A stretch of 64,000 nucleotides of DNA from an uncultured Mycoplasmatota bacterium. Its GTDB lineage: Bacteria > Bacillota_I > Bacilli_A > RF39 > UBA660. The stretch spans positions 3,700-67,699 of the forward strand of contig CAOJZZ010000002.1 of the NCBI GenBank assembly GCA_948466315.1, in the 5' to 3' direction. Below the pieces are notes generated by a model, which saw nothing but the letters and a program-made list of their open reading frames with translations, ran no database searches and was not told the DNA's origin. Positions 1 through 64,000 of the stretch are shown one piece after another. Each line of letters starts with the position of its first letter. Positions within the stretch are counted from its first letter, which is position 1. Position numbers and translations under genes: made by a program.

Positions 1-953
1 TTGCTCATAATAAAGCAGAAGTAAAAGAATTAGTTAAAAGGTTTGTAAAAACTGATGGAAATAATCCTGCGATTATTGTTGATAATGCAGATTGGATTTG
101 TGATAAAACCTATGTAGATTTTATGAGAGATATTGGTGTACATTTTAATATTAATAATATGTTATCAGCAGATTGTTACAAAAAAAGATTAGAAAATGGT
201 GGATTAACATTTCTTGAAATGGGATATATGTTAATGCAAGCATTTGACTTTGTTCATTTAAATAAAGAGTTTGGGTGTCAATTGCAAATTGGTGGCTCAG
301 ATCAATGGGGAAACATTTTAGCAGGTGCAGACCTTTCTCGTAAAATTGGCTTTAGTGAAGGAAAGAAAATTGAACCATTATTCGGATGGACTTGTCCATT
401 ACTTATAAAAGCAGATGGCGAAAAGATGGGAAAAACTGCTTCAGGTACACTATGGGTATCAAGAGATAAAACTACACCTTTTGATTTCTTTCAAGCGTGG
501 ATGAATTCATTTGATGAAGATGTTGAAAGAAGTTTATCTTTCTTTACTAGAATGGAAATATCCGATATTAAAGAGTTATGTCAAAAGGACATCAGAGAAG
601 CAAAGAAATTACTTGCATTTGAAGTTACTAAATTAGTTCATGGGGAAGATGAAGCAATAAAAGCTAGACAAACAGCAGAAGAATTATTTAGTAATAAAGG
701 TATTTCAGATAATATGCCTTCAACTACTATTTCTAAAGACTTATTAGAAATAAATATTGTTGATTTATTAATCGAAACAAACTTAGTATCATCTAAGTCA
801 GAAGCGAGAAGATTGATTGAACAAAATGGTATTTCTTTAAATCAAGAAAAAGTAAAATCTACTGAACAATTAGTTACTGCTAACGATTTAAACGATAATT
901 CATTAGTTTTACAAAAAGGTAAAAAAGTATTTTTAAAAGTAAAATTTGAATAA
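1..953 (+). CDS. tyrS: Tyrosyl-tRNA synthetase, C-terminal part (5' end lies outside the window)
   Basis: Reading frame is open from base 3. KMSKS-type loop present as KMGKT (ADGEKMGKTASG), GGSDQWGNI motif, C-terminal S4 domain (SKSEARRLIEQNGISLN). Confidence 0.9.
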   Translation, partial: AHNKAEVKELVKRFVKTDGNNPAIIVDNADWICDKTYVDFMRDIGVHFNINNMLSADCYKKRLENGGLTFLEMGYMLMQAFDFVHLNKEFGCQLQIGGSDQWGNILAGADLSRKIGFSEGKKIEPLFGWTCPLLIKADGEKMGKTASGTLWVSRDKTTPFDFFQAWMNSFDEDVERSLSFFTRMEISDIKELCQKDIREAKKLLAFEVTKLVHGEDEAIKARQTAEELFSNKGISDNMPSTTISKDLLEINIVDLLIETNLVSSKSEARRLIEQNGISLNQEKVKSTEQLVTANDLNDNSLVLQKGKKVFLKVKFE

Positions 954-979
954 AACAAAAGATGATAAAGAGCTTTAAA

Positions 980-2359
980 TTATCGCTCAATATCATCTTT
1001 TTCTATTACTGATTTATTATTATTTGAAGTTTTATCATCTTGAAGTAATTTAAAATCATCTTCTTCTAAAGCACCATGCTCATATAATTCTTTAGCAAAT
1101 TCCATATATTTTTCTTTGTCTTTTTCTCTAAAAATTCTGTCCATAAGAAATTTAACAAGGTTGTAAATTAAGTTTTTAAAATGTTCTAAGGATGATTTTA
1201 AAAAATGATTTTCTTCTTTTAAATCATTGATTTCTTCATTTTTAGAATTAATTTTTTCTTTTAGATAGTCAACTTCGGAACTAAGATCCTTATTGTTTTT
1301 TAATAATAAATTAATTCGATCACGATTATTAAGAAGCTCACTTTCTAATTCTTTTAAAGTAACAGTTAGTTCTTGAATATTTTCATATTCAGCAATAGTT
1401 TTATCTAATAAATCAATAAAAACAATTGCTTTATCTCTATCAATAACATCTAATACTAATTGACTTTTAATTAATCCTTTTGATTTTAAATTCTCTAGCA
1501 TCTCTCTAATTTCTTTAGTCTTATTTTTTAAATTATCGTTTTTATCTTTTATTCTTTCTAAGTTGGTTTGATGACTTTCAACCGATTTTTTCATCTTTTG
1601 ATAGTTTTCCATTTCGGTTATATGATAATCACGATTTCGACCTTTTAATTTGGGCTTTAACTTATAATTTGTTTGATATTCTTTGTTGAAAGATTCAATA
1701 GAAAGTAGTCTTATTTTATCTTGAATTTTGGTTAATGATTCTTTAGTAAAAACATCAGACTTACCAACTTGTTTAGACATACCATACTTATTTTTAACTT
1801 TAATAGGAACACCAATTATATGAAGATGTGGGCTTGTTTCATCATAATGAATGATAGCACTAGCAATCTTAAAATCAGGAGCTAATTTTTCTAAATCTTT
1901 AACTTGTTCTTCAAATACATTAGTCATTTTCTTTTTATAGTTTATATCTTTTGTACCCCAAAATTTCATATCGCCAAGCTCAATAATTATCTCACAAGCT
2001 AAATCATTTTTAGTATTATTACTAACATGAGTAAAATAATCTTTTATCTTTCTATCTTCACGAACTTGTCTAGAATTATATTCAATTCTTGCTTCTTCAA
2101 ATTCATCTTTATATAATTTTTTCACATCATTTACTATTGAATTAGTACCACGAATAATTTCAATATCATATTCTCTGTCATCATATTTTCTACAATTATG
2201 ATTGTCACATTTAGATAATCCTGCTGCATTTTGAATAGCATTATTACTCTTAGATGTTGTACCACTTAAATTAGATTTAGCACTTGCTTTACTACTGTTT
2301 TTCTTATTTTTATCATTACTTAAATGAAAAGAATAACCTAAGCTAGTTATATAAATCAT
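980..2359 (-). CDS. MobV-family (Mob/Pre) relaxase
   Basis: HxDE..PHxH motif present as IIHYDETSPHLHIIGVP. Long C-terminal coiled-coil region typical of Mob/Pre proteins. RBS-like AAGGAGA lies upstream of the ATG. Confidence 0.8.
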   Translation of the reverse strand: MIYITSLGYSFHLSNDKNKKNSSKASAKSNLSGTTSKSNNAIQNAAGLSKCDNHNCRKYDDREYDIEIIRGTNSIVNDVKKLYKDEFEEARIEYNSRQVREDRKIKDYFTHVSNNTKNDLACEIIIELGDMKFWGTKDINYKKKMTNVFEEQVKDLEKLAPDFKIASAIIHYDETSPHLHIIGVPIKVKNKYGMSKQVGKSDVFTKESLTKIQDKIRLLSIESFNKEYQTNYKLKPKLKGRNRDYHITEMENYQKMKKSVESHQTNLERIKDKNDNLKNKTKEIREMLENLKSKGLIKSQLVLDVIDRDKAIVFIDLLDKTIAEYENIQELTVTLKELESELLNNRDRINLLLKNNKDLSSEVDYLKEKINSKNEEINDLKEENHFLKSSLEHFKNLIYNLVKFLMDRIFREKDKEKYMEFAKELYEHGALEEDDFKLLQDDKTSNNNKSVIEKDDIER

Positions 2360-2389
2360 ATCTCCTTTCTTTTGGTGTTTTTAGGCTAT

Positions 2390-2468
2390 ATTTTGTTTTG
2401 ACAAAATATTTAACCCCCTAGGCATTTTGTCATGCTAACAAAATACGGGGGGCTAAGGCTTGCCTTAG
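2390..2468. promoter_or_regulatory. Inverted-repeat cluster between the mob start and the recombinase stop; candidate oriT and/or terminator
   Basis: IR attttgt-tttg-acaaaat (2390-2407). C5 (2414-2418) can pair with G6 (2447-2452). Perfect hairpin ctaaggc-tt-gccttag (2453-2468). Confidence 0.35.
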
Positions 2469-2482
2469 AATCCATGAAGCAA

Positions 2483-4537
<2,055 letters not shown>

Positions 4538-4608
4538 CTATGGGATAACTCTTTATCCACTATATCAATTATACAACTTTTGTCTTAAAATGTCCATCCT
4601 GTGAAAGT

Positions 4609-4884
4609 CTACTTCATAGTGTTTAAATAGTTTTCTAACTCTGATATTTGTATTTTATTTGCTAGATTTTTAATATAAATATCAGTAGAATAATTAAATA
4701 CAAGAAATGTAATACCTTTAATAATAACTCTATGAGGTTCTATAAAGTTTAAATTAGATTTATCAATCTTTCTAATACTACCATTAATGAATGTGGGTTT
4801 AGTTTTGCAAAATTGACAAATAAATTCTAATCGTTGCTTTAAACTTTCTTCCATTTCAATTTCTTGCTTAATGATTTGAATCAT
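4609..4884 (-). CDS. Hypothetical protein (91 aa) upstream of the recombinase; possible accessory or directionality factor
   Basis: ORF with AAAGGAAGG RBS 9 nt before the ATG at 4884. No recognisable motif. Confidence 0.4.
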   Translation of the reverse strand: MIQIIKQEIEMEESLKQRLEFICQFCKTKPTFINGSIRKIDKSNLNFIEPHRVIIKGITFLVFNYSTDIYIKNLANKIQISELENYLNTMK

Positions 4885-4990
4885 AAACACCATCCTTCCT
4901 TTAGGATGATTTCTTTGTAACAACAAAAAAACCAATCTTTCGATTGATTTCTATATATCAATGTCCGAAAAGTTCGAACAGATTCGTCAA

Positions 4991-5064
4991 TGGAGCGGAT
5001 GAGGAGAATCGAACTCCCGTAGTTAGCTTGGAAGGCTAAGGTTCTACCATTAAACTACATCCGC
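4991..5064 (-). tRNA. tRNA-Gly (anticodon UCC), CCA encoded
   Basis: Reverse complement GCGGATGTAGTTTAATGGTAGAACCTTAGCCTTCCAAGCTAACTACGGGAGTTCGATTCTCCTCATCCGCTCCA folds as a cloverleaf. Anticodon loop is CTTCCAA; T-arm is GGGAGTTCGATTCTCC. Confidence 0.9.
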
Positions 5065-5102
5065 AATAAATTATGTCTAACTAAATAAAGTAGACATTTT
5101 TA

Positions 5103-5130
5103 ATTATACTAAAAAATAAGATATTGTCAA
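5103..5130 (-). promoter_or_regulatory. Sigma-A-type promoter for tRNA-Gly
   Basis: On the minus strand: TTGACA (5130-5125), 16-nt spacer, TATAAT (5108-5103), about 40 nt upstream of the tRNA 5' end. Confidence 0.5.
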
Positions 5131-5196
5131 GTACTTTTTTTGAGTTTTTGTTTATTTTTATGATTAATCTGTTATAATGTCTTAAGTGTTATTCCT

Positions 5197-6649
5197 GGAA
5201 AATGTCTCAGTAATAATATATAATATGCCACTTGAGGTGGCAAAATGAGAAAGGTAAAGTTGGTTTCGTTCACGGCAACAGGACAAGAAAACCGATTAAT
5301 GTTTTTGATAACTCAATCTCCGAAAATATTATAACACTATATAAAAATAAATACTATGATTTTAATTTTAATCACTTTAAATAATTTCTAAAGATGAATG
5401 AAAATATAAATGTCTCTTATAAATTTATTTATAATACTTTAACAAAAGATGGCTTTTTATCTCCTAAAACTAGAAAGAAAACAAAGAGAAAATTTGCCAA
5501 TCAAAGACTACTTCAAGAAAAGAAAATAAATTCAATTATGTCTGATGAACAAATAAAATCTATTATAACCCACGAAGTAGCTTTAGAAGACTCTTATTCT
5601 AGGGGTGAAAAGCCTAAATATTTTGGCGAAGTAATTGAGCAAAATGGTTCTATCCACCTATGGTTTGGAAAAACCAAAATATGCTTACATCTAGCTATTG
5701 ACAAAGCTACCTCTACTATTGTTGGGGCTTGGTTTGATAAACAAGAAACACTTAATGGTTATTATCATGTACTTTATCAAATACTTACTGATTGTGGCAT
5801 CCCATATAAATTTCTTACAGATAATCGTACAGTGTTTAACTATGTATCTCTAAATCTAGATAAACGTACATCTGATAAAGGCGTTTTAACTCAATATGGT
5901 TATGCTTGTAAACAACTAGGTGTTGATTTAGAAACTACCTCTGTATCTCAAACTAAAGGTCTTATAGAAAGAACAAATTGAACCTTTCAAGGTAGATTAG
6001 TTCAAGAATTGAGACTGAATAATATTAATACTATAGAAGAAGCTAATAAGTATTTACTAGAGGTATTTATTCCTTATTATAATCAAAGATTTGCCTTAGA
6101 TTATAATAAGTTTTTGTCTGTCTTTGAAAAGGTACAGAACACTAATAAAATCAACTATACATTATCAGTATTGACCCTTAGAAAAATAGATAATGGAAAT
6201 GCAATCAAATTTAAAAACAAGTATTATCAACCTTACTTGAATGGAGAATTAAAATGTTTTATGCCAAAAACAGAATGCTTAGTGATTGAGTCATATAATG
6301 GTGATTTACTGGTCTCTATTGATGAAAACATTTATGAAATGAAGGAATTATTGAGAAATGCAAAGTATTAAAAGGAATTTGATGAGAATATAGAGTTAAA
6401 AGAAAAAAGAAATATATTTCTCCTATGTTACATCTATTCAAAGCAGAATCATTTAAAAAGCACACACAAAACATGTATATGCTTAGGAGAAATCTTTATG
6501 CCGAGAAAACTTTTTACAATATCAAATTTATTTGTTTTGAAAAAATGATGATTAAAACAAACTATAAATCAGTCAAGTAAATTTGATTTGTCAAAAGGAA
6601 ATTGGAATAAATTTTTTCGTTAATATTTAATTTTTTTGAGACATTTTCC
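5197..6649 (+). mobile_element. Degenerate ISNCY-like insertion sequence
   Basis: Perfect 13-nt terminal inverted repeat GGAAAATGTCTCA (5197-5209) / TGAGACATTTTCC (6637-6649) brackets a disrupted DDE transposase gene. Confidence 0.55.
5230..6371 (+). pseudogene. ISNCY-family (IS1202-group-like) DDE transposase, disrupted
   Basis: One frame reads ..FVHGNRTRKPINV..IITLYKNKYYDFNFNHFK*FLKMNENINVSY.. (in-frame TAA), then ..TKGLIERTN*TFQGRLVQELRL.. (in-frame TGA at 5979-5981). The N-terminal HTH part is missing. rve-like core: LHLAIDKATS..FLTDNRTVF. Confidence 0.6.
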
Positions 6650-6672
6650 CAAACTATTGACAAGAACTTAGT

Positions 6673-7863
6673 TCAATATTTACGGAATCTGTCTTGAAAT
6701 TGTGGATGGGTATCTAACTGATTTCTAACCAGAGACCAATTTTGAATAGTAGAATCTTCTCATTTTTTATAGAGTTCAGTAACACGTAAATATAATAATT
6801 TGAAAAGAGTATTTTCATTAGTAAAGGCTCTTTTTTTTGTAACCTTTCTAAATGATGAATTAACGGATTCGATTGCATTTGTTATGTACATAATTTTTCT
6901 TATGTCACTAGGATAATCAAAGAGTTGTTATACATGTTTGAAATTGCGTTGCCATATTCAACTGCACCAAGATATTTTGACTATGTTGTTTTAAATTTTT
7001 CAAATTCACTTTGAGCATTTTTTAGATTAGGGACACTATAAATTAATTTAAGATTAGCAGTGAATTTTTTATAGTCTTTACTTGGAACATGTTTTTAAGG
7101 AATTTCTAATTAAATGCACGATACATCTTTGCACAACAACACCTTTAAATATTTCTTTGGCACCATCTTCAAGACCACTGACTCCGTCCATTGAAATAAA
7201 GAAGATATCTTCAACACCACGACTCTTTATTTCATCAAATATCTGCATCCAAGAATGTTTTGATTCTGTCTCTTTTAACCAAATACCTAGAATATTTTTA
7301 TGGTCATCTATATCATAATAAACAGCACTTTCTTTACTTTCATACTCAGAACGTATAGTTACATACATACAATCTACAAATACAAATGGATAACATTTTT
7401 TAAAGGTCTTGATTGCCATTCATTTAATTCTTCTAATACACAATCAGTAATTTGCGATATAGTTTCATGAGATATTTTGAAACCATATATATCTTCTATA
7501 GTTGTAGATATGTCTCTTTGCTCATACCTTTAGCATGCATGGATAATACTTTCTTATCTATATCAGATATGTCCTTCGTATGATTTGGGGTTCAAAATAT
7601 CCATCTCTATCTCTTGGAACATTAATATTCATTTCACCCATACTAGTTTTAACGTTTTTAGATATATAGCCATTTCTTCAATTACCAGTTTGTTTTTCAT
7701 TTTTGTCATTATTTTCATAACCAAGATGACTATTCATTTCACCTTGTAACATTGCCTCAAACATAGGTCCAAATACATCTTTTAAGGCATCTTGCACATC
7801 TTTGGCTGTTTCTGGTTGATATACATCTAATATTGTTTGGACTAATTCATTTTTACTTCTCAT
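6673..7863 (-). pseudogene. IS256-family (Mutator-type) transposase, multiply disrupted
   Basis: Fragments: MRSKNELVQ..QTGN*RNGYISKNVKTSMGEMNINVPRDRDGYFEPQII, frameshift in KGMSK(R)DISTTIEDIYGF, intact block CYPFVFVDCMYVTIR..ISMDGVSGL..CIVHLIRNS, then FEKFKTT*SKY and ITNAIESVNSSFRKVTK..LYKK*EDSTIQNW. A possible outer IR lies at 7921-7945; the left end is unclear. Confidence 0.7.
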
Positions 7864-8000
7864 TTTTTACCTCTTTCTTTTATTTTATCATACTAGAAAA
7901 GTGTGTAGTTTTTTTACTAACTTACACACTTTATTTTACACTCTCAATTGATATTCATTTTTATTTTTATTGATATAGTTTCAAAACTGTCAACATTATT

Positions 8001-8870
8001 TTATTTAAATATTAATTTTTTACAATAGTAAGAGGTTTCTCCAGCCTCATCTTTTACTTTGTTATTTCTATTTGTAATATTATTTATACTGCAATAAAAA
8101 TCTTTAAATTTTTTTTCATCTTGTAATAGTTTTCTCATGTCAGATAAGAAAATGTGATAAGCTTTATCTTCTAAAAACATATTTTCTGGATTTTCTTTTC
8201 CATATCTTTTTGATAGTCTATTGAAAGTATAGTCTAAATATTCATGTATATTCATTTCTGGATTTCTCTCTTTTGCTACAAAGAAACTTCTTATGAAAAC
8301 AATTTCTATTCTAGTATTTCTGTCTGCTGATGAGATTAATTGACCATAGATTGAACGTGGTTGATCTTCTTTTGATGAACGATGATCTTCAATAGCTTCT
8401 TTTATCATGAGTCTTTCTTCATCATTAAAAAAATTCTTCATATTTTCATCTTTTATAAAATAATTGGCAGCTATTTTTTCATGTGTTTCATGGTTTATAT
8501 ATTTTCCTATGTCATGACAAGAGGCTATTGCAAATATCATATTTGGGTCTAAATTTAATTTTAAAGTTTCATTCAGTGCAAAAGAACGTCTGATTACTTC
8601 TTTAATATGAACAATGCCATGAGCTTTATCATTTTTTTCATACATAGGGAAGACTGCGGCCTCTATGTATGATTTTAGAATTTTATTAACATTTTTTGTA
8701 TAATATTTATATTCATCAATATTATTTTCTTCTATAATTTCATTTCTTACCTCATAAAATGTTTTTTTACTATCTAATGATTGATAAATTTTATATAATA
8801 AATCATCTAATGATAAATCGGGTTGTTCAGTTTTTAATTTTCTAAAGATTGTTTTTGATTTGTTTGTCAT
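8001..8870 (-). CDS. HD-domain phosphohydrolase
   Basis: HGIVHIKEV...ASCHDIGKY...EDHRSS pattern (H..HD..D). Confidence 0.6.
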   Translation of the reverse strand: MTNKSKTIFRKLKTEQPDLSLDDLLYKIYQSLDSKKTFYEVRNEIIEENNIDEYKYYTKNVNKILKSYIEAAVFPMYEKNDKAHGIVHIKEVIRRSFALNETLKLNLDPNMIFAIASCHDIGKYINHETHEKIAANYFIKDENMKNFFNDEERLMIKEAIEDHRSSKEDQPRSIYGQLISSADRNTRIEIVFIRSFFVAKERNPEMNIHEYLDYTFNRLSKRYGKENPENMFLEDKAYHIFLSDMRKLLQDEKKFKDFYCSINNITNRNNKVKDEAGETSYYCKKLIFK

Positions 8871-9051
8871 AATTTATTTATCCTTTCCTTCATTAATAAG
8901 TTTATCTAAACATAATTCATAATTTTTTTCAAGTTTTTTAAACATTTTAATTTCAATTTTATTATGTAATATTTTGCTTTTTATGTTATGATTTTTGTAA
9001 GTAGTTAGAATTTTAATTGTTAATTTATATTAGATTAAGGTGGTATTTATA

Positions 9052-9852
9052 ATGTTTGATAATGGAAATGTAGAAAGAGTTGTTGAAGCTTGTTTAGTTT
9101 GTGATATAAAATTAGCAACAGAAAGTTTTATTGTGGAGCAAAGTGATAATTTTACTAATGCAGTGAGGGAGAAAATAGATTTATTATCTCTTGATAAACA
9201 ACAAGATATTCAGAATTTTTTTTATCATATCTTAAATGTTTGTTATAATGGAAATTTGTTTTCTGATAATAGACAAGAACAGGATACTTTGATTGAAAAA
9301 TTGGATAATAAAGATATGTTTTTATTAAAAGAAAATGTTATTTATTTTTTAGGAAGATTGTCTATTTCTCCAGATATTAAGTTATTGAAAAAGATATATG
9401 ATTTAGATGAGAATAAACATATAAAATTAAATTTGGCTTTTTCTAGTCTTTCTACTTTTTGTGAGGGGATAGAAATGGATTTTGTTAATCGTTTTTCTCC
9501 TAATAATGATTATGATTTATGTTTGCGTTCTTGGACTATGGCTTATTTTAAGGCTGCTGAAAATCCTTATCAGTATGTTGATTCATCTTCTGATGATTGG
9601 GAAGTTGCTAAAATTCCTAGAATAAAAAGATTAGCTATAAATGATGAAGAAAATCCGAAATTTTTGAAGGCAATGTCTTTTAGATTAATGGATTTATTAG
9701 TTATTGATTTATTTTTAGAAAATAGAAAAAGAGATGATTTAACAATTGATGATAAAAAAATCATAGAAAATACTTTTATAGATTATGATAGATATTCTAT
9801 GCAAAAAAGAGAAAAATTACGAGAATTAAAACAAAAAATACTGAGAAAATAG
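9052..9852 (+). CDS. Hypothetical protein
   Basis: ORF with AAGGTGG RBS 8 nt before the ATG at 9052. No motif recognised. Confidence 0.4.
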   Translation: MFDNGNVERVVEACLVCDIKLATESFIVEQSDNFTNAVREKIDLLSLDKQQDIQNFFYHILNVCYNGNLFSDNRQEQDTLIEKLDNKDMFLLKENVIYFLGRLSISPDIKLLKKIYDLDENKHIKLNLAFSSLSTFCEGIEMDFVNRFSPNNDYDLCLRSWTMAYFKAAENPYQYVDSSSDDWEVAKIPRIKRLAINDEENPKFLKAMSFRLMDLLVIDLFLENRKRDDLTIDDKKIIENTFIDYDRYSMQKREKLRELKQKILRK

Positions 9853-10022
9853 ATTTATTTTTATTATAGGTTAAAATAATGGGGTTTAACTTTTATTGCA
9901 ATTAATTTATATGATAGTTAATAGTAAGCTGTTTTTGATTATAGTATTTTATAGATAAATTAAAACATACTAATTATTAGTATGAAATATGTTATTAAAT
10001 AAATATGGATATGGGTGAGAAT

Positions 10023-10709
10023 ATGAAGATTTTAGCTAGTGATTTTGATAATACTTTATTTGTAGAGGATACAAATATTTTTTTAAAAAATATTTTAGCT
10101 ATAAAAAGATTTGTTTCACATGGTGATGTTTTTTGTATTTTTACTGGAAAAAATTATTCAGATATTAAAGGTATTTTGACTAAATATAAAATTTTATATA
10201 GTTATCTTATTTGTGAAGATGGTGCTAAAATTTATAATAATATGGATTATTGTATTGATACTGTTATGATGAATTCTAAAATAATCTCTAAATGTTTAAA
10301 AGTATTTAAGAATAATAATTGTTCTTATTATTTGGATGATGGGTATAATAAGACTAATAATGTTAATGATTGTGTAAAAGTAGTAGGAATTTATGATGAT
10401 TTAAATAAGGCTTCGAAAATACTTTATGAGATACTAAGTGAGGTAGATGTTTACGCTTATCTTAGTAAAAGCCATATTAATATTGTAGATAAGTCAGTAA
10501 ATAAGTGTAATTCGTTAAAACGATTATTGAATTTAGAAGGTTTAGCTAATAATGAAATATATGTTATTGGTGATGGAATAAATGATTTAGAGTTAATTAA
10601 AAATTTTAATGGTGTAATTATGAGTAATCATAATAATAAATTAGATAATTTATGTAGAAAAGAGTATGATACTTTATATGAATATATTGAAGAATTAAGT
10701 AAAAATTAA
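10023..10709 (+). CDS. HAD-superfamily hydrolase (Cof-like phosphatase)
   Basis: Motif I SDFDNTLF, motif IV GDGINDLELI. Start could also be 10005. Confidence 0.7.
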   Translation: MKILASDFDNTLFVEDTNIFLKNILAIKRFVSHGDVFCIFTGKNYSDIKGILTKYKILYSYLICEDGAKIYNNMDYCIDTVMMNSKIISKCLKVFKNNNCSYYLDDGYNKTNNVNDCVKVVGIYDDLNKASKILYEILSEVDVYAYLSKSHINIVDKSVNKCNSLKRLLNLEGLANNEIYVIGDGINDLELIKNFNGVIMSNHNNKLDNLCRKEYDTLYEYIEELSKN

Positions 10710-10743
10710 TTCTTTTTTTTCATATACTTTTGTAGGTGATAAA

Positions 10744-11346
10744 ATGGGCGAATTTGTAATTTCTTTGATTAGTAGTTATGGTTATTTAGGAATGTTTTTG
10801 GGAATGGTTTTAGAAGCAGTTATTATTGTTATTCCTAGCGAGGCTATTTTGGCAACAGGAGGAATTTTGGCTGGTAGAGGTGTTTTTTCTTTTTGGGGAG
10901 CTTTTTTTATAGGACTTTTAGGTAGTGTTTTTTGTGCTATTGCTATTTATTTTATGGGCTATTTTGGTGGTAGACCATTCATAAAAAAGTATGGAAAATA
11001 TTTCTTTATGAAAGAGGAGGATTTGGAAAAGTCTGATTCTTGGTTTAATAAGTATGGTTTGTTGGCCGCTTTAATAGGAAGAAATTTCCCAATTATTAGG
11101 ACATTAATTTCTTTACCAATAGGAATTATGAGATTATCATTTTCTAAATTTTTAATATATACTATGATTGGTTCTATTCCATGGACTTTTGTATTTGTAT
11201 ATGTGGGTTACACATTAGGAAATAATTGGGTTGTTATTTGTGATTATATAGCAAAATTAAAAATACCTATTCAGATATTATTGGGAGTTTTAATTATTAG
11301 TTATTTTTATAAGAAAGTAACTGAAAAGATGAAAAAGAGATTGTAA
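10744..11346 (+). CDS. DedA-family membrane protein
   Basis: Polytopic. DedA-like segments PSEAILATGGILAG and GRNFPIIRTLISLPIGIMRLSF. Confidence 0.7.
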   Translation: MGEFVISLISSYGYLGMFLGMVLEAVIIVIPSEAILATGGILAGRGVFSFWGAFFIGLLGSVFCAIAIYFMGYFGGRPFIKKYGKYFFMKEEDLEKSDSWFNKYGLLAALIGRNFPIIRTLISLPIGIMRLSFSKFLIYTMIGSIPWTFVFVYVGYTLGNNWVVICDYIAKLKIPIQILLGVLIISYFYKKVTEKMKKRL

Positions 11347-11494
11347 ATTATAAAAATAATATTAATAATAAACTATAAAGATAATGTTGATTATAAATAG
11401 GTATCTTAATGAAAATAATTTTTCTATTATATTTTGATAAATCTGTAATTTTTATTAATAAAATTAGGGTTTGAATTTTTAGTATTTATTATCC

Positions 11495-12235
11495 TTAATT
11501 AAAATAGTTTTTGTGTTGTTTTTTGATTATTCCGAATTTATTAATTAGATTAGTTATTTCGTTTTGTGAAAGTATGTATTTAGAAAAACCTAATTCTTTT
11601 AAAAGATAGTAGGCATTTATAATATTTTCTGGGACTTTTGTTTCTTGTTGCCATCCAAATTGGGGATATATTATTAGTCTTTGAATATTACCAACAATAG
11701 TGGATATTGTATCTATAGCATGTTTATTTTCTTTTAATTTGTTTAAGAAATCTTCAAAAGTTATATCTGGTGATGTTATTAAAAAGGTTTTATCTTTTAA
11801 TACTGCTTTTGCACAAGATAGAGTTCTTCTTTGTGAAAGAGAACCATGAACAATAAGAATTTTATCACTTTTAATATTATTATTTTTAAGTATGTTAGAG
11901 GAAAATTTGAAATTTTCAACAGTGTTTTTTGATTTTGTTTCAATTAGAATATCTTTTTCATTAACACCTTGTTTTATAGCAATATCCTTGTATATTTCAG
12001 CCTCAGATTTATTGAAAAAATTTTTAGTTATTTTACCAAGGCCCCCAGTAAATAGTATTTTTTTTGCATATCCATCTTTGTATAACTTGGCACATTTTAT
12101 GGGTATTTCTAGGTTGGAGCAGCCACAACCCATTATTAAATCACATTTTTCTAGTGATTGATCAAGTCTCATATAATTCCATATTTCTTGTAAGGCATTT
12201 ATTATTTCTTTTTCATATTTATATAAATTATTCAT
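11495..12235 (-). CDS. YdcF/DUF218-family protein
   Basis: LIMGCGCSN...ILFTGGLG...LIVHGSLSQRR pattern typical of DUF218. Confidence 0.55.
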   Translation of the reverse strand: MNNLYKYEKEIINALQEIWNYMRLDQSLEKCDLIMGCGCSNLEIPIKCAKLYKDGYAKKILFTGGLGKITKNFFNKSEAEIYKDIAIKQGVNEKDILIETKSKNTVENFKFSSNILKNNNIKSDKILIVHGSLSQRRTLSCAKAVLKDKTFLITSPDITFEDFLNKLKENKHAIDTISTIVGNIQRLIIYPQFGWQQETKVPENIINAYYLLKELGFSKYILSQNEITNLINKFGIIKKQHKNYFN

Positions 12236-12784
12236 ATCTTCACCCTAAATATAATTAAAACAAAAAAAGAAAAAAGGTGCAATTAAAGGTGATGAAATTT
12301 TGTTATCTTTTGATAAATAATAAATTATAATTGTTATTTAACTTTATAAATTTGTGTAAATTATAGTAATATAGAAAATATTTAAATATTTATTGTTTTA
12401 TTCTAGATTGTAAAAGAGTTATTGAAAATTAAACAAAATATTTAAAATTAAATTTGGAATTTATAGAATTACACTTTACGAATTGGTACATAATCTTATT
12501 TATTATATCAGTATAATAATACGTTGTGTTAATTGATCAAATCTTTTAGAAAATAAGTGTTATCAAATTAATATTATGTAAACAATATTTCAAATAATGT
12601 CTATTTTTACTATTTCCTTTTTAAAATCAAATTCAAAAGTAAATGCAACCTTTTATAAAATAGGGGTTGCTTTTAGAAAAAAAATTCAGCAGTTCCTTTT
12701 TTATTTTAAAATAATGGGAAATGTCTAGTATTTTTATTTTTTTTATGTTATAATCAAGGGCGTTATAAGAAGAGGTGTATGAAT

Positions 12785-14596
12785 ATGGAAAAGAGAAATG
12801 TAGCAATTATTGCTCATGTGGATCATGGAAAGACGACTTTAGTAGATGGAATATTGAAACATTCTGGTATGTTTAGAGATAATGAAGATATGTCAATGGT
12901 ATCAATGGACTCTAACACTTTAGAAAAAGAAAGAGGTATTACTATTTTAGCTAAAACTACAGCTCTTGATTATCAGGGTGTAAGAATCAATATTTTAGAT
13001 ACGCCTGGTCATGCTGATTTTGGTGGTGAAGTAGAGCGTATTATGAATATGGTTGATGGTGTTTTATTAGTAGTAGATGCTTATGAAGGTGCTATGCCAC
13101 AGACTAGGTTTGTTTTAAAAAAGGCTTTTGAGGCTAAAGTGAAACCTATTGTAGTAATTAATAAAGTAGATAAACCAAGTGCTAGATGTGGTCAGGTTGT
13201 TGATGAAGTACTTGATCTATTTATTGAATTAGGTGCAGATGAAAATCAATTAGATTTTAAAGTTATTTATGCTTCTGCTATTAATGGAACTTGTTCATTT
13301 AGTGATGATTTAAGTACTCAAACATTAGGTTTTAATGAAATTTTGGATACTATTTTACAAGAAATTCCTGCTCCAATTGGAGAAATTGGTGCTCCTTTAC
13401 AATTTCAACCAGCTTTGCTTGATTATAATGATTTTGTTGGTAGAATTGGAATTGGTCGTATACATAATGGGAAAATAAGAACTGGTGAAATGGTTAATTG
13501 TTGTCGGCTTGATGGTACTACAAAGCAATTTAGAATTCAGAAATTATTTGGTTTTTATGGCTATAAAAAAATTGAGATTGATGAGGCAGAAGCAGGTGAT
13601 ATTGTTGCGATTGCTGGTCTTTCTGATATTTCAGTTGGTGAAACTATTTGTAATATGAATAGTGTTTTACCGTTACCACAATTGCATATTGATGAGCCAA
13701 CCTTACAAATGACTATTGGTACTAATTCTTCTCCTTTTGTAGGAAAGGACGGAAAAATTGTTACTGCTAGAAAAATAGAGGAGAGATTGATTCGTGAGAC
13801 ACAAAGAGATGTTAGTTTGAAAGTAGAGCCAGCTTCCAATGAGTCTTTCTTAGTTAATGGCCGAGGTGAATTACATTTAGGTATTCTTATTGAGAATATG
13901 AGACGTGAGGGATTTGAATTAGAGGTATCAAAACCTAAAGTAATAATAAAAGAAGAAAATGGTCAAAAATTCGAGCCATATGAAGAATTACAAATAGAAG
14001 TTCCAGAGGAGTCAGTCGGTTCTGTTATTGAGCAATTAGGAGTACGTGGTGGAAAGATGGAAAATATGACTAATTTTGAAAATCAAGTTCGTTTATTATA
14101 TACTATTCCTTCACGTGGTTTGATTGGTTTTGCTACTGAATTTATGACATTAACTAAAGGTTATGGTATTATGAATCATACTTTTAAAGAATATTTACCT
14201 TATGAAAATGTTATTATTGGAGAAAGAAAACTTGGAGTATTGGTTTCAATGGAAAACGGTTCAGCTACTGCATATTCTATTGGTAATTTGGAAGATCGTG
14301 GTGTGATGTTTATTGAACCTGGTACAGAAGTGTATGAAGGTATGATTGTTGGTGAGTGTAATCGTGATAATGATTTGGCGGTTAATGTTGTTAAGGGAAA
14401 GCAACTTACTAATACTAGGGCTTCTGGTTCTGACCATACTGTTGTTTTGAAAAGACCAAGAGCTATTTCTTTAGAATATGCACTAGATTATATAAATTCA
14501 GATGAGTTGGTAGAAGTTACACCTAATAATATTAGAATACGTAAGAGAATTTTGAATACTGAAGAGAGAAAAAAATTTGATGCAAAAAATAGATAG
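12785..14596 (+). CDS. typA: Translational GTPase TypA/BipA
   Basis: AIIAHVDHGKTTL, DTPGHADF and NKVD G-motifs; EF-G-like domains; ~600 aa. The second ATG is preferred for RBS spacing. Confidence 0.9.
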   Translation: MEKRNVAIIAHVDHGKTTLVDGILKHSGMFRDNEDMSMVSMDSNTLEKERGITILAKTTALDYQGVRINILDTPGHADFGGEVERIMNMVDGVLLVVDAYEGAMPQTRFVLKKAFEAKVKPIVVINKVDKPSARCGQVVDEVLDLFIELGADENQLDFKVIYASAINGTCSFSDDLSTQTLGFNEILDTILQEIPAPIGEIGAPLQFQPALLDYNDFVGRIGIGRIHNGKIRTGEMVNCCRLDGTTKQFRIQKLFGFYGYKKIEIDEAEAGDIVAIAGLSDISVGETICNMNSVLPLPQLHIDEPTLQMTIGTNSSPFVGKDGKIVTARKIEERLIRETQRDVSLKVEPASNESFLVNGRGELHLGILIENMRREGFELEVSKPKVIIKEENGQKFEPYEELQIEVPEESVGSVIEQLGVRGGKMENMTNFENQVRLLYTIPSRGLIGFATEFMTLTKGYGIMNHTFKEYLPYENVIIGERKLGVLVSMENGSATAYSIGNLEDRGVMFIEPGTEVYEGMIVGECNRDNDLAVNVVKGKQLTNTRASGSDHTVVLKRPRAISLEYALDYINSDELVEVTPNNIRIRKRILNTEERKKFDAKNR

Positions 14597-14603
14597 TGTA
14601 AAG

Positions 14604-14629
14604 ACAACTACAAATTAGTTGTTTTTTTC
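14604..14629 (+). terminator. Rho-independent terminator after typA
   Basis: Stem acaacta / tagttgt with a 5-nt loop, followed by a T7 run. Confidence 0.65.
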
Positions 14630-14683
14630 TTTGATAAATAAAAATTGTTTGTTATAATATTAGATAAGGATAGGGGTGTGATT

Positions 14684-15460
14684 ATGAATCAAAATAATAA
14701 CAATAACCAAAATCTAAATCCTAATGTAGGTCAAAATATGGGGCAGGCTCCTAATGTTTCTATGGGTATGGGTCCTAGTCAAGGTATGAATACTGAAGGG
14801 GCTAATATGACTCCTTCTGTGCAGACTACACAAGAAAATTTGACAAAAACTCAAGTATTAAATCTTAATGATGTAGAGAAAAGTGCTAAAGATAATAAGG
14901 ATAATAAAAAAACGGTTATGATTATTGCTTTTGTTGGAGTGTTTGCGATTGTTGCTGGTTTAATATCTCAGTTTGTTTTTTCTGGTTCTGATGAAGAGGA
15001 TAATAAACCAAGTAAAAGTAATGTAGCTGATAAAAATGACAAAAAAAACCAAGAGAGTAATACTCTTGTTTGTTCATTAGAACAAATGGGAAATGCTGAC
15101 GGAACAGATACAACTACAAGTTTAAGTTTTGTATTTAATGAGAGAAAATTACAAAATTACTCTAAAACTTTAGCCGTTAATCCTACAGCTGGAAATGAAA
15201 ATGGTGTATTAGCTATACAATATTTGTTTACTAATTATAAGCAGTATGAAACTATACCAATTAATGGTTATACTATTATTACAGAACAAAGGGGTACAGG
15301 TATACAATCTAGTGTGAATATTGATTTGACAGTTCTAGATAAGAATACGTTAACAGATGCTCATAGACAAAATGGTTTTACTAATGTAGAGTTTAATTTA
15401 GATGAGGAAAAAGAGATGATTAAAGATAATCTTGTTGGACTTGGTTACAGTTGTCAATAG
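14684..15460 (+). CDS. Hypothetical single-pass membrane protein with N/Q/M-rich N-terminus
   Basis: AGGGGTG RBS before the ATG at 14684. Low-complexity head (NQNNNNNQNLNPNVGQNMGQ), TM segment MIIAFVGVFAIVAGLISQFVF, globular C-terminal domain. Confidence 0.5.
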   Translation: MNQNNNNNQNLNPNVGQNMGQAPNVSMGMGPSQGMNTEGANMTPSVQTTQENLTKTQVLNLNDVEKSAKDNKDNKKTVMIIAFVGVFAIVAGLISQFVFSGSDEEDNKPSKSNVADKNDKKNQESNTLVCSLEQMGNADGTDTTTSLSFVFNERKLQNYSKTLAVNPTAGNENGVLAIQYLFTNYKQYETIPINGYTIITEQRGTGIQSSVNIDLTVLDKNTLTDAHRQNGFTNVEFNLDEEKEMIKDNLVGLGYSCQ

Positions 15461-15594
15461 GGTGTTGTTTTTAAATTCTTGATGATGTTGAATAGAATAG
15501 AGAACATTTTTCTTTAAAAAATTGGTAAAAGATATTAAATTAGAGTACAATACTAATCTAAATTATTTGATATATATAATGTTTTAATAGGAAA

Positions 15595-15620
15595 TAAAAA
15601 AGTTGCATAATTTATGCAGC
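15595..15620 (-). terminator. Probable terminator overlapping the rpmB stop
   Basis: On the minus strand: gctgcata..tatgcaac hairpin (7 of 8 bp) followed by a T run. Confidence 0.4.
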
Positions 15621-15794
15621 TTTTTCACCTTTTAACATAGTTCTTTTTTCTTTAGCAGATATTCTAACTTTAGTACCATCAGCAAGTCTGTATACTTGTA
15701 AGTTTAGGCGTTGGGTACTATTTGTTGTATTTAAAGCATGTGAACGAATTCTTTTTCTTTTATTAGGCTTTCTTGTACTTACATTTATTGCCAT
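15612..15794 (-). CDS. rpmB: 50S ribosomal protein L28
   Basis: 60-aa basic protein MAINVSTRKPNKRKRIRSHALNTTNSTQRLNLQVYRL..VRISAKEKRTM with AAGGAGG RBS. The ORF-track start at 15842 is an upstream extension. Confidence 0.75.
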   Translation of the reverse strand: MAINVSTRKPNKRKRIRSHALNTTNSTQRLNLQVYRLADGTKVRISAKEKRTMLKGEKAA

Positions 15795-16344
15795 AAAGTT
15801 TTCCTCCTTTGTTTTTTTCTTTCTGATTACTAAGTCTAGCACAAAAATAAATGAAAGTCAAATAATCGTTTGTAAATATTTAGGAATTATAACTGTAAAA
15901 AGTCTATTTCTATTAGAAAATTGAAAGTTATTTGGAACTTAGTAATTATAATAAATTTATTTTTTTATATTTTAGTGTATAATTTCTTGAGGTTTTGTTT
16001 CGAATTAAATTGAAAATTTAGGTTAAATTCATGAAATAATAAATCCTTATAAGCTCACAATAAATGACTTATTTTACAAAAGATTTATAATACAATAATC
16101 TTGAAAATTAGAACTATATAAAATATATAATTTATTTATATTGATTATTTTGAAAACTTTTGTTTTCTATAAATAGATACCTTGCTTTTGTATAGGTAAT
16201 TGTTTTGTGGATGATTGAGACTTGTCTGTAGGTGGTTGACAATAGAACAAATGTATTATATATTTAAATTATCTTGATTAGTTAAATTGCTATTTCACTG
16301 TTTAATATTTATGATAAAATATATAATTAAAGGAGGAATGATTT

Positions 16345-19299
16345 ATGTATATACCTTTATTTAATAAAAGTAATTATTCCTTACTTTCTAGTCTATTAAA
16401 AATTGATGATTTAATTAATTATGCTAAGAATAATAATATTTCTAGTGTTGCGATAGCTGATGTCAATATGTATGGAACAATGGAATTTATTCATAAGTGT
16501 AAAGACAATGGATTAAAGCCAATTATTGGACTAACAATTGTTTTAGAAGAAATGCAAGTAGTTTTATATGCTAAAGATTACTTAGGATATCAGAGTTTGA
16601 TAAAGTTATCTACTATTCAAAATGAACGATTAGTAATAGAACAAGAACTACTTTTGTATAATAAAAATGTAATAGCAATAGTTCCATATGATTATATTCA
16701 GTGTTATAAAAAATTGACATCAATATATGATGATATTTATTTAGGATATACAAATAAAAAAGAAGAGGCAGAAGTTTCAGCTATTACTGATAAAATTGTG
16801 TTTTTTAGAGAAAGTCTATATCTTTTTAAAAGTGATATGGATATTTTACCATATTTGTATCGAATTCGTGATGGTAAAACTATTAGTGAAGATGTTTTCT
16901 ATGATGTATTTAATCATGAGTTGAAAATAGCAAATATTTTAGATTTATCAGATAATGTTGGTTTAATAAATACCTTAAAAATAAGTAATGCTTGTAATTT
17001 GGAGTTTCCAAAGACTGAAAGTTTATTGCCAATTTATGAATGTGATGATCCTGTTAAATATTTATTTGAACTTTGTAAAGTAGGTTTAACTAAAAGACTT
17101 GGTGGCGTTATTTCTAAGGAGTATCAGAATAGATTAAGTTATGAACTTAAAATTATTACAGAAATGGGTTTTGCTAATTATTTTTTAGTAGTTTATGATT
17201 TTATAAAGTTTGCTAAAAAAAATAAAATTTTGGTAGGTCCTGGTAGAGGGAGTGCAGCAGGGTCACTTGTTGCATATTCTTTAGGAATAACTGATATTGA
17301 TCCATTAGAATATGATTTATTATTTGAACGTTTTCTTAATCCAGAACGTATGACTATGCCTGATATTGATACTGATTTTCCTGATGATCGTCGAGAAGAA
17401 GTTATACAATATGTTGTTTCTAAATATGGTAAGAAAAGAGTCTGTGGGATTGTTACTTTTGGAACGATGGGAGCGAAGCAAGTTATTAGAGATGTTTCAA
17501 GAGTATTAAATATTCCTATATATAAAGTAGATTCTTTGTGTAGATTCATACCAGGATATACTAAAGATAAATTAAATGATTTTTATATGAAAAATTCAGC
17601 ATTTAAGAGTAAAATTGATAGTGATATGGCGTTAACTGATATGTTTAGAATTGCTTTAAGACTTGAAGGATATCCTAGGCATACATCTTCTCATGCTGCT
17701 GGAATTATTATGAGTCAAGTTGATTTAGATGAAGTGATTCCTTTAACAGTAGGAGATGATATGTATTTAACTAGTTATACAATGGAATATTTAGAAGAAT
17801 TAGGTTTGTTAAAAATGGATTTTTTAGGATTGAAGAATCTGACTATTATTAATAATATTTTAACAGATATAAAAGAGCATACTGGAGAAGTAGTAGAATT
17901 TTCTAAAATACCATTAGATGATAAAGAATCTTTAACGATATTTGAAACTGCTAATACTAGTGGTATTTTTCAATTTGAATCTGTTGGTATGAGGAACTTT
18001 TTAAGAAGACTTAAACCTAACTGTTTTGAAGATATTTTTGCTGCTATTGCCTTATTTAGACCAGGTCCAGCTATTAATATTGATAGCTATATTAAAAGAA
18101 AGCATGGAGAAGAAAGAATTACTTATTTAGATCCTTCTTTGGAACCTATTTTAAAAAATACATATGGAATTTTTATTTACCAAGAACAAGTTATGCAATT
18201 AGCAAGTATTTATGCTAACTATTCATTGGGAGAAGCTGATATTCTCAGAAGAGCAATGAGTAAGAAAAAGGTAGATCTTTTGAAAAATGAGGAAGAAAAA
18301 TTTATTACTAAAAGTATGAAAAATAATCATACATATGAACATGCTAAACATATTTTTGATTTGGTTTTGAATTTTGCAGGTTTTGGTTTTAATAGGTCTC
18401 ATTCTGTTGCTTATGCTTTAATCGCTTATAAAATGGCTTATTTAAAAAGTCATTATAAAACTCTTTTTTTTGCTAATCTTTTAACTAATACTATTGGAAG
18501 TGAGACTAAAACACATGAATATATTATGGAAGCTAAAGCTAACAAAATAGAAGTAATTAAACCAACTATTAATGAAAGTGAAAATCGTTATATTGTAAAA
18601 AACAATAAAATAATTTATCCTATTTCTAATATAAAATCTATAGGAACAGTAGTTTCTAATATGATAAAGAAAGCAAGAGATAAAGGGATATTTAGCGACA
18701 TTTATGATTGTTTTAGTCGATTATATATAGAAGGTGTTGGTAAAAAAACACTAGAAGTATTAATTCATGCAAACGTTTTTTGTGAATTTGGATTTAATAG
18801 AGCTACACTTATTTATAATTTAGATAGTTTATTTAATTATGCAGAATTAACAAAAGATATTGATCCATCTTTGGTTATGAAACCAGATATAGAAAGGCAA
18901 GAAGAATACTCAAATAGTTACTTATTAGAAAAAGAAAAAGAAGTATTCGGATTTTACTTATCTTCTCACCCTGTTACTATGTATATAAAAGATAATCCTT
19001 ATTGTATTTTGTTAAATCAAGTAGAAAATTATTTTTCTAAGACAGTTGATACTTTAATTTTAGTGGAAAAAATAAAAGTTATTAATACTAAAAAAGGAGA
19101 AAAAATGGCTTTTATTACAGGGAGTGATGAGACTGGTACTATGGAATATATTTTATTTCCAAAGACTTATTCTAATTATAGTTTTATAGAGAGAGGATAT
19201 TTATTAAAAATTAGAGGAGTTGTAGAGAAAAGACTTAATCAATGGCAAATTATTATATCTAAAATTAAAAATTTAAAGGGAGAAAATGAGAATGAATAA
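16345..19299 (+). CDS. dnaE: DNA polymerase III alpha subunit, DnaE type
   Basis: N-terminal PHP domain, polymerase core (GRGSAAGSLVAYSLGITDIDP, PDIDTDF, FESVGMR, RPGP), C-terminal OB fold. 984 aa, no internal exonuclease domain. Confidence 0.9.
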   Translation: MYIPLFNKSNYSLLSSLLKIDDLINYAKNNNISSVAIADVNMYGTMEFIHKCKDNGLKPIIGLTIVLEEMQVVLYAKDYLGYQSLIKLSTIQNERLVIEQELLLYNKNVIAIVPYDYIQCYKKLTSIYDDIYLGYTNKKEEAEVSAITDKIVFFRESLYLFKSDMDILPYLYRIRDGKTISEDVFYDVFNHELKIANILDLSDNVGLINTLKISNACNLEFPKTESLLPIYECDDPVKYLFELCKVGLTKRLGGVISKEYQNRLSYELKIITEMGFANYFLVVYDFIKFAKKNKILVGPGRGSAAGSLVAYSLGITDIDPLEYDLLFERFLNPERMTMPDIDTDFPDDRREEVIQYVVSKYGKKRVCGIVTFGTMGAKQVIRDVSRVLNIPIYKVDSLCRFIPGYTKDKLNDFYMKNSAFKSKIDSDMALTDMFRIALRLEGYPRHTSSHAAGIIMSQVDLDEVIPLTVGDDMYLTSYTMEYLEELGLLKMDFLGLKNLTIINNILTDIKEHTGEVVEFSKIPLDDKESLTIFETANTSGIFQFESVGMRNFLRRLKPNCFEDIFAAIALFRPGPAINIDSYIKRKHGEERITYLDPSLEPILKNTYGIFIYQEQVMQLASIYANYSLGEADILRRAMSKKKVDLLKNEEEKFITKSMKNNHTYEHAKHIFDLVLNFAGFGFNRSHSVAYALIAYKMAYLKSHYKTLFFANLLTNTIGSETKTHEYIMEAKANKIEVIKPTINESENRYIVKNNKIIYPISNIKSIGTVVSNMIKKARDKGIFSDIYDCFSRLYIEGVGKKTLEVLIHANVFCEFGFNRATLIYNLDSLFNYAELTKDIDPSLVMKPDIERQEEYSNSYLLEKEKEVFGFYLSSHPVTMYIKDNPYCILLNQVENYFSKTVDTLILVEKIKVINTKKGEKMAFITGSDETGTMEYILFPKTYSNYSFIERGYLLKIRGVVEKRLNQWQIIISKIKNLKGENENE

Positions 19300-19789
19300 G
19301 ATAAAAAAGAATAAATATAAAGAAAAAATCTATAGTATTGCTTGTATTTTTCTTATTATTGATCAAATTATAAAACTTCTTGTAAGAGTGAAAATGAATT
19401 TATTAGATTCTATTAGTATAATTCCTTCTTTTTTCTCTTTATATTATGTAGAAAACGAAGGGGCTGCTTTTTCTATTTTACAGAATAAGACTATTTTATT
19501 AATTGTTATTGGGATATTGTGTCTTTATATGATGGCTAAATATATAGAAAAAGAACAGCAGTATACTAAAATTACTTTAATTTCTCTTGGTATTATTATT
19601 GGTGGAATGATAGGTAATTTGATTGATAGATTGTTGTATCAGAAAGTTACAGATTATTTGTCTTTTACTATTTTTGATTATAATTTTCCAGTTTTTAATT
19701 TGGCTGATATAGGTATAACTGTTGGAGTAGTACTATTTGTTTTAGATAATATTATTCAAGAAATAAAAGAAAGAAAAATTAAGTTTTAA
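19286..19789 (+). CDS. lspA: Lipoprotein signal peptidase II
   Basis: Four TM segments; conserved NEGAAFS and FNLADIGITVG motifs. Confidence 0.85.
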   Translation: MRMNKIKKNKYKEKIYSIACIFLIIDQIIKLLVRVKMNLLDSISIIPSFFSLYYVENEGAAFSILQNKTILLIVIGILCLYMMAKYIEKEQQYTKITLISLGIIIGGMIGNLIDRLLYQKVTDYLSFTIFDYNFPVFNLADIGITVGVVLFVLDNIIQEIKERKIKF

Positions 19790-19875
19790 TTTTGAATGAT
19801 TGAAAGTTTAAGATAATATATTTATAATATAAATATATTTGATTTTATAAATGTAATTGGTGGGAAGGAGTTTTT

Positions 19876-20754
19876 ATGATAAGAGTAGAGGAAGATGAGA
19901 ATGGTAGAATAGATGTTTATTTGGCTTCTAAATTGAATGTTTCTCGTAGTAAGATTCAGAAACTTCTTAAAAATAAGCTTGTTATTGTTAATGGTAAGAA
20001 TGTTTCTAGTAGTTATCAAGTTAAGATTATGGATGAGATAGAGGTTAATGATTCATCCTCTGAGGAGATTGATATTATACCAGAGAATATTGAACTTGAT
20101 GTAGTATATGAAGATGAGTACTTATTGGTTATTAATAAAGCTAGTGGAATGGTTGTGCATCCTGCACCTGGTCATTATACTAATACTTTAGTGAATGCTT
20201 TATTATATAGATTTAATATTTCTAGTAGAGATAATATTAGACCAGGGATTGTTCATCGTTTAGATAAAGATACTAGTGGGTTAATGTTGGTAGCTAAAAA
20301 TGATATTGTTCATGAGAAATTAGCTGATATGATTAAAAATAAAGAGGTAGAAAAACATTATTTGGCAATTGTTTGGGGGAAGTTTGATCATTTATCTGGT
20401 ACAATAGATGCGCCTATTGGAAGAGATTTTAATGATAGACAAAAGATGACTGTTACTGATAAAAATAGTAAAGAGGCTATTACTCATTTTAAGGTATTAG
20501 AACAGTTTGAAAATAATGCTTTATTAGAATGTATATTAGAAACAGGGAGAACTCATCAAATAAGGGTTCATTTAGCATACATTAATCATCCTATTGTTAA
20601 TGATCCTGTTTATGGTAAGAAAAAGGCTAATGATTTTGGACAAATGTTACACTCTACTAGTATAAAATTTGTACATCCTATTACTAAAGAAGAATTATTT
20701 TTTAGAGTAGATCCTCCAGTAGAATTTCAAAATATGCTTTATAGTTTGAGATAA
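19876..20754 (+). CDS. rluD: RluA-family 23S rRNA pseudouridine synthase (RluD-like)
   Basis: N-terminal S4 domain, catalytic HRLDKDTSGL, GRTHQIRVH. Confidence 0.8.
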   Translation: MIRVEEDENGRIDVYLASKLNVSRSKIQKLLKNKLVIVNGKNVSSSYQVKIMDEIEVNDSSSEEIDIIPENIELDVVYEDEYLLVINKASGMVVHPAPGHYTNTLVNALLYRFNISSRDNIRPGIVHRLDKDTSGLMLVAKNDIVHEKLADMIKNKEVEKHYLAIVWGKFDHLSGTIDAPIGRDFNDRQKMTVTDKNSKEAITHFKVLEQFENNALLECILETGRTHQIRVHLAYINHPIVNDPVYGKKKANDFGQMLHSTSIKFVHPITKEELFFRVDPPVEFQNMLYSLR

Positions 20755-21081
20755 AAAATATTAGTTAATTTTATTTGTAAAGCTTTTAGATATTATTTAA
20801 TATTAATGCTAGGTGTAGTGTTAATCTTATGATTATGTAAATTTGAGTTCTGGTAAAATTTAATAGATTTGTTGAAATATAAATCTAAAATCAACATTTA
20901 TACTAAACAATAAGATTTTACTAATTTTTATTGATATTTTATGGTATAAAATAGAAATTTTGATAAAAAATGCTAAAACTCAAATATGTAAAATATTGTA
21001 TTATCTATTATTTTATGTTAGGATAGATTATTGACTGAGGGAAGTTTCCTTAAAATAAAAGTATGAAAGGATTGTTTATTT

Positions 21082-21732
21082 ATGACAGATACAAAATTAT
21101 CTAATATAATTTTACTTGCTGATGATAGTAGATTAAATGGGGGAAAGTTAAAAAAAATTTGTGATAAAATGTGTGATATAATTGATAGAGATGATGAAAG
21201 AATGAGACGAGTAAGTATCGGAAGAGCTATTGATTTTTCTAGATTTTGTGTTCTTGGTATAAGAGGAGTTTATCATGAATGTATAGATTTTAAGATAAAG
21301 GAGAAAGTGGCTACAAAATTATTTGGTGTTTCAAGAGACAAAGTAACTGGTAATTTGGCAACTTTTATTCATTCTGAACAAAATTTTTCTATTTTGGTTG
21401 ATGATATACGTTATGGAGCTGAGATTTCTAAGAAAAAATTAGAACATTTAAAAGCAATTTGGGGTAGTGTAGATTTGTGTGCTTTGGATGATTTAAAATA
21501 TCTTCAAAAATTGAAGGTAGTAATGGGAGATATTCGTATGTCTAGTAAGAATAGAAATTTGGATATGTTAAATAATTTAGAAGTTGTAACTGGTAATGTT
21601 TATGCAGATGGTGTAGATGGAATGTTAACTTTGCCTAATCTTAAATATGTTGGTGGTAACATTTATAACAATGGTAATGTTTATACATTAGATGGATTGA
21701 AAAATGATAAAAAGCAATTTGTAAAAAAATAA
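21082..21732 (+). CDS. Hypothetical protein (C-terminal half looks leucine-rich-repeat-like)
   Basis: ORF with RBS. Repeated LxxLxxV/I..GN patterns (LKYLQKLKVVMGDI, LNNLEVVTGNV, LPNLKYVGGNI). Confidence 0.35.
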   Translation: MTDTKLSNIILLADDSRLNGGKLKKICDKMCDIIDRDDERMRRVSIGRAIDFSRFCVLGIRGVYHECIDFKIKEKVATKLFGVSRDKVTGNLATFIHSEQNFSILVDDIRYGAEISKKKLEHLKAIWGSVDLCALDDLKYLQKLKVVMGDIRMSSKNRNLDMLNNLEVVTGNVYADGVDGMLTLPNLKYVGGNIYNNGNVYTLDGLKNDKKQFVKK

Positions 21733-21756
21733 AAGAGTAATTGATGAGGGATAGAT

Positions 21757-22413
21757 ATGAATGAAAAGAATAATTTAGAAATTGTTGCTAGTTTTAATAA
21801 TACCATTCCAGGTAGAATGATTCAATTTAGAGCAGCTATGAAGTTTTGGAATCGTTATCCAGGTGATACTTATTCTCATATTTCTCTTTCGCATGATGTT
21901 AAGTTGGGGAATATGATGTCATTTGCTAGAAAGGAGATTAATAATCCTTTTAATGCAGGACTTATAAAAGAGGATATTCGAACAGGGATGTTTAAACAAA
22001 ATAAGAAATATAGCAAGATAGCAGTTATGAAACTGGAAGTTACTTCTGAACAGTATGATAGAGTGTTGGAGAGAATGGAGTGGTATTGGGAACACAGAGA
22101 GGAATTTGGTTTTAATTTTGAAGGTTTGACTTCGATGTTATTTGTTGGTAAAGGAGTAGCTCCTAAAAATAAATTTTTTTGTTCACAATGGGTAGCAAGT
22201 GTATTAAAAGAATCTGGAATTGATCTTTTTGATGGTAAAGATCCAAAAGATATTAAACCATTTGATTTTTATGGTGTTTTAAAAGATCATATTATATATG
22301 AAGGGCCAACTATTGAATATCCAGAGTATTATTCGTTTAGAGATGATAAAAAAATTGAATCTTTAGATGTTAATTCAGATTTCTGTGAAAATGTATATGT
22401 ATATAAGCGTTAA
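21757..22413 (+). CDS. Hypothetical protein, possibly a permuted papain-like (YiiX/NlpC-P60 superfamily) hydrolase
   Basis: TYSHISLSHD and FFCSQWVASVLKESGIDLF resemble the His and Cys segments of that family. Weak, by eye only. Confidence 0.35.
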   Translation: MNEKNNLEIVASFNNTIPGRMIQFRAAMKFWNRYPGDTYSHISLSHDVKLGNMMSFARKEINNPFNAGLIKEDIRTGMFKQNKKYSKIAVMKLEVTSEQYDRVLERMEWYWEHREEFGFNFEGLTSMLFVGKGVAPKNKFFCSQWVASVLKESGIDLFDGKDPKDIKPFDFYGVLKDHIIYEGPTIEYPEYYSFRDDKKIESLDVNSDFCENVYVYKR

Positions 22414-22422
22414 GGAGAAAGT

Positions 22423-23397
22423 ATGCCAGGACCAAAAACTCATGATATCTTTTATAAAGAACTAAAAAATCATTTATCTAATAAAACACTTAATTCTTTT
22501 CCAAATTATGATGATTATAGATTATTTGCACAAGGACATGATTTTTTGATATATCATAATTTTTATAAGATATGGAATCAAAAATTATTAGATAGAAATA
22601 TCGAAAATTCTATTTTATTACAAGAGAATTCTTTTCCACAGTTTGTTTATAATTATTTAAATATTGCAAATAATAGTGGTGCTATTGAAGAAGAGCAAGT
22701 TCGTCTGTTTATAGGTCCAGGTTATGTTATGCATCATTTGTTAGATGCATATATACATCCGTTTATTATTTATTTAGCAGGTGATCATACTAGAGATTGT
22801 AGTAGAGATACTTGGTATCATGGAATTGCTGAAAATTTGATCGATATTTATTTAATGGAAAACAAAGAAAAAAAAGATCCAAAGTTATATCCAGTTTATA
22901 AAGATTTTAAAATGACTCATGTTCTTTCCTCTTTTCTTATAGAAACTTTAGATAAAAGTTTGTATAATACTTATCGGATTGTAGATGGTGGGGACTCTTT
23001 TGAAAGGGCAATTTTTCAAACTGAGTGGTTTATGAAATTATTGAAATATGATCCATCAGGAATAAAAATGAAATTATTTGATGCTCTTGATTCTAAATTG
23101 AAAGGAACAAGTTCTTTTTCATATCATAGAGATAGTACTGATGTTTTTGAGTATTTAAATTTAGAACATAAGATTTGGTATAATCCTATGGATGATAGTA
23201 TTGTTTCAAATGAATCTTTTTTTGATTTATATGATAAAGCTTTAAAAGAAGGAAGTTATATTGTAGATGAATTAGAGAGTATTTGTTACCATGGACAAAT
23301 TAAGAAAGATGATATTTTTTCATTAATTCCTAATATTAGTTCTTCTCACGGATTAGAATGTGGTAAGAAATTAGTAATTAAAAATCGTAAAAAATAA
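22423..23397 (+). CDS. Hypothetical protein, possibly a zinc-dependent phospholipase C-like hydrolase
   Basis: N-terminal MPGPKTHDIF and His/Asp-rich segments (HHLLDAYIHPF, WYHGIAENLID). Weak. Confidence 0.3.
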   Translation: MPGPKTHDIFYKELKNHLSNKTLNSFPNYDDYRLFAQGHDFLIYHNFYKIWNQKLLDRNIENSILLQENSFPQFVYNYLNIANNSGAIEEEQVRLFIGPGYVMHHLLDAYIHPFIIYLAGDHTRDCSRDTWYHGIAENLIDIYLMENKEKKDPKLYPVYKDFKMTHVLSSFLIETLDKSLYNTYRIVDGGDSFERAIFQTEWFMKLLKYDPSGIKMKLFDALDSKLKGTSSFSYHRDSTDVFEYLNLEHKIWYNPMDDSIVSNESFFDLYDKALKEGSYIVDELESICYHGQIKKDDIFSLIPNISSSHGLECGKKLVIKNRKK

Positions 23398-23595
23398 TTA
23401 ATTTGATTATAAATTTATATTATTTCTTTAATAAGAAGAATATATTATTGTGAATTTTATTATATAAAATTTAATATTCTTTCTTATGATAGCAGTTGAT
23501 TAGTTAGTGGAAGTATTTGGTTCAAGAAGTTGAACTTTTTTTACTTTTATTTTTTTTATCTTTGTATTATAATTATAATTAAAGTAGGTGCTAAG

Positions 23596-25935
23596 ATGGG
23601 TAGTTTTTCTTTTCAAATAGTTAGTATTTTCTATATGGTATTAATGTCATTTGTTTATTTTGGAAAAAAGAAGTTTGATACTTTAGAGAATAGGATATAT
23701 AGTATTTTGATTGTTATTATGTATATAACATTATTTACAGATATTTCAAGTGTTTATTTAGCTTTATTAGATGTTACAAATCCATTAACTAATGTTTTGT
23801 GTAAACTTTATTTGGTTTCTATTATTGCTTGGGTGTATACTTTTACTTATTATATTTTTGTAATTTCATCGAGTAAAAATGATGGAAAAATTATAGGTGA
23901 TGATAATGATAAGTATTGTTACTTTGAGAAAATATTGATTATTTTTGTTTGTTTGTTTCTGATATCGTCTTGTTTGGTTTTACTTTTACCACTTAATATT
24001 TTTAGTGATGGTTCTATTATGTATACTTATGGTATTAGTGCTATTGTGAGTTATTCTTTTGCAGGAGTTTGTGTTTTATCTTGGGGAATGTTTATTTTTT
24101 CAAATATAAATGGAATAAAAAATAAGAAATATATTCCAGTATTTTTATTTGTTTTTTTAGCTATTTTAGCAATTTGTATTCAGTCTTATCATAAAGAAAT
24201 ATTACTTGTGTCTTCAGTGGCTGCATTTATTACTATTTTGACATATTTCACTATCGAAAACCCTGACATAAAAATGATTGAGCAATTAGAAATTGCTAAA
24301 GTTCAAGCTGATAGAGCGAATAATGCTAAGACTGAATTTTTATCTAGTATGTCCCATGAAATTAGAACTCCTCTTAATGCAATAGTTGGTTTTAGTGATT
24401 GTATTTCCTCAGCTAATTCTTTAGAAGAAGCAAAAGAGAATGCTAAAGATATAGTAAGTGCTTCTAATACATTACTTGAAATAGTTAATGGTATATTAGA
24501 TATTTCTAAAATAGAGGCTGGTAAATTAGAGATAGTTAATGCTCCATATAAATCTAAAAAAATTTTTGAAGAGCTGGCTAAGTTAATTACTCCTAGAATG
24601 GATGAGAAGGGACTTGATTTCTCATATTATATAGCTTCTGATTTACCAGAAGTACTTTATGGAGATTATGCTAGTTTAAAAAAAGTTATTACTAATCTTT
24701 TGAGTAATGCTTGTAAATATACTGATACTGGTTTTGTTAAGTATGAGGTGAATTGTGTTAAATTAAAAGATGTTGTTAAATTAATTATAACTGTAGAAGA
24801 TTCTGGTAGGGGAATAAAAAAAGAAAGTGTTGATAAATTATTTACTAAATTTCAGAGATTTGATGAGGATAAGAATGCAACAATAGAGGGAACAGGTTTA
24901 GGACTTGCTATTACTAAGCAATTAGTTGAGTTAATGGGAGGAAAAATAATAGTTCATACTGTTTATGGTGAAGGTTCTAAGTTTACAATAGTTTTAGAAC
25001 AAAAAATTTCACATGAAGAGATTGTTGATAAGAAACAAGAAATAAATGAATCTTTAGACTTGTTTGATGTAAAAATATTATTAGTTGATGATAATGAATT
25101 GAACTTGAAGGTAGCTAAAAAATTATTAGAAAAATATAAAGCTAATAAAATAGTTAGTGTTAATAGTGGGGGTGTATGTTTAGAAAAAGTTAAATCAGAT
25201 AAATTTGATGTTATTTTACTTGATGGAATGATGCCTAAAATGAATGGTGTAGAGACATTGAAAAAATTAAAAGAAATAGATGGTTTTAATACTCCAGTTG
25301 TAATACTAACAGCTAATGCTATAACTGGTATGAGAGAGAAGTATATTCAAGATGGTTTTGATGATTATTTAGCTAAACCAATAGAAAAAGAAGAACTTAT
25401 TAGAGTTATGAATAAAGTATTAGATAAAGATTCAAGAGCTAAATCTAGTTTAGTAAGTGATAAACATTGTGAAGTTACAATTTCTACTAATAATAACTTA
25501 GAAGTAGCAGATAATAATAAAGATAGCTCTTTAGTAGAAAATAATTCAATAGATTCAGATAATACAATATCTAATGAGAAATTTTTAAGAGATAATGGTG
25601 TTGATTTAGATTATGCTATATCTTTACTGGGTGATATGGAAATGTATAATTCAACTATAGTAGATTTTTTAAAGGAAGTAAAAGAAAAATGGAATAATAT
25701 AGTTTTCTATAAAGAAAAAAATGATATGGATAATTATGCAATAGAGGTACATTCTTTGAAGAGTGATGCTAAATATTTAGGATTTATGAAGCTTGCGGAT
25801 ATAGCATATCAACATGAATTAAAGAGTAAAGAGAAAAATTCAGAATTTGTTAATAGTCATTTTTCTGAATTAGAGGATGAATATAATAAAATTATTAAAA
25901 TTAGTGAAGAGTATGTTAAATTAAATAAACTATAA
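23596..25935 (+). CDS. Hybrid sensor histidine kinase (polytopic sensor - HisKA - HATPase - REC - HPt)
   Basis: H-box SHEIRTPLNAI, N-box NLLSNACKYT, G-boxes DSGRGI and GTGLGLAITK. Receiver: LLVDDNELN..DVILLDGMMPKMNG..LTANA..K. C-terminal HPt: EVHSLKSDAKYLG. AGGTG RBS before the ATG at 23596. Confidence 0.85.
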   Translation: MGSFSFQIVSIFYMVLMSFVYFGKKKFDTLENRIYSILIVIMYITLFTDISSVYLALLDVTNPLTNVLCKLYLVSIIAWVYTFTYYIFVISSSKNDGKIIGDDNDKYCYFEKILIIFVCLFLISSCLVLLLPLNIFSDGSIMYTYGISAIVSYSFAGVCVLSWGMFIFSNINGIKNKKYIPVFLFVFLAILAICIQSYHKEILLVSSVAAFITILTYFTIENPDIKMIEQLEIAKVQADRANNAKTEFLSSMSHEIRTPLNAIVGFSDCISSANSLEEAKENAKDIVSASNTLLEIVNGILDISKIEAGKLEIVNAPYKSKKIFEELAKLITPRMDEKGLDFSYYIASDLPEVLYGDYASLKKVITNLLSNACKYTDTGFVKYEVNCVKLKDVVKLIITVEDSGRGIKKESVDKLFTKFQRFDEDKNATIEGTGLGLAITKQLVELMGGKIIVHTVYGEGSKFTIVLEQKISHEEIVDKKQEINESLDLFDVKILLVDDNELNLKVAKKLLEKYKANKIVSVNSGGVCLEKVKSDKFDVILLDGMMPKMNGVETLKKLKEIDGFNTPVVILTANAITGMREKYIQDGFDDYLAKPIEKEELIRVMNKVLDKDSRAKSSLVSDKHCEVTISTNNNLEVADNNKDSSLVENNSIDSDNTISNEKFLRDNGVDLDYAISLLGDMEMYNSTIVDFLKEVKEKWNNIVFYKEKNDMDNYAIEVHSLKSDAKYLGFMKLADIAYQHELKSKEKNSEFVNSHFSELEDEYNKIIKISEEYVKLNKL

Positions 25936-26400
25936 AGTATTTATTAGATAAATAGTTATTGAAAGAATAGTTGCGAAGAGGGAAAGAAGTATATAAGGGT
26001 CTAGGAACTTAATACTTTTTTCTTTTAAATACGATGTTTCTTGATATAAATATAGACAACTAATAAAAGTAGCAAGGCAGCTTATAAAACCTAGGAATAA
26101 GTTTTTTAGACCAAAGAATACTAGTGTAAAGCTTTGATTAAATAAATAATTTATAAGTAAGGCTAATTTATATGATTTTGGAATATTTTTAAACTTGTTA
26201 TTTAAAAATATTTGACTGATAGTTACAGTAATAGAAAGATAGATAATGGTCCAAGCGATGGCATAAAAAATACTTGGTGGGGCGAAAAATGGTAGATTAA
26301 TTTCTTGATAAAAAGAATAATCAACAGGAATTAAGGAACTAAAAAACCAGGGTATTAAACATAAGATATAAATAAATATTTTTTTAAACAAGATAATCAC
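25930..26400 (-). CDS. TspO/MBR-family membrane protein
   Basis: Five TM segments. FFAPPSIFYAIAWTIIYLSI resembles the TspO signature. Confidence 0.55.
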   Translation of the reverse strand: MIILFKKIFIYILCLIPWFFSSLIPVDYSFYQEINLPFFAPPSIFYAIAWTIIYLSITVTISQIFLNNKFKNIPKSYKLALLINYLFNQSFTLVFFGLKNLFLGFISCLATFISCLYLYQETSYLKEKSIKFLDPYILLSLFATILSITIYLINTL

Positions 26401-26458
26401 CTCTTTTAATATTTTATGTTTTAGTATATAATATTATTAGTAATTTTGGAGGAGAAAT

Positions 26459-27613
26459 ATGAAAACAGAGATTACGTTAGATGATAAAAATATTATTGTT
26501 ATGAAATTACTTCATTACTTTATTACAGAAAAGAATTATAATCCTATTATACTTCAAGGAGTAGAAAATGAGATCTGGTTAGAAAACTTGAATGAAGATT
26601 ATAAGGTTATTCGTATTGTATCTGCTTATATTCATAATGATGAGCAATTTGCTTTTGATCGTTTTAAGACTAAACGAATAATGAAGAAAATTAAGCATAA
26701 GACTTTATCATTTAGTATGAATGTTTTAAGTATATTTTTAGATTTGGGTGATAATGTAGAGAATTATTTGGAGGAGAATCCTAATCTTTTATGTGTAAAG
26801 GTTAAAGATGAGGATGATTTAAAAAAGAGTACAGTTATTAAGCGTATTTTTCCTGATTTAGATACTAATTTAAAGTATCCAGAGAAGGGAATTGATTTAT
26901 TTGTAAAAATTACTAACGATATTAATAAGCATAATAAAGAAGATGCTAGTAAGATTGAGAAAGTATTTAGAAGTAAGTTTCCAATGATTACTTATATGTT
27001 AATTGCGATGAATGTTATCTTTTATGTAGTTCCTTTATTATTTGGTCAATATGGTAATATTATTGAACAATTTTGTATTCATGGTCCAAGTATTAGAGCT
27101 GGTCAATATTATCGATTAATTACAGGTATTTTTTTACATGGTAATTTATTGCATTTGACTTTTAATTGTTATGCTTTATATGTAATTGGCGGACAATTAG
27201 AAAGTTTTTTAGGAAAAGTTAAGTTTTTAATAATTTATTTAATTGGTGGATTATCAGGAGCTTTGTTTTCAATGATATTTGGTGGTAATTATGCTTCTAT
27301 TGGAGCAAGTGGTGCTATCTTTGGATTGATGGGATCTTTAGTTTATTTTGGGTATCATTATCGTGTTTATTTAGGAAATGTTATTAAGAGTCAGATTATT
27401 CCTTTAATTATTACAAATTTACTTTTAGGATATTTAATGTCAGGAATAGATAATTCGGCACATATTGGTGGTTTAATAGGTGGTGCGATTATTACAGTAG
27501 CTTTAGGTATTAAAGATAAAAGTAGTACTTTTGAAAAGATTAATGGGTGGATTATTACAGCAATTTTTTTAGTTTTTGCAATTTATATGGCATTTATTTA
27601 TGTTATAAGGTGA
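26459..27613 (+). CDS. Rhomboid-family intramembrane serine protease with cytoplasmic N-terminal domain
   Basis: FLHGNLLHLTFN (H..N) and catalytic GASGAIFGLMG, plus AHIGGLIGG. Confidence 0.85.
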   Translation: MKTEITLDDKNIIVMKLLHYFITEKNYNPIILQGVENEIWLENLNEDYKVIRIVSAYIHNDEQFAFDRFKTKRIMKKIKHKTLSFSMNVLSIFLDLGDNVENYLEENPNLLCVKVKDEDDLKKSTVIKRIFPDLDTNLKYPEKGIDLFVKITNDINKHNKEDASKIEKVFRSKFPMITYMLIAMNVIFYVVPLLFGQYGNIIEQFCIHGPSIRAGQYYRLITGIFLHGNLLHLTFNCYALYVIGGQLESFLGKVKFLIIYLIGGLSGALFSMIFGGNYASIGASGAIFGLMGSLVYFGYHYRVYLGNVIKSQIIPLIITNLLLGYLMSGIDNSAHIGGLIGGAIITVALGIKDKSSTFEKINGWIITAIFLVFAIYMAFIYVIR

Positions 27614-27704
27614 TAATCATTATAGAATAAATAAAAAATATCTTTGTTGTAATTAATAGTAGGAAATGATAAAATTATATGTATAATAAAAGTGAGGTGA
27701 TTTT

Positions 27705-27959
27705 ATGTCACAAGAGGCGACTAGCTTATTTAAGGTAGCTGATTTAGATGCAGCACTTACAAATGTTATTTTGAAAGAAGTATATGAATCTTTAGAAGAT
27801 CGAGGCTATAATCCTATTAATCAGATTGTTGGTTATCTTATTAGTGGGGATCCTGGCTATATTTCTAGTTATAAAGATGCTAGAAGTAAAATTCAAGAAG
27901 TAGATCGTGCTAAAATTGTAGAGATTTTACTGACTGAATTCAGGAAAAATAATAAATGA
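27705..27959 (+). CDS. IreB-family regulatory phosphoprotein (UPF0297, YrzL-like)
   Basis: 84 aa. YNPINQIVGYLISGDPGYISSYKDAR is the family signature. Sits upstream of ruvX as in Bacillus. Confidence 0.8.
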   Translation: MSQEATSLFKVADLDAALTNVILKEVYESLEDRGYNPINQIVGYLISGDPGYISSYKDARSKIQEVDRAKIVEILLTEFRKNNK

Positions 27960-28372
27960 GATATTTAGGATTAGATTTAGGAAGTAAAACATTAGGAATA
28001 GCAGTTAGTGATCCAACAGGACTTATTGCTTCTTCTTATAAAACACTTAAACATAATGAAGAATACGATTCTTTGGTAGAAGAAGTAAAAAAAATAGTAG
28101 TTTTATTAAATATCGAGGGAGTGGTTTTAGGTTTTCCTAAGAATATGAATAATAGTGTTGGTTATAAGGGAGAGCTTAGTTTAGAATTTAAAAAAAAGTT
28201 AGAAAAAGTTATATCTATTCCTATATATTTACAAGATGAAAGATTAACGACAAAGAGTGCTACTGATGTTTTGCTTATGGGAAATGTTTCAAGAAAAAAT
28301 AGGAAAAAAGTAGTTGATTCAGTAGCAGCTACTATAATCTTACAAGCATTTTTAGATAAGGAAGGAAGATAG
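27956..28372 (+). CDS. ruvX: Holliday-junction resolvase-like nuclease RuvX (YqgF/YrrK)
   Basis: MRYLGLDLGSKTLGIAVSD start, DERLTT motif, 138 aa. Confidence 0.85.
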   Translation: MRYLGLDLGSKTLGIAVSDPTGLIASSYKTLKHNEEYDSLVEEVKKIVVLLNIEGVVLGFPKNMNNSVGYKGELSLEFKKKLEKVISIPIYLQDERLTTKSATDVLLMGNVSRKNRKKVVDSVAATIILQAFLDKEGR

Positions 28373-28373
28373 T

Positions 28374-28667
28374 ATGAAAAAGAACACATTTACGATGGTT
28401 GATGATAATGGTAATCAGATAGTTTGTGATGTATTATTTACATTTGAAAGTGAGGAAACAAATAAAAATTATATTGTTTATACAACAAATGAGAAAGATG
28501 AGACTGGTAGTACAGAAGTTTATGCTTCTATTTATGATCCAGAAGATCCACATAGTAAGTTGGAACCTGTTGAGACAGAAAAAGAGTGGAAAGTAATTGA
28601 AACGATTTTAGATACATTACAAGAAGAAGTGAGAAAGAAAGCAGAGAATGTGAGTGATGACCAATAG
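28374..28667 (+). CDS. DUF1292-family protein (YrzB-like)
   Basis: Small acidic protein (DDNGNQIVCDVLFTFESEETNKNYIVYT) in the conserved position after ruvX. Confidence 0.7.
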   Translation: MKKNTFTMVDDNGNQIVCDVLFTFESEETNKNYIVYTTNEKDETGSTEVYASIYDPEDPHSKLEPVETEKEWKVIETILDTLQEEVRKKAENVSDDQ

Positions 28668-28692
28668 CTTTTATTTTTGTTGGAGGTAATCT

Positions 28693-29763
28693 ATGGTAGT
28701 AAGACGAAGAGCTAAACCATTACTGATTGTAATAATTATTTTAAGTATTTTAGTAGTGTTTGCTACAGGAATTGTTTGTACTTACTTATACTTTGTAGGT
28801 CCTGTTGATACTAGTAGTAAGGCAAATATTGAGGTTATTATACCTAGTGGTACTAGTACGAATACTATTGCTACGATACTTAAGAAAAAAAGATTAATAA
28901 AAAATGAATTCTTTTTTAAGATGTATATAAAATTAAATAATGTTAATTCTTTAAAAGCCTCTACTTATGTTATGAGGCAAAATATGTCATTAAAGGAAAT
29001 TATTGCAGTGTTAGAGAAGGGGAGCTCTCCTAATGTTAGAATTACATTTAAAGAGGGAGTTCGTCTTAGTGAGTATGCTAGAGAAATTGCTAAGAATACC
29101 AATTGTGATTATGAAGAGGTTATTGATACTTTAAAGAATAAAGACTATATCAATAAACTAATAGACAAGTATTGGTTTTTAACAGAAGATATTTTAGATG
29201 ATGATATTTATTATCCTTTAGAGGGGTATTTGGCTCCTGATACATATCATTTTGAGAGTATGAATGTTGAACTTGAGAAAATTATTGAGACTATGTTAGA
29301 TGAGACAGAGAAAAAATGGGAAAGATATCGAAATGTTCTTCAGAATAATATTCATCAATATATAACAATGGCTTCATTGGTAGAATTAGAGGGTACTAAT
29401 ACAGATAACCGTAAAACATTAGTGGGGATTTTTAATAATCGATTAGAGCGTAATATGAATTTAGGTAGTGATGTTACGACTTATTATGCTTTACAATATC
29501 CTATGGATAAAGATTTAACAACTGCTCAGTTTGCGACTGATAATCCTTATAATACAAGAGCAACTTCTATGAAGGGAAAAATGCCAATTGGACCAATATG
29601 TAATCCTTCAATTTCTAGTATAGAGGCCAGTGTTTATCCTACTAAAAGTAGTTATTTGTATTTTGTAGCTGATAAACATGGAAATATATATTATACACGT
29701 ACTTTGGCTGAACATAATGCTAAAGTATTAGAAATAAAAGAAAAAGGTGACTGGATATGGTAA
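28693..29763 (+). CDS. mltG: Endolytic murein transglycosylase MltG (YceG/YrrL)
   Basis: N-terminal TM, YceG-like domain (LEGYLAPDTY, ASLVELE, NPYNTR..G.PIGPICNP). Confidence 0.85.
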   Translation: MVVRRRAKPLLIVIIILSILVVFATGIVCTYLYFVGPVDTSSKANIEVIIPSGTSTNTIATILKKKRLIKNEFFFKMYIKLNNVNSLKASTYVMRQNMSLKEIIAVLEKGSSPNVRITFKEGVRLSEYAREIAKNTNCDYEEVIDTLKNKDYINKLIDKYWFLTEDILDDDIYYPLEGYLAPDTYHFESMNVELEKIIETMLDETEKKWERYRNVLQNNIHQYITMASLVELEGTNTDNRKTLVGIFNNRLERNMNLGSDVTTYYALQYPMDKDLTTAQFATDNPYNTRATSMKGKMPIGPICNPSISSIEASVYPTKSSYLYFVADKHGNIYYTRTLAEHNAKVLEIKEKGDWIW

Positions 29764-30362
29764 ATGACTATGGTGTAATTAAAGAGATAAAAGATTATGC
29801 AGATATTAATAATGTACCAATTATGACAAGTGAGGGAATTTCTTATATTACTAATTATATTGTTAAACATCAAGTAACAGAGATTTTAGAGATAGGAACA
29901 GCTATTGGTTATTCGGCTATTATGATGGCTTTATCTTCTAGTGATGTTCATATTACAAGTATTGAGCGAGATGAGAAAAGGTACTTAGAAGCTTTAAAAA
30001 ATATTAAAAAATTAGAATTGGAAGATAGAATAGAATTAATTTATAATGATGCTTTTGATGTTAATTTAGATGGTACTTTTGATTTAATATTAATAGATGC
30101 AGCAAAAGCACAAAATATTAAATTTTTTGAAAAATTTGAACGTAATTTAAAACAAACAGGTGTTATAATTACAGATAATTTGAATTTTCATGGTTTAGTA
30201 GATAAAGATGAAGAATCTATTAAAAGTAAGAATTTAAGAGCTTTAGTAAGAAAAGTAAAAGACTATATTACCTTTTTAAAAAATAATAAAGATTATGAAA
30301 CAGAATTTTTAGATATTGGAGATGGACTTTCTGTTAGCAAATTAAAGAAATCATTGGAGTGA
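29757..30362 (+). CDS. trmR: SAM-dependent O-methyltransferase, TrmR/YrrM-like (tRNA 5-hydroxyuridine methyltransferase)
   Basis: LEIGTAIGYSAI SAM-binding motif, DLILIDAAK, conserved position after mltG. Confidence 0.7.
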   Translation: MVNDYGVIKEIKDYADINNVPIMTSEGISYITNYIVKHQVTEILEIGTAIGYSAIMMALSSSDVHITSIERDEKRYLEALKNIKKLELEDRIELIYNDAFDVNLDGTFDLILIDAAKAQNIKFFEKFERNLKQTGVIITDNLNFHGLVDKDEESIKSKNLRALVRKVKDYITFLKNNKDYETEFLDIGDGLSVSKLKKSLE

Positions 30363-30366
30363 TTCT

Positions 30367-31110
30367 ATGTATGATAGCCATACAAAATTATTTAATAATA
30401 ATAGTAAATTTATGAGAATCATTATAATATTAGTAATTACTATTGGAATAGGTCTAGTTACTTTTTTTATAGTTAATCGTTTTTTTAATAAGAATAAGAC
30501 TATTGATTATCAAGAGTTTTTAGAAAATCCTGAAAAAGATATTGTATATTCAAGTGAAGATTCTACTATAAAAGATAATGATATAGTTCCAGTTATTAAT
30601 ATTAGGAATAATAGTGTAGAAAAAATAAATGAAAAAATTATGAATAGTTATCAGGATTATTTAGGTAAATTTACAGATGGTTTTACTTATCAATATAATG
30701 TATCTGGCAAAATTTTATCTATTTTGATAAAATCAAGTCAAAGATATCATGATGCTACACATTTTGATTTTGTTTATCAGACTTATAATTTAGATTTGGA
30801 AGATTTTCATTTGCTTACTGAAAAAGAACTTTTTGAGATGTTTAATTTGAAATCAGAAAAAGTTGATTATTTTATTGCTTATAAATTTATGAATTATTAT
30901 AATGATTTAGTAGATAAAAAATATTTTTCTGAGAGTGCGTGTGATTTTTCTTGTTTTTTGGATTCTAAGGGAGTTATAGATTTTTTATTAGATAATCATT
31001 ATTATATTAGAGATAATCATTTAGAGGTTTATAAGTATTTTAATATATTTACGGAGTATAAAGAGCAGAATTATTTTACAGAAGATTCCTTCCGTTTTGT
31101 TATTACTTAG
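30367..31110 (+). CDS. Membrane-anchored hypothetical protein, paralog A (possibly DUF4163/DUF3298 RsiV/PdaC-like ectodomain)
   Basis: N-terminal TM. Paralogous to 33110-33835: shared blocks IVPVINI/EIPYINM, YxYxV/I.G.ILS, CD(F/Y)(S/N)CFL, F(R/K)FVI at the C-terminus. Confidence 0.5.
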   Translation: MYDSHTKLFNNNSKFMRIIIILVITIGIGLVTFFIVNRFFNKNKTIDYQEFLENPEKDIVYSSEDSTIKDNDIVPVINIRNNSVEKINEKIMNSYQDYLGKFTDGFTYQYNVSGKILSILIKSSQRYHDATHFDFVYQTYNLDLEDFHLLTEKELFEMFNLKSEKVDYFIAYKFMNYYNDLVDKKYFSESACDFSCFLDSKGVIDFLLDNHYYIRDNHLEVYKYFNIFTEYKEQNYFTEDSFRFVIT

Positions 31111-31126
31111 TAAGGGAGGTTTTAGT

Positions 31127-32194
31127 TTGAGTTATTTGCAGTTACTTAATTGTACAGGTAAGATGTCTACTTGTTGTAGTGATTATGGTTTAGCTAGAAT
31201 ATTATCTATTTTTAAAAGTGTGTTTTCTCTTATTCAGATGATTGCTCCTATTGTGCTTATAGTGATGCTTACTTTTCAACTTACAGCAATGGTTGTTAAT
31301 CCTGATGAGAAGAAGAATATGAAAAGGTTTATAAATAAATTTATGGCAGCTTTTGCTATATTTAGTTTGCCAACTACTGTTAATGTTATCTTAGGAATTG
31401 TACCTTCTAGTTATGAGCTTTTTTCTTGTTGGAAGTCAGCAGGTGAGGTTGATAATATCATTAAAGCTAATAAATCTATTTATATTAGGGCTAATAAAAG
31501 TAAAGCTAAAGATATTTTGAATGATCCTAGTAAGTATGAAAAAGGTAATCCTAAGAAGGATAAGGATAAAAATAAACCTAGTAAGAGTAAAGGTGATGGT
31601 TCTATTTTACTAATTGCTGGTCATTCTTATCCGCCATATTGTAGTACTGGTGGTAAGGCTGATTGTCGTGGAATGGCTGCTTCTGGATATGATGAAACTG
31701 ATCAGACTAGAATTTTGGTAAAACTTATTAAGAGTGAATTAGATAAATTGGGGGTTAAATCTGATATAGCTAATGCCTTAATGGCAGGGGATAACGATAA
31801 AATGAATAAGTCTTTTTATATTGAGTGTAGCTTAGGAACAGCTTTATGTAATAAATATGATTGGGGTAAATATAAGTTTGTTTTAGAGATTCATTTTAAT
31901 GCTTCTGGAGCTGGTACAGCCTCTGGTACGATGCTTGTTAAAAATACAGCTGGTTATAGTACACCAGCTGATCAAGATATAGTTGATGCAGTTGTTAAAA
32001 ATACTGGTCATAGAAGGTATGGCGATTATGTTACTGGGATTGCTAATATTAGTTATTTTCAAAATAAAAAAGTACCAATTACTTATTTAGAGACAGAATT
32101 TTATGATAATGGTAATGCGATGAAAACTTATACTAGTAAAAAAGAGATTATTGCTAAGGATATTGCTAAGGCTATAAAAAAACATTATGGATAA
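31127..32194 (+). CDS. Fusion protein: VirB2-like two-TM domain + N-acetylmuramoyl-L-alanine amidase (Amidase_3-like)
   Basis: AGGGAGG RBS 7 nt before the TTG at 31127. N-terminal SYLQLLNC..IAPIVLIVM..NPDEKK..AAFAIFSLPTTVNVILGIV..CWKSA. C-terminal LLIAGHS..YDETD..LEIHFNAS..YLETEF pattern of zinc amidases. Confidence 0.6.
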   Translation: MSYLQLLNCTGKMSTCCSDYGLARILSIFKSVFSLIQMIAPIVLIVMLTFQLTAMVVNPDEKKNMKRFINKFMAAFAIFSLPTTVNVILGIVPSSYELFSCWKSAGEVDNIIKANKSIYIRANKSKAKDILNDPSKYEKGNPKKDKDKNKPSKSKGDGSILLIAGHSYPPYCSTGGKADCRGMAASGYDETDQTRILVKLIKSELDKLGVKSDIANALMAGDNDKMNKSFYIECSLGTALCNKYDWGKYKFVLEIHFNASGAGTASGTMLVKNTAGYSTPADQDIVDAVVKNTGHRRYGDYVTGIANISYFQNKKVPITYLETEFYDNGNAMKTYTSKKEIIAKDIAKAIKKHYG

Positions 32195-32233
32195 AAGTAA
32201 TATCCTGTGATAGAATATGGTCAGGTGATTAAT

Positions 32234-33097
32234 GTGTCATATTTTCAAATACTTACTTGTAATAATACACTTGGTACTTGTTGTAGTGATTATGGTTTAG
32301 TAAATATTTTAAATATTATTCATACTGTTTTTGTTTTTATACAAATTATTGTACCTATTTTATTATTAGTTATGGTTGTTTTTCAATTTACTAATTTAGT
32401 TATTAATCCTGATATGAAAAATGGTTTAAAGAAGGTTACTAATAAATTTATAGCAGCAGTAATTATTTTCTTGTTACCAGTGTTTGTTGATGTATTATTG
32501 AATATTTTACCTGTTAGTAAGTCTTTTCAGGTTGCAACCTGTTGGAAGAGTGCTAAGTCTTCTGCGGAGGTTTTAAGATCTAAAAGGACTGTTTATATTG
32601 ATCCTAAAACTGGTAAAAAGAAAGTTAATGTTTTAATTAGTCCAGGGCAATATAAACCTGGTAAAGATAAAAAGGAAAGTAGTGGGAATAATAAAATAAC
32701 TGGTACAGCTAGGGGTAAGGCTATTGTTGATTATGCTAAAAGTTTTGTAGGAAAACCTTATATATATGGAGGTAGTTGGAATGGTGAGATTCCATATATG
32801 GGAACAGATTGCAGTGGTTTTGTACAAGGCGTATTTAAACATTTTGGAATAAATCTTACTAGGACTACAGATACACAATGGGCTGATACAGCTTCTTATA
32901 AATTAGTAAAACCACCTCAAAATATTCAAGCAGGAGACCTTGTTATGTATAATGGTCATGTAGCAATACTTACTGGTAACGGTAATGAAATTGTTCATGC
33001 TATGTCAAGTGATTCAGGTATTGTTGTTTCTTCCGATTATAGAACTAATTCTAATAAAGCTATACTTGGTATTATGAGAATTAATGGTGTTAATTAA
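32234..33097 (+). CDS. Fusion protein: VirB2-like two-TM domain + NlpC/P60 endopeptidase
   Basis: GTG at 32234 with AGGTGA RBS. N-terminal SYFQILTC..IVPILLLVM..NPDMK..AAVIIFLLPVFVDVLLNIL..CWKSA. C-terminal GKPYIYGG..GTDCSGFVQGVF..GDLVMYNGHVAIL (Cys-His NlpC/P60). Confidence 0.7.
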   Translation: MSYFQILTCNNTLGTCCSDYGLVNILNIIHTVFVFIQIIVPILLLVMVVFQFTNLVINPDMKNGLKKVTNKFIAAVIIFLLPVFVDVLLNILPVSKSFQVATCWKSAKSSAEVLRSKRTVYIDPKTGKKKVNVLISPGQYKPGKDKKESSGNNKITGTARGKAIVDYAKSFVGKPYIYGGSWNGEIPYMGTDCSGFVQGVFKHFGINLTRTTDTQWADTASYKLVKPPQNIQAGDLVMYNGHVAILTGNGNEIVHAMSSDSGIVVSSDYRTNSNKAILGIMRINGVN

Positions 33098-33109
33098 GGA
33101 GGAATTTAT

Positions 33110-33835
33110 TTGAATATTGATATATTAAAGACTAAAAAAATAGTACTCTTTATAGTTGGTAGTTTACTTTTTATTATTCTTATTATAATTGTTGCTGTAA
33201 ATAAAAATAATACAAAAAATTATGGTAATTTAAAACAAGATAAGACTAAATATCTTGTATATACAAAGTATGAAGATAAAAGTAGTGTTTATCAAAAAGA
33301 AATTCCATATATTAATATGAAAGCAGATGTTATAAAAAAGGTTAATCACGATATCTATCTTTTTTGTGATGATTATAAAGATAAAGAAAAAAGTGTAATT
33401 AGTTATGAGTATGATATTAATGGAATTATTTTATCTGTTGTGTTAAAAATTGTTGATAATGAAACAGAGTATGCCCCAGAAGTTTATTTTAAAACTTATA
33501 ATATTAATTTAGATACTTCTGAGGTTATCTCAGATGATAGTTTACTTGGTTTATTTGAAGTTGATGAGACAACTGTATATAATAAAATAGATATAGGTTT
33601 TAGAAACTTTTATAAAGATGTAACAGATAAAGGATATGTTGATTCTTTAGAATGTGATTATAATTGTTTTTTAAGTTATCGAGGAATAGATAATTATTTA
33701 GATGATGTTTTCTATTATGTAGAAAATGGTAGTTTAGTTGTATTTAGATCATTTATTTTTTACTCAGTATTTGGAGAAGAAAAATATTTTTCAGATGATG
33801 ATTTTAAATTTGTAATAGCAAAGTTTAAAGATTAG
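33110..33835 (+). CDS. Membrane-anchored hypothetical protein, paralog A' of 30367-31110
   Basis: AAGGAGG RBS, TTG start, N-terminal TM, blockwise similarity to 30367-31110. Confidence 0.5.
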   Translation: MNIDILKTKKIVLFIVGSLLFIILIIIVAVNKNNTKNYGNLKQDKTKYLVYTKYEDKSSVYQKEIPYINMKADVIKKVNHDIYLFCDDYKDKEKSVISYEYDINGIILSVVLKIVDNETEYAPEVYFKTYNINLDTSEVISDDSLLGLFEVDETTVYNKIDIGFRNFYKDVTDKGYVDSLECDYNCFLSYRGIDNYLDDVFYYVENGSLVVFRSFIFYSVFGEEKYFSDDDFKFVIAKFKD

Positions 33836-33889
33836 TTTTTATTAAATATTAGAGAGGATATAATATTTAGATATTATATATTTAGAAGT

Positions 33890-34750
33890 ATGAAATTATT
33901 AATAGAAGTTAGTAATAAAAATAAATTATATGAAGATTGTATAGATGGAATTATTTTGCCATTAGAAGGGTTTGCTGTACAGGGTGGATGCTATTTTACG
34001 TATGAAGAGATTGAGGAAATCGTCTCTAAAAATAGTTCTCTTGATATATTTGTTTCTATTAATAAAAATATGTTTAATCAAGATATAGAGCCTTTAAAAG
34101 AGCTATTAATAAAATTAGATAAACTTAAATTAAAAGGTATATTCTTTTATGATCTTTCATTATTACAGCTAAAAAAAGAACTTAATTTAAATATTTCCTT
34201 TGTGTGGAATCAGACTTATATGGTTAATAATTATAAAACTTGTGATTATTATTTTTCTGAAGGAGTTAAATATGCTTTATTAAGTAGTGAGATAACTTTA
34301 GAAGAGATTAAAGAAATTATATTAAAATCTAGAATTACTCCAATGGTTTTTGTTTTAGGTTTCCCAATAGTTGCTTTTTCTAAGAGGAAGTTAATATCAA
34401 ATTATTATAAAGATTTGGGTAAAGAGTCTTTGGAAAAATTAGAGATTTTTGATGATTTATCAAAAGAGGGATATGAAATAGTAGAAAATAGTGATGGTAC
34501 TAATTTTTATTTAAAAAATATAGTTAATGGAACTTCTATTATTAAAGAATTATATAATTTAGATGTTTCTTATATAATTATGAAGGATTATGGTATTTCA
34601 ACTTTATTGTTTGAAGATTTACTAGTTGATACAAAGAAATATATTGAAGGGAATTGTCAAGATAGTAGTTATATTGATAAATATAAAAAGTTAGGAGATA
34701 ATACAGGTTTCTTTTTTAAAAAGACAATTTATCAGGTGAGGCAAAAATGA
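33890..34750 (+). CDS. trhP1: Peptidase U32-family protein (YrrN/TrhP1-like, tRNA ho5U synthesis)
   Basis: Position and size match yrrN directly upstream of and overlapping the yrrO-like gene. Called mainly on synteny; few clear motifs. Confidence 0.5.
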   Translation: MKLLIEVSNKNKLYEDCIDGIILPLEGFAVQGGCYFTYEEIEEIVSKNSSLDIFVSINKNMFNQDIEPLKELLIKLDKLKLKGIFFYDLSLLQLKKELNLNISFVWNQTYMVNNYKTCDYYFSEGVKYALLSSEITLEEIKEIILKSRITPMVFVLGFPIVAFSKRKLISNYYKDLGKESLEKLEIFDDLSKEGYEIVENSDGTNFYLKNIVNGTSIIKELYNLDVSYIIMKDYGISTLLFEDLLVDTKKYIEGNCQDSSYIDKYKKLGDNTGFFFKKTIYQVRQK

Positions 34751-35940
34751 AAAAAATTGAGTTATTATCACCAGCTGGTGATTTAGAACGATTAAAGGTT
34801 ACTCTTTTATATGGAGCAGATGCTGTTTATATTGGTGGAGAGAGATATAGTTTAAGAGCTAATGCGACTAATTTTTCATTGGAGGAGATAAAGGAAGGGT
34901 GTTTGTTTGCTCATAGGTTAGGTAAGAAGGTTTATTTAACTCTTAATATAGTCTTTCATAATGAAGATATGGCTGGAGTCGAAGAATATATAAAAGAGGT
35001 AGTAGATGCTTCTATAGATGCTTTTATTGTTAGTGATCCTTTTATTATTTCTTATATTAAAGATAACTTTCCTGGAGTTGAGGTTCATTTATCTACACAA
35101 AACTCTACTAGTAATTATAAGGCAGTTGAGTATTTTAAGAGTAAGGGTGTAGATAGGGTTGTATTAGCTAGAGAATTATCTCGTAATTCTATTTCTGAAA
35201 TAATTGATAAGACAGGAGTTGATGTTGAGGTTTTTATTCATGGAGCAATGTGTACTTGTTATAGTGGAAGATGTGCTTTATCAAATTATGTTACAAATAG
35301 AGATGCTAATAGAGGTGGATGTGCTCAGGTTTGTCGGTTTGCTTTTACTACTAAAGAAGAAAAAAAATTTACTATGGCTACTAAAGATTTAAATTTAGCT
35401 GAATTTATGAGGGATTTAATAGAAATAGGAGTTACTAGTGTAAAAGTGGAAGGTAGAATGCGTTCTTTATATTACTTAGCTACTGTTATTGGTAGTTACC
35501 GAGAATTAATAGATGAGATTTATGCTGATACTTTAACTGCTAGTAAGATGTCTGTTATAAAGGGGCGTTTAGATAGAGTAGCTAATAGAGTGGTTTCTTC
35601 ACAATATTTTGAAAAGGAAGCTTCAGAGGATGATCAATATTATACTGGTAGAAGTGAGGTAAGTAATCAAAATTATTTGGGACTTATTACAGGATATGAT
35701 CATATTAATTCTTGTCTTATCCTGGTAGAAAGGAATTATTTTGAGGTGGGAGATGAAGTAGAAGTATTTACACCTGATGGGGAAGTATTTCAATATACAA
35801 TAGGGAAGTTTTATGATGATAAAATGAATGAGCTTATGGTTGCTAGACATCCAGAGCAAGTATTATTAATTCCGTTTTTTAAGGAGGTGCCTCAGTATTC
35901 TATGATGAGACTAATAAGGAAAGTGAAAAAGTATGAGTAA
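34747..35940 (+). CDS. trhP2: Peptidase U32-family protein (YrrO/TrhP2-like)
   Basis: ELLSPAG..GADAVYIGGERYSLRANATNF, EVHLSTQ, LARELS, Cys cluster CTCYSGRCALSNY..GGCAQVCR typical of U32 proteins. Confidence 0.7.
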   Translation: MKKIELLSPAGDLERLKVTLLYGADAVYIGGERYSLRANATNFSLEEIKEGCLFAHRLGKKVYLTLNIVFHNEDMAGVEEYIKEVVDASIDAFIVSDPFIISYIKDNFPGVEVHLSTQNSTSNYKAVEYFKSKGVDRVVLARELSRNSISEIIDKTGVDVEVFIHGAMCTCYSGRCALSNYVTNRDANRGGCAQVCRFAFTTKEEKKFTMATKDLNLAEFMRDLIEIGVTSVKVEGRMRSLYYLATVIGSYRELIDEIYADTLTASKMSVIKGRLDRVANRVVSSQYFEKEASEDDQYYTGRSEVSNQNYLGLITGYDHINSCLILVERNYFEVGDEVEVFTPDGEVFQYTIGKFYDDKMNELMVARHPEQVLLIPFFKEVPQYSMMRLIRKVKKYE

Positions 35941-37072
35941 TTATTTGGAAGATGCTAGAAATAATTTTTTAAAAAAAGAAAGTTATCTTTGTGAATTTGC
36001 TACAAAAAGTATTGATTTTTTAAGAGTTAGGGAAGAAAATGAAGATATAAGACCACCATTTTTTCATGATATAGATAGAATAATTCATTCTTTAAGTTAT
36101 ACTCGTTATATTGATAAAACTCAAGTTTATCCTTTAAATTCTAATGATCATATTTCAAAGAGAATGGTACATGTTCAATTAGTTAGTAAGATAGCTAGGA
36201 CAATTGGAAGAGCACTTAATTTAAATGAGGATTTAATAGAGGCTATTGCCTTGGGGCATGATATTGGTCATACTCCGTTAGGGCATGTAGGAGAGTCTAT
36301 ATTAAATGATATTTCTATGAGGGAGTTAGGAGAGTATTTTGCTCATAATATTCAAGGTGTTAGAAACTATTTAGTTGTTGAGAATAATGGTTGTGGTCTT
36401 AATTTAACTATTCAAGTAATGGACGGAATTATGTGTCATAATGGAGAAATGCTTAGTAGTAAATATGTTCCAATGAAGAAGACTATGGAAGAATTTTTTA
36501 GGGAGTATGAACTTTCTTATAAAGATTTAGCAACAGTTTCTAAGTTTGCTCCTATGACCTTAGAGGGGTGCGTTGTAAGAATAAGTGATATAATAGGCTA
36601 TATTGGGAGAGATATTGAGGATGCTATAGTACTTGGTAAGTTTGATAGGAATGATTTAGATAAAGAAATTACTAAGGTACTTGGTAATAATAATCGAGAT
36701 ATTGTTAATACTATTATCTTAGATATTATTAAAAATAGCATGAATAAACCATATATAAAAATGAGTGATGATGTGTATAAGGCACTTGTTTCCTTGAAGG
36801 AGTTTAATTATAAGAATATTTATAAATTTAGTATGACAGATGAAAAACGAGAATATTATACTAAAGGGATGAATATATTATTTAATAGCTATTTAGAGGC
36901 AATTACTAATAATAATCAGGATAATATTATTTTTTCAATATTTTTAAATTATCAAGGTGAGGAGTATTTTTCTAGTACTAATCCTAAGAGAATGGTTATT
37001 GATTTTATAGCAGGAATGACTGATGATTTATTAGATAGAGAAATTAAGAGAATTATTGGCTTGTCAAAATAG
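35933..37072 (+). CDS. dGTPase-like HD-domain dNTP triphosphohydrolase
   Basis: FHDIDRIIHSLSYTRYIDKTQV and HVQLVSKIAR..ALGHDIGHTPLGH motifs. Confidence 0.75.
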   Translation: MSNYLEDARNNFLKKESYLCEFATKSIDFLRVREENEDIRPPFFHDIDRIIHSLSYTRYIDKTQVYPLNSNDHISKRMVHVQLVSKIARTIGRALNLNEDLIEAIALGHDIGHTPLGHVGESILNDISMRELGEYFAHNIQGVRNYLVVENNGCGLNLTIQVMDGIMCHNGEMLSSKYVPMKKTMEEFFREYELSYKDLATVSKFAPMTLEGCVVRISDIIGYIGRDIEDAIVLGKFDRNDLDKEITKVLGNNNRDIVNTIILDIIKNSMNKPYIKMSDDVYKALVSLKEFNYKNIYKFSMTDEKREYYTKGMNILFNSYLEAITNNNQDNIIFSIFLNYQGEEYFSSTNPKRMVIDFIAGMTDDLLDREIKRIIGLSK

Positions 37073-37237
37073 TAAAAATGTGTTATACTTTAGTCTACTT
37101 TCTGATTTAGGTGAGTGCTTTTTTTTAGTATTTTATTTAATAATCAGAATGTTACTTGTTGCTAAGTATTGAAATATATGATATACTAGCGCAGGTTGAA
37201 TCTAGAAAATTAATAAAAAACATAATGAGGTGATAAA

Positions 37238-37708
37238 ATGGGAAATAGGAATACAGTATATCTAACTCAAGAGGGACTAGATAACTTAAAGAATGAATTA
37301 GATGATTTAATAAATGTAAAGAGGCCTGATAATATTCAGGCAATTAAAGAGGCAAGATCTTTAGGAGATTTATCAGAAAATGCTGAATATGATGCTGCTA
37401 GAAATGAACAAGCTCAGATTGAATCTAGAATTAAACAATTAGAAAAGATGTTAGAAAATGTTTCAATAATTTCTGAAGTATCAAAAGATATAGTAGGAAT
37501 TGGAAATACAGTTTCTATTAAATATGTTGATGATGATGAAGAAGATGAATATAAGATTGTTGGTTCTCAAGAAGCTGATCCTTTTGAAAGTAAAATATCA
37601 AATGAGAGTCCAATAGCTCAGGCTTTATTTAATCATAAAGTTGGAGATATCGTGACTGTTGAGAGTCCTAATGGTTCATATGACGTTGAAATTATTGAGA
37701 TTAATTAA
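37238..37708 (+). CDS. greA: Transcription elongation factor GreA
   Basis: LTQEGLDNLKNEL..GDLSENAEYDAARNEQ coiled-coil N-terminal domain and C-terminal FKBP-like domain, 156 aa. Confidence 0.9.
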   Translation: MGNRNTVYLTQEGLDNLKNELDDLINVKRPDNIQAIKEARSLGDLSENAEYDAARNEQAQIESRIKQLEKMLENVSIISEVSKDIVGIGNTVSIKYVDDDEEDEYKIVGSQEADPFESKISNESPIAQALFNHKVGDIVTVESPNGSYDVEIIEIN

Positions 37709-37732
37709 TTATAAAATGACATAATTTGATAA

Positions 37733-37795
37733 AAAGATAATCTATACTAAACATAAAAAATATATATGTTTTGTAGATTATCTTTGTTTTTTTGT
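37733..37795 (+). terminator. Long-loop hairpin plus T-run after greA
   Basis: 12-bp arms AAAGATAATCTA (37733-37744) / TAGATTATCTTT (37774-37785) followed by gTTTTTTTT. Confidence 0.45.
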
Positions 37796-37846
37796 AATTA
37801 GATATTTATTTTATAAGAATTTTGATGTTTAAAAAGGAGAATATTA

Positions 37847-38710
37847 ATGAGAAAGAAGATATTTATATTATTAGTTTTTTTATTTACTATTAGTATTGAT
37901 AAAGTTTGGGCAAAGGTATCAGTAGAAGAAGAAATCGAGGCTAAGTGGAATTCTGAAGGAAAGATTGCTTCTGTTAATGTTTTATTAAAGATACCAAGTG
38001 ATTGTAATAATAAAGTAGTAAATATTTCTTCAGATGTATTTTCTTTTATAAAACATTATAAAGAGTTAGTTGGAGGAGATAATATTGAAATAAATTTTAT
38101 TATTGAGAATAATGCTTCTTATGATTATTCATATATAGATAATAGTTTATTTATTGGAATAAATGAGAATAATGAGGGGGAGGTAGTATCTTATAGGACT
38201 TTTAATACAGCTTTAAAAGATCTTTATAATTATGTTAAGGTTTATGATAGGGATTTGGTAGATGAAGTGTTATATACTAAGTTAAGTAAAAAAGGATATT
38301 TAGGTGATAGAGCATTAGAATTGTATTATTTAAATTATTATAATAAAAAGTATCATATGAATAAGAAAAGTCTTAAAGACTTTCCAATTAAAGTAAAAAG
38401 GGAAATATTTTCTGGTACTAACTATGGTATTTATGAAAGTGATAAGTCGATTAATAGGGTAGCTTATGATTATTTTTATAAGTATGTGTTGTTTGTTTCT
38501 TTAAAATCTAATAACTTTAAATATAGTATTTATGATACTAAAAAGAAGAGAATGGATGTTTATTTTAGAGATAGTATTGATTTGATAAAAAAGCATTCAA
38601 GTAAAAAGATAAGTGGAATGGTTTCTGGTATTAGTTTAGATAATTATACTTTGGCTTTTTCTCATTATAATTATTTGGTTGATGTTAAATTTAAATTAGG
38701 AATGGATTAA
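37847..38710 (+). CDS. Secreted hypothetical protein
   Basis: Signal peptide MRKKIFILLVFLFTISIDKVWA. Separate transcription unit (palindrome cttaatattaag plus T-run downstream). Confidence 0.5.
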   Translation: MRKKIFILLVFLFTISIDKVWAKVSVEEEIEAKWNSEGKIASVNVLLKIPSDCNNKVVNISSDVFSFIKHYKELVGGDNIEINFIIENNASYDYSYIDNSLFIGINENNEGEVVSYRTFNTALKDLYNYVKVYDRDLVDEVLYTKLSKKGYLGDRALELYYLNYYNKKYHMNKKSLKDFPIKVKREIFSGTNYGIYESDKSINRVAYDYFYKYVLFVSLKSNNFKYSIYDTKKKRMDVYFRDSIDLIKKHSSKKISGMVSGISLDNYTLAFSHYNYLVDVKFKLGMD

Positions 38711-38866
38711 TTGGTAAAAGATACTTAATATTAAGGTCTTTTTTTCTTGCTTAATTTATTTTGTGTTTATTTATTTTTATGTGAAATGTAAAGAAATTAT
38801 CTTTTCTTTTATGTTTAAATAGGTTATACTAAATTAAGAATAAAGAATAGGGAGTGTGGATTAAGA

Positions 38867-40420
38867 ATGATTATTAGAAAACCTTATGCTTTTTTGATAA
38901 AGAATTTTAAGAAGATTCATATTTTTCTTTTGGTGTTGTGTTGTTATGTTTATTATAAGAATATGCAAACTAGTGCTTTTATTAAAGAGTTTATTGTATT
39001 AGGTACTTATGATGCTTATAATGAACCAATTACTAAGTATATTCCTTTTTTATTAATGTTTTCTTTGATATTAATTATTTTAGGAAGTGTTACTTTAGTA
39101 CTTTTGTTAAAACATAAGAAGAAACCTTGGAAATTATATCTATTACCAATAGTTGTTTATTCTTTGATGTTTATAGCATTTGTGATGGCTAGAGGGTATT
39201 TTGCTAGTTATACTGGGGAAGATGGTACTGCTGGTATTAGGGCAGTTAGAGATATGCTTTTTATTAGTACTATTTTTGAGTATCCTGTATTTATTGTTTT
39301 TTTGATGCGTATTTTTGGAGTTGATTTGCATAAATTTAACTTTAAAGTGGATGAGGAGTATTTAGAATTAGATAGTAAGGATAGGGAAGAATTAGAAATA
39401 AGTATTGATATTGATAAAGAGTCTTTTAAAAGAGGTTTTAAAAGGCTTCTTCGTAATCTAAATTATGTTTATCAGGAACATAAATTGGTTTGTAATACTT
39501 TGGCTATTATAACACTAGTTATTGTTGCTAAAAATACTTATACATATATCTTTGTTACACATAAGGCTTATAAACAAGGAGATACTTTAAAGGCAAATGG
39601 TTATACTATAAAAATTAATAAAAGTTATTATACTGATAAAGATTATAAAGGGGATTTGATTTCTAAAGAAAATGGATTTGTTGTTTTGGATTTGACTATT
39701 AAAAATAATGAGGCTCCAAGAGAGGTTGATTTTAATAAATTTCATATAATGAATGGCGTTAATAATTATGTTACTACTCATAAGATGTATGGGACAGAAT
39801 TTCAAGATTTTGGTACTACTTATAAAAGTAAAAAATTAAGAAGAGATGAGACTTTGGATCTTATTTTAGTTTATAGAGTATCTAAGAAGTTAAGGACTAA
39901 TAGGTTTGTTTTATATTATCAAGAGTTGAGTAATAATAAGCCATATTTAAGAAAAATCAAATTAAAAATGGATGATGTTTCTACTATAAAAAAGAATAAA
40001 ACTATAAAAATGAATGAAGATTTTAGTTTTGTTGTGAAAAAGAGTAAGGAAACAGTTAATTTTGCAGCTTATGAAATAGCTAATAGTACTGATTATACTT
40101 ATCGAGTTTGTAATACTTCTAATTGTGCTACACATACTGCTAATTATCAAGCCCCTAGTGGTAAGCGTGTTTTGAAAATTGAGTTTTCATCAGATAATTA
40201 TGAAGGTAAAGATATGATTGACTTTTCAACTAAATATGGTAAAATTAAATACATAGATAATAAGAATAAAGAAAGATTTGTTAAAGTAGAAAATCCATTA
40301 TACCGAGTGCATTATGGTAAATATATGTATATTAGTGTTCCAGAAGAAGTATCTAAGGCTAAGTCTATTGAGATAATTTATACAGTTAGAAATAATCAGT
40401 ATGTATATAAATTAAAATAA
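38867..40420 (+). CDS. Polytopic membrane protein with large extracytoplasmic C-terminal domain (possibly DUF4352-like Ig fold)
   Basis: Four or more N-terminal TM segments. The segment GYTIKINKSYYT..GFVVLDLTIKNNEAPREVDFNKFHIMNG resembles DUF4352. Confidence 0.45.
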   Translation: MIIRKPYAFLIKNFKKIHIFLLVLCCYVYYKNMQTSAFIKEFIVLGTYDAYNEPITKYIPFLLMFSLILIILGSVTLVLLLKHKKKPWKLYLLPIVVYSLMFIAFVMARGYFASYTGEDGTAGIRAVRDMLFISTIFEYPVFIVFLMRIFGVDLHKFNFKVDEEYLELDSKDREELEISIDIDKESFKRGFKRLLRNLNYVYQEHKLVCNTLAIITLVIVAKNTYTYIFVTHKAYKQGDTLKANGYTIKINKSYYTDKDYKGDLISKENGFVVLDLTIKNNEAPREVDFNKFHIMNGVNNYVTTHKMYGTEFQDFGTTYKSKKLRRDETLDLILVYRVSKKLRTNRFVLYYQELSNNKPYLRKIKLKMDDVSTIKKNKTIKMNEDFSFVVKKSKETVNFAAYEIANSTDYTYRVCNTSNCATHTANYQAPSGKRVLKIEFSSDNYEGKDMIDFSTKYGKIKYIDNKNKERFVKVENPLYRVHYGKYMYISVPEEVSKAKSIEIIYTVRNNQYVYKLK

Positions 40421-40432
40421 AGGAGAAATAAA

Positions 40433-42229
40433 ATGGGTAAAGATGTCAAAAAGTACATTAAAATTATTGTTACAGTAGTTGTCGTAGGTCTATTTGTTTG
40501 GTTTTTAGTTCTTTTACCATATGTCACTTTTAGGAATGATGAGAAGAGTATGGAAGCGGCGGCTAAGAGATATTTTGAATTAAATAGTAATGAATTACCT
40601 ACTGGTGAGAGGATTGCTACTGTTAGTTTGCAAACATTATATTATAAGGCTTTTTTGAAAGATGATTTTTATATTCCTTATACAAAAGAGGCTTGTTCTG
40701 TTACAGATTCTTGGGTTAAGGTAAAGAAAACTGGAGAAGGGTATAAATACTATACCTACTTGAAGTGTGGAGCTTTAACATCAACAATAGATCATAAAGG
40801 ACCAGTCATTAAATTAAATGGTGATGAGGAAATTACTGTTAATAAAAATGAGGCATATAAGGAGTTAGGTGTTTCAAGTGTTGTTGATAATGTTGATGGA
40901 AAAATTAATACTTCTTCAGTTACTATAAAAGGTAATGTTGATACTAAAAAAGTTGGTACTTATGAGGTTAATTATATAGCTTTTGATAGTTTGAAAAATA
41001 AAACGACAGTTACTAGGAAGGTTAAAGTAGTTGAAAGATTAAAAAATACAGTTAATGAGGCTACAGCTAATACTGGGATATATAAAGGAGCTAATCCTAA
41101 TAATTATTTATATTTATCAGGTATGTTATTTAGAATTGTTGGGTTAGATGGCGATAATGTTAGAGTTGTAGCAGAAGAAGATGTTGCTAATGTTAATTAT
41201 GATGGGTTAGATGATTGGCTTAAATATTATTATAAACATATTAATTCATCTGCTAAGAAGTTGCTTGTTAAAAACAAATATTGTGATATGACTTTGAGTG
41301 AGAATGATCTTAATACAACTAATTGTACAAAGTATACAAAAGAAAGAGAAGTTTATATTCCATCAGTTATTGATGTTAATAATGCACAAGCTGATGATGG
41401 TAATTACTTAAAACCACAGTCTATTTCATGGGTTGCTAATAAAAAAGATAATAAATCAGCATATGTTACTAGACAAGTATTTTTTGATGAATCATATGGA
41501 AAATCATTTATAGTTCAGGATAAAGATTTGAATTGTGGTGTAAGACCAGTATTAACAATTAAAGGTTCTACTTTGGTAAAGTCTGGTACGGGAACAGTTG
41601 ATAATCCTTATTCTTTAGGAGATACTAAAAAGGCAAACGCTGATGATTTAGTTAATACAAGAAATTCTGGTGAATATGTAAAGTATTCTAATATGTTATG
41701 GAGAATCATGGAAGTAAATGATGATGGTACTACTAAAGTGATATCTAATGGTACTTTAAAGAAAGATGGGCAGAATGTTAAGGTTTATTATGAAACTAAG
41801 TCTACTGCTAAAATATATAATCCTAAAGAAAAAGGTAATGTAGGATATTATATTAATAATAAGGCTAGTGAGTTTGTAGATACTTCTTATTTTGTAAATA
41901 AAAAAGTAAGTGTTCCAATATATAAAAATAAGATAAATTATGGTAAGGAGACCGATACAAAAAGCTATACTGTTAAATTATCTGCTCCTAATATGTATGA
42001 TATATTTAGTGCATTTGTATATGATAATAGTATGCAGTCATATTGGTTTATTAATTCTTCAAAGGAAAGATTTGCAAAAGGGGTTACTACTGATATTGGT
42101 GTAGCAGTAGATAGTAATGTAAGTGATTATTTACCTACAGGTGTAAGAGTAGTTGGTAATCTTAATAAGAAGACTATGATTATGAAAGGAAAAGGTACTA
42201 AGGATAATCCTTATATAATAACAAAATAA
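40433..42229 (+). CDS. N-terminally anchored surface protein: Ig-like (DUF5011-type) domain + two repeated modules each ending G.GT.DNPY
   Basis: TM at residues 10-30. GPVIKLNGDEEITV..VGTYEVNYIAFDS..VTRKVKVV Ig-like domain. Two modules: MLFRIVGLDG...CGVRPVLTIKG..GTGTVDNPY and MLWRIMEVND...TGVRVVGNL..GKGTKDNPY. Confidence 0.5.
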   Translation: MGKDVKKYIKIIVTVVVVGLFVWFLVLLPYVTFRNDEKSMEAAAKRYFELNSNELPTGERIATVSLQTLYYKAFLKDDFYIPYTKEACSVTDSWVKVKKTGEGYKYYTYLKCGALTSTIDHKGPVIKLNGDEEITVNKNEAYKELGVSSVVDNVDGKINTSSVTIKGNVDTKKVGTYEVNYIAFDSLKNKTTVTRKVKVVERLKNTVNEATANTGIYKGANPNNYLYLSGMLFRIVGLDGDNVRVVAEEDVANVNYDGLDDWLKYYYKHINSSAKKLLVKNKYCDMTLSENDLNTTNCTKYTKEREVYIPSVIDVNNAQADDGNYLKPQSISWVANKKDNKSAYVTRQVFFDESYGKSFIVQDKDLNCGVRPVLTIKGSTLVKSGTGTVDNPYSLGDTKKANADDLVNTRNSGEYVKYSNMLWRIMEVNDDGTTKVISNGTLKKDGQNVKVYYETKSTAKIYNPKEKGNVGYYINNKASEFVDTSYFVNKKVSVPIYKNKINYGKETDTKSYTVKLSAPNMYDIFSAFVYDNSMQSYWFINSSKERFAKGVTTDIGVAVDSNVSDYLPTGVRVVGNLNKKTMIMKGKGTKDNPYIITK

Positions 42230-42241
42230 GTAGGTGATGTT

Positions 42242-43063
42242 ATGCCCAAAGTAAGAAATAAAAAAAGAAAAGTTATTGATAAAAAGTGGTTGATTCTTTT
42301 TGTGATATTAGTTGTTGGTATAGGAATAGGATATATAGTATTTAATAAGTTTAATCTTAAACCAATATATAGTATAGATAGTCGTATTAATAATATAAAA
42401 AAAGAGCAAAAGAAAGATGAAAAAGACTATCGTACTATTGGATGGTTAAGAGTACAAGGAACTAATATCGATGCTCCAATTATTGGGTATAATACAAGGG
42501 GGGAGGAAGTTAATGTCACTAAAGATAATTATTTATGGAATGAAATTAATGAAAAAAAATTTTATAATAAAGTAAATATTATGGGTCATAATATTTTGAA
42601 TTTGTCTTCTACTCCTAGAGTTGGTGATGTTAATTTTTCTAGGTTTGATGATTTGATGGCCTTTGTTTATACTGATTTTGTTGAGGATAATAAATATATT
42701 CAATATACTGTAGATGGAAAAGATTATCTTTATAAAATATTTGCGGTGTATTTTGATTATCAGTTTAATTTGAACTTGTCTTATCAAGGTAATTATTCTA
42801 AAGATGATCTTTCTACATATTTAAAAAAAGTTAAGAAAAAGAGTATTTATGATTTTGATGTTAATGTAGATAGTGATGATAAAATTATTTCTTTGATAAC
42901 ATGTACTCGAATGTTTGGAGAAAATTCAACTTATGAATTAATTGTTAATGCCAGACTTGTTCATGAAAATGAGAAATATACAAATTATGATGTTGTAGAA
43001 AATAAAAATTATAAAAAAATAAAAAAAATACTGAAAGGTGATGAGGTAAATGATGAAGCATAA
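42242..43063 (+). CDS. Class B sortase
   Basis: N-terminal TM. Blockwise match to SrtB: TIGWLRVQGTNIDAPII, NIMGHNI (catalytic His), LYKIFAVY, IISLITCT (catalytic TLxTC-type Cys), ELIVNARLV (Arg). Confidence 0.75.
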   Translation: MPKVRNKKRKVIDKKWLILFVILVVGIGIGYIVFNKFNLKPIYSIDSRINNIKKEQKKDEKDYRTIGWLRVQGTNIDAPIIGYNTRGEEVNVTKDNYLWNEINEKKFYNKVNIMGHNILNLSSTPRVGDVNFSRFDDLMAFVYTDFVEDNKYIQYTVDGKDYLYKIFAVYFDYQFNLNLSYQGNYSKDDLSTYLKKVKKKSIYDFDVNVDSDDKIISLITCTRMFGENSTYELIVNARLVHENEKYTNYDVVENKNYKKIKKILKGDEVNDEA

Positions 43064-46034
43064 GTATAGAATAGTTGGGGTTGTTTTTTTAATAGTTATG
43101 ATGTCATTTTTTACTGCAATTTCAAGTGTTACTGCTAAAGGTGTACATAAGTCATTGAAAGATAAAAAATTACCAGCATGCACTCAGGCTATATCAGATG
43201 ATTTATATAGTAAGTATAAACCTGTAATTAGGAGATTAACTAAAAAAAATTATTCTATTTATCTTGATGGTCCTAAAACTGAAGGGGCAGAGTTGAAAGT
43301 AGTGGATATTGTTACAGGGTCATATGACGGTAATATTAAAGATTTGGATCTGATTACATCTGGGAGTGGGTTAAAAATACCTTTGACACCAGAGATAGAT
43401 TCTAAGACTGTTGGAAAAAAAACAAAAGAAATAGTTAAAGTAAGATTAAAATTGGTTTCTAATGATGTCTGTGATGGTGATATTTATTTTTCAATAAGTA
43501 CACATAATGATGGTGATGCTTTTTCTAAGGAGGCTTCTTTGCGTAATAATACTAATATTGGTTCTGGTGAAGCTTGTACTAATTTTATAAATGGTAATTA
43601 TAATGCTTCGCAATTCGGTGATACAGAACGTGCTAAAGAAGATTTCAAAAAATATAATTATGCTGCTGTTAGTAAAGAAGGAAAAGCTTTTTATGAAGAT
43701 GCCTTAAAGTATTGTTTTACTAATCAAGTCACTTATAATTTTAAAAAGAATCAGATAAATAGACTTATAAGAGATACAATAGCTACTTGGAAAGTTCAAG
43801 CTACAGCTGATGCTAGTACAGACACAGAGTTTGATAGAAAATTTGAGGAAGTTAAAAATGCTGCTTATGCTAGTATGTCTGCTGGTAATGGTAAGAGTGT
43901 TTATGAATTAATAAAAAAAGAGAATTTAGATAAATTACAAGATACTAGTTTAAAATGTAGTTCGGTTGTGGATGTTGATAAGGCACTTTCACAAAATGAT
44001 GCTGATTATTATCAAAATTCAAGTTATTATTATGCTTCTAGTGTTACGGATTCAGAAAAGGTAACATATACTTATAATTATGCTCCAGGTGATACTAGGA
44101 CAGTTACAAAGGATGTTTGTGATCAAGTGTGTGAGGAGTCAGTTGAGGTTAATTATGGTCCTCCTATTGCATCTAAAGCTGGTCTTTGTTTTGAATATAA
44201 GGTAAAGGTTACTAGTAGAGTTCGTTGTCATGCTAATGTTAAAGCTGGAAGTGAACCTGATGTTCCGAATGATGTTTGTACACCATCGCCAGGATGTAGT
44301 AATGGAATACCTGCTTATTATCATCAAGCAGGACCAAATGAAGATTTTGAACGATGTATTAAGGATTGTGATGGTGGTAAGTATACTGCTAGTTGCAGTA
44401 ATAAGTGTTATAATAAAGTTTATGGAAAAAAATCTAATAATTTGGGATTGAATTATCAGAATAAGAGTTCTAATGCTTCTAAGCTATATTCTGTGGCTGA
44501 TTGTAAAGCAGATAATCCAGCTGGTTGCTATGTTTGGGAAGGAGATTCAGTTAGGTGGCGTCATGGAACTCAATTGCCTGGTAGATGGTATATTGATTCA
44601 GGTTATTGTGGAGGAAATCCTAGTTGTACTTTTTGTGATAGTGCTGGTTGTGGTTATTATATATCAACTGGTGGAAATGATGAAGGAATTAGAAGACAAA
44701 ATGGATGTAGTGACGTTTGTTGGTGGGAAGGTTGTAGTAAAGGTAGATATTTGAATCCTGGTACTATGGCTTCTGATACTGCTGATAATAATGCGGCATA
44801 TAAAGTGGCTATTAGGTCTTGTAAACAAAAGGCTACATGTACTACTAAGACTGCTACATTTAAAATATCTATAAAATATGATGTTAAAGATAACAGTGGA
44901 AAAAAGGTTAATGTTTTAGAATTCCCTTATTCTGAAAGTAATCCAAGTAATTCTAATGGTGATAAAATTAAGTCTCCTGGTATGGATGGACAAACTGGTA
45001 ATAATACAACAATTTTAGAGTATGCTGGATGTTATAAAGATGAGGAGAAGAGAAGATGGTATAGAACAGAGTGGAGTTTCCCTGGTACTTGGATTAATAA
45101 TAAACATGGCGAGGTTTCTTATGTTGATAAAAGTGGAAATAAGGCTTGGCAGTCTGTAAAAGATAAATTCTGTATTCCTCTTGATGCTGAAAATGTTAAT
45201 ACTAATTGGTTTGATTGCTATAACAATTATATTTCTTCTGATAAAACGCAAGCTGATAAAAATAATTTAAATAATTGTTTCAATAATAATCCTGTTAGTA
45301 GTAAAAAGTTTGATAATCGTACTGTTCCATCAAATGGTTATAATATTTATGCAGAGGCTAAAAACTTTGGATACTTTGGTTGGGATTTTGGAATTAGTTG
45401 TTTTTATGGATTACATAGGAACCCTACAAAGTGTGAGGGTGAAGATTGTTCAGAATGTGCAACTCCTCCTTGTGAAGAGGATAAGGAAGATGATACATTG
45501 GATAATCATACTATTAGGCCAATTGATAATGATGATATCTTCCCAGAAAAGGATGCTTCAGTAGTTGATACTTCAAGTAAGGCAGTTGAGAGTAAGAAGG
45601 CAACTAGGTTATCTTATGTAACAAAGTTGACTGATAAGTCTAAGACTGGTAGACAACCAGGATTTAACTGGAGTGAAGGTGCAGTTTCTAAAGTTAATGG
45701 AACTGGTAAATATAAAAATGAAAAGTATGAAGTAGATCCTATACTACTTAGACAAAAGATTCAAGAGCGTGGTGATTCAATTTATTCTAATGATGCAGAA
45801 TATTTAGATTATAGTTATACTTTGAGTATAGAATCATTAGCGAAAATTAAAAGGTATAATGAACAACATAGTTATACTGAATGGAGTGGTAGTATCAAAA
45901 GAATTAATGGTATTAATGCTTATAAGAGTGATTTCCTTGATGGTATTTCTTCTTATGGCGTAAAGGATAATGGTAGTCATAGGAGTTGGGGTTGTAATAA
46001 TTATAGAGATTCAGCGGGAAGCAATTGTCGATAG
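43050..46034 (+). CDS. Large secreted cysteine-rich protein (994 aa), function unknown; candidate adhesin or tip protein
   Basis: Signal peptide (..ISSVTAKG). I count 37 Cys, 21 of them within nt 44110-44850. No C-terminal sorting signal or TM. Confidence 0.5.
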   Translation: MMKHKYRIVGVVFLIVMMSFFTAISSVTAKGVHKSLKDKKLPACTQAISDDLYSKYKPVIRRLTKKNYSIYLDGPKTEGAELKVVDIVTGSYDGNIKDLDLITSGSGLKIPLTPEIDSKTVGKKTKEIVKVRLKLVSNDVCDGDIYFSISTHNDGDAFSKEASLRNNTNIGSGEACTNFINGNYNASQFGDTERAKEDFKKYNYAAVSKEGKAFYEDALKYCFTNQVTYNFKKNQINRLIRDTIATWKVQATADASTDTEFDRKFEEVKNAAYASMSAGNGKSVYELIKKENLDKLQDTSLKCSSVVDVDKALSQNDADYYQNSSYYYASSVTDSEKVTYTYNYAPGDTRTVTKDVCDQVCEESVEVNYGPPIASKAGLCFEYKVKVTSRVRCHANVKAGSEPDVPNDVCTPSPGCSNGIPAYYHQAGPNEDFERCIKDCDGGKYTASCSNKCYNKVYGKKSNNLGLNYQNKSSNASKLYSVADCKADNPAGCYVWEGDSVRWRHGTQLPGRWYIDSGYCGGNPSCTFCDSAGCGYYISTGGNDEGIRRQNGCSDVCWWEGCSKGRYLNPGTMASDTADNNAAYKVAIRSCKQKATCTTKTATFKISIKYDVKDNSGKKVNVLEFPYSESNPSNSNGDKIKSPGMDGQTGNNTTILEYAGCYKDEEKRRWYRTEWSFPGTWINNKHGEVSYVDKSGNKAWQSVKDKFCIPLDAENVNTNWFDCYNNYISSDKTQADKNNLNNCFNNNPVSSKKFDNRTVPSNGYNIYAEAKNFGYFGWDFGISCFYGLHRNPTKCEGEDCSECATPPCEEDKEDDTLDNHTIRPIDNDDIFPEKDASVVDTSSKAVESKKATRLSYVTKLTDKSKTGRQPGFNWSEGAVSKVNGTGKYKNEKYEVDPILLRQKIQERGDSIYSNDAEYLDYSYTLSIESLAKIKRYNEQHSYTEWSGSIKRINGINAYKSDFLDGISSYGVKDNGSHRSWGCNNYRDSAGSNCR

Positions 46035-46048
46035 GAGGTTTTTAATAA

Positions 46049-46525
46049 ATGAATAAAGGTATGTTAACAGTAGGTATAATTTTACTTAGTATAATATCAT
46101 TACTATTAATCAATGTATTGACTAACTATTCCACAGGGGGGGAATTGGATTACTATTTAGTAAAGGATACGACAGAAGCTGCAATGGCTGACGCTTTAGA
46201 TGTTGAATATTATCGTTTAAATTCTATGCAACGTATGGATAAGGAAAAATTTATTGAGAGTTTTTTAAGAAGATTTGCTGATGCAGTGGATAATACTCGT
46301 TCATATGAGGTTAAATTTTACGATATAAATGAAGTTCCTCCTAAAGTAAGTATTAAGGTTGATTCATTAACAGTTTTGAGCTTTGCACATGAGGCTGCTA
46401 ATATTTCAACCAATTTAGATGCTGTTTTAGAAACTGATTATAAGGCCGATACTTTTACAACTGCAAATCTTAGGGATCCAGATAGTGATGTTGGAAAAGC
46501 GATTGAAGCTAGAAAAATAGATTAA
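46049..46525 (+). CDS. Pilin-like / pseudopilin-like protein (158 aa)
   Basis: Short polar leader, Gly, then hydrophobic helix: MNKG-MLTVGIILLSIISLLLINVL. First gene of the Tad block. Confidence 0.4.
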   Translation: MNKGMLTVGIILLSIISLLLINVLTNYSTGGELDYYLVKDTTEAAMADALDVEYYRLNSMQRMDKEKFIESFLRRFADAVDNTRSYEVKFYDINEVPPKVSIKVDSLTVLSFAHEAANISTNLDAVLETDYKADTFTTANLRDPDSDVGKAIEARKID

Positions 46526-46554
46526 TAATGTAAGTAGAAAGGAAGAGGGGAAAA

Positions 46555-47361
46555 ATGGGAAATTTAACTTTAGGTATAAAAAAGTTTTTTACAAATAAGA
46601 ATACTGTTACTGTTGTTGGGGTTGTTCTTGCGATAGTTATTCTTTATGTAGCATATAATATGAGGGTTAGGTCAGCTGTTAATCCAGTTAATGTACCTTA
46701 TGCAAAACAATTAATTCCAGCTGGGACACAAATTACAGCAGATATGGTAGGAACACGTGCTGTTCCTCCATCAATGCTTGAAGGAGATGTTTTGACAAAT
46801 CAGAGCAATGTTATTGATAAATATTCGGCAGCAGATACAGTTATACCAGCTGGTAGTTTGTTTTTTACTCGTAATGTTGTTGAACAAGAACAGTTACCAG
46901 CAAATATTATTTTAGATTATCCGAAAGGTTATGTTTTATATAATATGTCAGTAAATACAGAGATTACTTATGGTAATTCTATTTATCCAGGTAATTATAT
47001 TGATATTTATTTGAAGGCAGTTAATAAAGTTGGGGAGGCTGAAACAATGACTGCTGATGATGATAAAATCATGTTAGGTAAGTTAGTTGCTAATGTTAAA
47101 GTATTAGCTGTTAAAGATTCTAGTGGTCAACCAGTATTTTCTAATTTAGATGAACAAAGAACACCTGCAATGGTTGTGTTTGCAGTACCTGAGGAATATT
47201 ATATTTTATTAAAGAAGGCTGAATTTTTAAGAACCTATGATTCAACATTAATTCCAGTACCAACTAATGAGAGTTTGAAGGATGAGCCAGGTGATTTAGA
47301 GATTAGTAGTGAACAGTTAAAAGAGTGGATTAATAAAGTAACAATTTGGACTGAAACTTAG
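46555..47361 (+). CDS. CpaB/RcpC-like Flp pilus assembly protein (TM + SAF domain)
   Basis: N-terminal TM, then a SAF-like segment VPYAKQLIPAGTQITADMVGTRAVP. Sits immediately upstream of the secretion ATPase, as in monoderm tad loci. Confidence 0.55.
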   Translation: MGNLTLGIKKFFTNKNTVTVVGVVLAIVILYVAYNMRVRSAVNPVNVPYAKQLIPAGTQITADMVGTRAVPPSMLEGDVLTNQSNVIDKYSAADTVIPAGSLFFTRNVVEQEQLPANIILDYPKGYVLYNMSVNTEITYGNSIYPGNYIDIYLKAVNKVGEAETMTADDDKIMLGKLVANVKVLAVKDSSGQPVFSNLDEQRTPAMVVFAVPEEYYILLKKAEFLRTYDSTLIPVPTNESLKDEPGDLEISSEQLKEWINKVTIWTET

Positions 47362-47392
47362 AATAAATAGAATAGAAAGGGATGTGGGTTAA

Positions 47393-48910
47393 ATGAATGA
47401 AAGTATCTTTGATAAGTTAGATTTTGGACCATTTAGAGCTTTATTAGATGATGACGATATTACGGATGTTTCTTATGATAATAATGGTCAGATTTGGGTA
47501 CGTTCATTAACGCAAGGCTCTATGAGAGTAGAGATTGATGGAGCTACTCCAGAGTTCGTTGAGAAGCTTGCTTTTCAATGTTCTAATGTTATGGGTACGA
47601 CATTTAATAATGCTAAACCATTTTTGGATGCAGAATCTGCTGAACTTCGTCTTAATTTCGTTCATCAATCTATTGCTACTAATGGAATAGCCTTGGTTAT
47701 TCGTAAAACTCCTGCTAAAATTCGTTTGGAGAAAGATAAGTTAATTAAAGATGATTATTTTACTAATGAAATTCACGACTTTTTAATAAAGTGTGTGGAA
47801 GGGCATTGTAATATTATGGTAGCAGGAGAGACTGGTTCTGGAAAAACAGAATTTGTTAAGTATTTGGCCAGTCATACTAAAACAAATGAAAAAATTATTA
47901 CTATTGAGGATACTTTGGAACTTCATTTGGATAAGATATTTCCACAGCGTGATATTGTTTCAATGAAAACTAATAATGTTGCTAGTTATAGTGATGTGTT
48001 AGTTACATGTATGCGTCAAAATCCTAAGTGGATTTTGCTTTCAGAAGTTCGTAGTGCAGAGGCTGTTTCAGCTGTACGTAACTCTATATCTTCAGGACAT
48101 AATATTTTATCTACAATTCATGCTGACAAGGCAGCTGCTATACCATATCGTCTGTATAGTTTGATGGAAACTGATCTTGATGTTAATCAGTTTTTGACAA
48201 CTATTTATCGTTATATACAACTTGGTGTTCATATTAAGGCTTATTATAGTAAAGAATATGGAAAATTTCATCGTGAGTTAGATGAAGTAACAGAGTTTTA
48301 TGTTGATGATAATAATGGGCTTCAATCTAGAACTATTTATAAAAAAATCTTTGGTCATTCTCCAGCTATGCGTAAACCTAGTGAACATTTACAAGAGTAT
48401 CTTTCTAATCAAAATATTGATGTAAGTAGTATAGTTGAAAAATTGCCTGAAGAGTTTCCTTTTAAGGAGCAAGGTACAGATGAGGATAATGACTCTTCTA
48501 ATGATGTTTCTACTGATAATGGTGTTGCTGCTAGTTCTTTAAATCAGCCTTTGGAGAGTGTTGATTCAAAAGCAGTTAGTAATGATAGTACTACTGATAA
48601 TAATGATTCTTCTCTTATATCTAGTGTTTCTACTCAACAAAATGTACCTGTTACTTCTCAACCAGTAGTTAGTTCTATATCAGCTGGTTCTTTTGTACAA
48701 GATCAAGCCCAACAAATTACTCCAGTAGTTGCTGCTTCTTCGCAACCTGTTGTACAACCAGTTCAGTCACCTCAACAAGTTCAAACTTCCCAAATTGCTC
48801 AATCAGTACAGCCTGTGCAGCAAGTAGAAGGGATTACTTCAGCTAATGTTAATTTGCAGCCAGTAGTTATGCAGGAGATTACTAGATTAGATAATGAACC
48901 AAGTGGATAG
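47393..48910 (+). CDS. TadA/CpaF-family secretion ATPase (T2SSE/VirB11 superfamily) with low-complexity C-terminal tail
   Basis: Walker A AGETGSGKTE, Asp box IITIEDTLEL, Walker B NPKWILLSEVR, His box STIHA. The last ~145 aa are S/Q/V/P-rich. Confidence 0.8.
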   Translation: MNESIFDKLDFGPFRALLDDDDITDVSYDNNGQIWVRSLTQGSMRVEIDGATPEFVEKLAFQCSNVMGTTFNNAKPFLDAESAELRLNFVHQSIATNGIALVIRKTPAKIRLEKDKLIKDDYFTNEIHDFLIKCVEGHCNIMVAGETGSGKTEFVKYLASHTKTNEKIITIEDTLELHLDKIFPQRDIVSMKTNNVASYSDVLVTCMRQNPKWILLSEVRSAEAVSAVRNSISSGHNILSTIHADKAAAIPYRLYSLMETDLDVNQFLTTIYRYIQLGVHIKAYYSKEYGKFHRELDEVTEFYVDDNNGLQSRTIYKKIFGHSPAMRKPSEHLQEYLSNQNIDVSSIVEKLPEEFPFKEQGTDEDNDSSNDVSTDNGVAASSLNQPLESVDSKAVSNDSTTDNNDSSLISSVSTQQNVPVTSQPVVSSISAGSFVQDQAQQITPVVAASSQPVVQPVQSPQQVQTSQIAQSVQPVQQVEGITSANVNLQPVVMQEITRLDNEPSG

Positions 48911-48924
48911 AAGGGAGTAAATTT

Positions 48925-49827
48925 ATGTTTTTAGAAGAGTTAATAATAATTATTGTATTAGTAGTAGGTATATTTTTATATAGAAATTATCAAGGTCAAA
49001 ATGTAGGTAAATATATTACTAATCAGGCACAACAGTTATATGATAGATTTGCTCCATATTCTTTTAAAGTAGTAAGAGATAAAACTAAACAATTAGGACA
49101 AGAATATACGCCTAGACAATATTTAATTCAAGTTTGTGTTATAGCTGGTTTTACTGGTGTTGTTACCTATCTTTATTTTTATAATTTGATTATTAGTATA
49201 TTTTATATGATTGTTGCTGTTATGTTTGTTCCTTATTTATCTTATTTACGTTGTAAAAGAATATATAGTGAATTTTTATTTGAACAGGTACAAACATATA
49301 CATCAAACGTTATTATGGAATTTGCTACAACACAATCTTTTGTTAAATCTTTAGAAGGTGTTAAAAATTCTGGAGTATTGGAAGAACCTGTACTTAGTGA
49401 TGTACAAATGATGATTGATATGGCATATGAGAATGGTACTATTGATGAGGCAATTAATTTTATGAGTACAAAGTATCCATATTATATAGTTAAAAATATG
49501 CATAATTTATTTTTACAAATTACTAAAGAAGGTGCTCAAAATTCAGCGGATTCTTTAGATAATATGCAATTAGATATTGATATGTTGATTGAGAGTGTAT
49601 ATAGGGATAGAATTGAACGTGCTTCTTTTCATAAATCTTTTTTGCAATTTGGTGTTATGTTATATTTGATGGTAATGTTAGTGCAATATTTGTTAGGTAG
49701 AGAAACATATTTGGTATTATTAGAGCGATGGTATATTCAAGTTTTATTGCATGGTGTTATAATTGTTAATACATATTTCCTATTAAAAGGAGAAAAATAT
49801 TATAATGAGAATGTAGGTGCTGAGTAA
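48925..49827 (+). CDS. TadB-like platform protein (T2SSF-type)
   Basis: Topology: N-terminal TM, TM pair, ~140-aa soluble domain, two C-terminal TMs. Follows the ATPase. No motif-level confirmation. Confidence 0.5.
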   Translation: MFLEELIIIIVLVVGIFLYRNYQGQNVGKYITNQAQQLYDRFAPYSFKVVRDKTKQLGQEYTPRQYLIQVCVIAGFTGVVTYLYFYNLIISIFYMIVAVMFVPYLSYLRCKRIYSEFLFEQVQTYTSNVIMEFATTQSFVKSLEGVKNSGVLEEPVLSDVQMMIDMAYENGTIDEAINFMSTKYPYYIVKNMHNLFLQITKEGAQNSADSLDNMQLDIDMLIESVYRDRIERASFHKSFLQFGVMLYLMVMLVQYLLGRETYLVLLERWYIQVLLHGVIIVNTYFLLKGEKYYNENVGAE

Positions 49828-50636
49828 TGGAGATAGTAATTATTGGGGCAATTATTATATTTATTTTAGTATATAATAATACTATTGATAAGAATAAGTT
49901 TTTTGCTGATAATGAGAAGTATCTTCAACTTATTCGAGAAGAGGATTATACATTTTTGGTATATGCAAAATATGGTGAGACAGTTGATGCTGATCAGTTG
50001 TATATGAAAAGAGTAACTTCATCTATAATTTTATTCTTCATTGTCTTAGCTTTTTCATTGAGTAGTAGTTCAGGAGCCAATATTATTAATTCGCAGTTTT
50101 TGCTTAATTTATTATTTGCTACTGTTGCGGCATTTGGTATGTTTAAAATTTCATATATGCAGTTGAAGTCATTTTATAAAGCTCATTTACATGAAATAGA
50201 TATAATGTTGCCATACTATTTAAAGAGTCTGGAAATTTTAATTCAGCATTATACTGTTCCTGTTGCTTTAGGTAAATCAATAGATGATGCTCCAGATATA
50301 TTTAAACCTGGTCTTAGAAGAATGATAGATCGTATTAATGATGGTGATGCTTCGATAGAACCATATATGGAATTTGCTAATACTTATCCAGTTAGAGATT
50401 CTATGCGTATGATGAGACTTCTTTATCGTTTAGGTATTGGTTCACAAGAAAAGAAACAAGAGCGTTTAATGATGTTTTCTAAGACAGTTTCTAATTTACA
50501 AAATAAGGCTAGAGAGACAAAATATAAAGAAAGACTTAATCATATGGAAAGTCAGACTATGATTATGTTAGTTGTAACAGGAATTGGAGTAATGCTTATT
50601 ATTTTGATTTCAATGTTGATGATGTTTAGTATGTAA
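49827..50636 (+). CDS. TadC-like platform protein (T2SSF-type)
   Basis: Same topology class as the preceding gene. Start overlaps its stop (ATGA-type coupling). Confidence 0.5.
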   Translation: MEIVIIGAIIIFILVYNNTIDKNKFFADNEKYLQLIREEDYTFLVYAKYGETVDADQLYMKRVTSSIILFFIVLAFSLSSSSGANIINSQFLLNLLFATVAAFGMFKISYMQLKSFYKAHLHEIDIMLPYYLKSLEILIQHYTVPVALGKSIDDAPDIFKPGLRRMIDRINDGDASIEPYMEFANTYPVRDSMRMMRLLYRLGIGSQEKKQERLMMFSKTVSNLQNKARETKYKERLNHMESQTMIMLVVTGIGVMLIILISMLMMFSM

Positions 50637-50652
50637 AAAAAAAACAAAAATA

Positions 50653-50681
50653 TTGTTAAATTAATTAAATTTTGTTATAAT
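50653..50681 (+). promoter_or_regulatory. Near-consensus sigma-A promoter in front of the small pilin gene
   Basis: TTGTTA (50653-50658), 17-nt spacer, extended -10 TGtTATAAT (TATAAT at 50676-50681). Confidence 0.6.
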
Positions 50682-50713
50682 GTAATTATCATATAGAAAG
50701 GATGTGGAGATTA

Positions 50714-50875
50714 ATGAAGGCAGCTACAGGTGAATTAAATTTAACTGTTATTACTATAATTGCAATAGCAGCAATAATTGGGTTTTTCTGGATGATGTGG
50801 CCAAAAATTCAAGTGTCTATTAATACTCAATGGGAAAATATTTCTGGTACATCAATGATAGTAATTGAAAGATAA
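50714..50875 (+). CDS. Flp-like small pilin (53 aa); absent from the supplied ORF track
   Basis: ATG at 50714 preceded by AAAGGATGTGGAGA; TAA at 50873. MKAATGELNLTVITIIAIAAIIGFFWMMWPKIQVSINTQWENISGTSMIVIER: short leader, Gly, hydrophobic helix, short tail. Sits between the TadC-like and pseudopilin-like genes. Confidence 0.6.
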   Translation: MKAATGELNLTVITIIAIAAIIGFFWMMWPKIQVSINTQWENISGTSMIVIER

Positions 50876-50888
50876 TGGGGTGTAGTTA

Positions 50889-51380
50889 ATGAGTAATGCT
50901 TTTGGAGGACTTTTAAATATTGTATTAATTGTTTTATTTCTAGTTTTAGTTTCTGGATATTTGGCATTCAATGTTAATTATACGAAGGCTTTTAGAGTTA
51001 AAAATAAAATTATATCTACATATGAGCAGTATGAAGCTTCATGCAATTCAGGTAGTAAATGTGCTACTATTATTAATGATTATATGAAAAGTTTAGGTTA
51101 TAGTACTGATCATCCAAATAAAAGTGGTTCTTGTCTTAATACTGGGGCTGCTACTGGTGAAGTTGGTGGTAGTTGGGAATGTAGGACAGGCTATTGTATT
51201 TGTAGAGTTAAAGTAGATGCTAAAAGAGCTGGTGATGTTAGAAAAGATACTAGGGATAGAGTCTATTATAAAGTTGTAACGCAAATTAATGTTGATATAC
51301 CTATTATTAATAAAATTATGCCTAGTTTACGTATATTTCAAGTAAGGGGTGATACGAAACAGATAATATTACCTGAATAA
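50889..51380 (+). CDS. TadE/TadF-like pseudopilin (163 aa, 6 Cys)
   Basis: MSNAFGG-LLNIVLIVLFLVLVSGYL N-terminus followed by a globular domain. Confidence 0.45.
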   Translation: MSNAFGGLLNIVLIVLFLVLVSGYLAFNVNYTKAFRVKNKIISTYEQYEASCNSGSKCATIINDYMKSLGYSTDHPNKSGSCLNTGAATGEVGGSWECRTGYCICRVKVDAKRAGDVRKDTRDRVYYKVVTQINVDIPIINKIMPSLRIFQVRGDTKQIILPE

Positions 51381-51403
51381 TAATATAGAGAGGATGATAT
51401 GTT

Positions 51404-52423
51404 TTGAATGTAATTATTTCTAATAAACAACAAAATCAACTTTCTAAATTAGATATTGATGTTATTAAAAATATTTCAGGTGTATATCAAGTAAATGAAC
51501 TTGTAGAAATGTTTAAGAACTTTTTTTATAATAGAATGATTTTGGATGTTACTGCAATTTCTGGATATACTGATATTAGTAAATTTAAGATTATAGCAAA
51601 AGAATTAGATGTAGAGAAGATTATTTTTCTTTTACCTGATGGTAGTAGACTATGTACATCTAGTTTTTTGGCTGATTTGATATCTCTTGGAATATATAAT
51701 TTTACTACTAGTATTGATGGTATTAAATATTTATTAAAAAAGGTTAATAAATATGAGGATGTTGTTCATATTCAAAAACAGGCTCAAAAGGAAGCAAAAG
51801 TAGAAAATGAAAATATTGGACAAAATGTAGTTGTTTCTGATGAAAATGCTTTTAAAGGTCCTAGAATTATAGGTATTAGAAATGCTACGGATAGTGCAGG
51901 AGCAACTACTTTTATTTATATGTTGAAAAGTGAGTTGCAAAAGTCTGGTTTTAATGTTATTTCTATTGAACTTGATAAAAATGATTTTCAATATTTTAAT
52001 GATAAAACTATGCTTTCTATTACAACTAATAATTTACAAAATACTATAAAGCAACATTCTTCTGTAGATATTGTTTTTATTGATATTAATAATTTGAAAG
52101 ATTTAAGTATTTGTTCAGATGTTTATTACTTGTTAGAACCTAGTATTATTAAATTAAATAAATTAGTTAAAACACATCGTTATCTTTTAGAAAAGTTAAG
52201 AGGTAAAAAAGTGGTTCTTAATAAAAGTTTACTTTCTACTGGTGATATTAGTGATTTTGAGAAGGAATCTGGTCTTAAGATTATTTTTAATATGCCTCCT
52301 TTAGATGAAAGAAAAAGAAATCCTATTGTTCGTGATTTTTTGATAAGTGTTGGAGTACTTTCACAAGGTAATACTCAATCTGGAAACGAAAATAATCGAA
52401 TTTTTGGGTTATTTAGACTTTAA
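51404..52423 (+). CDS. TadZ/CpaE-like protein with degenerate P-loop
   Basis: N-terminal ~120-aa domain plus a ParA/MinD-like C-terminal half. RIIGIRNATDSAGATTF occupies the place of the KGGxGK(T/S) Walker A. Confidence 0.4.
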   Translation: MNVIISNKQQNQLSKLDIDVIKNISGVYQVNELVEMFKNFFYNRMILDVTAISGYTDISKFKIIAKELDVEKIIFLLPDGSRLCTSSFLADLISLGIYNFTTSIDGIKYLLKKVNKYEDVVHIQKQAQKEAKVENENIGQNVVVSDENAFKGPRIIGIRNATDSAGATTFIYMLKSELQKSGFNVISIELDKNDFQYFNDKTMLSITTNNLQNTIKQHSSVDIVFIDINNLKDLSICSDVYYLLEPSIIKLNKLVKTHRYLLEKLRGKKVVLNKSLLSTGDISDFEKESGLKIIFNMPPLDERKRNPIVRDFLISVGVLSQGNTQSGNENNRIFGLFRL

Positions 52424-52426
52424 TAA

Positions 52427-52455
52427 TTGACAAAAAGCGATATATAAGGTATTAT
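52427..52455 (+). promoter_or_regulatory. Sigma-A promoter in front of the T4SS block
   Basis: TTGACA (52427-52432), 17-nt spacer, TATTAT (52450-52455), followed by GAAGGAGAGGG RBS and the ATG at 52482. Confidence 0.6.
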
Positions 52456-52481
52456 ATTCGTAGTGAAGGAGAGGGTTTTTT

Positions 52482-52814
52482 ATGTCAAATTTGTTTCAAA
52501 TTGCTGTTGGTACTGATGCTTGTGGAGGATTATTAGCAATAGTAAAGATTATACGTAAGGGAATTATGCCAATAGTACAAATTTTTATTCCTATACTTTT
52601 GATTGTATTTGGAACTGTTGATCTTGGTAAGGCCGTTATTTCAAGTGATGAAAAAGAAGTAAAGCAAGCTCAGTCTAGATTGATTAAGCGTTGCATTTAT
52701 GCAGTTGCGATATTTTTGGTGGTTACCTTAGTAACAGTTATTATGAATATTGTAGCAGTTGGTGTTAGTGATGGTACTGGTTCTTGGTCTGAGTGTTGGA
52801 GTGCTGCTGCATAG
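52482..52814 (+). CDS. VirB2/TrbC-like two-TM pilin-like T4SS protein (110 aa)
   Basis: Two hydrophobic helices flank a conserved loop (..IPILLIVFGTVDLGKAVISSDEKEVKQAQSRLIKR..AVAIFLVVTLVTVIMNIV..CWSAAA). First gene of the T4SS block. Confidence 0.5.
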   Translation: MSNLFQIAVGTDACGGLLAIVKIIRKGIMPIVQIFIPILLIVFGTVDLGKAVISSDEKEVKQAQSRLIKRCIYAVAIFLVVTLVTVIMNIVAVGVSDGTGSWSECWSAAA

Positions 52815-52848
52815 TTTGACTTTTTTAAATTATAGAGATAGTAAGTAT

Positions 52849-52877
52849 TTGCTATTTTTTTTTTTTTCTGATATAAT
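52849..52877 (+). promoter_or_regulatory. Promoter-like element whose 17-nt spacer is mostly a T13 homopolymer
   Basis: TTGCTA (52849-52854), spacer made of T13 (52855-52867) plus ctga, TATAAT (52872-52877). Lies 34 nt upstream of the ATG at 52911. Confidence 0.4.
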
Positions 52878-52910
52878 TATTGTGTGTAAATCCGTGATTG
52901 AGGTGATGGT

Positions 52911-53474
52911 ATGAAAAAGATGATTATATTTATTATATTTTTCTTTGTTTTACTGTTACCTATAAATATAAAAGCTATGGAAAAAAAACAGATTATATCT
53001 TCTTCTGTAAGTATTGGTGTTGTTAATGTTAGTAAGGCTTCTTTTAAAGATGTTAATAAGTTTACAAATGTTTCTACTAAAGTAAAAGATATGAAAAAAA
53101 AGAAAAAGAAGAATGAAGAGACTAATGATATTACTAAAGAGGATATGGAAGAATGGTTAAATGATTATGATAAAAAGAATATAAAGTGTAATACTATTCT
53201 TGGTAATCCTAAGGATAAAGATTCAGTAGCTTGGCTTTTACAGCAAATTTTAAACTATTTAAAAGTTATTGGTCCAATGGTGGTTATTGTGATGAGTGGA
53301 ATGGATTTTTCTAAAGCTATTGTTCAGAGTGATGACGAAATTATGCAAAAGGCACAGAAAAAATTGATTTTGCGATTAGTACTTACTGTAGCTTTGTTTT
53401 TTGTACCAACATTGGTAACAGTTCTTTTAGGGATATTTGGATTAACTGATGATCCGACTTGTAGTTTAAAGTAA
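52911..53474 (+). CDS. Second VirB2/TrbC-like protein with signal peptide and lysine-rich linker (187 aa)
   Basis: Signal peptide MKKMIIFIIFFFVLLLPINIKA. C-terminal 85 aa are homologous to 52482-52814 (GPMVVIVMSGMDFSKAIVQSDDEIMQKAQKKLILR..ALFFVPTLVTVLLGIFG). Confidence 0.5.
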   Translation: MKKMIIFIIFFFVLLLPINIKAMEKKQIISSSVSIGVVNVSKASFKDVNKFTNVSTKVKDMKKKKKKNEETNDITKEDMEEWLNDYDKKNIKCNTILGNPKDKDSVAWLLQQILNYLKVIGPMVVIVMSGMDFSKAIVQSDDEIMQKAQKKLILRLVLTVALFFVPTLVTVLLGIFGLTDDPTCSLK

Positions 53475-53496
53475 AAGGGTAAAGAGGTGATATAAA

Positions 53497-55557
53497 GTGA
53501 CAGATAATACAGCTGCTAATGCGATACATGATTTGCTTAGAAGTGCCCCAGCTTGGTTTATTGATAGACCAGCTTATTGGTTACTTGGAATTATGTATGA
53601 GATTTTTTTTAATGTTTCTACTGCTGAATTGTTTGTTAATTCAACAGTTAAGAATTTCTATTCTAGAGTACAATTAATTATTGGCGTTTTTATGGTATTT
53701 AAATTGGCTATAACAATTTTACAAGGAATTGTTAATCCTGATACTTTTACTGATAAAAAAAGTGGTGCTGGTACTATTATTACTAGAATAATTTTTTCTT
53801 TAGTTATGTTGACTTTATTAGTTCCTATTAATATTCCAAATGCAAAAAACGAGTATGAAATTCAACTTAATAACAATGGATTATTGTTTGGTACTTTATA
53901 TTCTTTGCAAAATAGGTTGTTACAAAACAATACTTTAGGTAGACTTATTTTAGGGACTACTGATGATGCTACGTCTTCTGATGATGATACATTGAGTGCT
54001 ACTGATAAGCAAAATGAGAAGTTGAAACAGTCTGCTGATGTATTTGCTTCAACAATTTTAAAAGGGTTTTTTAGAATAAATTTGAAACCTGTAGAAGAGC
54101 GGGATTCTGATGATGAGACTAAGAACGAAAATCGTATGTGTGAGGATATGGATGATGATACTTTAGCGATTTATAAAAAATTGGATGCTGATCCTGGTGA
54201 GTTATTGGGACTAGTTAATGCTAGTTGTGAAATGTCTGATTCTAGTTGGTTTGGTGAATATCTTTACAATAAAGTTGTAGGAACTTATAAAAGAATTAAA
54301 GGAGAAGACAGGTATGTTTTTGCTTATATGCCAGTTGTTGGTGGTGTTGTGGCTTTAGTTTTTGCTGTTATATTATTAGGTTTTACTGTTGATATCGCTA
54401 TTAGAGCAATAAAACTAGCTGTATTAAGATTGATTGCTCCTATACCAATTATCAGTTATATTCAACCAAGTAAGTCTAAAGATGGTGGTCCGTTTGAAAA
54501 TTATGTTAGAATATTAACTTCTACATATTTAGATTTGTTTGTCCGTTTAGCAGTTGTTTATTTTGTAATCTTTTTGATTCAAGATATGATTGTTAATGGT
54601 GTTGTTATCAATAATGGTAGTGGTGTAATTGGTCTCATTTCAATGATTTTTATCTTTTTAGGTTTATTCTTCTTCGCAAAACAAGCACCAAAGTTTATTA
54701 GGGATGTTTTAGGTTTGAAAAATCAACTTAGCAATATTGGTATTTCAGCTATGCTTGCTGGTGTTGGTGCTATTAGACAAGGTGGTACTCTTGCTGAGGC
54801 AGGAGAGGCCATGGTTGAAGATACTAGAGTTCGTACAGATGCTTACAATCAAGGAAAAGCTGCTCCTCCTGTTATGCAGTCTTATAATATGGGACGAGAT
54901 CATATGGCTAGACTTCTTACTGGTAACGATAGAATGACTGGAAGACAAATGGATTGGGGAACTAGACATTTGGATAGAATGAATATTAATGCAGATAATA
55001 TGGCTACTCTTAAAGGACAAATGTATCATGAACAAGATTTGGCATCTTTAGCGCAAAATATGGCTCAACGTGCTAGTCAAAATGGTTGGGGTGCTTTAAC
55101 ATCTAATGAGCAACATGCTATTGAGCAAGTATATAGAAACAAGAAACATATTGGTGCTGGTACTGCTCTTACGGCAGATCAAATTGATGAGATGCATGCA
55201 CAAGGAGCTACTATGTATGCAAATGAGGCTAATACTACCTTTAATAAAACTAAATCAACATATGATAAAATGTCTAAGATGCAGGATAGATATGGTCAAT
55301 CTAGGATTTATGAAGCTGAATATGAAGGTTATGTAGATAAAAATAATCCTAACCGTGACTTTACTCATAGAGCTTTCCGTGGATTAGGGCGTGATTCTAG
55401 ATTTAGTGGTGCTCAAAAATGGCGTACTCAAGCAGGGAATGATCGTGATGAAGGACGTAGGCCTACTCCTACAATAGCTCCTGTTCCGCCACCTCCACCA
55501 CCACCAAATGGACCTGGTTCAGGTGGTCCAGGTAGTGGTCCAGGATCTAATCCATAG
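53497..55557 (+). CDS. VirB6/TrbL-like polytopic channel protein with long C-terminal soluble domain and Pro/Gly tail
   Basis: Six or more TM segments across residues 20-410, then ~270 soluble residues ending APVPPPPPPPNGPGSGGPGSGPGSNP. Lies next to the VirB3- and VirB4-like genes. Confidence 0.5.
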   Translation: MTDNTAANAIHDLLRSAPAWFIDRPAYWLLGIMYEIFFNVSTAELFVNSTVKNFYSRVQLIIGVFMVFKLAITILQGIVNPDTFTDKKSGAGTIITRIIFSLVMLTLLVPINIPNAKNEYEIQLNNNGLLFGTLYSLQNRLLQNNTLGRLILGTTDDATSSDDDTLSATDKQNEKLKQSADVFASTILKGFFRINLKPVEERDSDDETKNENRMCEDMDDDTLAIYKKLDADPGELLGLVNASCEMSDSSWFGEYLYNKVVGTYKRIKGEDRYVFAYMPVVGGVVALVFAVILLGFTVDIAIRAIKLAVLRLIAPIPIISYIQPSKSKDGGPFENYVRILTSTYLDLFVRLAVVYFVIFLIQDMIVNGVVINNGSGVIGLISMIFIFLGLFFFAKQAPKFIRDVLGLKNQLSNIGISAMLAGVGAIRQGGTLAEAGEAMVEDTRVRTDAYNQGKAAPPVMQSYNMGRDHMARLLTGNDRMTGRQMDWGTRHLDRMNINADNMATLKGQMYHEQDLASLAQNMAQRASQNGWGALTSNEQHAIEQVYRNKKHIGAGTALTADQIDEMHAQGATMYANEANTTFNKTKSTYDKMSKMQDRYGQSRIYEAEYEGYVDKNNPNRDFTHRAFRGLGRDSRFSGAQKWRTQAGNDRDEGRRPTPTIAPVPPPPPPPNGPGSGGPGSGPGSNP

Positions 55558-55589
55558 TATTTTGAAAATAAAAAGGAGTGTGATATATA

Positions 55590-55901
55590 GTGAATTATTT
55601 AATTCCAGCTAATACAAAAAGGGGACAATTAATATTAGGAATATTTCGTCCTTTTGATTTGATATTGTTTGGTGTTGGTGTACTTATTACTGTTGTTTTT
55701 CTGGCTATTATGCCTTTAACCTCTACATTTGTAACTATTCTTATTTTAAGTCCTGCTCTTATTTCTGGATTTTTAGTAATGCCAATTCCTTATTATCATA
55801 ATATGTTGAATGTTATTATTGAAATGTATGAGTTTTTTACATCAAGACAAACTTATCGATGGAGAGGATGGTGTTATAAAAATGGCCAAGAAAAGAAGTA
55901 G
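55590..55901 (+). CDS. PrgI/VirB3-like small membrane protein
   Basis: 103 aa, IPANTKRGQLILGIFRPFDLILFGVGVL.. with two TMs. Immediately upstream of and overlapping the VirB4 gene, as in the Tn916 orf17-orf16 arrangement. Confidence 0.55.
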   Translation: MNYLIPANTKRGQLILGIFRPFDLILFGVGVLITVVFLAIMPLTSTFVTILILSPALISGFLVMPIPYYHNMLNVIIEMYEFFTSRQTYRWRGWCYKNGQEKK

Positions 55902-56433
55902 TGCTTTTACTGAGGATTGGTTACCAGTAAGAGGTATTCAAAGTAATATGATTATTACTACTGATAATTTTAAAATTACTGGAGTTAAAATAGCACCACG
56001 TAATATCTTTATTTTAGATCCAGAATCACAAAACTCGGTTTTAATTAGTCTTAAAAATTTTTATAATATGATTGATTTTGAGTTTTGGTTAGTGGTTGCT
56101 GATAGGCCAGTTGATATTTCGGTATATATGTCTCAGTTGCAACTTCTATATAATGAGACACAAACTCCTGTAATTAGGAAGTTGATTAGTCAGGATATTG
56201 AAAAAGGTAAAAGATTTATTAATAATAATATAGTTGATACAGAATATTTCTTTTTATTTAAAGATAAGGATCCAGATGTTTTACAAAAAAGGGTGAGAAT
56301 GATGATTAATGGTTTGGCTACTTGTGGGCTTAATGCTTCACAAGTAAGTAATGAGGACTTAAGAGTAATTTTAGATAATTTCTTGAATGGTGGTTCTACT
56401 ACTGAGTTTGGAATGGTGATGTCTTTTGAGTAA
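55882..56433 (+). CDS. VirB4-like protein, N-terminal domain encoded as a separate ORF (183 aa)
   Basis: GGAGAGG RBS before the ATG at 55882. FTEDWLPVRGIQSNMIITTDNFKITGVKIAPRNIFILD resembles the N-terminus of Firmicute VirB4 homologs. Ends 8 nt after the start of the next ORF. Confidence 0.55.
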   Translation: MAKKRSSAFTEDWLPVRGIQSNMIITTDNFKITGVKIAPRNIFILDPESQNSVLISLKNFYNMIDFEFWLVVADRPVDISVYMSQLQLLYNETQTPVIRKLISQDIEKGKRFINNNIVDTEYFFLFKDKDPDVLQKRVRMMINGLATCGLNASQVSNEDLRVILDNFLNGGSTTEFGMVMSFE

Positions 56434-58216
56434 TAGTATAAGAAGTGAATTAGCTCCTAAAGGACTTTCTTTTTCAACAAGTGATTTTTTCATTAGTGAT
56501 AAATATGCTACTATTTTGACTGTTGTTTCTTATCCTAAATATATTCTTCCTGGTTATTTATCAACACTTACTAATATGCCTGGAATTAAAGTAGTTGTAA
56601 AACATATACCTGTTCCTTTTCAAGATATGTCTAAAATGTTAAATAGACAAATTGCTGATTTGAAAGAACGTTATAGGAATGAAAGAGATCAAACTTCTAG
56701 AGAAAGATATCGACAGGATGCAGAGAGTTTAGAGTATTTTGTTTCAATGATTGCGGGTAGTCAAGCTAGAATATTTGATTTTCAAATGCATATTATGATT
56801 ACTTCTGATACTAAAGAGGATTTAGAATTGAAGAAAGTAAATGTTAAAAATTATTTAGATGCGATGGAGCTTAAAGGAATTTCTCTTAGATTTGAACAAG
56901 AGAAAGTATTAAAATCAATTTTACCAATTTTTCCTTCTCAAGATATTGAACAAAGAGTAGGAACTCCAATTCCATCTGTAACTATTGCTGCTATGTATCC
57001 ATTTATTTTTGATAGTATTAAAGATCCAGGATTATCGACACTTTTAGGAATTGATTTTTCTGGAGGAGTTATATTATTTAATCAGTTTTTATATAAAATT
57101 AGAAAAGAAAATAATAGAAATAATGCTAACATGATTATTCTTGGTACTTCTGGTTCTGGTAAATCTACTGCGGCTAAGTTGATGCTTAGAACTCATATTA
57201 GGAATGGTTGTCAACTTGTTATTATAGATCCTGAGGATGAGTTTAGAGAAATTACTTATACTTATGGTGGAGATACTGTTGATATTGGTAAAGGTGGAGA
57301 GTTTGGTTTAATTAATCCATTAGAAGTTGTTATTGATGCAGATGAAGAGGAAATTAAACAAGGATTAGGGTATACTGTACTTACTAGAACTTTACAATTT
57401 TTAAAAGCTTTTATGAAGTATTATGATCCATCAATTGAAGAAGATGTTTTAACTATGTTTAGTGAAATTGTTCAAGATACTTATAAACGTTTTGGTATTG
57501 ATTTTAATACTGATTTTTCTACTTATACTTCAGCTGATTATCCAACATTTAGTGATGTTTACGCAACAATTCGTGGTAGATTAATGTCTATTACAGAACA
57601 GACTAAAGAACGAGATATTATGGAGAGATTGGAATTAAAAGTAAGACCAATTACTAAAGAGTTGAAATTTTATTTTGATGGTCATACTACTATTCGTAGA
57701 GATAGTGATTTTATGGTATTTAATATTAAAGAATTAATGAATAGTGATTCTAATGTTCGTAATGCTTTATTTTTCAATGTTTTGAAATATGCTTGGGGTC
57801 TTTGTTTAGATTATAATGTAGATACTATAATGATGGTTGATGAGGCACATGTATTATTAGGAGAAAATAATGTTTTAGGTGCTGATTTCTTAGCTCAGGT
57901 ACAAAGACGTGCTAGAAAATATAATACTGGTACTATAATCATTACTCAACAACCAAGTGATTTTTCATCTCCTGCTGTTATAACACAAGGAAAAGCTATA
58001 TTTGATAATGCTTCTTATTATTTAGTGATGGGACTTAAGAAGCAAGCTGTTGAAGATTTATCTTTATTAATAGATTTGAATGATAGTGAGAAAGAAAGTA
58101 TTAAGAGATATTCACAAGGAGAAGCGTTATTTGTTTGCGGAAATAGACGAATGCGTATAAATGTTGCAGTTACTAAGGAAGAGTTAGATTCCTTTGGTAG
58201 TGGTGGAGGATTATAA
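56426..58216 (+). CDS. VirB4-like T4SS ATPase, central and C-terminal part (596 aa)
   Basis: Walker A ILGTSGSGKST, Walker B IMMVDEAH, IIITQQPSD. TTG start in the +1 frame relative to the previous ORF. Confidence 0.8.
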   Translation: MSNSIRSELAPKGLSFSTSDFFISDKYATILTVVSYPKYILPGYLSTLTNMPGIKVVVKHIPVPFQDMSKMLNRQIADLKERYRNERDQTSRERYRQDAESLEYFVSMIAGSQARIFDFQMHIMITSDTKEDLELKKVNVKNYLDAMELKGISLRFEQEKVLKSILPIFPSQDIEQRVGTPIPSVTIAAMYPFIFDSIKDPGLSTLLGIDFSGGVILFNQFLYKIRKENNRNNANMIILGTSGSGKSTAAKLMLRTHIRNGCQLVIIDPEDEFREITYTYGGDTVDIGKGGEFGLINPLEVVIDADEEEIKQGLGYTVLTRTLQFLKAFMKYYDPSIEEDVLTMFSEIVQDTYKRFGIDFNTDFSTYTSADYPTFSDVYATIRGRLMSITEQTKERDIMERLELKVRPITKELKFYFDGHTTIRRDSDFMVFNIKELMNSDSNVRNALFFNVLKYAWGLCLDYNVDTIMMVDEAHVLLGENNVLGADFLAQVQRRARKYNTGTIIITQQPSDFSSPAVITQGKAIFDNASYYLVMGLKKQAVEDLSLLIDLNDSEKESIKRYSQGEALFVCGNRRMRINVAVTKEELDSFGSGGGL

Positions 58217-58233
58217 GATAAAAAAGAAGTAGG

Positions 58234-60711
58234 GTGATGTGGATGCCATATGAGAGTAATCGACGTAATAATAAAAGTAATTCGTCAGGTAATTTAGGTA
58301 ATCAGACTAATAATGGTGACTTATTTTCTCAAGGTGGAAAATCTAGTTCCACTAATCCTTATTCATCAATTAAGGGTAATCCATTAAATCAAAAAAATTC
58401 TTCTAATACTGATTCTGCTTCAGCTCCTACAGATAAAAAACAACAAGAAAAAGAAGCTACTAAAAATGCTGCTAAGACAGCTGCTAAGGGGGCTGCAACT
58501 TATGTTGCTGGTGGTGCTGGTGGAAAGGCTGTAGATGTTTTAGCTAATACAAAAGCAGGACAACAAGTACTTAATAATGGTGCTGAGTTATTGAATAAGA
58601 TACCAGGTGTTGGTAAAACAGCTAAAAAGTTAGATGATTCTGGTACTATAAAAAAGGCTGATAAAGCTCTTGATATTGCTGGTGGTGGTAAAGTTAATCA
58701 ACCTATGCCTTCTGGTAATAATAAAATGTCTGGTGATAGTAAAGGAGCTACTGGTTCTCCTAGTGAAAGCGGTGGAGGAGGTTCGTTTGGGCCAAAGCCT
58801 CCATTTGGACCTAAATCACCTTTTGGTAAAAGCAAAGATAGAGATTCCGAAGATGGTCAAGCAGATTCAGATTATAATGGAATGGGATTTGGTCACATAC
58901 CAGTTGGTGTAAAAATTGCAATAGCAGCAATAATTAGTATGGGAGGATTACTTTTTTTATTAGTTATATTGTTTTTTAATATGACTAGTAATATTAAGGA
59001 TTTTGATGATGCACTAGGAGCTAGTATTGCAGCTGGTGATGAGACTGGAAATATTGATTATGAGGCTACTAGTAAAGAAGCCCAAAAATTTTATGATAGA
59101 GTTAATGATGTTAAACTTAGTTTTCAAGCTAAAGGAAAAACTGTTGATTATTTAAAAATTGTTGCAGTATATCATATTTTAAATGAAAATGATTCTAGTA
59201 TTACATATGATGATATGACTACTTCTGCTATTGAAGAGATAGCTGATAGTATGTTTGACAATAATAGTTATTCAGAAGATGTTTTTAGAGAAAATTTAAT
59301 AAATGATATTTTTCCTAAATATTTATCAGATATGACAGATACAGGGTATGAAAAATTAGCCGATGATGTTTTTGATTATATTGATAGATATAATACTTTT
59401 ATTGGTAAGGAATCATCTTCTACTACTTGTGCGTCACTTGGTAGTTGTGTTTATGATATTAAAGGATTTTCTTTTGATGGTAGAAATGTTTCTAAAGCTA
59501 TGAATATTAAAGATTTAAAAGTTAGGTTAATGCAGTGTGGTCCTCCATATGGTCCTGGAAATTATTCAACACCAATTGATGGTGAAGATTTAGTGAATTT
59601 TGAAGATTATATTGCGGGAGTTGCTTATGGCGAAATTGGACCAGATGCTCCTCTTGAAGCTATGAAGGCTCAAATGATAGCAGCAAGAAGTTATGCGCTT
59701 GCTAGGCCTACAGCTATGGGAAATGCTCTGGGTAAAAAACTGGAAGAGGAAAATGGGCAATGGATTTTACAAATATCATCTTGTGTTGCTGATCAGGTTT
59801 TCTGTAATATTGATAAAGGTTGTTCACATTCTGGTGGTGGTCAACAAGGTGGTTATCTTAAAAGTGGTGTTAATTTTCCTGGGCTTTCAGTTTATAAAGG
59901 TCCTTTGCCAGAGGAGCACAATATTCGTGTTGCAGCTGCTGAAACACAGGGAGAGGTTTTACTTAATAGTCAAGGCTATGTTATACAAACTGGTTTTTTA
60001 GCTACTGAGTCTAATATGTTTACTAGTATGGCTAATAGTGGTCTTAATTATAAACAAATTTTATTGCAGGTTTATAATCAAGGGTCTAGGGCATATGGTG
60101 CTGATAGTATTTCTGAGTCGAATTGTAATGATGGTAATAATTCTGGTTGTAGTAGTAGTGATGATGATTCTAGTGGAGGTACTGGTAATGTAGTAAAGGC
60201 TAGAGGCGCATATGCTAATTGGAAACAGTTTGGTGCTCCTTGGTCTAATGTTATGGTTGGTGCAAGTGGGCAAAATATTGGTGCTATAGGTTGTTTGGCC
60301 ACATCAGTTGCTATATTAATTGCTAAAAGTAGAGAGAATACAGTGATTAAGGATTTTAATCCTGGAACCTTTGTTTCATATTTAAATAGTCATGGTGGTT
60401 TTATTGGTGGTGGATTATTTGTTTGGTCTTCAGCTACAACTGTTGCTCCAACATTCCATTATCAAGGTCAAGTTAGTGTGGCAGGTTTAAATCAAGCTGA
60501 TAAATTAAATAAAATAAAAAGTTTGGTAAATCAGGGATATTATGTTACTGCTGAGGTAAAAGGTTCAACAGGACAGCACTGGGTAGCAATAGATTCCGTA
60601 TCAGGTAATAATATTATTATGATGGATCCAGGTAGTAATTCAACTAATATGTGGAGTCAGTACAATTGGCAAAATACTAGTACTTTAGGATATTATAAAG
60701 TAAGTAAATAG
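58234..60711 (+). CDS. T4SS-associated cell-wall hydrolase: disordered N-terminal region - TM - SpoIID/LytB-like domain - papain-like (C39-like/CHAP-like) cysteine peptidase
   Basis: SpoIID signature FEDYIAGVAYGEIGPDAPLEAMKAQMIAARSYALARP..AAETQGEVLL. C-terminal W..PW..G..IGAIGCLATSVAIL...GQHWVAIDS (Cys/His). TM IAIAAIISMGGLLFLLVILFF. Start may be the ATG at 58243. Confidence 0.65.
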   Translation: MMWMPYESNRRNNKSNSSGNLGNQTNNGDLFSQGGKSSSTNPYSSIKGNPLNQKNSSNTDSASAPTDKKQQEKEATKNAAKTAAKGAATYVAGGAGGKAVDVLANTKAGQQVLNNGAELLNKIPGVGKTAKKLDDSGTIKKADKALDIAGGGKVNQPMPSGNNKMSGDSKGATGSPSESGGGGSFGPKPPFGPKSPFGKSKDRDSEDGQADSDYNGMGFGHIPVGVKIAIAAIISMGGLLFLLVILFFNMTSNIKDFDDALGASIAAGDETGNIDYEATSKEAQKFYDRVNDVKLSFQAKGKTVDYLKIVAVYHILNENDSSITYDDMTTSAIEEIADSMFDNNSYSEDVFRENLINDIFPKYLSDMTDTGYEKLADDVFDYIDRYNTFIGKESSSTTCASLGSCVYDIKGFSFDGRNVSKAMNIKDLKVRLMQCGPPYGPGNYSTPIDGEDLVNFEDYIAGVAYGEIGPDAPLEAMKAQMIAARSYALARPTAMGNALGKKLEEENGQWILQISSCVADQVFCNIDKGCSHSGGGQQGGYLKSGVNFPGLSVYKGPLPEEHNIRVAAAETQGEVLLNSQGYVIQTGFLATESNMFTSMANSGLNYKQILLQVYNQGSRAYGADSISESNCNDGNNSGCSSSDDDSSGGTGNVVKARGAYANWKQFGAPWSNVMVGASGQNIGAIGCLATSVAILIAKSRENTVIKDFNPGTFVSYLNSHGGFIGGGLFVWSSATTVAPTFHYQGQVSVAGLNQADKLNKIKSLVNQGYYVTAEVKGSTGQHWVAIDSVSGNNIIMMDPGSNSTNMWSQYNWQNTSTLGYYKVSK

Positions 60712-60726
60712 GGGTGAAATCGAAAT

Positions 60727-61503
60727 ATGAAGAAAAAAAGATATATTGTATTATTAATTATTTTAGCTATTTATGTTATTGCAATGTATTTTTTTCTAGG
60801 GGCTAATCATTTAAAAAAAGAGAAGGATTATACCACTATTTTAGTAGGAGATTCAACTATTTGGAATTATTCTAATAAAAAATGGTTGAATGTTACTAGT
60901 AAATCTACAATAAAAGATATTAATTGGAAAGAGTTTACTGTTTATATAGATAATAAAAAATTAGGTAATTATTATTTATGGCATGATGATAAGTGGTATT
61001 TGTTTGATAAGGATAAAAATGCAGTTAACTCATCAGGTAATTTATTTGCTTATCGTTCAAATTTTCCTTTAAAAGTAAAAGAGTTTAGTACTGAGCCAAT
61101 AGTTAATATGGATGTTGTTAGTCAAGTATTAGAGGAAAATAAATTAGATGTTTCTTCTAAATTTACTGTTAATACACTTACTAAATTTGATATAGATAAT
61201 GATAATATCTTGGAGGAATTTTATATAATCAGTAATGTTTTTGCAATAGATTTTGTTCCAGATACTTTATTTTCTATTGTTTTTATGGTAAAAGGGAATC
61301 AGATTTATTATATTTATAGAGATATTGCCCCTAATAAGACGACTAATGGGTGTAAGCCATATTTTAATAGTTTTTTCGATGTTGATTTAGATAATAAATA
61401 TGAGTTTATTTTGAGTTGTGGTCGTTATAGTGTTAAGCAACCTGTTGATATGTTATATAAATTTGAAAAAGATGAATTTAAAATTTTAATTTCCAATCAA
61501 TAA
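60727..61503 (+). CDS. Membrane-anchored hypothetical protein (occupies the position of VirB8/TcpC-like components)
   Basis: N-terminal TM plus ~225-aa ectodomain. The role is inferred from position only. Confidence 0.3.
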   Translation: MKKKRYIVLLIILAIYVIAMYFFLGANHLKKEKDYTTILVGDSTIWNYSNKKWLNVTSKSTIKDINWKEFTVYIDNKKLGNYYLWHDDKWYLFDKDKNAVNSSGNLFAYRSNFPLKVKEFSTEPIVNMDVVSQVLEENKLDVSSKFTVNTLTKFDIDNDNILEEFYIISNVFAIDFVPDTLFSIVFMVKGNQIYYIYRDIAPNKTTNGCKPYFNSFFDVDLDNKYEFILSCGRYSVKQPVDMLYKFEKDEFKILISNQ

Positions 61504-61559
61504 TTAATGACAGTTTTAAAAAGTTAAGTTATAATATAGGGAAGAAGGGAAGTAGGCAT

Positions 61560-63863
61560 ATGAAATTTAAATTTAGAACAGATTCGCATGATTTAGCGGT
61601 TTTTGTGGCATTTGCTATTTTTCTACTTTATATAGTGTGTCTAGGTGTAGTTAATTTATCTACTTTTGCATCAGAAGGAGTTTTATCTGGATTTAATCCA
61701 TTTCCTGCTTTTTCTCCTGAGTATTTAAAAACTACGTTTATTCTTTACTTTTTATGCTTAGTTTGCTTTTTTATTAGTGTAAGTTCTTATTTCTTTGATA
61801 GAGAGAAGGGAATTGGTTTTACAACTGATAAAAAGGATAAGGGATATTCTAGATGGGCAAAGGATAAGGAGATTAAGCAAGAGTTAGAAAGAGTTGGAAT
61901 TTTAGAAGAAAATATTAGTTGTGCAGGAGTTCCATTAATTTTAAATAGTGATGAAATGTGGGTAGATAATAGTGAGTATCATTCTTTAATTATTGGTGCT
62001 ACTGGTTCTGGTAAGACTCAAACTGTTATTTTACCAATGGTTCATAGTTTAGCTAAAGCTAGGGAATCTATGATTATTACTGATCCTAAAGGTGAAATTT
62101 ATGAAAAGACAAGTATGATGCTTAGGGATCGTGGTTATCAGATTTTACTTCTTAACTTCCGTGATCCGCAAAATGGTAATGCTTGGAATCCAATGACTTT
62201 ACCATATAGAATGTATCAGGAAGGTAATCAAGATAAAGCAATTGAGTTATTAGACGATTTGGCTTTGAATATTTTGTATGATGAATCTAATAAAAATGCT
62301 GATCCTTTTTGGGAAAAAACTTCAGCTGATTATTTTTCTGGTGTTGCTTTAGGTCTTTTTGAAGATGCTAAGGAAGAAGAAATTAATATTAATAGTATTT
62401 CTTTAGCTACTACAGTAGGTGAAGAGAAATTTGGTGGGTCTACTTATATTAAAGAATATTTTGGTTTTAAAGATCCAGGAAGTGCTGCTGCTATTAATGC
62501 ATCTAGTACTATTATGGCACCTACAGAAACAAAAGGAAGTATTTTATCTGTTTTTAAACAAAAGGTAAAATTATTTGCTTCTCGTGATAATTTGAGTGAA
62601 ATGCTTTCTCATAGTGATATTGACTTGGAAAGTATAGGTGAAAAGCCTACAGCGGTTTTTATAGTAATTCAAGACGAAAAGAAGACTTACCATTCATTAG
62701 TTACTATCTTTTTGAAGCAGGTTTATGAAACATTGATTGCTGTTGCTCAAAAGAATGGAGGCTCTTTACCTGTTAGAACTAATTTTTTGTTAGACGAGTT
62801 TGCTAATATGCCACCGTTAAAAGATGTTACTACTATGATTACAGCGGCTCGATCTAGAAAAATTAGATTTACAATGATTGTACAAAACTTTGCACAGTTA
62901 GATTCTGTTTATGGAAAAGAAGATGCTGAAACTTTAAGGGGTAACTGTGGTAATTTGATTTATTTAGTTACAACTGAGTTAAAGGCATTGGAAGAGATTT
63001 CTAAGATGTGTGGTGAGGTAAAGTCTAAAAAAGATGATAAGACAGCTTCAACACCACTAGTTACAGTATCTGATTTACAAAGAATGAAACAGTTTGAAGT
63101 TATTATTTTAAGAATGCGGAAGCAACCATTTAAGACTAAGTTTACACCTTATTATAAATTAGATTGGGGTAGGACTTATCCTAAAGCAACTTATCCAACA
63201 AGGGTTAAAGAGGAAGTTCATACATTCGATATTAAGGAGTATGTAAAAACACAAAAGAAAAAGAAATTATTAGAAATGATGAACTCATCTGATGGTAGTT
63301 CGAAAGAGATGATGGGTGGTAATCCATTAGATTCTATGGCTAAGATGAATTCTGTTTCTGGAATGCCTCCTATGGATCCAAGACGATTAATGCAACAAGG
63401 GAATATGCCTTTTCCACCATCAGATGATGCTAAATTACCAGACTTTTTGACTCGACCTGATAATGGTAGTGTTGTTCATCCTGGTAATGATAGTTTTAAT
63501 TCTTCATTTAATCCTCCTTTTAAACCTCGTAAGAAAGAACATGAGGATATGAGTTTTAATATTGATGACTTAGTAAAAAAGATTGATGCTAAGATTGCAG
63601 AGCTTGAAGAAGAAGAGAGACAAAATAAGAAGAGAGAAGAAGAGAGGAAAAAGTCAATTTCACAAAATGATATGGAAAAGACTGATAAGGTTTTAGATGA
63701 TGATTCAATAAAAAAAGAAGTTTTGGATTCTTTTGATGATACAGTAGATGATAAAGATAAATTAAATACTTCACAGGAAAAAGCATCGATTAATTATGAT
63801 TTAAATTTAGACGATGAAGAAGATGATGATGATGATTTCTTTGATGATTTTTTTGATAATTGA
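61560..63863 (+). CDS. VirD4/TraG-type type IV coupling protein with long disordered acidic C-terminal tail
   Basis: Two N-terminal TMs, Walker A IIGATGSGKTQ, Walker B FLLDEFANMP, MIVQNFAQL. The last ~220 aa are low complexity, ending DDEEDDDDDFFDDFFDN. Confidence 0.8.
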   Translation: MKFKFRTDSHDLAVFVAFAIFLLYIVCLGVVNLSTFASEGVLSGFNPFPAFSPEYLKTTFILYFLCLVCFFISVSSYFFDREKGIGFTTDKKDKGYSRWAKDKEIKQELERVGILEENISCAGVPLILNSDEMWVDNSEYHSLIIGATGSGKTQTVILPMVHSLAKARESMIITDPKGEIYEKTSMMLRDRGYQILLLNFRDPQNGNAWNPMTLPYRMYQEGNQDKAIELLDDLALNILYDESNKNADPFWEKTSADYFSGVALGLFEDAKEEEININSISLATTVGEEKFGGSTYIKEYFGFKDPGSAAAINASSTIMAPTETKGSILSVFKQKVKLFASRDNLSEMLSHSDIDLESIGEKPTAVFIVIQDEKKTYHSLVTIFLKQVYETLIAVAQKNGGSLPVRTNFLLDEFANMPPLKDVTTMITAARSRKIRFTMIVQNFAQLDSVYGKEDAETLRGNCGNLIYLVTTELKALEEISKMCGEVKSKKDDKTASTPLVTVSDLQRMKQFEVIILRMRKQPFKTKFTPYYKLDWGRTYPKATYPTRVKEEVHTFDIKEYVKTQKKKKLLEMMNSSDGSSKEMMGGNPLDSMAKMNSVSGMPPMDPRRLMQQGNMPFPPSDDAKLPDFLTRPDNGSVVHPGNDSFNSSFNPPFKPRKKEHEDMSFNIDDLVKKIDAKIAELEEEERQNKKREEERKKSISQNDMEKTDKVLDDDSIKKEVLDSFDDTVDDKDKLNTSQEKASINYDLNLDDEEDDDDDFFDDFFDN

Positions 63864-63886
63864 TAAAAAGAGAGGGAAAGAAGAAT

Positions 63887-64000
63887 ATGAATTTTAATAT
63901 GCTTAAGAATATGAATAATATTAATAATAATAAAGATAAAGATCAATCAACGTCTAAAAATAATAAAAATAATGATTTGCATAAAAATATGTTGAAATTT
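63887..64000 (+). CDS. Hypothetical protein, N-terminal fragment (continues beyond the window)
   Basis: GAGAGGGAAAG RBS, ATG at 63887. Open N/K-rich frame runs to the window end. Confidence 0.4.
   Translation, partial: MNFNMLKNMNNINNNKDKDQSTSKNNKNNDLHKNMLKF

Follow-up and report, generated by a model that had tools for sequence, protein, structure and literature searches.

Two peptidoglycan hydrolases encoded in a string of housekeeping genes begin with about 105 residues that resemble two small pilin-like proteins from a T4SS cluster of the same contig. The locus therefore raises the question of whether this likeness is real and, if so, whether the two enzymes serve the T4SS or have made other use of one of its parts. 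The features that bear on this question lie in the window, the whole 64-kb stretch of DNA that was analysed, and are listed here in its coordinates.

28693..30362, plus strand: MltG/YceG and a YrrM-like O-methyltransferase, upstream housekeeping genes of the same string, syntenic in L019-L040
30367..31110, plus strand: X1, the amidase partner, with an N-terminal TM helix, a ~200-aa alpha/beta ectodomain and an invariant CxxxC; no Pfam family
31127..32194, plus strand: pilin-module/Amidase_3 fusion, 355 aa, with a TTG start after an AGGGAGG ribosome-binding site
31127..31441, plus strand: VirB2-like (PF18895-type) hairpin of the amidase, aa 1-105 (Pfam, BLASTP, AF2, hhalign, shuffles)
31469..31579, plus strand: Lys-rich linker of the amidase, predicted disordered, ~aa 115-151 (pLDDT <50 at 115-151)
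31604..32182, plus strand: N-acetylmuramoyl-L-alanine amidase (Amidase_3) catalytic domain (Pfam, Foldseek, conserved residues)
32234..33097, plus strand: pilin-module/NlpC-P60 fusion, 287 aa, with a GTG start after AGGTGA
32234..32554, plus strand: VirB2-like hairpin of the NlpC/P60 protein, aa 1-107 (PF18895 at 20.7 bits, E 4e-4)
33110..33835, plus strand: X2, partner of the NlpC/P60 fusion and paralogue of X1 (30% identity, E 2e-30); this copy is conserved across the lineage
33890..35940, plus strand: two U32 peptidases (YrrN/YrrO-like), downstream housekeeping genes (synteny)
52482..52814, plus strand: stand-alone small pilin-like protein of the T4SS cluster, 110 aa (Pfam, BLASTP, hhalign)
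52911..53474, plus strand: second pilin-like protein (pilin2), with a signal peptide, a variable spacer and a C-terminal module at aa ~104-187 (nt 53220-53471)
53497..63863, plus strand: T4SS core, for comparison, with VirB6/TrbL-like (53497), VirB3-like (55590) and split VirB4 (55810 and 56426) proteins, a SpoIID-type single-TM hydrolase (58234), an uncharacterized protein (60727) and VirD4 (61560)

The 355-aa and 287-aa products also appear in public gene calls, and their starts agree with those of the preliminary description. PF01520 scores 47.4 bits on the amidase, above its cut-off of 27, the model of the protein matches CwlD, LytH and CwlV in Foldseek at E 5e-9 to 1e-7, and the Zn-binding/catalytic residues H166, E190, H256, E322 and E324 are invariant in 44 of 44 orthologues. 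PF00877 scores 59.9 bits on the NlpC/P60 protein, above its cut-off of 23, and the Cys-His-His triad (C193, H242 and H255) is invariant in 17 of 17 orthologues.

Homology of the shared N-terminal region

The preliminary description had aligned the first ~105 residues of both hydrolases with the proteins starting at 52482 and 52911, and the proposed homology was confirmed: formal scoring of the alignment, run as a check, was significant by BLASTP, block shuffles and hhalign. The identities in its two alignments were recounted as exactly 12/28 and 12/27, and three of the four copies do carry the CW(K/S)SA-type motif, the remaining one (52911) retaining the Cys without the Trp. In BLASTP with composition correction, the amidase N-domain matched the 52482 protein at E 2e-11 and the 52911 protein at E 2e-8, the NlpC/P60 N-domain matched the same two at E 7e-10 and 1e-6, the two small proteins matched each other at E 3e-13, and the N-regions of the two hydrolases did so at E 1e-44. 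Smith-Waterman scores of module pairs lay at z 6.5-8.4 over 1000 shuffles made within 8-residue blocks, so that the hydrophobicity profile was kept, and none of the 1000 shuffles scored as high; the VirB3-like protein of the T4SS locus (55590), an unrelated two-TM control, was not significant by Smith-Waterman against shuffles. When 17 hydrolase-type N-domains were aligned by hhalign with 31 small pilin homologues, the probability was 99.4% and E was 1.9e-21, with the CW motif aligned, and an HMM built from the hydrolase N-domains recovered both small proteins, 52482 at E 5e-20 and 52911 at E 1e-13. HMM search of the 64-kb window returned four copies of the module only.

The family to which these copies point is PF18895 (T4SS_pilin, VirB2-like), so far discussed for T4SS loci of Patescibacteria (PMC12102498, PMC12857230). 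The four window copies score 16.2, 20.7, 15.0 and 18.5 bits, all below the gathering threshold of 26.6. At least 17 amidase orthologues carry a precomputed PF18895 annotation, many being annotated PF18895+PF01520, and 45 of 92 fusion representatives (see below) match the family at E<=1e-3, the best at 3e-9. A profile search of PDB sequences for solved pilin structures returned only GPCR transmembrane noise. Judged from these sequence comparisons, the homology of the shared domain to PF18895 is genuine. The sub-threshold Pfam scores and the compositional GPCR matches would suit a generic hydrophobic signal-anchor aligned through its TM composition, but this reading is scarcely credible and is effectively refuted by the shuffle and hhalign results, with the two-TM control, the PF18895 annotation of orthologues and the non-hydrophobic landmarks common to the copies (Cys, Pro, the NPD/SSDEK loop and CW) also standing against it.

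Architecture of the module and its fusion partners

The module is predicted to form a hairpin of two helices, each with one proline, whose basic loop lies in the cytoplasm and whose tails both lie outside. In the amidase it consists of an N-tail with C9, C16 and C17, a helix at 20-57 (P41), the loop NPDEKKNMKR, a helix at 62-91 (P82) and then C101-W. The AF2 model of this protein (mean pLDDT 77.5, with low confidence for N-tail residues 1-15) has the same two helices, a further helix at 98-123, disorder at 115-151 and the amidase domain at 160-355; in the NlpC/P60 orthologues, the linker is the least conserved segment, at 23% identity. Across 89 fusion proteins, lysine and arginine are dense in the loop (K/R density 0.285) and sparse in the N-tail (0.035) and beyond TM2 (0.075), and the small pilins have the same charge asymmetry. 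The positive-inside rule and the conservation pattern together suggest the topology given above. A Cys pair, one in each tail, and the prolines are invariant in the 17 hydrolase-type domains and in the 92 fusion representatives, and of the small pilin homologues, 112 out of 120 carry a single Cys per tail, a conservation that points to a probable disulfide between the tail cysteines. The preliminary description made no mention of this Cys pair. Conservation of the module (45-50%) compares with 58% for the catalytic domain and 25% for the plain TM anchor of X. With conservation that roughly matches that of the catalytic domain and is double that of the X anchor, the module is likely to do more than anchor.

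The copies described here share with PF18895 pilins the ~100-residue two-helix hairpin with a short basic loop, and the small copies lie directly upstream of VirB6/VirB3/VirB4 with more than one paralogue in the locus, as in that family. They differ in that the module also begins enzymes of 280-550 aa whose genes lie apart from the T4SS, that the host belongs to a gut Bacilli lineage and not to Patescibacteria, and that the hydrolase copies and the 110-aa copy are without signal peptide, the window copies also falling below the gathering threshold. The ends of VirB2 and TrbC are joined by cyclisation. With the diderm pilins VirB2, TrbC and TraA, the module would share a membrane helix-loop-helix with its ends on the outer side and a basic loop in the cytoplasm, and its two ends would likewise be held together, by a candidate Cys-Cys bridge in place of the cyclisation in VirB2 and TrbC. 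Unlike these pilins, it has no sequence match to solved pilins and no leader peptide, and an enzyme extending the C-terminus would be incompatible with head-to-tail cyclisation.

The proposal that a VirB2-like module is reused as the N-terminal membrane module of peptidoglycan enzymes was upheld. The module was matched at E<=1e-3 by 8650 representative proteins; among the best 150 of these, 92 are at least 200 aa long, the domain is N-terminal in nearly all 92, and their other domains are mostly wall-active (NLPC_P60 in 45, C39_2 in 10, CHAP in 7, C70 in 5, Amidase_5 in 3, M23 in 2, S11 in 2 and YkuD in 1). The fusion partners include DD-carboxypeptidase and L,D-transpeptidase domains, an anthrax-lethal-factor-like protease and unknown non-hydrolase domains. 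The module has been reused widely as an export/anchor domain at the N-terminus. To our knowledge, the T4SS-associated wall enzymes known so far are hydrolases, and a search of the literature found no published description of pilin-module wall-enzyme fusions. Other origins and affinities were considered and set aside: two conserved peptide patterns found no relative in IMG/VR that would indicate a phage origin (SAR-endolysin/holin-like), a tblastn search of PLSDB, with the module and the 110-aa pilin as queries, was without any match to indicate a plasmid origin, and a match to the NCBIfam model pLS20_p028 (E 3e-5, 23 bits vs a cut-off of 150) was too weak, with no link in the pLS20 paper.

The mltG operon and the partner protein X

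The two fusion genes lie in an operon with tiny intergenic gaps, and no plus-strand terminator-like site was found between 27.5 and 38 kb. In ~19 of 22 GTDB species loci, which were found with narrow sequence patterns and are biased toward close relatives, the NlpC/P60 fusion and X stand between MltG-OMT and U32-U32-HD-GreA, and this synteny indicates that the pair is inherited vertically. The identity of the NlpC catalytic domain (52-72%) tracks that of MltG (51-61%). The B. subtilis string, which we take to be ireB-ruvX-yrzB-mltG-yrrM-yrrN-yrrO...greA, has the same order of IreB, RuvX, DUF1292, MltG, O-methyltransferase, U32, U32, ..., GreA, whereas here inserted genes for X and pilin-module hydrolases separate the methyltransferase from the first U32 gene.

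X was missed by the preliminary description. Homologues of X (E 1e-67 to 1e-112) adjoin amidase, C39/C70 and NlpC fusions at different genomic places; X goes with the pilin module and not with the enzyme type. This pairing makes it probable that X binds the module or controls it. X may be a regulator, in a role at which we can only guess, its fold having no significant structural match. It was considered as a DUF4163/DUF3298 (RsiV/PdaC-like) or VirB8-like NTF2 protein, but nothing was found in Pfam or NCBIfam, the PDB sequence profile gave only noise, and the best Foldseek matches to NTF2-like folds were at E 0.2 with probability <=0.35. Profile search of the window found no X homologue in the T4SS cluster, and hhalign of X with the cluster protein 60727 gave 3%. 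The arrangement resembles LytH-ActH, CwlD-GerS and AmiA/B-EnvC in that the Amidase_3 fold matches LytH and CwlD and that a dedicated membrane or extracytoplasmic partner gene is present; it differs in that X is unrelated in sequence to those partners, has no significant fold match and also accompanies NlpC/P60 and C39/C70 enzymes.

Given these observations, the explanation that we favor, and hold to be probable, is that a diverged PF18895 hairpin, also present as two separate genes in the T4SS cluster, acts in the hydrolases as an export-and-anchor module for housekeeping wall remodelling with X as its partner. The N-terminal ~105 residues are a diverged copy of the hairpin and would most likely act as an uncleaved device: helix 1 would insert with its short Cys-bearing N-tail outside, the Lys/Arg-rich loop would stay in the cytoplasm, and helix 2, N-in/C-out like a signal peptide, would translocate the catalytic domain through the membrane. 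The enzyme would then sit at the outer face of the membrane on a flexible Lys-rich tether of ~40 residues. The N-tail Cys and the Cys just after helix 2 would probably form a disulfide that clamps both outside ends, which would be a non-covalent-ring counterpart to the head-to-tail cyclisation seen in VirB2/TrbC. Every fusion enzyme would work with its adjacent, cognate one-TM X, which probably binds or controls the module and would resemble the membrane partners in ActH-LytH, GerS-CwlD and EnvC-AmiA/B. Since the NlpC/P60 fusion and X have been inherited vertically within the mltG operon, the primary role of the pair would be housekeeping wall remodelling near the membrane and not T4SS assembly.

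Relation to the T4SS and significance

While the 52482 and 52911 genes adjoin VirB6/VirB3/VirB4, the two hydrolases belong to the mltG operon ~20 kb away, with U32, HD, GreA, sortase/adhesin and Tad genes in between. At the fusion loci examined, no T4SS gene was found within 10 kb, in a ±10 kb view that would miss the window's own T4SS too. The T4SS/Tad cluster is chromosomal and syntenic, ~24 kb downstream of the operon on the same contig in every species checkable, so that co-occurrence cannot discriminate between the explanations. The preliminary interpretation is borne out only in part: the module is homologous to T4SS-locus pilins, but the fusions themselves had no T4SS gene nearby within that view. 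The cluster has a single-TM hydrolase of its own, swapped between species (SpoIID+C39_2 here and in L041, Glucosaminidase+CHAP in L044). VirB1-type hydrolases of monoderms (PrgK, TraG-pIP501, CwlT, TcpG and Orf14) are likewise membrane-anchored, with NlpC/P60/CHAP or amidase-type domains, in a T4SS-bearing genome. They are encoded inside the T4SS operon and have a one-TM anchor (PMC4027160), whereas both fusions lie in the mltG operon and have a pilin hairpin, the 58234 protein filling the VirB1 role in the window. The preliminary description had suggested that both enzymes belong to a three-enzyme set tied to the T4SS/Tad machine; this assignment finds no support, given the vertical, syntenic place of the NlpC/P60+X pair in the mltG-yrrM/U32 operon, the lack of T4SS genes in the ±10 kb view, the cluster's own, exchangeable hydrolase and the DD-carboxypeptidase and L,D-transpeptidase domains among the fusion partners.

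The preliminary description also suggested docking onto the T4SS or Tad channel. The module might pack the enzymes against the small pilins or the VirB6-like channel, focusing wall cutting where the T4SS/Tad machine crosses the wall, or the enzymes might ride a pilus-like fibre. Homology of the module to pilin genes of the same genome, its conservation beyond the needs of an anchor, with the Cys pair and both prolines common to the free pilins, the constant ~24-kb spacing of the cluster and a weak resemblance of the module to the first hairpin of the VirB6-like protein all speak for such docking, as does pilin2, in which a pilin module of the T4SS cluster already bears a large extracellular domain (187 aa in all here; 408 aa in the L041 orthologue, where a 300-aa N-terminal domain replaces the spacer). 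We nevertheless consider docking unlikely, given that the fusions were never inside or beside T4SS genes in the ±10 kb view and belong to a Bacilli-wide housekeeping gene string, that the T4SS has its own hydrolase, that the fusion partners include DD-carboxypeptidase, L,D-transpeptidase and unknown non-hydrolase domains and that the conserved partner is X, which has no homologue in the T4SS cluster. A more elaborate form, to which we give still less weight, is that the module co-assembles with the free pilins of the chromosomal, lineage-conserved T4SS, so that a VirB2-type fibre or the collar of the channel would display C-terminal enzymes and N-terminal adhesin-like domains such as that of pilin2, and X, dedicated to the module, would serve as its chaperone or inhibitor; this would mean a monoderm T4SS pilus bearing its own enzymatic cargo.

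Less plausible again is a polymorphic effector/immunity system, in which the module would be a trafficking domain handing variable wall-degrading toxins to the T4SS against neighbouring bacteria and X would be the immunity protein. One conserved N-domain with many C-terminal peptidase and hydrolase domains, including the anthrax-lethal-factor-like protease, an X paralogue adjacent to each enzyme and a conserved chromosomal T4SS in the lineage are what such a system would show. Immunity proteins normally follow the toxin type, however, and here amidases, NlpC/P60 and C39/C70 enzymes all have X proteins of one family beside them. Toxin cassettes are quick to turn over, whereas the NlpC/P60+X pair keeps its syntenic place and its divergence parallels that of MltG over a whole lineage. 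The two-TM hairpin would also predict a membrane-retained, unreleased enzyme, and no relatives were found on plasmids (PLSDB) or viral contigs (IMG/VR).

Monoderm T4SSs are said to be without VirB2-type pilins (PMC4027160, PMC8557374), with Patescibacteria described as an exception (PMC12102498, PMC12857230). In this uncultured gut Bacilli lineage with small genomes, VirB2-like genes also occur in a conserved chromosomal T4SS, and wall enzymes of the lineage appear to have recruited the same hairpin, with a dedicated partner, as their standard N-terminal module within the housekeeping operon of mltG. Whether the enzymes serve housekeeping remodelling or dock onto the T4SS, two unannotated families, the fusion module and X, which annotation pipelines now leave blank, are defined, and a disulfide substitute for pilin cyclisation is predicted. 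Docking, if true, would physically link wall remodelling to a monoderm pilus. If the favored explanation, housekeeping wall remodelling, is correct, it would represent a new mode of exporting, tethering and probably regulating autolysins, and a clear case of a secretion-system part co-opted for cell-wall growth.

Homology and anatomy of the N-terminal module

Two wall enzymes of the mltG operon, a housekeeping gene string, share their first ~105 residues (the pilin module) with two small proteins of the T4SS cluster ~20 kb away, the only four copies in the window. The genes concerned are as follows.

30367-31110, X1, partner of the amidase (family X)
31127-32194, amidase fusion
32234-33097, NlpC/P60 fusion
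33110-33835, X2, partner of the NlpC/P60 fusion (family X)
52482-52814, small pilin-like protein, 110 aa
52911-53474, second pilin-like protein (pilin2), 187 aa

In this window of 27.8% G+C, the amidase starts with a TTG at 31127, 7 nt past AGGGAGG, and the NlpC/P60 protein with a GTG at 32234, preceded by AGGTGA; public gene calls give identical products of 355 and 287 aa, and both starts stand where the preliminary description had placed them. Pfam identified Amidase_3 in the former (47.4 bits, cut-off 27) and NlpC/P60 in the latter (59.9 bits, cut-off 23). Residues H166, E190, H256, E322 and E324 of the amidase are invariant in 44/44 orthologues, as are C193, H242 and H255 of the NlpC/P60 protein in 17/17. 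For the amidase, an AF2 model with a mean pLDDT of 77.5 matched structures of CwlD, CwlV and LytH with E-values of 5e-9 to 1e-7.

BLASTP with composition correction aligned the amidase with the 110-aa (E 2e-11) and 187-aa (E 2e-8) proteins, the NlpC/P60 protein with the same two (E 7e-10 and 1e-6), and the two small proteins with each other (E 3e-13). Because TM composition can inflate alignment scores, a control was performed in which the target was permuted inside 8-residue blocks, preserving its hydrophobicity profile. Real Smith-Waterman scores were 6.5-8.4 sd over these shuffles and were attained by 0 of 1000, while the VirB3-like two-TM protein of the T4SS locus, used as a control, gave no significant score. 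Profile-profile comparison (hhalign) of 17 hydrolase-type N-domains with 31 small pilin homologues gave 99.4% probability and E 1.9e-21, over an alignment that includes the CW motif. All four copies matched PF18895 (T4SS_pilin) at 15-20.7 bits, under the gathering score of 26.6, and many orthologues carry this annotation. The segment identities first quoted for the shared domain, 12/28 and 12/27, were exact, and the domain itself proved real and formally significant; at the level of sequence comparison, homology of the module to the small pilin-like proteins is secure and chance similarity is excluded.

In the AF2 model, the amidase module comprises helix 20-57, a four-residue turn, helix 62-91 with a kink at P82, and an additional helix, 98-123, bearing the CW motif, with a disordered Lys-rich linker (residues 115-151, pLDDT below 50) connecting to the enzyme. 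One N-tail Cys, one Pro per helix and one Cys right behind helix 2 are invariant among the 17 hydrolase-type domains and 92 fusion representatives, and exactly one Cys per tail is present in 112/120 small pilin homologues; from this conserved pair we infer an extracytoplasmic disulfide that would join the two ends of the hairpin. Lys and Arg occur at 0.285 per residue in the loop, compared to 0.035 for the N-tail and 0.075 for the stretch beyond helix 2, an asymmetry that, by the positive-inside rule, predicts a cytoplasmic loop with both tails, and with them the enzyme, outside. Across 17 orthologues the module is 45-50% conserved, compared to 58% for the catalytic domain, 23% for the linker and 25% for the TM anchor of X; a level so near that of the catalytic domain, and well over the other two, speaks against a pure anchor.

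Fusion partners and the mltG operon

Run with HMMER over the full library, the hydrolase-type profile matched 8650 proteins at E<=1e-3, of which 2272 also pass E<=1e-10, all counted as representatives of 50% identity clusters. Among the best 150 matches, 92 are at least 200 aa long, nearly all with the module at the extreme N-terminus; their Pfam domains are NLPC_P60 (45), Peptidase_C39_2 (10), CHAP (7), Peptidase_C70 (5), Amidase_5 (3), M23 (2), S11 DD-carboxypeptidase (2), YkuD L,D-transpeptidase (1), an anthrax-lethal-factor-like protease (1) and a few alpha/beta hydrolases. The amidase fusion is represented by ~60 orthologous clusters with the N-domain. Judged by this range of partners, the module is a general N-terminal carrier, mostly for peptidoglycan-active enzymes. 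Tandem paralogues in two loci carry the module ahead of C-terminal domains of ~300 aa (L050, 4886-7375, no adjoining X gene) or ~200 aa (L017, 3955-5898) without a Pfam match.

In the window the gene order is IreB-RuvX-DUF1292-MltG-O-methyltransferase-[X1-amidase-NlpC/P60-X2]-U32-U32-HD-GreA, which we take to be the Bacilli-wide ireB...mltG-yrrM-yrrN-yrrO...greA string plus four inserted genes. Neighbouring genes are 4-54 nt apart, and the plus strand has no terminator-like site at 27.5-38 kb. A synteny scan with one genome per GTDB species yielded 22 loci, every one from a gut MAG of an uncultured organism; the labels are Bacilli, Mollicutes, Tenericutes or Erysipelotrichaceae, and in one case Muribaculaceae. 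In about 19 of these loci a pilin-module NlpC/P60 gene and an adjoining X separate the methyltransferase from the first U32 gene, and identity of the NlpC catalytic domain (52-72%) parallels that of MltG (51-61%); the amidase-X1 pair is an extra of the window species and one other locus (L019). No VirB4, VirB6 or VirD4 homologue lay within 10 kb of the 22 mltG-operon loci or of the amidase, C39/C70 and unknown-domain fusions examined elsewhere.

The T4SS/Tad cluster

The cluster (42242-63863) encodes, in order, a sortase/adhesin, DUF5411, CpaB, CpaF, TadB, TadC, a Flp-like protein, two unknowns, pilin, pilin2, VirB6, VirB3, a split VirB4, a hydrolase, an unknown and VirD4. This order is kept in other species (L041, L044, L046; at least four species syntenic), one copy lies on a 1.42-Mb circular contig, and no relaxase or integrase was visible in the stretches seen. 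Position and synteny thus make the T4SS chromosomal and lineage-conserved, so plain co-occurrence cannot discriminate between hypotheses; in two further species, as in the window, a T4SS pilin lies ~24 kb downstream of the mltG-operon fusion on the same contig. The cluster includes a single-TM hydrolase of its own, which varies by species at the same position, and a hydrolase inside the cluster is the usual VirB1-type arrangement in monoderms (PMC4027160). Docking of the fusion enzymes onto the T4SS, which the pilin homology had suggested, is a less likely possibility.

Hydrolase and pilin2 genes compare as follows.

Hydrolase, window, 58234-60711, SpoIID + Peptidase_C39_2 (likewise L041)
Hydrolase, L044, 15152-17371, Glucosaminidase + CHAP
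Pilin2, window, 52911-53474, 187 aa
Pilin2, L041, 10417-11643, 408 aa, Cys-rich ~300-aa domain
Pilin2, L044, 10001-10384, 127 aa

Ahead of its C-terminal pilin module, pilin2 carries a signal peptide and a segment of high variability, which suggests a pilin presenting a variable surface domain. VirB4 is encoded by two overlapping ORFs (55810-56433 and 56426-58216; TraC-like N-part of ~183-207 aa, ATPase part of 596 aa), also called split in L001-L006, L041 and L044, which makes the split a conserved feature and not a sequencing frameshift. The first hairpin of the VirB6/TrbL-like protein (aa 51-108, 53647-53820; '...IVNPDTFTDKKSG...IIFSLVMLTLLVP') was weakly matched by the hydrolase-type pilin HMM (E 0.003, 241 ORFs), as was the L046 protein (E 0.005); the match could reflect either chance or a remote pilin-like hairpin within VirB6. 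A 53-aa ORF (~50714-50875) between TadC and a 163-aa protein, shorter than the ORF length cut-off applied to the window, has a gene call in every related contig (L001-L006) and is likely a Flp-type pilin of the Tad system.

Partner protein X and the role of the module

The paralogues X1 and X2 (30% identity, E 2e-30) each have an N-terminal TM helix and a ~200-aa alpha/beta ectodomain with an invariant CxxxC. Searches of Pfam, NCBIfam and PDB sequences found no match for X, and a fold search gave nothing significant (top matches NTF2-like, E 0.2). With E-values of 1e-61 to 1e-112, the X HMM matched genes adjoining amidase fusions (L015, L017), a C39/C70 fusion beside rplU-rpmA-obg (L048) and NlpC fusions; X therefore tracks the pilin module and not the catalytic type, and no X-like gene is present in the window's T4SS cluster. 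This pattern argues for X as a putative module-directed partner (chaperone or regulator), and leaves the reading of fusion and adjoining X as effector and toxin-specific immunity protein unlikely. X seems to be a family not described before, with a strict link to pilin-module enzymes. The L048 fusion (2653-5274, JGI 3300006217) is a third pilin-module enzyme, a C39_2/C70 peptidase with its own X gene, an N-domain 50% identical to the amidase's and rplU-prp-rpmA-obg adjoining; next comes another C39_2/C70 protein, which has a Big_2 domain. That sample also contains the window's 110-aa pilin, and the locus and window probably derive from one organism or from two very close ones.

We favor, with some reserve, the reading that a VirB2-like hairpin was recruited to export and anchor housekeeping wall enzymes as an uncleaved module; it would probably be disulfide-clamped and, probably, X-assisted. 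The fusions are akin to two known kinds of protein, membrane-tethered autolysins and VirB2-like pilins. Precomputed Pfam annotations already show the domain combination, and our non-exhaustive literature search found no paper on such fusions or on X. In that search PF18895 turned up in Patescibacteria work only (PMC12102498; a structure-universe preprint), and reviews describe VirB2 homologues as absent from monoderm T4SSs except in Patescibacteria (PMC4027160, PMC8557374, PMC12857230). The cluster would seem to be a chromosomal T4SS that is conserved across this lineage of monoderm Bacilli and equipped with VirB2-like pilins, a system so far described for Patescibacteria only.

What the first reader, a model, noticed from the sequence alone, without database searches (positions are those of the whole stretch)
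38867..64000. Tad/Flp-type pilus operon joined directly to a minimal Gram-positive T4SS: candidate composite pilus-assisted transfer or secretion machine
Seen: 22 consecutive plus-strand genes with 12-30 nt gaps or overlaps. The first block (38867-50636) reads as one operon: polytopic membrane protein, Ig-like surface protein, class B sortase, 994-aa Cys-rich exoprotein, pilin-like protein, CpaB-like (TM+SAF), TadA-type ATPase (Walker A/B, Asp and His boxes), then two TadB/C-topology proteins. Next comes a promoter-driven 53-aa pilin, a pseudopilin-like gene and a TadZ-like gene. After only a 58-nt gap carrying a TTGACA-17-TATTAT promoter, the T4SS set follows: two VirB2-like genes, VirB6-like, PrgI/VirB3-like, VirB4 (Walker A/B), a SpoIID+Cys-peptidase hydrolase, an anchored unknown, and VirD4 (Walker A/B). 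No relaxase, integrase, replication or partition gene lies between 37.8 and 64 kb. Established: monoderm conjugative T4SSs (Tn916, ICEBs1, pCW3, pCF10 types) are described as pilus-less and rely on surface adhesins. Type IV pilus-assisted conjugation is known from diderm systems (R64 thin pilus, GI-type ICEs). Inference: this locus may couple a Tad-type filament and a sortase-linked adhesin module to a monoderm T4SS for mate or host contact. To my knowledge that architecture has not been described.
Basis: partly seen in the sequence, partly recalled or inferred. Interest (0 to 1): 0.85.

Follow-up and report, generated by a model that had tools for sequence, protein, structure and literature searches.

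The report
Chromosomal pilus-plus-conjugation machine in RF39 bacteria
An uncultured, small-genome gut bacterium (order RF39) carries, fixed in its chromosome and inherited vertically, the pilus-like plus type IV secretion gene set that Bacillus and Listeria conjugative plasmids use, but with no DNA-nicking enzyme beside it, so it has probably been taken over for a host function.

Summary
Positions 38867-64000 carry 21 complete + strand genes plus the start of a 22nd. They form a surface-protein block, a Tad-like filament block and a monoderm T4SS block. No relaxase or integrase lies inside or just downstream.

The claim that this architecture is undescribed does not hold. Known Gram-positive conjugative plasmids carry the same modules beside a relaxase. 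B. thuringiensis pBMB68 has DUF5411, SAF/CpaB, a TadZ-like ATPase, a TadA-like ATPase and two membrane proteins next to a split VirB4, VirB3, VirB6 and VirD4. The pAW63/pXO2, pLS20 and Listeria plasmid families look similar. In that literature the ATPase is called "VirB11".

What looks new is the setting. The window comes from an RF39-order bacillus, a gut lineage with a reduced genome and many auxotrophies. There the set sits between greA and rhodanese-dedA-rmuC in conserved synteny.
- Relatives occur in 80 examined species genomes out of at least 579 matches.
- VirB4 is as conserved as GreA, while the surface parts diverge fast.
- VirB2-like proteins form arrays of paralogs.

The Tad and T4SS blocks are adjacent in most lineages but not all.

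Best reading: a domesticated mating-pair-formation machine without its own relaxase, analogous to the Patescibacteria T4SS. Its substrate is unknown. The sortase link is unsupported.

The parts
38867..40420 (+). 517-aa membrane protein with 4 predicted TM segments and an extracellular DUF4352-like domain; first gene of the block
   Evidence: Pfam DUF4352 weak hit. TM scan. Syntenic directly after greA in L087/L088.
40433..42229 (+). 598-aa N-terminally anchored surface protein with a bacterial Ig-like domain. Its C-terminal motif is shared with the 398-aa protein that follows VirD4.
   Evidence: PF16403 3.9e-17. PDB Ig-like hits. Paralogy with the 398-aa protein.
42242..43063 (+). Class-B-like sortase (273 aa, TLITC-type Cys). 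No substrate with a sorting signal is encoded in the locus.
   Evidence: PF04203 8.7e-8 and TIGR03064 4e-15, below cut-off. No sorting signal in any locus protein.
43050..46034 (+). 994-aa secreted protein with 37 Cys and no known domain. It holds the position of the large adhesin or surface protein in plasmid tra operons. Diverges fast (31-37% between RF39 species).
   Evidence: No Pfam, NCBIfam or PDB hit. Positional match to the pBMB68 851-aa protein and pLS20 gene 34 (PMC8557374). Identities.
46049..46525 (+). DUF5411 protein (158 aa) with an N-terminal MNKG plus hydrophobic helix. A marker of this Tad-like module, also present in pBMB68 and a Listeria plasmid.
   Evidence: PF17424 2.9e-45. 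pBMB68 annotation and Listeria weak hit. N-termini.
46555..47361 (+). CpaB/RcpC-like protein (TM plus SAF plus RcpC domain)
   Evidence: PF16976 28.5 bits against a 28.8 cut-off; SAF; TIGR03177 3e-11. 28% identity over the full length to the pBMB68 SAF protein, 6e-23.
47393..48910 (+). TadA/CpaF/FlaI-type secretion ATPase with a variable low-complexity C-terminal tail
   Evidence: PF00437 5e-28. PDB: FlaI 2e-19, CpaF 6e-17, VirB11 1e-13. Plasmid 'VirB11/TadA' proteins 28-36% identical, down to 1e-49. Core about 83-90% conserved in RF39.
48925..49827 (+). TadB-position polytopic membrane protein (300 aa)
   Evidence: TM topology. Weak match to the pBMB68 protein in the same position, 1.8e-4. 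hhalign to canonical TadB/C only E 0.019. AF2 model unusable, pLDDT 56.
49827..50636 (+). TadC-like platform protein (269 aa, T2SSF-like cytoplasmic domain)
   Evidence: hhalign to canonical TadB/TadC: probability 86%, E 5.2e-6, 122 columns. pBMB68 positional homolog 3.4e-4.
50714..50875 (+). 53-aa Flp-sized pilin candidate. Invariant N-terminus MK(E/A)ATG-ELN followed by a hydrophobic helix. Own promoter-like site at 50653-50681.
   Evidence: Alignment of 15 orthologs. Promoter scan. Small proteins of similar build in the Listeria plasmid.
50889..51380 (+). 163-aa pilin-like protein with conserved leader M-R-D-A-x-G-G plus a hydrophobic helix and 6 Cys. One or two copies per species.
   Evidence: N-terminal alignment. 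No homology to TadE/F/G by hhalign.
51404..52423 (+). TadZ/CpaE-position ParA/MinD-like protein (339 aa)
   Evidence: AAA_31 weak hit, 0.008. The AAA ATPase at the equivalent place in pBMB68 passes AAA_31.
52427..52455 (+). Promoter-like site TTGACA-17-TATTAT in the 58-nt gap before the T4SS block
   Evidence: 11 of 12 matches, best in the region.
52482..53474 (+). Two VirB2-like (T4SS_pilin) hairpin proteins, 110 and 187 aa. Members of a paralog array of 1-5 copies in relatives, many with variable N-terminal ectodomains.
   Evidence: PF18895 hit in 25 of 57 RF39 paralogs, best 9.6e-8. Window 187-aa copy 0.0022. Array sizes.
53497..55557 (+). VirB6/TrbL-like polytopic protein (686 aa) with a long variable C-terminal region
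   Evidence: PF19597 TrbL_4 30.3 bits against a 27 cut-off. Only 25-58% conserved.
55590..55901 (+). VirB3/PrgI-position small membrane protein (103 aa)
   Evidence: Position and size only; no HMM hit. Same position as the PrgI-family gene in pBMB68.
55810..58216 (+). Split VirB4: an N-domain ORF (TrsD/TraC-like, 207-aa ORF) plus the 596-aa ATPase
   Evidence: NF045975 model positions 94-276 (9.6e-15) and 293-891 (3e-104). PF26593 TraC-like on orthologs. The split is conserved in all relatives and in pBMB68.
58234..60711 (+). 825-aa cell-wall hydrolase candidate with a SpoIID/LytB domain, in the VirB1 position
   Evidence: PF08486 3.6e-11, TIGR02669 1.2e-12. No peptidase domain found. 38% conserved.
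60727..61503 (+). 258-aa anchored protein of unknown function. A VirB8 role is possible from its position but was not shown.
   Evidence: No hits. Syntenic in relatives.
61560..63863 (+). VirD4-type coupling protein, CD1115 family
   Evidence: NF045973 300.7 bits against a 250 cut-off; PF02534 1.3e-56. 31% identity to pBMB68 VirD4, 1e-71.
63887..64000 (+). Start of the 398-aa anchored surface protein, a paralog of the Ig-like protein's C-terminal part. Last gene of the block.
   Evidence: Complete in L001-L003, followed by rhodanese, DedA and RmuC.

Best explanation
This is a chromosomally fixed, vertically inherited copy of the mating-pair-formation gene set found on pAW63/pXO2/pLS20/pBMB68-type Gram-positive conjugative plasmids. 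It has three blocks: surface proteins, a Tad-like filament module and an MPF_FATA-type T4SS. It has lost its own relaxase, oriT, replication and integration functions and has become a core organelle of the RF39 order.

Inferred mechanism:
- The FlaI/CpaF-type ATPase, working on the TadC-like and TadB-position platform with CpaB-like and TadZ-like partners, polymerises the 53-aa pilin and minor pilins. These share an M-[KR]-[DE]-A-x-G leader. The result would be a thin filament through the wall.
- The large variable exoproteins and the arrays of VirB2-like proteins make and specify contact with a partner cell.
- The SpoIID-type hydrolase opens the peptidoglycan.
- The split VirB4, VirB3, VirB6 and VirD4 form the membrane channel and move a macromolecule across it.

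Shown: the homologies, the synteny, the absence of mobility genes and the conservation pattern. Inferred: that a filament forms, that the two modules act together, and what is transported. The cargo could be DNA of in-trans elements such as the MOBV element in this window, or proteins.
For: Organism:
- VirB4 relatives are named Mycoplasma sp. CAG:877, Ca. Faecimonas and Bacilli/Tenericutes MAGs.
- Ca. Faecimonas is GTDB genus CAG-877, order RF39, 28% GC, 1.4 Mb (PMC8035907).

Chromosomal and vertical:
- Housekeeping genes lie on both sides (dnaE, lspA, ruvX, mltG, greA; then rhodanese, dedA, rmuC).
- The same flanks appear in species whose VirB4 is only 67-90% identical.
- No relaxase, integrase or replication gene lies in or after the block.

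Breadth: at least 579 species genomes match, and the 80 examined all carry the T4SS core in the same order.

Selection:
- Window against L087: VirB4 87% and GreA 88%.
- Window against L005: VirB4 90, TadA core 83, TadB/C 78-79, VirD4 72; but VirB6 43, hydrolase 38, VirB2 52-58; flanking DedA 57 and rhodanese 52.

Plasmid homology:
- pBMB68 carries MobP3, VirD4, TrbL, PrgI, a 227-aa protein, VirB4, NlpC/P60, an SLH protein, an 851-aa protein, DUF5411, SAF, an AAA ATPase, a T2SS-type ATPase and two membrane proteins.
- BLASTP matches: VirB4 5e-85, VirD4 1e-71, ATPase 1e-33, CpaB 6e-23, N-domain 6e-14, TadB/C-position 2e-4 and 3e-4.
- The same pattern is tabulated for pAW63 (PMC1196294) and pLS20 (PMC8557374).

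Tad-like nature: PDB ranking FlaI, then CpaF, then VirB11. TadC-like against canonical TadB/C 86%. Shared pilin leaders.
Against: - No prepilin peptidase is encoded in the 64-kb window.
- The pilin lacks the Flp G/XXXXEY motif.
- The TadB-position protein, the 163-aa protein and DUF5411 show no detectable homology to canonical Tad parts.
- A filament has never been seen for this module, even in the plasmids. The pLS20 authors state that Gram-positive elements form no conjugative pili (PMC8557374).
- Adjacency of the two blocks is not universal. Of 56 informative species loci, 34 have no Tad gene within 10 kb upstream of VirB4. Some have expanded VirB2 arrays there and others have unrelated genes. 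Three of 32 Tad-side loci lack the T4SS core downstream. I could not check whether those genomes keep the other block elsewhere.
- A relaxase encoded elsewhere cannot be excluded, and one MOBV relaxase is in this window.
Confidence: 0.8

Rival explanations
1. It is still a conjugation machine. The host-encoded T4SS and VirD4 mobilise small integrative elements, or chromosomal DNA, using relaxases supplied in trans. Its maintained function would then be DNA exchange among RF39 cells.
For: - VirD4 is a full member of the CD1115 family of conjugative coupling proteins and is 72-82% conserved.
- Every closest characterised relative is conjugative.
- A MOBV relaxase plus serine recombinase element lies 36 kb upstream in the same window.
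- Serine-recombinase elements sit directly upstream of the T4SS in L012, L022 and L023.
Against: - No relaxase or oriT is linked to the locus in any of about 160 loci examined. tblastn with the window MOBV protein found none.
- Serving selfish elements does not readily explain GreA-level conservation across an order, or the diversifying pilin arrays.
Confidence: 0.3
2. It is an exapted contact-dependent organelle for living on or from other cells, as in Patescibacteria. The filament and variable pilins would bind a partner, and the T4SS would deliver or extract proteins or other material needed by an auxotrophic cell.
For: - The feature set matches that reported for Patescibacteria: chromosomal, relaxase-less, split TrsD plus VirB4, VirB3, VirB6, and arrays of divergent PF18895 VirB2-like pilins. 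That system is essential for epibiotic growth (PMC12102498, PMC12857230).
- RF39 has a reduced genome lacking fatty-acid, amino-acid and vitamin synthesis and is uncultured (PMC6784871).
- Motors are conserved while surface parts diverge fast, and paralogs expand.
Against: - There is no direct evidence that RF39 is an epibiont.
- No effector genes were recognised.
- The resemblance to Patescibacteria is by features, not a tested phylogeny. The best-scoring curated VirB4 family is that of Mycoplasma ICEs, and the plasmid VirB4 matches listed are all from Bacillus thuringiensis plasmids.
Confidence: 0.3
3. It is a DNA-uptake (competence) apparatus. A Tad-like pilus would capture DNA and a T4SS-derived channel would import it, for recombination or as a nucleotide source.
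For: - From general knowledge, Tad-like pili serve transformation in Micrococcus luteus and the ComB T4SS imports DNA in Helicobacter.
- The review read describes ComB uptake and archaeal Ced import working with type IV pili.
- rmuC is a conserved downstream neighbour.
Against: - ComB-type uptake systems lack VirD4 (section heading in PMC12857230), whereas VirD4 is retained and conserved here.
- No ComEA or ComEC lies in the locus.
- rmuC is flanked by unrelated housekeeping genes.
Confidence: 0.1
4. It is an ordinary integrative conjugative element caught in one genome, and the adjacency of the two blocks is accidental.
For: All components have their closest characterised homologs on mobile elements.
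Against: - Identical flanks and gene order occur in species with 67-90% VirB4 identity.
- No integrase, relaxase or repeats lie at the borders.
- The locus is present in every one of the 80 species loci examined.
- The pairing of the two blocks also holds on plasmids.
Confidence: 0.03

Closest known systems
tra/MPF regions of Bacillus cereus-group and Listeria conjugative plasmids (pAW63, pXO2, pBT9727, pBMB68, pLM80-like) and of the B. subtilis pLS20 family
   Same: Same module set, and homologous gene by gene where testable:
- a large surface protein;
- DUF5411;
- a SAF/CpaB-like protein;
- a ParA-like ATPase;
- a FlaI/CpaF-type ATPase, called 'VirB11' in those papers;
- two polytopic membrane proteins;
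- small pilin-like proteins;
- a VirB2-like hairpin;
- VirB6, VirB3, a split VirB4, a wall hydrolase and a CD1115-type VirD4.
Sources; PMC1196294; PMC8557374.
   Different: - The plasmids carry a relaxase (MobP3 in pBMB68), replication and partition genes, and they are mobile.
- The order of the blocks differs: T4SS before Tad in pBMB68, after it here.
- Here the set is chromosomal with housekeeping flanks, has no relaxase, and is conserved across an order.
- Here it has VirB2-like paralog arrays and a SpoIID-type rather than NlpC/P60-type hydrolase.
Patescibacteria (CPR) chromosomal T4SS (Southlakia/Nanosynbacter type; PMC12102498, PMC12857230)
   Same: - A monoderm MPF_FATA-derived T4SS, chromosomal and without a relaxase.
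- A TrsD-like N-domain protein plus VirB4, with VirB3 and VirB6.
- Arrays of divergent VirB2-like (PF18895) pilins.
- Host organisms with reduced genomes and many auxotrophies.
- Type IV filaments work alongside the T4SS.
   Different: - A different phylum.
- VirD4 is adjacent here but usually distant in Patescibacteria.
- The filament system there is a classical T4P encoded elsewhere, not a Tad-like module fused to the T4SS operon.
- Essentiality and an epibiotic life are shown there and unknown here.
- The phylogenetic relation of the two VirB4 clades was not tested.
Tad/Flp (type IVc) pilus systems, e.g. Caulobacter Cpa, Aggregatibacter Tad, Clostridia tad operons
   Same: - A CpaF/TadA-class ATPase.
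- A CpaB/RcpC-like protein.
- A T2SSF-like platform protein.
- A ParA-like TadZ-position protein.
- A very small pilin with a short leader ending in Gly, plus larger pilin-like proteins.
   Different: - No TadV prepilin peptidase in the locus.
- No Flp motif (E at +1, no Y at +6).
- The TadB-position protein and the minor pilins are not detectably homologous to their canonical counterparts.
- DUF5411 is not a canonical Tad part.
- All family HMM scores are below their cut-offs.
Type IV pilus-assisted conjugation in diderms (R64 thin pilus, PAPI-1)
   Same: A type IV filament system is encoded with a T4SS and is thought to help partner contact (PMC12857230).
   Different: Those are T4bP or PilS-type pili in diderm hosts and lie on mobile elements with relaxases. 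They have no homology in gene content with this locus beyond the ATPase superfamily.

Membership tests
MPF_FATA-type (monoderm) type IV secretion system | VirB4-family ATPase | tested here: met
   PF19044, PF12846 and DUF87 hits. NF045975 3e-104 and CD1110 family 1.9e-47, both below the equivalog cut-offs. 28% identity, 5e-85, to pBMB68 VirB4.
MPF_FATA-type (monoderm) type IV secretion system | VirD4/T4CP coupling protein | tested here: met
   NF045973 CD1115 family, 300.7 bits against a 250 cut-off; PF02534 1.3e-56.
MPF_FATA-type (monoderm) type IV secretion system | VirB6/TrbL-like polytopic channel protein | tested here: met
   PF19597 TrbL_4, 30.3 bits against a 27 cut-off.
MPF_FATA-type (monoderm) type IV secretion system | VirB3/PrgI-like protein | tested here: inconclusive
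   No Pfam or NCBIfam hit. Only size, one TM segment and the position before the VirB4 N-domain, as in pBMB68.
MPF_FATA-type (monoderm) type IV secretion system | VirB8-like (NTF2-fold) protein | tested here: inconclusive
   The 258-aa anchored protein is the positional candidate. No Pfam, NCBIfam or PDB sequence hit. No structure prediction was possible with a deep alignment.
MPF_FATA-type (monoderm) type IV secretion system | VirB1-like peptidoglycan hydrolase | tested here: met
   SpoIID/LytB domain, 3.6e-11. A second, peptidase domain was not found.
Conjugative element (ICE or plasmid) | Relaxase and oriT linked to the T4SS | tested here: not met
   No relaxase family hit on any ORF from 37.8 kb to the end of L001, nor in L004-L006 and L087-L088. 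The only relaxase in the window is a MOBV gene at 980-2359, on a separate small element.
Conjugative element (ICE or plasmid) | Integrase/excisionase or replication and partition genes at the borders; variable presence between strains | tested here: not met
   The borders are greA and rhodanese/dedA/rmuC in distant species. Empty sites were not searched for.
Tad/Flp (type IVc) pilus | TadA/CpaF-type ATPase | tested here: met
   PF00437. PDB hits FlaI 2e-19 and CpaF 6e-17, ahead of VirB11 1e-13. All NCBIfam equivalogs are below their cut-offs.
Tad/Flp (type IVc) pilus | TadB and TadC platform proteins (T2SSF family) | tested here: inconclusive
   No Pfam T2SSF hit for either protein. hhalign gives 86%, E 5e-6 for the TadC-like protein, but 2%, E 0.019 for the TadB-position protein. 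The AF2 model had low confidence.
Tad/Flp (type IVc) pilus | Flp pilin with the G/XXXXEY processing motif | tested here: not met
   The pilin N-terminus is MK(E/A)ATG-ELN(M/L)T: E at +1, no Y at +6.
Tad/Flp (type IVc) pilus | TadV/CpaA prepilin peptidase | tested here: not met
   No Peptidase_A24 hit on any scanned ORF of the window. The rest of the genome could not be examined.
Tad/Flp (type IVc) pilus | CpaB/RcpC and TadZ/CpaE accessory proteins | tested here: inconclusive
   CpaB: RcpC 28.5 against 28.8 bits, SAF 20.7 against 21, TIGR03177 3e-11. TadZ: AAA_31 only 0.008.
Tad/Flp (type IVc) pilus | TadE/TadF-type pseudopilins | tested here: not met
   hhalign of the 163-aa family and of DUF5411 against TadE/F/G from three canonical loci gives probability of about 1%.
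VirB2/TrbC-like T4SS pilin (PF18895) | Signal peptide plus a two-helix hairpin matching the family HMM | tested here: met
   25 of 57 RF39 paralogs match PF18895 at E up to 0.01, best 9.6e-8. The window copies themselves are weak (0.0022) or negative.
Sortase-dependent surface display or pilus | Substrate with a C-terminal sorting motif, hydrophobic stretch and basic tail | tested here: not met
   A motif and tail scan of all locus proteins found none.

The most novel reading that the evidence does not exclude
RF39 bacteria are abundant, uncultured gut Bacilli that lack fatty-acid, amino-acid and vitamin synthesis. On this reading they depend on this domesticated machine to attach to other cells and to exchange material with them. 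That would be a second, independent case, inside Bacillota, of the essential relaxase-less T4SS with VirB2-like pilin arrays so far considered unique to Patescibacteria. In addition, the 'VirB11' region of pAW63/pLS20-type plasmids would be a real filament-forming Tad-like system, which would mean that some Gram-positive conjugation systems are piliated.
Probability: 0.2. Interest if true: 0.85.

Novelty: new variant of a known kind. Interest (0 to 1): 0.58.

Why it matters
Reviews state that monoderm T4SSs lack pilins and pili, with Patescibacteria as the single exception (PMC12857230). This locus bears on that statement in two ways.

First, a whole order of walled Bacillota keeps a relaxase-less chromosomal T4SS with arrays of VirB2-like proteins. 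The T4SS is tied to a type IV-filament-like module, and its motor is as conserved as a housekeeping gene.

Second, the same filament-like module is a standard but overlooked part of well-studied Gram-positive conjugative plasmids, where it is filed as "VirB11 plus unknowns".

If the locus is functional, it gives a concrete lead on how RF39 interacts with other cells. RF39 is prevalent in human and animal guts and has never been cultured. It also gives genetically tractable stand-ins, pLS20 and pAW63, for testing what the module does.

Tried and rejected
1. AlphaFold2 of the TadB-position protein. The model had pLDDT 56.5 and pTM 0.30, so it was not sent to a fold search.
2. Pfam and PDB profile searches for the TadC-like family found nothing. 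Only hhalign against hand-collected canonical TadB/C gave a signal.
3. Pfam on the plasmid counterparts of TadB/C also found no T2SSF hit, so transitive assignment failed.
4. hhalign of the 163-aa 'pseudopilin' family and of DUF5411 against TadE/F/G, and against each other, was negative.
5. PDB sequence searches for the hydrolase, the 258-aa protein and the 994-aa protein found nothing.
6. I tried to reach VirB4 relatives outside RF39. The genome scan seeded with them returned only RF39-type loci. The relation to the Patescibacteria VirB4 clade therefore stayed untested.
7. I checked whether the loci that lack Tad genes upstream of the T4SS are the other half of the Tad loci that lack a T4SS downstream. 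tblastx found no real overlap, so the fate of the missing block in those lineages is unknown.
8. Literature searches for RF39 together with T4SS, pili or Tad found no description of this locus. The only paper mentioning DUF5411 reports a CpaF/PilC/DUF5411 operon in gut Clostridia as an uncharacterised system.
9. The ordinary-ICE reading was rejected on synteny and the lack of mobility genes.

Full report
**What is in the sequence.**

From 38867 to the end of the window there are 21 complete + strand ORFs. A 22nd begins near 63887 and was recovered whole from an identical contig (L001). Most junctions are 12-31 nt or overlaps. Four are longer, at 56-96 nt.

- Ig-like surface protein.
- Class-B-like sortase.
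- DUF5411, a strong hit at 2.9e-45.
- CpaB/RcpC plus SAF, a hair under the cut-offs.
- T2SSE-family ATPase.
- TrbL_4/VirB6.
- VirB4.
- SpoIID-domain hydrolase.
- A VirD4 that passes the curated cut-off of the CD1115 family of conjugative coupling proteins.

A 207-aa ORF matches positions 94-276 of the Mycoplasma-ICE VirB4 model, and the 596-aa ORF matches positions 293-891.

The TTGACA-17-TATTAT site at 52427-52455 is real and is the best promoter-like site in the region. A TG-extended TTGTTA-17-TATAAT site precedes the pilin gene. In this 27% GC DNA, however, such sites are no more frequent than in shuffled sequence. No + strand terminator-like site is found.

**Where it sits.**

The window is chromosomal. 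Upstream lie typA, dnaE, lspA, rluD, a hybrid kinase, a rhomboid protease, ruvX, mltG, an O-methyltransferase, U32 peptidases, an HD hydrolase and greA. Downstream of VirD4 come the 398-aa surface protein, then rhodanese, dedA, rmuC and a tRNA synthetase.

No relaxase, integrase, replication or partition gene lies in or next to the block.

VirB4 relatives are named Mycoplasma sp. CAG:877, Candidatus Faecimonas and uncultured Bacilli/Tenericutes. Ca. Faecimonas is GTDB genus CAG-877 of order RF39, with 28% GC and 1.4 Mb (PMC8035907).

RF39 is an uncultured gut lineage. It has a peptidoglycan wall and a reduced genome, and it lacks many pathways including fatty-acid synthesis (PMC6784871, PMC10868615).

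**Inheritance.**

Contigs from CAG-877-type genomes show the same genes in the same order and with the same flanks. In one direction the order runs from greA through the 517-aa, Ig-like, sortase and about 950-aa proteins to VirB4. In the other it runs on to rhodanese, dedA and rmuC.

A scan of one genome per species found at least 579 genomes with a relative. The best 80 are all RF39-type MAGs with VirB4 67-75% identical to the window. Every one has the order VirB2(n), VirB6, VirB3, N-domain, VirB4, [hydrolase], VirD4. Where the contig allows, rhodanese, dedA and rmuC follow.

Conservation is very uneven.
- Against one relative (L087), VirB4 is 87% identical and GreA 88%.
- Against another (L005): VirB4 90, TadA core 83, TadB/C-position 78-79, N-domain 77, pilin 73, VirD4 72.
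- In the same comparison: VirB6 43, hydrolase 38, VirB2-like 52-58. The flanking DedA and rhodanese are 57 and 52.
- The 994-aa exoprotein is 31-37% identical to its counterparts in L087 and the metagenome loci.

Motors are held as tightly as housekeeping genes, while exposed parts diverge quickly. That is what one expects of a working machine whose surface meets a changing partner.

**Are the two blocks really coupled?**

From the T4SS side, the Tad block lies directly upstream in the window clade. It also does so in 20-22 of 56 species loci with at least 7 kb of upstream sequence.

The other 34 have no Tad gene within 10 kb. In some, the VirB2-like array has grown to fill the space (L042, L059, L070, L084). 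In others, unrelated genes sit there: Schlafen/AlbA and paralogous anchored proteins in L007, and a serine recombinase, LysM and Fic in L012.

On a neighbour-joining VirB4 tree, the adjacent state occupies the window clade and several basal branches, and the disrupted state occupies derived clades. Adjacency therefore looks ancestral.

From the Tad side, a metagenome scan seeded with the TadZ-position protein gave two results. All 36 loci with enough upstream sequence have TadA/B/C upstream. Of 32 loci with enough downstream sequence, 29 have the T4SS core downstream. The three exceptions keep one VirB2-like gene and then diverge.

I could not determine whether the disrupted lineages keep the other block elsewhere in the genome.

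**Is the first block Tad-like?**

The evidence is mixed.

In favour:
- The ATPase matches solved FlaI (2e-19) and CpaF (6e-17) better than VirB11 (1e-13).
- The TadC-position family aligns to canonical TadB/TadC from Rhizobium, Carboxydocella and Photobacterium at 86% probability, E 5e-6, over the cytoplasmic domain.
- The 53-aa pilin has an invariant MK(E/A)ATG-ELN start followed by a hydrophobic helix.
- The 163-aa family starts with M-R-D/E-A-x-G-G and a hydrophobic helix. The two therefore share a short M-[KR]-[DE]-A-x-G leader, as prepilins processed by one peptidase would.

Against:
- There is no Flp motif.
- No prepilin peptidase is encoded in the window.
- The TadB-position protein gives only E 0.019 against canonical TadB/C.
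- The 163-aa family and DUF5411 have no detectable relation to TadE/F/G.
- Every curated Tad HMM scores below its cut-off.

I therefore call the module Tad-like by architecture. I do not file it as a member of the Tad family.

**The decisive comparison.**

Searching plasmids with the ATPase and with VirB4 showed that the composite is not new. B. thuringiensis pBMB68 is 68 kb, typed conjugative, with a MobP3 relaxase. It encodes the following on one strand:
- relaxase, VirD4 (CD1115 family), a 126-aa VirB2-like hairpin, TrbL, PrgI, a 227-aa protein and a DUF87 VirB4;
- NlpC/P60, then an SLH protein and an 851-aa protein;
- a DUF5411 protein, a SAF-domain protein, an AAA ATPase, a T2SS/T4P-type ATPase and two membrane proteins of about 300 aa;
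- small proteins, including a DUF4320 protein.

BLASTP links the window proteins to their pBMB68 counterparts:
- VirB4 5e-85
- VirD4 1e-71
- ATPase 1e-33
- CpaB-like 6e-23
- N-domain 6e-14
- the two membrane proteins, 2e-4 and 3e-4, each to the protein in the same position

A Listeria plasmid shows the surface proteins, a DUF5411-like protein, 'tadA', two proteins of about 265 aa, and 48- and 56-aa hydrophobic proteins built like the RF39 pilin.

The published tables for pAW63/pXO2/pBT9727 and for the pLS20 family list the same pattern. In pAW63 these are CDS 9-10, 14/15 and 19-23. In pLS20 they are genes 34 and 36-41, then 48, 49 and 52-54. Both papers call the ATPase VirB11, and the pLS20 paper states that Gram-positive elements form no conjugative pili (PMC1196294, PMC8557374).

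[quoted passage not shown] A 2022 study lists a CpaF/PilC/DUF5411 operon in gut Clostridia as uncharacterised (PMC9523054).

The architecture is thus catalogued, although it is rarely read as a filament system.

**What is different here.**

1. The set is chromosomal, lacks a relaxase and is inherited vertically across an order.
2. The VirB2-like genes form arrays.
   - Of 57 RF39 paralogs, 25 match Pfam T4SS_pilin (PF18895), best 9.6e-8.
   - Species carry 1-5 copies. Many are 300-450 aa, with a variable N-terminal ectodomain ahead of the hairpin.
3. This feature set has otherwise been reported only for the Patescibacteria T4SS: chromosomal, no relaxase, TrsD-like N-domain plus VirB4, VirB3, VirB6 and divergent PF18895 pilin arrays. 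That system is essential for epibiotic growth, and a 2025 review calls it unique among monoderms (PMC12102498, PMC12857230).
4. I found no paper that connects RF39 with a T4SS, pili or Tad.

**How it most likely works.**

My best-supported reading is a domesticated mating-pair-formation machine (confidence 0.8 for this identity).

Shown: the homologies, the chromosomal synteny, the absence of linked mobility genes and the pattern of selection.

Inferred:
- The ATPase and platform assemble the 53-aa pilin and minor pilins into a filament.
- The large exoproteins and VirB2-like arrays mediate and specify contact.
- The SpoIID-type enzyme opens the wall.
- VirB4, VirB3, VirB6 and VirD4 translocate a macromolecule.

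The cargo is open. A conserved family-typical VirD4 argues for substrate export rather than uptake.

One option is DNA of in-trans elements. A MOBV relaxase plus serine recombinase element lies at 980-4522 of this window. Recombinase-bearing insertions abut the T4SS in some species.

The other option is a Patescibacteria-like role in living off partner cells. That would fit RF39's auxotrophies and the diversifying surface parts. I give these two readings about equal weight, roughly 0.3 each. DNA uptake gets about 0.1 and an ordinary ICE about 0.03.

**The sortase.**

The gene is real and syntenic. No protein of the locus carries a C-terminal sorting signal, so 'sortase-linked adhesin' is not supported. 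The substrate may be encoded elsewhere, or it may be unconventional.

**Verdict.**

Novelty: a new variant of a known kind. Interest is moderate to fairly high. The reasons are the parallel with Patescibacteria in an abundant uncultured gut lineage, and the fact that it recasts the 'VirB11 region' of model Gram-positive plasmids as a candidate filament system that can be tested genetically.

Noticed in passing
window 980-7419 (- strand genes at 980-2359, 2483-4522, 7078-7419), next to the tyrS fragment at 123-953: A small integrative mobilizable element: a Mob_Pre (MOBV) relaxase, a large serine recombinase, small unknown ORFs and a Mutator-family transposase fragment. It is the only relaxase in the window and a possible in-trans client of the chromosomal T4SS/VirD4.
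   Followed up: partly
window 30367-33835: A four-gene islet inserted between the O-methyltransferase and U32 peptidase genes: unknown, Amidase_3, an NlpC/P60 hydrolase whose N-terminus gives a weak T4SS_pilin hit, and unknown. The NlpC/P60 part is 35% identical to the T4SS hydrolase of pBMB68. A homolog sits after VirB4 in metagenome locus L171. It may be a second, detached T4SS wall hydrolase.
   Followed up: partly
window 55810-58216; also L004-L086 and pBMB68 (L090 19245-21830): VirB4 is encoded as two ORFs, an N-domain of about 180-207 aa and a 596-aa ATPase that overlap by a few bases. This holds in every RF39 relative and in the Bacillus plasmid. It is therefore a conserved split, not a frameshift error.
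   Followed up: yes
window 50714-50740, 50889-50912, 46049-46063: The pilin (MKEATG), the 163-aa protein (MSNAFGG here, MRDAxGG in relatives) and DUF5411 (MNKG) all begin with a very short charged leader ending in Gly, followed by a hydrophobic helix. No A24 prepilin peptidase was found in the 64-kb window.
   Followed up: partly
window 48500-48910: The TadA-like ATPase ends in a low-complexity tail of about 130 aa rich in Q, S, V and P. Its length and sequence vary between species (total protein lengths 426-625 aa), while the core stays 83-90% identical.
   Followed up: no
window 40433-42229 and L001 6161-7357 (starts at window 63887): The Ig-like protein near the start of the block and the 398-aa protein that ends it share a C-terminal domain ending in G-K-G-T-K-x-x-P-Y, with faint DUF6273 hits. 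In several species a copy of the 398-aa gene sits inside the VirB2-like array instead.
   Followed up: partly
L087 and L088 13408-13581 (- strand): A 57-aa remnant of an ISL3-family transposase lies between the TadC-like gene and the pilin gene in a related species, leaving a gap of about 1.2 kb. The junctions with promoter-like sites seem to tolerate insertions.
   Followed up: no
L012 5-4709; L007 437-6259: In species where the Tad block is not upstream of the T4SS, the space holds either a serine recombinase, a 5x LysM protein and a Fic/HTH protein (L012), or a Schlafen/AlbA_2 protein and tandem paralogous anchored proteins (L007). These look like insertions or cargo.
   Followed up: partly
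window 37847-38710: A 287-aa secreted protein of unknown function lies between greA and the first gene of the block. It is absent from that position in L087/L088, where a different 224-aa gene lies before greA.
   Followed up: no

What the first reader, a model, noticed from the sequence alone, without database searches (positions are those of the whole stretch)
50653..50875. Unannotated 53-aa pilin gene with its own near-consensus promoter, sharing a Gly-then-hydrophobic N-terminus with two neighbouring proteins
Seen: the supplied ORF track misses an ORF at 50714-50875 (MKAATGELNLTVITIIAIAAIIGFFWMMWPKIQVSINTQWENISGTSMIVIER). It has an RBS and an upstream TTGTTA-17nt-TGtTATAAT promoter, and sits exactly between the TadC-like and pseudopilin-like genes. 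Three proteins in the locus share the same N-terminal design: MKAATG|ELNLTVITII (50714), MSNAFGG|LLNIVLIVLF (50889) and MNKG|MLTVGIILLS (46049). Established: Flp/Tad pilins are 50-80 aa with a short leader cleaved after Gly, followed by a hydrophobic helix. Pilin genes are typically the most strongly expressed genes in tad loci. Inference: this is the major pilin, and the other two are minor pilins processed at the same Gly. The canonical Flp G/xxxxEY motif is not present, so this may be a divergent pilin class.
Basis: partly seen in the sequence, partly recalled or inferred. Interest (0 to 1): 0.6.

Follow-up and report, generated by a model that had tools for sequence, protein, structure and literature searches.

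The report
Undescribed small pilin of gut Bacilli
A 53-codon gene that gene finders tend to skip is real, transcribed and almost unchanged across an uncultured lineage of small-genome gut bacteria. It most likely encodes the main fibre subunit of a Tad-like pilus built next to a DNA-transfer machine, but it fits no described pilin family.

Summary
The ORF at 50714-50875, its promoter (-35 at 50653-50658, TG plus -10 at 50673-50681) and the three quoted N-termini are all present as described.

The gene is real. It has more than 845 homologues, and synonymous-only variation in codons 2-14 across 73 distinct genes. It occurs in 31 of 35 sampled genomes of the window's own taxonomic family and in 1 of 265 other Bacilli. 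The promoter is conserved in about 80 loci. Mouse-gut metatranscriptome contigs cover the gene, mostly starting just after that promoter.

The gene sits in the flp position of a conserved chromosomal cluster. The order is DUF5411, CpaB-like, FlaI/CpaF-type ATPase, two polytopic membrane proteins, this gene, one or two 150-aa proteins and a TadZ-like protein. VirB6, VirB3, VirB4 and VirD4 follow.

M1, K2, G6 and E7 are invariant family-wide, and the C-terminal tail is hypervariable. The next gene shares the M-[KR]-[DE]-[AS]-x-G start.

It fails Flp_Fap, TadE and the PilFind rule. The neighbours' models match no solved pilin. The locus has no prepilin peptidase; the genome's only one is PilD-type, on another contig.

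Verdict: probable major pilin of a new family. Cleavage at Gly6 is plausible but unproven. Two earlier follow-ups on other genomes reached the same reading.

The parts
50653..50658 (+). -35 hexamer TTGTTA of the pilin gene's own promoter
   Evidence: TTG(T/A)(T/A)A is conserved at 17 nt from the -10 in about 80 orthologous loci.
50673..50681 (+). Extended -10, TGtTATAAT
   Evidence: TGnTATAAT is conserved in nearly all loci. RNA contigs start at 50694 (X5), 50709 (X4), 50729, 50734 and 50782.
50696..50702 (+). Shine-Dalgarno GAAAGGA, 11 nt before the ATG. This long spacing is conserved.
   Evidence: (G)AAAGGA plus 10-12 nt plus ATG recurs in the loci. Upstream in-frame GTG or ATG starts are not conserved.
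50714..50875 (+). 53-aa candidate major pilin (P0001)
   Evidence: Searches show a conserved family. Searches show it is transcribed.
50714..50731 (+). Codons 1-6, MKAATG: putative six-residue class III-type leader ending in invariant Gly6
   Evidence: M1, K2, G6 and E7 are invariant, and A4 at least 90% conserved, in 42 diverse members. A two-residue insertion is tolerated before G-E in P0269. Cleavage is inferred, not shown.
50732..50800 (+). Codons 7-29, ELNLTVITIIAIAAIIGFFWMMW: hydrophobic helix with conserved polar residues E7, N9, T11 and T14
   Evidence: There is one predicted transmembrane segment. Sub-threshold matches to archaeal Pilin_N and to the class III signal model TIGR04205 fall here.
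50801..50875 (+). Codons 30-53: conserved P30 and the I..IN.QW.NIS motif, then a hypervariable tail
   Evidence: Tail length and composition vary widely. Some members carry Thr/Pro linkers or 30-50-aa Cys-rich domains. 50814 T>A (V34E) is a strain variant seen in the RNA runs.
50889..51380 (+). 163-aa minor-pilin-like protein, co-transcribed with the pilin gene
   Evidence: Single RNA contigs span 50709-51360 and beyond. The family consensus is M[RK][DE][AS]xG plus a helix plus NYTKAF[RK][VM]KN. The AlphaFold model (pLDDT 83, pTM 0.73) has helix 3-47, helix 57-69 and four strands. There is no Pfam hit and no significant PDB fold match.
46049..46525 (+). 158-aa DUF5411 protein, first gene of the pilus module and a possible further pilin-like subunit
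   Evidence: PF17424 at 2.9e-45. The N-terminus is MNK[G/A/S]-hydrophobic. The model (pLDDT 80) has helix 3-48, two helices and three strands. There is no PDB fold match.
46555..47361 (+). CpaB/RcpC-like protein (SAF plus RcpC domains, all below curated cut-offs)
   Evidence: PF16976 at 28.5 bits against a cut-off of 28.8. TIGR03177 pilus_cpaB at 3e-11, 43.1 bits against a cut-off of 71.
47393..48910 (+). Secretion ATPase of the FlaI/CpaF (archaeal/Tad) type, with a long Ser/Gln/Val/Pro-rich tail
   Evidence: PF00437 at 5e-28. The nearest solved structures are FlaI (2e-19), CpaF (6e-17) and archaeal GspE (4e-15), ahead of VirB11 (1e-13) and PilB (2e-9).
48925..50636 (+). Two polytopic membrane proteins (300 and 269 aa) in the TadB/TadC position
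   Evidence: Topology is TM, 2 TM, a roughly 140-aa soluble domain, then 1-2 TM. They are weakly alike (hhalign E 1.3e-3, probability 19%). Neither matches T2SSF, the genome's own PilC or any PDB sequence.
51404..52423 (+). 339-aa TadZ/CpaE-like protein (weak ParA-type match only)
   Evidence: PF13614 AAA_31 at E 0.008, below cut-off. Its position after the pilin-like genes is conserved.

Best explanation
The ORF encodes the fibre subunit (major pilin) of a lineage-specific Tad/archaeal-type type IV filament machine. That machine belongs to a family of uncultured, small-genome gut Bacilli whose records are titled 'Mycoplasma sp. CAG:877', 'Ca. Faecimonas', 'Tenericutes' and similar.

Shown:
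- The gene is real, conserved and transcribed, mostly from its own conserved extended -10 promoter and together with the next gene.
- It occupies the flp slot after an archaeal/Tad-type ATPase and two platform-like membrane proteins.
- Its N-terminal 14 residues are essentially frozen while its C-terminal tail is hypervariable, as in pilins.

Inferred:
- The protein inserts with Lys2 inside the cell.
- The genome's single A24 prepilin peptidase (PilD/ComC type, encoded elsewhere beside pilC) cuts after Gly6 of the short, type IVa-length leader M-K-x-A-x-G.
- The mature 47-residue subunit begins with Glu.
- The ATPase and platform extract it from the membrane and stack the hydrophobic helices in the filament core. 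Glu7, Asn9, Thr11 and Thr14 would make the inter-subunit contacts that Glu5 and Tyr6 make in Flp pili, and the variable tail would lie on the surface.
- The 150-aa proteins, and perhaps DUF5411, carry the same kind of start and would prime or tip the fibre.
- Because the module is fused to a VirB4/VirB6/VirD4 transfer system in one conserved chromosomal cluster, the fibre probably serves cell-to-cell contact for that system.
For: - Gene reality: more than 845 homologues at 90% clustering, 508 clusters at 50% and 152 species representatives. Variation in codons 2-14 is synonymous apart from one Thr/Ser substitution at codon 5.
- Distribution: 113 of 151 genomes of the order with a narrow profile. 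With a broad profile, 31 of 35 genomes of the family against 1 of 265 other Bacilli. Tandem second copies are common.
- Synteny is fixed across loci.
- The ATPase is nearest to FlaI and CpaF. CpaB-like matches are weak.
- The promoter is conserved in about 80 loci.
- RNA contigs in four metatranscriptomes of one study (X1-X4) and one more run (X5) cover the gene. They begin 6-94 nt after the predicted start site, and the intergenic gap is empty in most runs.
- M1, K2, G6 and E7 are invariant. The 150-aa family shares M[KR][DE][AS]xG, with only Ser or Ala replacing Gly.
- In the genome, the strict N-terminal motif hits only these adjacent genes among real membrane-protein genes.
- 12 of 42 members give sub-threshold hits to archaeal Pilin_N that start at Gly6. 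Six hit the class III signal model TIGR04205.
- One PilD-type A24 peptidase is present in 149 of 151 genomes of the order.
- The neighbour's model has a 45-residue N-terminal helix plus a beta-sheet.
- From my own knowledge, not checked here: the Bifidobacterium breve tad locus likewise keeps tadV elsewhere.
Against: - No pilin model reaches its threshold. Flp_Fap and TadE give nothing, and Pilin_N scores 14 bits against a cut-off of 25.
- The PilFind cleavage rule is not met by any of the three proteins, yet it is met by five canonical pilins of the same genome. Their leaders (...NNKG|F-x-L-x-E) look quite different.
- Glu at +1 with no acidic +5 residue matches no pilin processing site I know of (own knowledge, not searched here).
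- The 'leader' residues are as frozen as the mature part, which is unusual for a discarded peptide.
- The order-wide N-terminal flank MKEATGE is not net positive.
- The A24 peptidase is universal whether or not the locus is present, so its presence says nothing specific.
- The platform genes show no detectable T2SSF homology.
- Foldseek finds no solved pilin like the neighbours' models.
- One low-depth RNA contig crosses the promoter, and all RNA evidence comes from assembled contigs.
Confidence: 0.6

Rival explanations
1. It is the pilin, but it is not cleaved: a leaderless pilin. Counting from Ala3, Glu7 falls at +5 (A-A-T-G-E-L against the Flp A-T-A-I-E-Y). The frozen N-terminus would then be the mature helix tip itself, and the machine would need no prepilin peptidase.
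For: - Residues 1-14 are uniformly invariant, with synonymous-only change in codons 2-14 apart from one Thr/Ser substitution at codon 5.
- No A24 peptidase is encoded in the locus here or in related loci.
- Glu7 is invariant.
- The site fails the PilFind cleavage rule.
Against: - Gly6 is invariant. In the 150-aa family the matching Gly is replaced only by Ser or Ala, the residues allowed at -1 of class III sites (rule quoted from PMC3244431).
- The 150-aa proteins have no acidic residue at the matching position.
- P0269 tolerates a two-residue insertion before G-E, which would shift the register.
- I know of no precedent for an unprocessed type IV pilin (own knowledge, not searched here).
Confidence: 0.15
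2. It is a small, single-pass membrane subunit or regulator of the Tad-like/T4SS machine that does not polymerise. The fibre, if there is one, would be made of the 150-aa proteins or of the VirB2-like 'T4SS_pilin' proteins further downstream.
For: - No pilin family is matched at threshold.
- The N-terminal flank is not clearly positive.
- Some Gram-positive tad loci are proposed to use TadE-like proteins as subunits (PMC3244431).
- Two T4SS_pilin-like genes lie 1.6 kb downstream, at sub-threshold E-values of 0.027 and 0.0022.
Against: - It has its own strong, conserved promoter ahead of a tiny gene.
- Tandem duplication with divergent tails is common.
- Hypervariable, sometimes Thr/Pro-rich or Cys-rich tails sit on an invariant helix. 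That is the pattern of an exposed, abundant structural subunit rather than a machine part.
Confidence: 0.15
3. It is a substrate or partner of the sortase-like enzyme in the same cluster, or an exported peptide. K-A-A-T-G-E followed by a hydrophobic stretch resembles an LAxTG/LPxTGE sorting signal.
For: - A sortase-domain gene lies at 42242-43063 (PF04203, 8.7e-8), and no C-terminal sorting signal is seen in the neighbouring proteins.
- 5 of 42 members give faint LPXTG_anchor hits (best E 0.2).
Against: - The motif sits at the extreme N-terminus, so cleavage would release only five residues.
- Thr5 varies to Ala or Ser.
- The 150-aa proteins share the Gly but not the Thr-Gly pair.
- The LPXTG_anchor hits are far below threshold.
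Confidence: 0.04
4. It is not a gene, only a chance ORF in AT-rich intergenic DNA.
For: It is only 53 codons long in 27% G+C DNA. Promoter-like sites are no more frequent in the region than chance.
Against: Hundreds of conserved homologues, synonymous-only change (bar one Thr/Ser substitution) in codons 2-14, fixed synteny and RNA coverage.
Confidence: 0.01

Closest known systems
Flp/Fap pilins of Tad (type IVc) pili, e.g. Caulobacter PilA, Aggregatibacter Flp1 and Bifidobacterium breve Flp
   Same: - A tiny subunit of about 50 aa: one hydrophobic helix plus a short tail.
- The gene lies directly after the two platform genes and before the pseudopilin-like genes.
- The machine has a CpaF/FlaI-type ATPase and CpaB- and TadZ-like neighbours.
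- As in B. breve, the peptidase is not in the locus (own knowledge).
   Different: - No Flp_Fap HMM match, no G/xxxxEY motif, and Glu directly after the Gly.
- A six-residue leader instead of the longer Flp leaders (13 or more residues in those I recall; own knowledge).
- No short TadV-type peptidase anywhere in the genome, only a PilD type.
- The platform proteins are not recognisable as T2SSF.
Archaeal type IV pilins with class III signal peptides (Pfam Pilin_N PF07790, TIGR04205)
   Same: - A short charged leader, small residue at -1, no requirement for Glu5, and a very hydrophobic N-terminal helix.
- These are the only models that recur among family members: 12 of 42 hit PF07790 and 6 of 42 hit TIGR04205.
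- The ATPase's best solved relative is archaeal FlaI.
   Different: - All matches are below threshold (about 14 bits against 25).
- No charged residue at -2.
- The host is a bacterium.
Tad-like pilus cluster of the uncultured gut Clostridia order TANB77 (PMC11680825)
   Same: A clade-restricted, conserved Tad-like cluster in uncultured gut Firmicutes. Its pilin-like genes were recognised only by position, topology and partial fold similarity.
   Different: - It belongs to a different lineage, and its pilin-like proteins are 143-236 aa.
- No 50-aa subunit and no attached T4SS are described there.
Thin type IVb pilus of IncI conjugative plasmids (R64, TP114; PMC9045228)
   Same: A type IV pilus encoded together with a conjugative T4SS and used for mating contact.
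   Different: - It is plasmid-borne in diderm bacteria, with PilS/PilV pilins of ordinary size and canonical processing.
- Here the cluster is chromosomal and lineage-wide, in a monoderm.

Membership tests
Flp/Fap pilin (Pfam PF04964) | Match to the Flp_Fap profile | tested here: not met
   No hit for P0001 at E up to 0.1. PF04964 is not among the 25 families listed (of 37 found) for the 42 members at E up to 10. Only 2 members touch PF16982 Flp1_like, at 0.031.
Flp/Fap pilin (Pfam PF04964) | G/xxxxEY processing and Flp motif (Glu +5, Tyr +6) | tested here: not met
   The sequence reads G6-E7-L-N-L-T-V. Residue +5 is Thr and +6 is Val.
Flp/Fap pilin (Pfam PF04964) | Small size and position after tadB/tadC, before tadE/tadF-like genes | tested here: met
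   Members are 47-107 aa. The order is fixed in all loci examined. The TadB/C identity of the upstream genes is itself only positional.
Flp/Fap pilin (Pfam PF04964) | Dedicated short TadV/CpaA-type prepilin peptidase | tested here: not met
   There is no A24 domain in the window and no GxGD polytopic protein in the cluster. The only A24 enzyme per genome is 250-290 aa and, in the window's own genome, has an N-terminal Cys motif.
Bacterial type IV pilin (class III signal peptide, PilFind rule of PMC3244431) | [GAS]-x4(uncharged)-[DE] followed by 14 or more uncharged residues within the first 35 residues | tested here: not met
   The regex is false for the ORF, the 163-aa protein and DUF5411. 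It is true for five canonical pilins of the same genome.
Bacterial type IV pilin (class III signal peptide, PilFind rule of PMC3244431) | Short leader with a basic residue, Gly at -1, and a single TM helix immediately after | tested here: met
   MKAATG is followed by 22 uncharged residues. K2 and G6 are invariant.
Bacterial type IV pilin (class III signal peptide, PilFind rule of PMC3244431) | Cleavage by an A24 aspartyl peptidase, and polymerisation | not testable with these tools
   This needs protein chemistry. A PilD-type enzyme is available in the genome.
Archaeal type IV pilin N-terminal domain (Pfam PF07790) | Profile match over the gathering score | tested here: inconclusive
   12 of 42 members hit, with a best E of 0.0075. 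The matches score 13.9-14.2 bits against a cut-off of 25.2 and start at Gly6, which aligns to profile position 8.
Tad / archaeal-type type IV filament machine | CpaF/FlaI-clade ATPase | tested here: met
   FlaI 2e-19, CpaF 5.8e-17, archaeal GspE 4e-15, ahead of VirB11 and PilB. TIGR03819 at 1.5e-30.
Tad / archaeal-type type IV filament machine | T2SSF-family platform proteins (TadB/TadC) | tested here: not met
   No PF00482 hit, no PDB sequence hit, and hhalign against the genome's own PilC gives probability 2% or less. Only the topology and position fit.
Tad / archaeal-type type IV filament machine | CpaB/RcpC-type protein | tested here: inconclusive
   PF16976 scores 28.5 bits against a cut-off of 28.8. 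TIGR03177 gives 3e-11 but 43 bits against a cut-off of 71.
TadE/TadF pseudopilins (Pfam PF07811), for the 163-aa neighbour | TadE profile match or a pilin fold | tested here: not met
   No Pfam or NCBIfam hit. The model has a 45-residue N-terminal helix plus a four-stranded sheet (pLDDT 83), but the best Foldseek PDB E-value is 0.82. The profile search against PDB sequences is empty.

The most novel reading that the evidence does not exclude
The cluster is a single, vertically inherited organelle of genome-reduced gut Bacilli. In it, an archaeal/Tad-type filament built from a new pilin class is functionally coupled to a conjugation-type T4SS (VirB4, VirB6, VirD4). The pilin class has the signal M-K-x-A-x-G followed by Glu, cut by the housekeeping PilD or not cut at all. 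This would be the first mating or DNA-exchange pilus of a monoderm T4SS, or a contact device of a host-dependent bacterium.
Probability: 0.3. Interest if true: 0.8.

Novelty: new variant of a known kind. Interest (0 to 1): 0.55.

Why it matters
These bacteria are common in human, mouse, rabbit and ruminant guts, have 0.8-1.5 Mb genomes and are uncultured. Almost all of them keep this cluster, so it probably matters for how they live.

A pilin family that every current model and rule misses means pilus content is under-called in gut metagenomes.

If the fibre works with the adjacent T4SS, it bears on an open question. Monoderm conjugation systems are thought to lack a pilus (own knowledge), so how they make cell contact is unclear.

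The Gly-Glu start would also extend what prepilin peptidases are known to accept, or reveal a pilin that needs none.

Tried and rejected
- BLASTN of the 7.5-kb module against plasmids found nothing.
- A profile of the small protein against PDB sequences returned only chance transmembrane-helix hits.
- Two seemingly informative variants were dropped. P0140 carries a canonical KG|QTLVEY Flp leader grafted on, and P0181 has a 45-aa extension ending at the aligned Gly. Both come from contigs under 800 nt. The P0140 contig has coverage 0.59 and is visibly chimeric.
- Cross-tabulating the A24 peptidase against pilin presence was uninformative. The peptidase is in 149 of 151 genomes regardless.
- The attempt to show that the 300- and 269-aa proteins are TadB/TadC by Pfam, PDB sequence search and hhalign failed.
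- Foldseek searches of both neighbour models found no pilin.
- A literature search found nothing on this system or on DUF5411 function.
- The positive-inside rule was considered as a topology test and rejected. Canonical pilins of the same genome also have strongly basic segments after the helix.
- The loose 'short leader, Gly, hydrophobic' pattern is common in the genome, with 87 hits. It is therefore no evidence on its own.
Full report
**Observation**

The window holds an ORF at 50714-50875 that translates to MKAATGELNLTVITIIAIAAIIGFFWMMWPKIQVSINTQWENISGTSMIVIER. An ORF list with the usual 60-aa floor would not show it. At 40 aa it appears from an upstream ATG at 50702.

TTGTTA (50653-50658), a 17-nt spacer and TGt-TATAAT (50673-50681) lie upstream, with GAAAGGA at 50696-50702. 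The neighbours begin MSNAFGGLLNIV... (50889) and MNKGMLTVGI...

**Is it a gene?**

Yes.
- A search of clustered public proteins gave 845 homologues.
- A profile search of 1.8 billion representatives gave 508 clusters at E <= 1e-3.
- 152 species representatives carry it. Their records are titled as uncultured gut 'Bacilli', 'Tenericutes', 'Mycoplasma sp. CAG:877' or 'Ca. Faecimonas'.
- Among 73 distinct orthologous genes, codons 2-14 each use 2-5 synonymous codons, with a single Thr/Ser substitution at codon 5. Selection therefore acts on the peptide.
- In-frame upstream starts (MYVL..., MWEL...) are not conserved, so Met at 50714 is the start.

**Promoter and transcript**

Promoter-like sites in this AT-rich region are no commoner than in shuffles (53 against 48.2 +/- 6.5), so the single match proves nothing. 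However, TTG(T/A)(T/A)A-17-TGnTATAAT recurs 25-55 nt before the ATG in about 80 loci, while the surrounding spacer has diverged.

The RNA evidence comes from mouse-gut metatranscriptome contigs:
- In four runs, contigs covering the pilin gene start at 50709, 50729, 50734 and 50782 and run on through the next gene. Upstream contigs stop at 50507-50578.
- A run from another study starts at 50694.
- One low-depth contig (50639-50831) crosses the promoter. Some read-through or DNA carry-over therefore exists.
- These are assembled contigs, so depth is only indicative. The pilin contig is the deepest of the locus in 3 of 4 runs.

**Context**

The gene order is fixed in every locus examined:
1. Ig-like surface protein
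2. Sortase-domain protein
3. A roughly 990-aa Cys-rich protein
4. DUF5411
5. CpaB-like protein
6. ATPase
7. 300-aa membrane protein
8. Roughly 265-aa membrane protein
9. The small gene, sometimes in two tandem copies
10. One or two 150-aa proteins
11. TadZ-like protein
12. Two T4SS_pilin-like proteins
13. TrbL/VirB6
14. VirB3-like protein
15. Split VirB4
16. SpoIID-type hydrolase

In the window, a VirD4-type coupling protein follows (PF02534, 1e-56). Housekeeping genes follow immediately after that. I saw no integrase.

The ATPase is closest to archaellum FlaI (2e-19), Caulobacter CpaF (6e-17) and an archaeal GspE. These rank ahead of VirB11 and far ahead of PilB. The CpaB-like match is just under threshold.

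The two membrane proteins have a TadB/TadC-like topology. They resemble each other only weakly (hhalign E 1.3e-3, probability 19%) and show no detectable homology to T2SSF, to the genome's own PilC or to any solved protein. 'TadC-like' is therefore a positional label.

**Distribution**

- With a narrow profile, the family is in 113 of 151 near-complete genomes of the order.
- With a broader profile, it is in 31 of 35 genomes of the window's own taxonomic family and in 1 of 265 other Bacilli. That one genome carries the whole cluster.
- It sits on contigs of up to 700 kb.

This is a vertically kept trait of a lineage with 0.8-1.5 Mb genomes, not a sporadic mobile element.

**Anatomy of the protein**

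Across 42 diverse members, M1, K2, G6 and E7 are invariant. A4, N9, T11 and T14 are at least 90% conserved. The order-wide form is MKEA(T/A/S)GE(L/A)N(L/M)TV....

A single hydrophobic helix runs to about residue 29. Then come Pro30 and the motif I..IN.QW.NIS in this subclade. The tail after that varies freely in length and composition. It includes Thr/Pro-rich linkers and 30-50-residue Cys-rich modules. A frozen N-terminal helix with a hypervariable exposed end, together with tandem paralogues, is the evolutionary pattern of major pilins.

**The shared N-terminus**

The 150-aa family downstream begins M-[RK]-[DE]-[AS]-x-G. Gly6 is at least 90% conserved there and is replaced only by Ser or Ala. 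These are the residues allowed at -1 of class III signal peptides, according to the rule quoted in PMC3244431. One paralogue even begins MKAATGN.

DUF5411 proteins begin MNK[G/A/S] in this clade and M[KR]ESxWG in others. This is similar in kind but not in register.

In the window's own genome, a strict version of the motif hits 5 of 19,126 start sites. The small gene and its neighbour are the only real membrane-protein genes among them. The loose version is common, with 87 hits.

**Peptidase**

Nothing in the cluster looks like an A24 peptidase. The genome has one such enzyme: a 254-aa PilD/ComC-type protein with an N-terminal Cys motif, next to pilC on another contig. 149 of 151 genomes of the order have an A24 enzyme, nearly all exactly one, whether or not they have the cluster.

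The same genome has at least five canonical pilins, with leaders ...NNKG|F(T/S)L(V/I)E. The new proteins have leaders of type IVa length but a different sequence, with Glu, Gly or Ser at +1 and no acidic +5.

**Membership**

- Flp_Fap and TadE give no match.
- The PilFind rule is not met by any of the three proteins.
- The most recurrent model among members is archaeal Pilin_N: 12 of 42 members, best E 0.0075, about 14 bits against a cut-off of 25, starting at Gly6. Next comes the class III signal model TIGR04205, with 6 of 42.
- The AlphaFold model of the 163-aa protein (pLDDT 83, pTM 0.73) has a 45-residue N-terminal helix, a second helix and four strands. DUF5411 (pLDDT 80) is similar, with three strands.
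- Both have the general 'lollipop' pilin design, but Foldseek finds no solved structure at E < 0.1.

**Mechanism**

The most likely reading is that the small protein is the main subunit of a Tad/archaeal-type filament.
- It would be made in excess from its own promoter and inserted with Lys2 inside the cell.
- The resident PilD-type peptidase would cut it after Gly6.
- The FlaI/CpaF-type ATPase would then polymerise it.
- The 150-aa proteins would act as minor subunits.

The gene, its conservation, its transcription, its position and the shared motif are shown. Insertion, cleavage and polymerisation are inferred.

A real alternative is an uncleaved pilin in which Glu7 takes the place of Glu5 (counting from Ala3). 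This would explain why the 'leader' is as frozen as the helix. A non-polymerising machine subunit cannot be excluded either.

**Link to earlier notes**

Two earlier follow-ups on orthologues in other genomes (e1-3386360, e1-3534120) reached the same reading. They are not independent evidence, but I re-derived their main points here. I added:
- the RNA data;
- the family-wide invariants;
- the motif shared with the neighbouring gene family;
- the peptidase census;
- the PilFind test;
- the neighbour models.

**Verdict**

This is a new pilin-like family within a known kind of machine. It is moderately interesting in itself, and more so if the fibre proves to work with the adjoining DNA-transfer system.

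Noticed in passing
window 42242-43063 and 50717-50734: A sortase-domain gene (PF04203, 8.7e-8) sits in the same cluster, with no visible C-terminal sorting signal nearby. The pilin's K-A-A-T-G-E plus hydrophobic stretch resembles an LAxTG/LPxTGE signal, and 5 of 42 members give faint LPXTG_anchor hits (E >= 0.2). This is probably coincidence, because the motif is N-terminal and is not shared by the 150-aa proteins.
   Followed up: partly
window 50696-50716 and the orthologous loci: The Shine-Dalgarno AAAGGA(G) is kept at an unusually long and constant distance (10-12 nt) from the ATG in nearly all loci. Some gene callers instead pick a GTG directly after it, giving MYVLMKAATG....
   Followed up: partly
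L091-L096 (e.g. L094:5821-6066, L096:5839-6381): In other genera of the order the small protein carries a 30-50-aa Cys-rich C-terminal module (CC..GG..C..C) and often occurs as two tandem paralogues. Four of 42 members hit PF12669, FeoB-associated Cys-rich membrane protein (best E 8e-6).
   Followed up: partly
window 61560-63863 and contig C2 beyond the window: A VirD4/TraG-type coupling protein (PF02534, 1e-56) and a 407-aa ORF close the cluster. DedA-like, RmuC-like and TrpRS genes follow directly. No relaxase or integrase was recognised, so what the T4SS transfers is open.
   Followed up: partly
window 47393-48910: The FlaI/CpaF-type ATPase has a roughly 145-residue Ser/Gln/Val/Pro-rich C-terminal extension. 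Its length varies from 363 to 737 aa among orthologues.
   Followed up: no
L104 (G162:C76:1-18000): One genome assigned to a different family of the class carries the complete cluster, with pilin MKEASGELNMTVIT.... The cause could be lateral transfer, mis-binning or a taxonomic edge case.
   Followed up: partly
window 50814, 50341, 51347: All mouse-gut RNA runs that cover these places show the same three differences from the window. 50814 T>A changes Val34 to Glu, the commoner residue in relatives. The runs therefore hold a sister strain rather than the assembled one.
   Followed up: no
genome contigs C5, C6, C9, C48, C50, C16: The same small genome also keeps a canonical type IV pilus/competence set. 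It has at least five or six pilins with ...NNKG|F.L.E leaders, one of them 591 aa long, plus PilC and PilD.
   Followed up: partly
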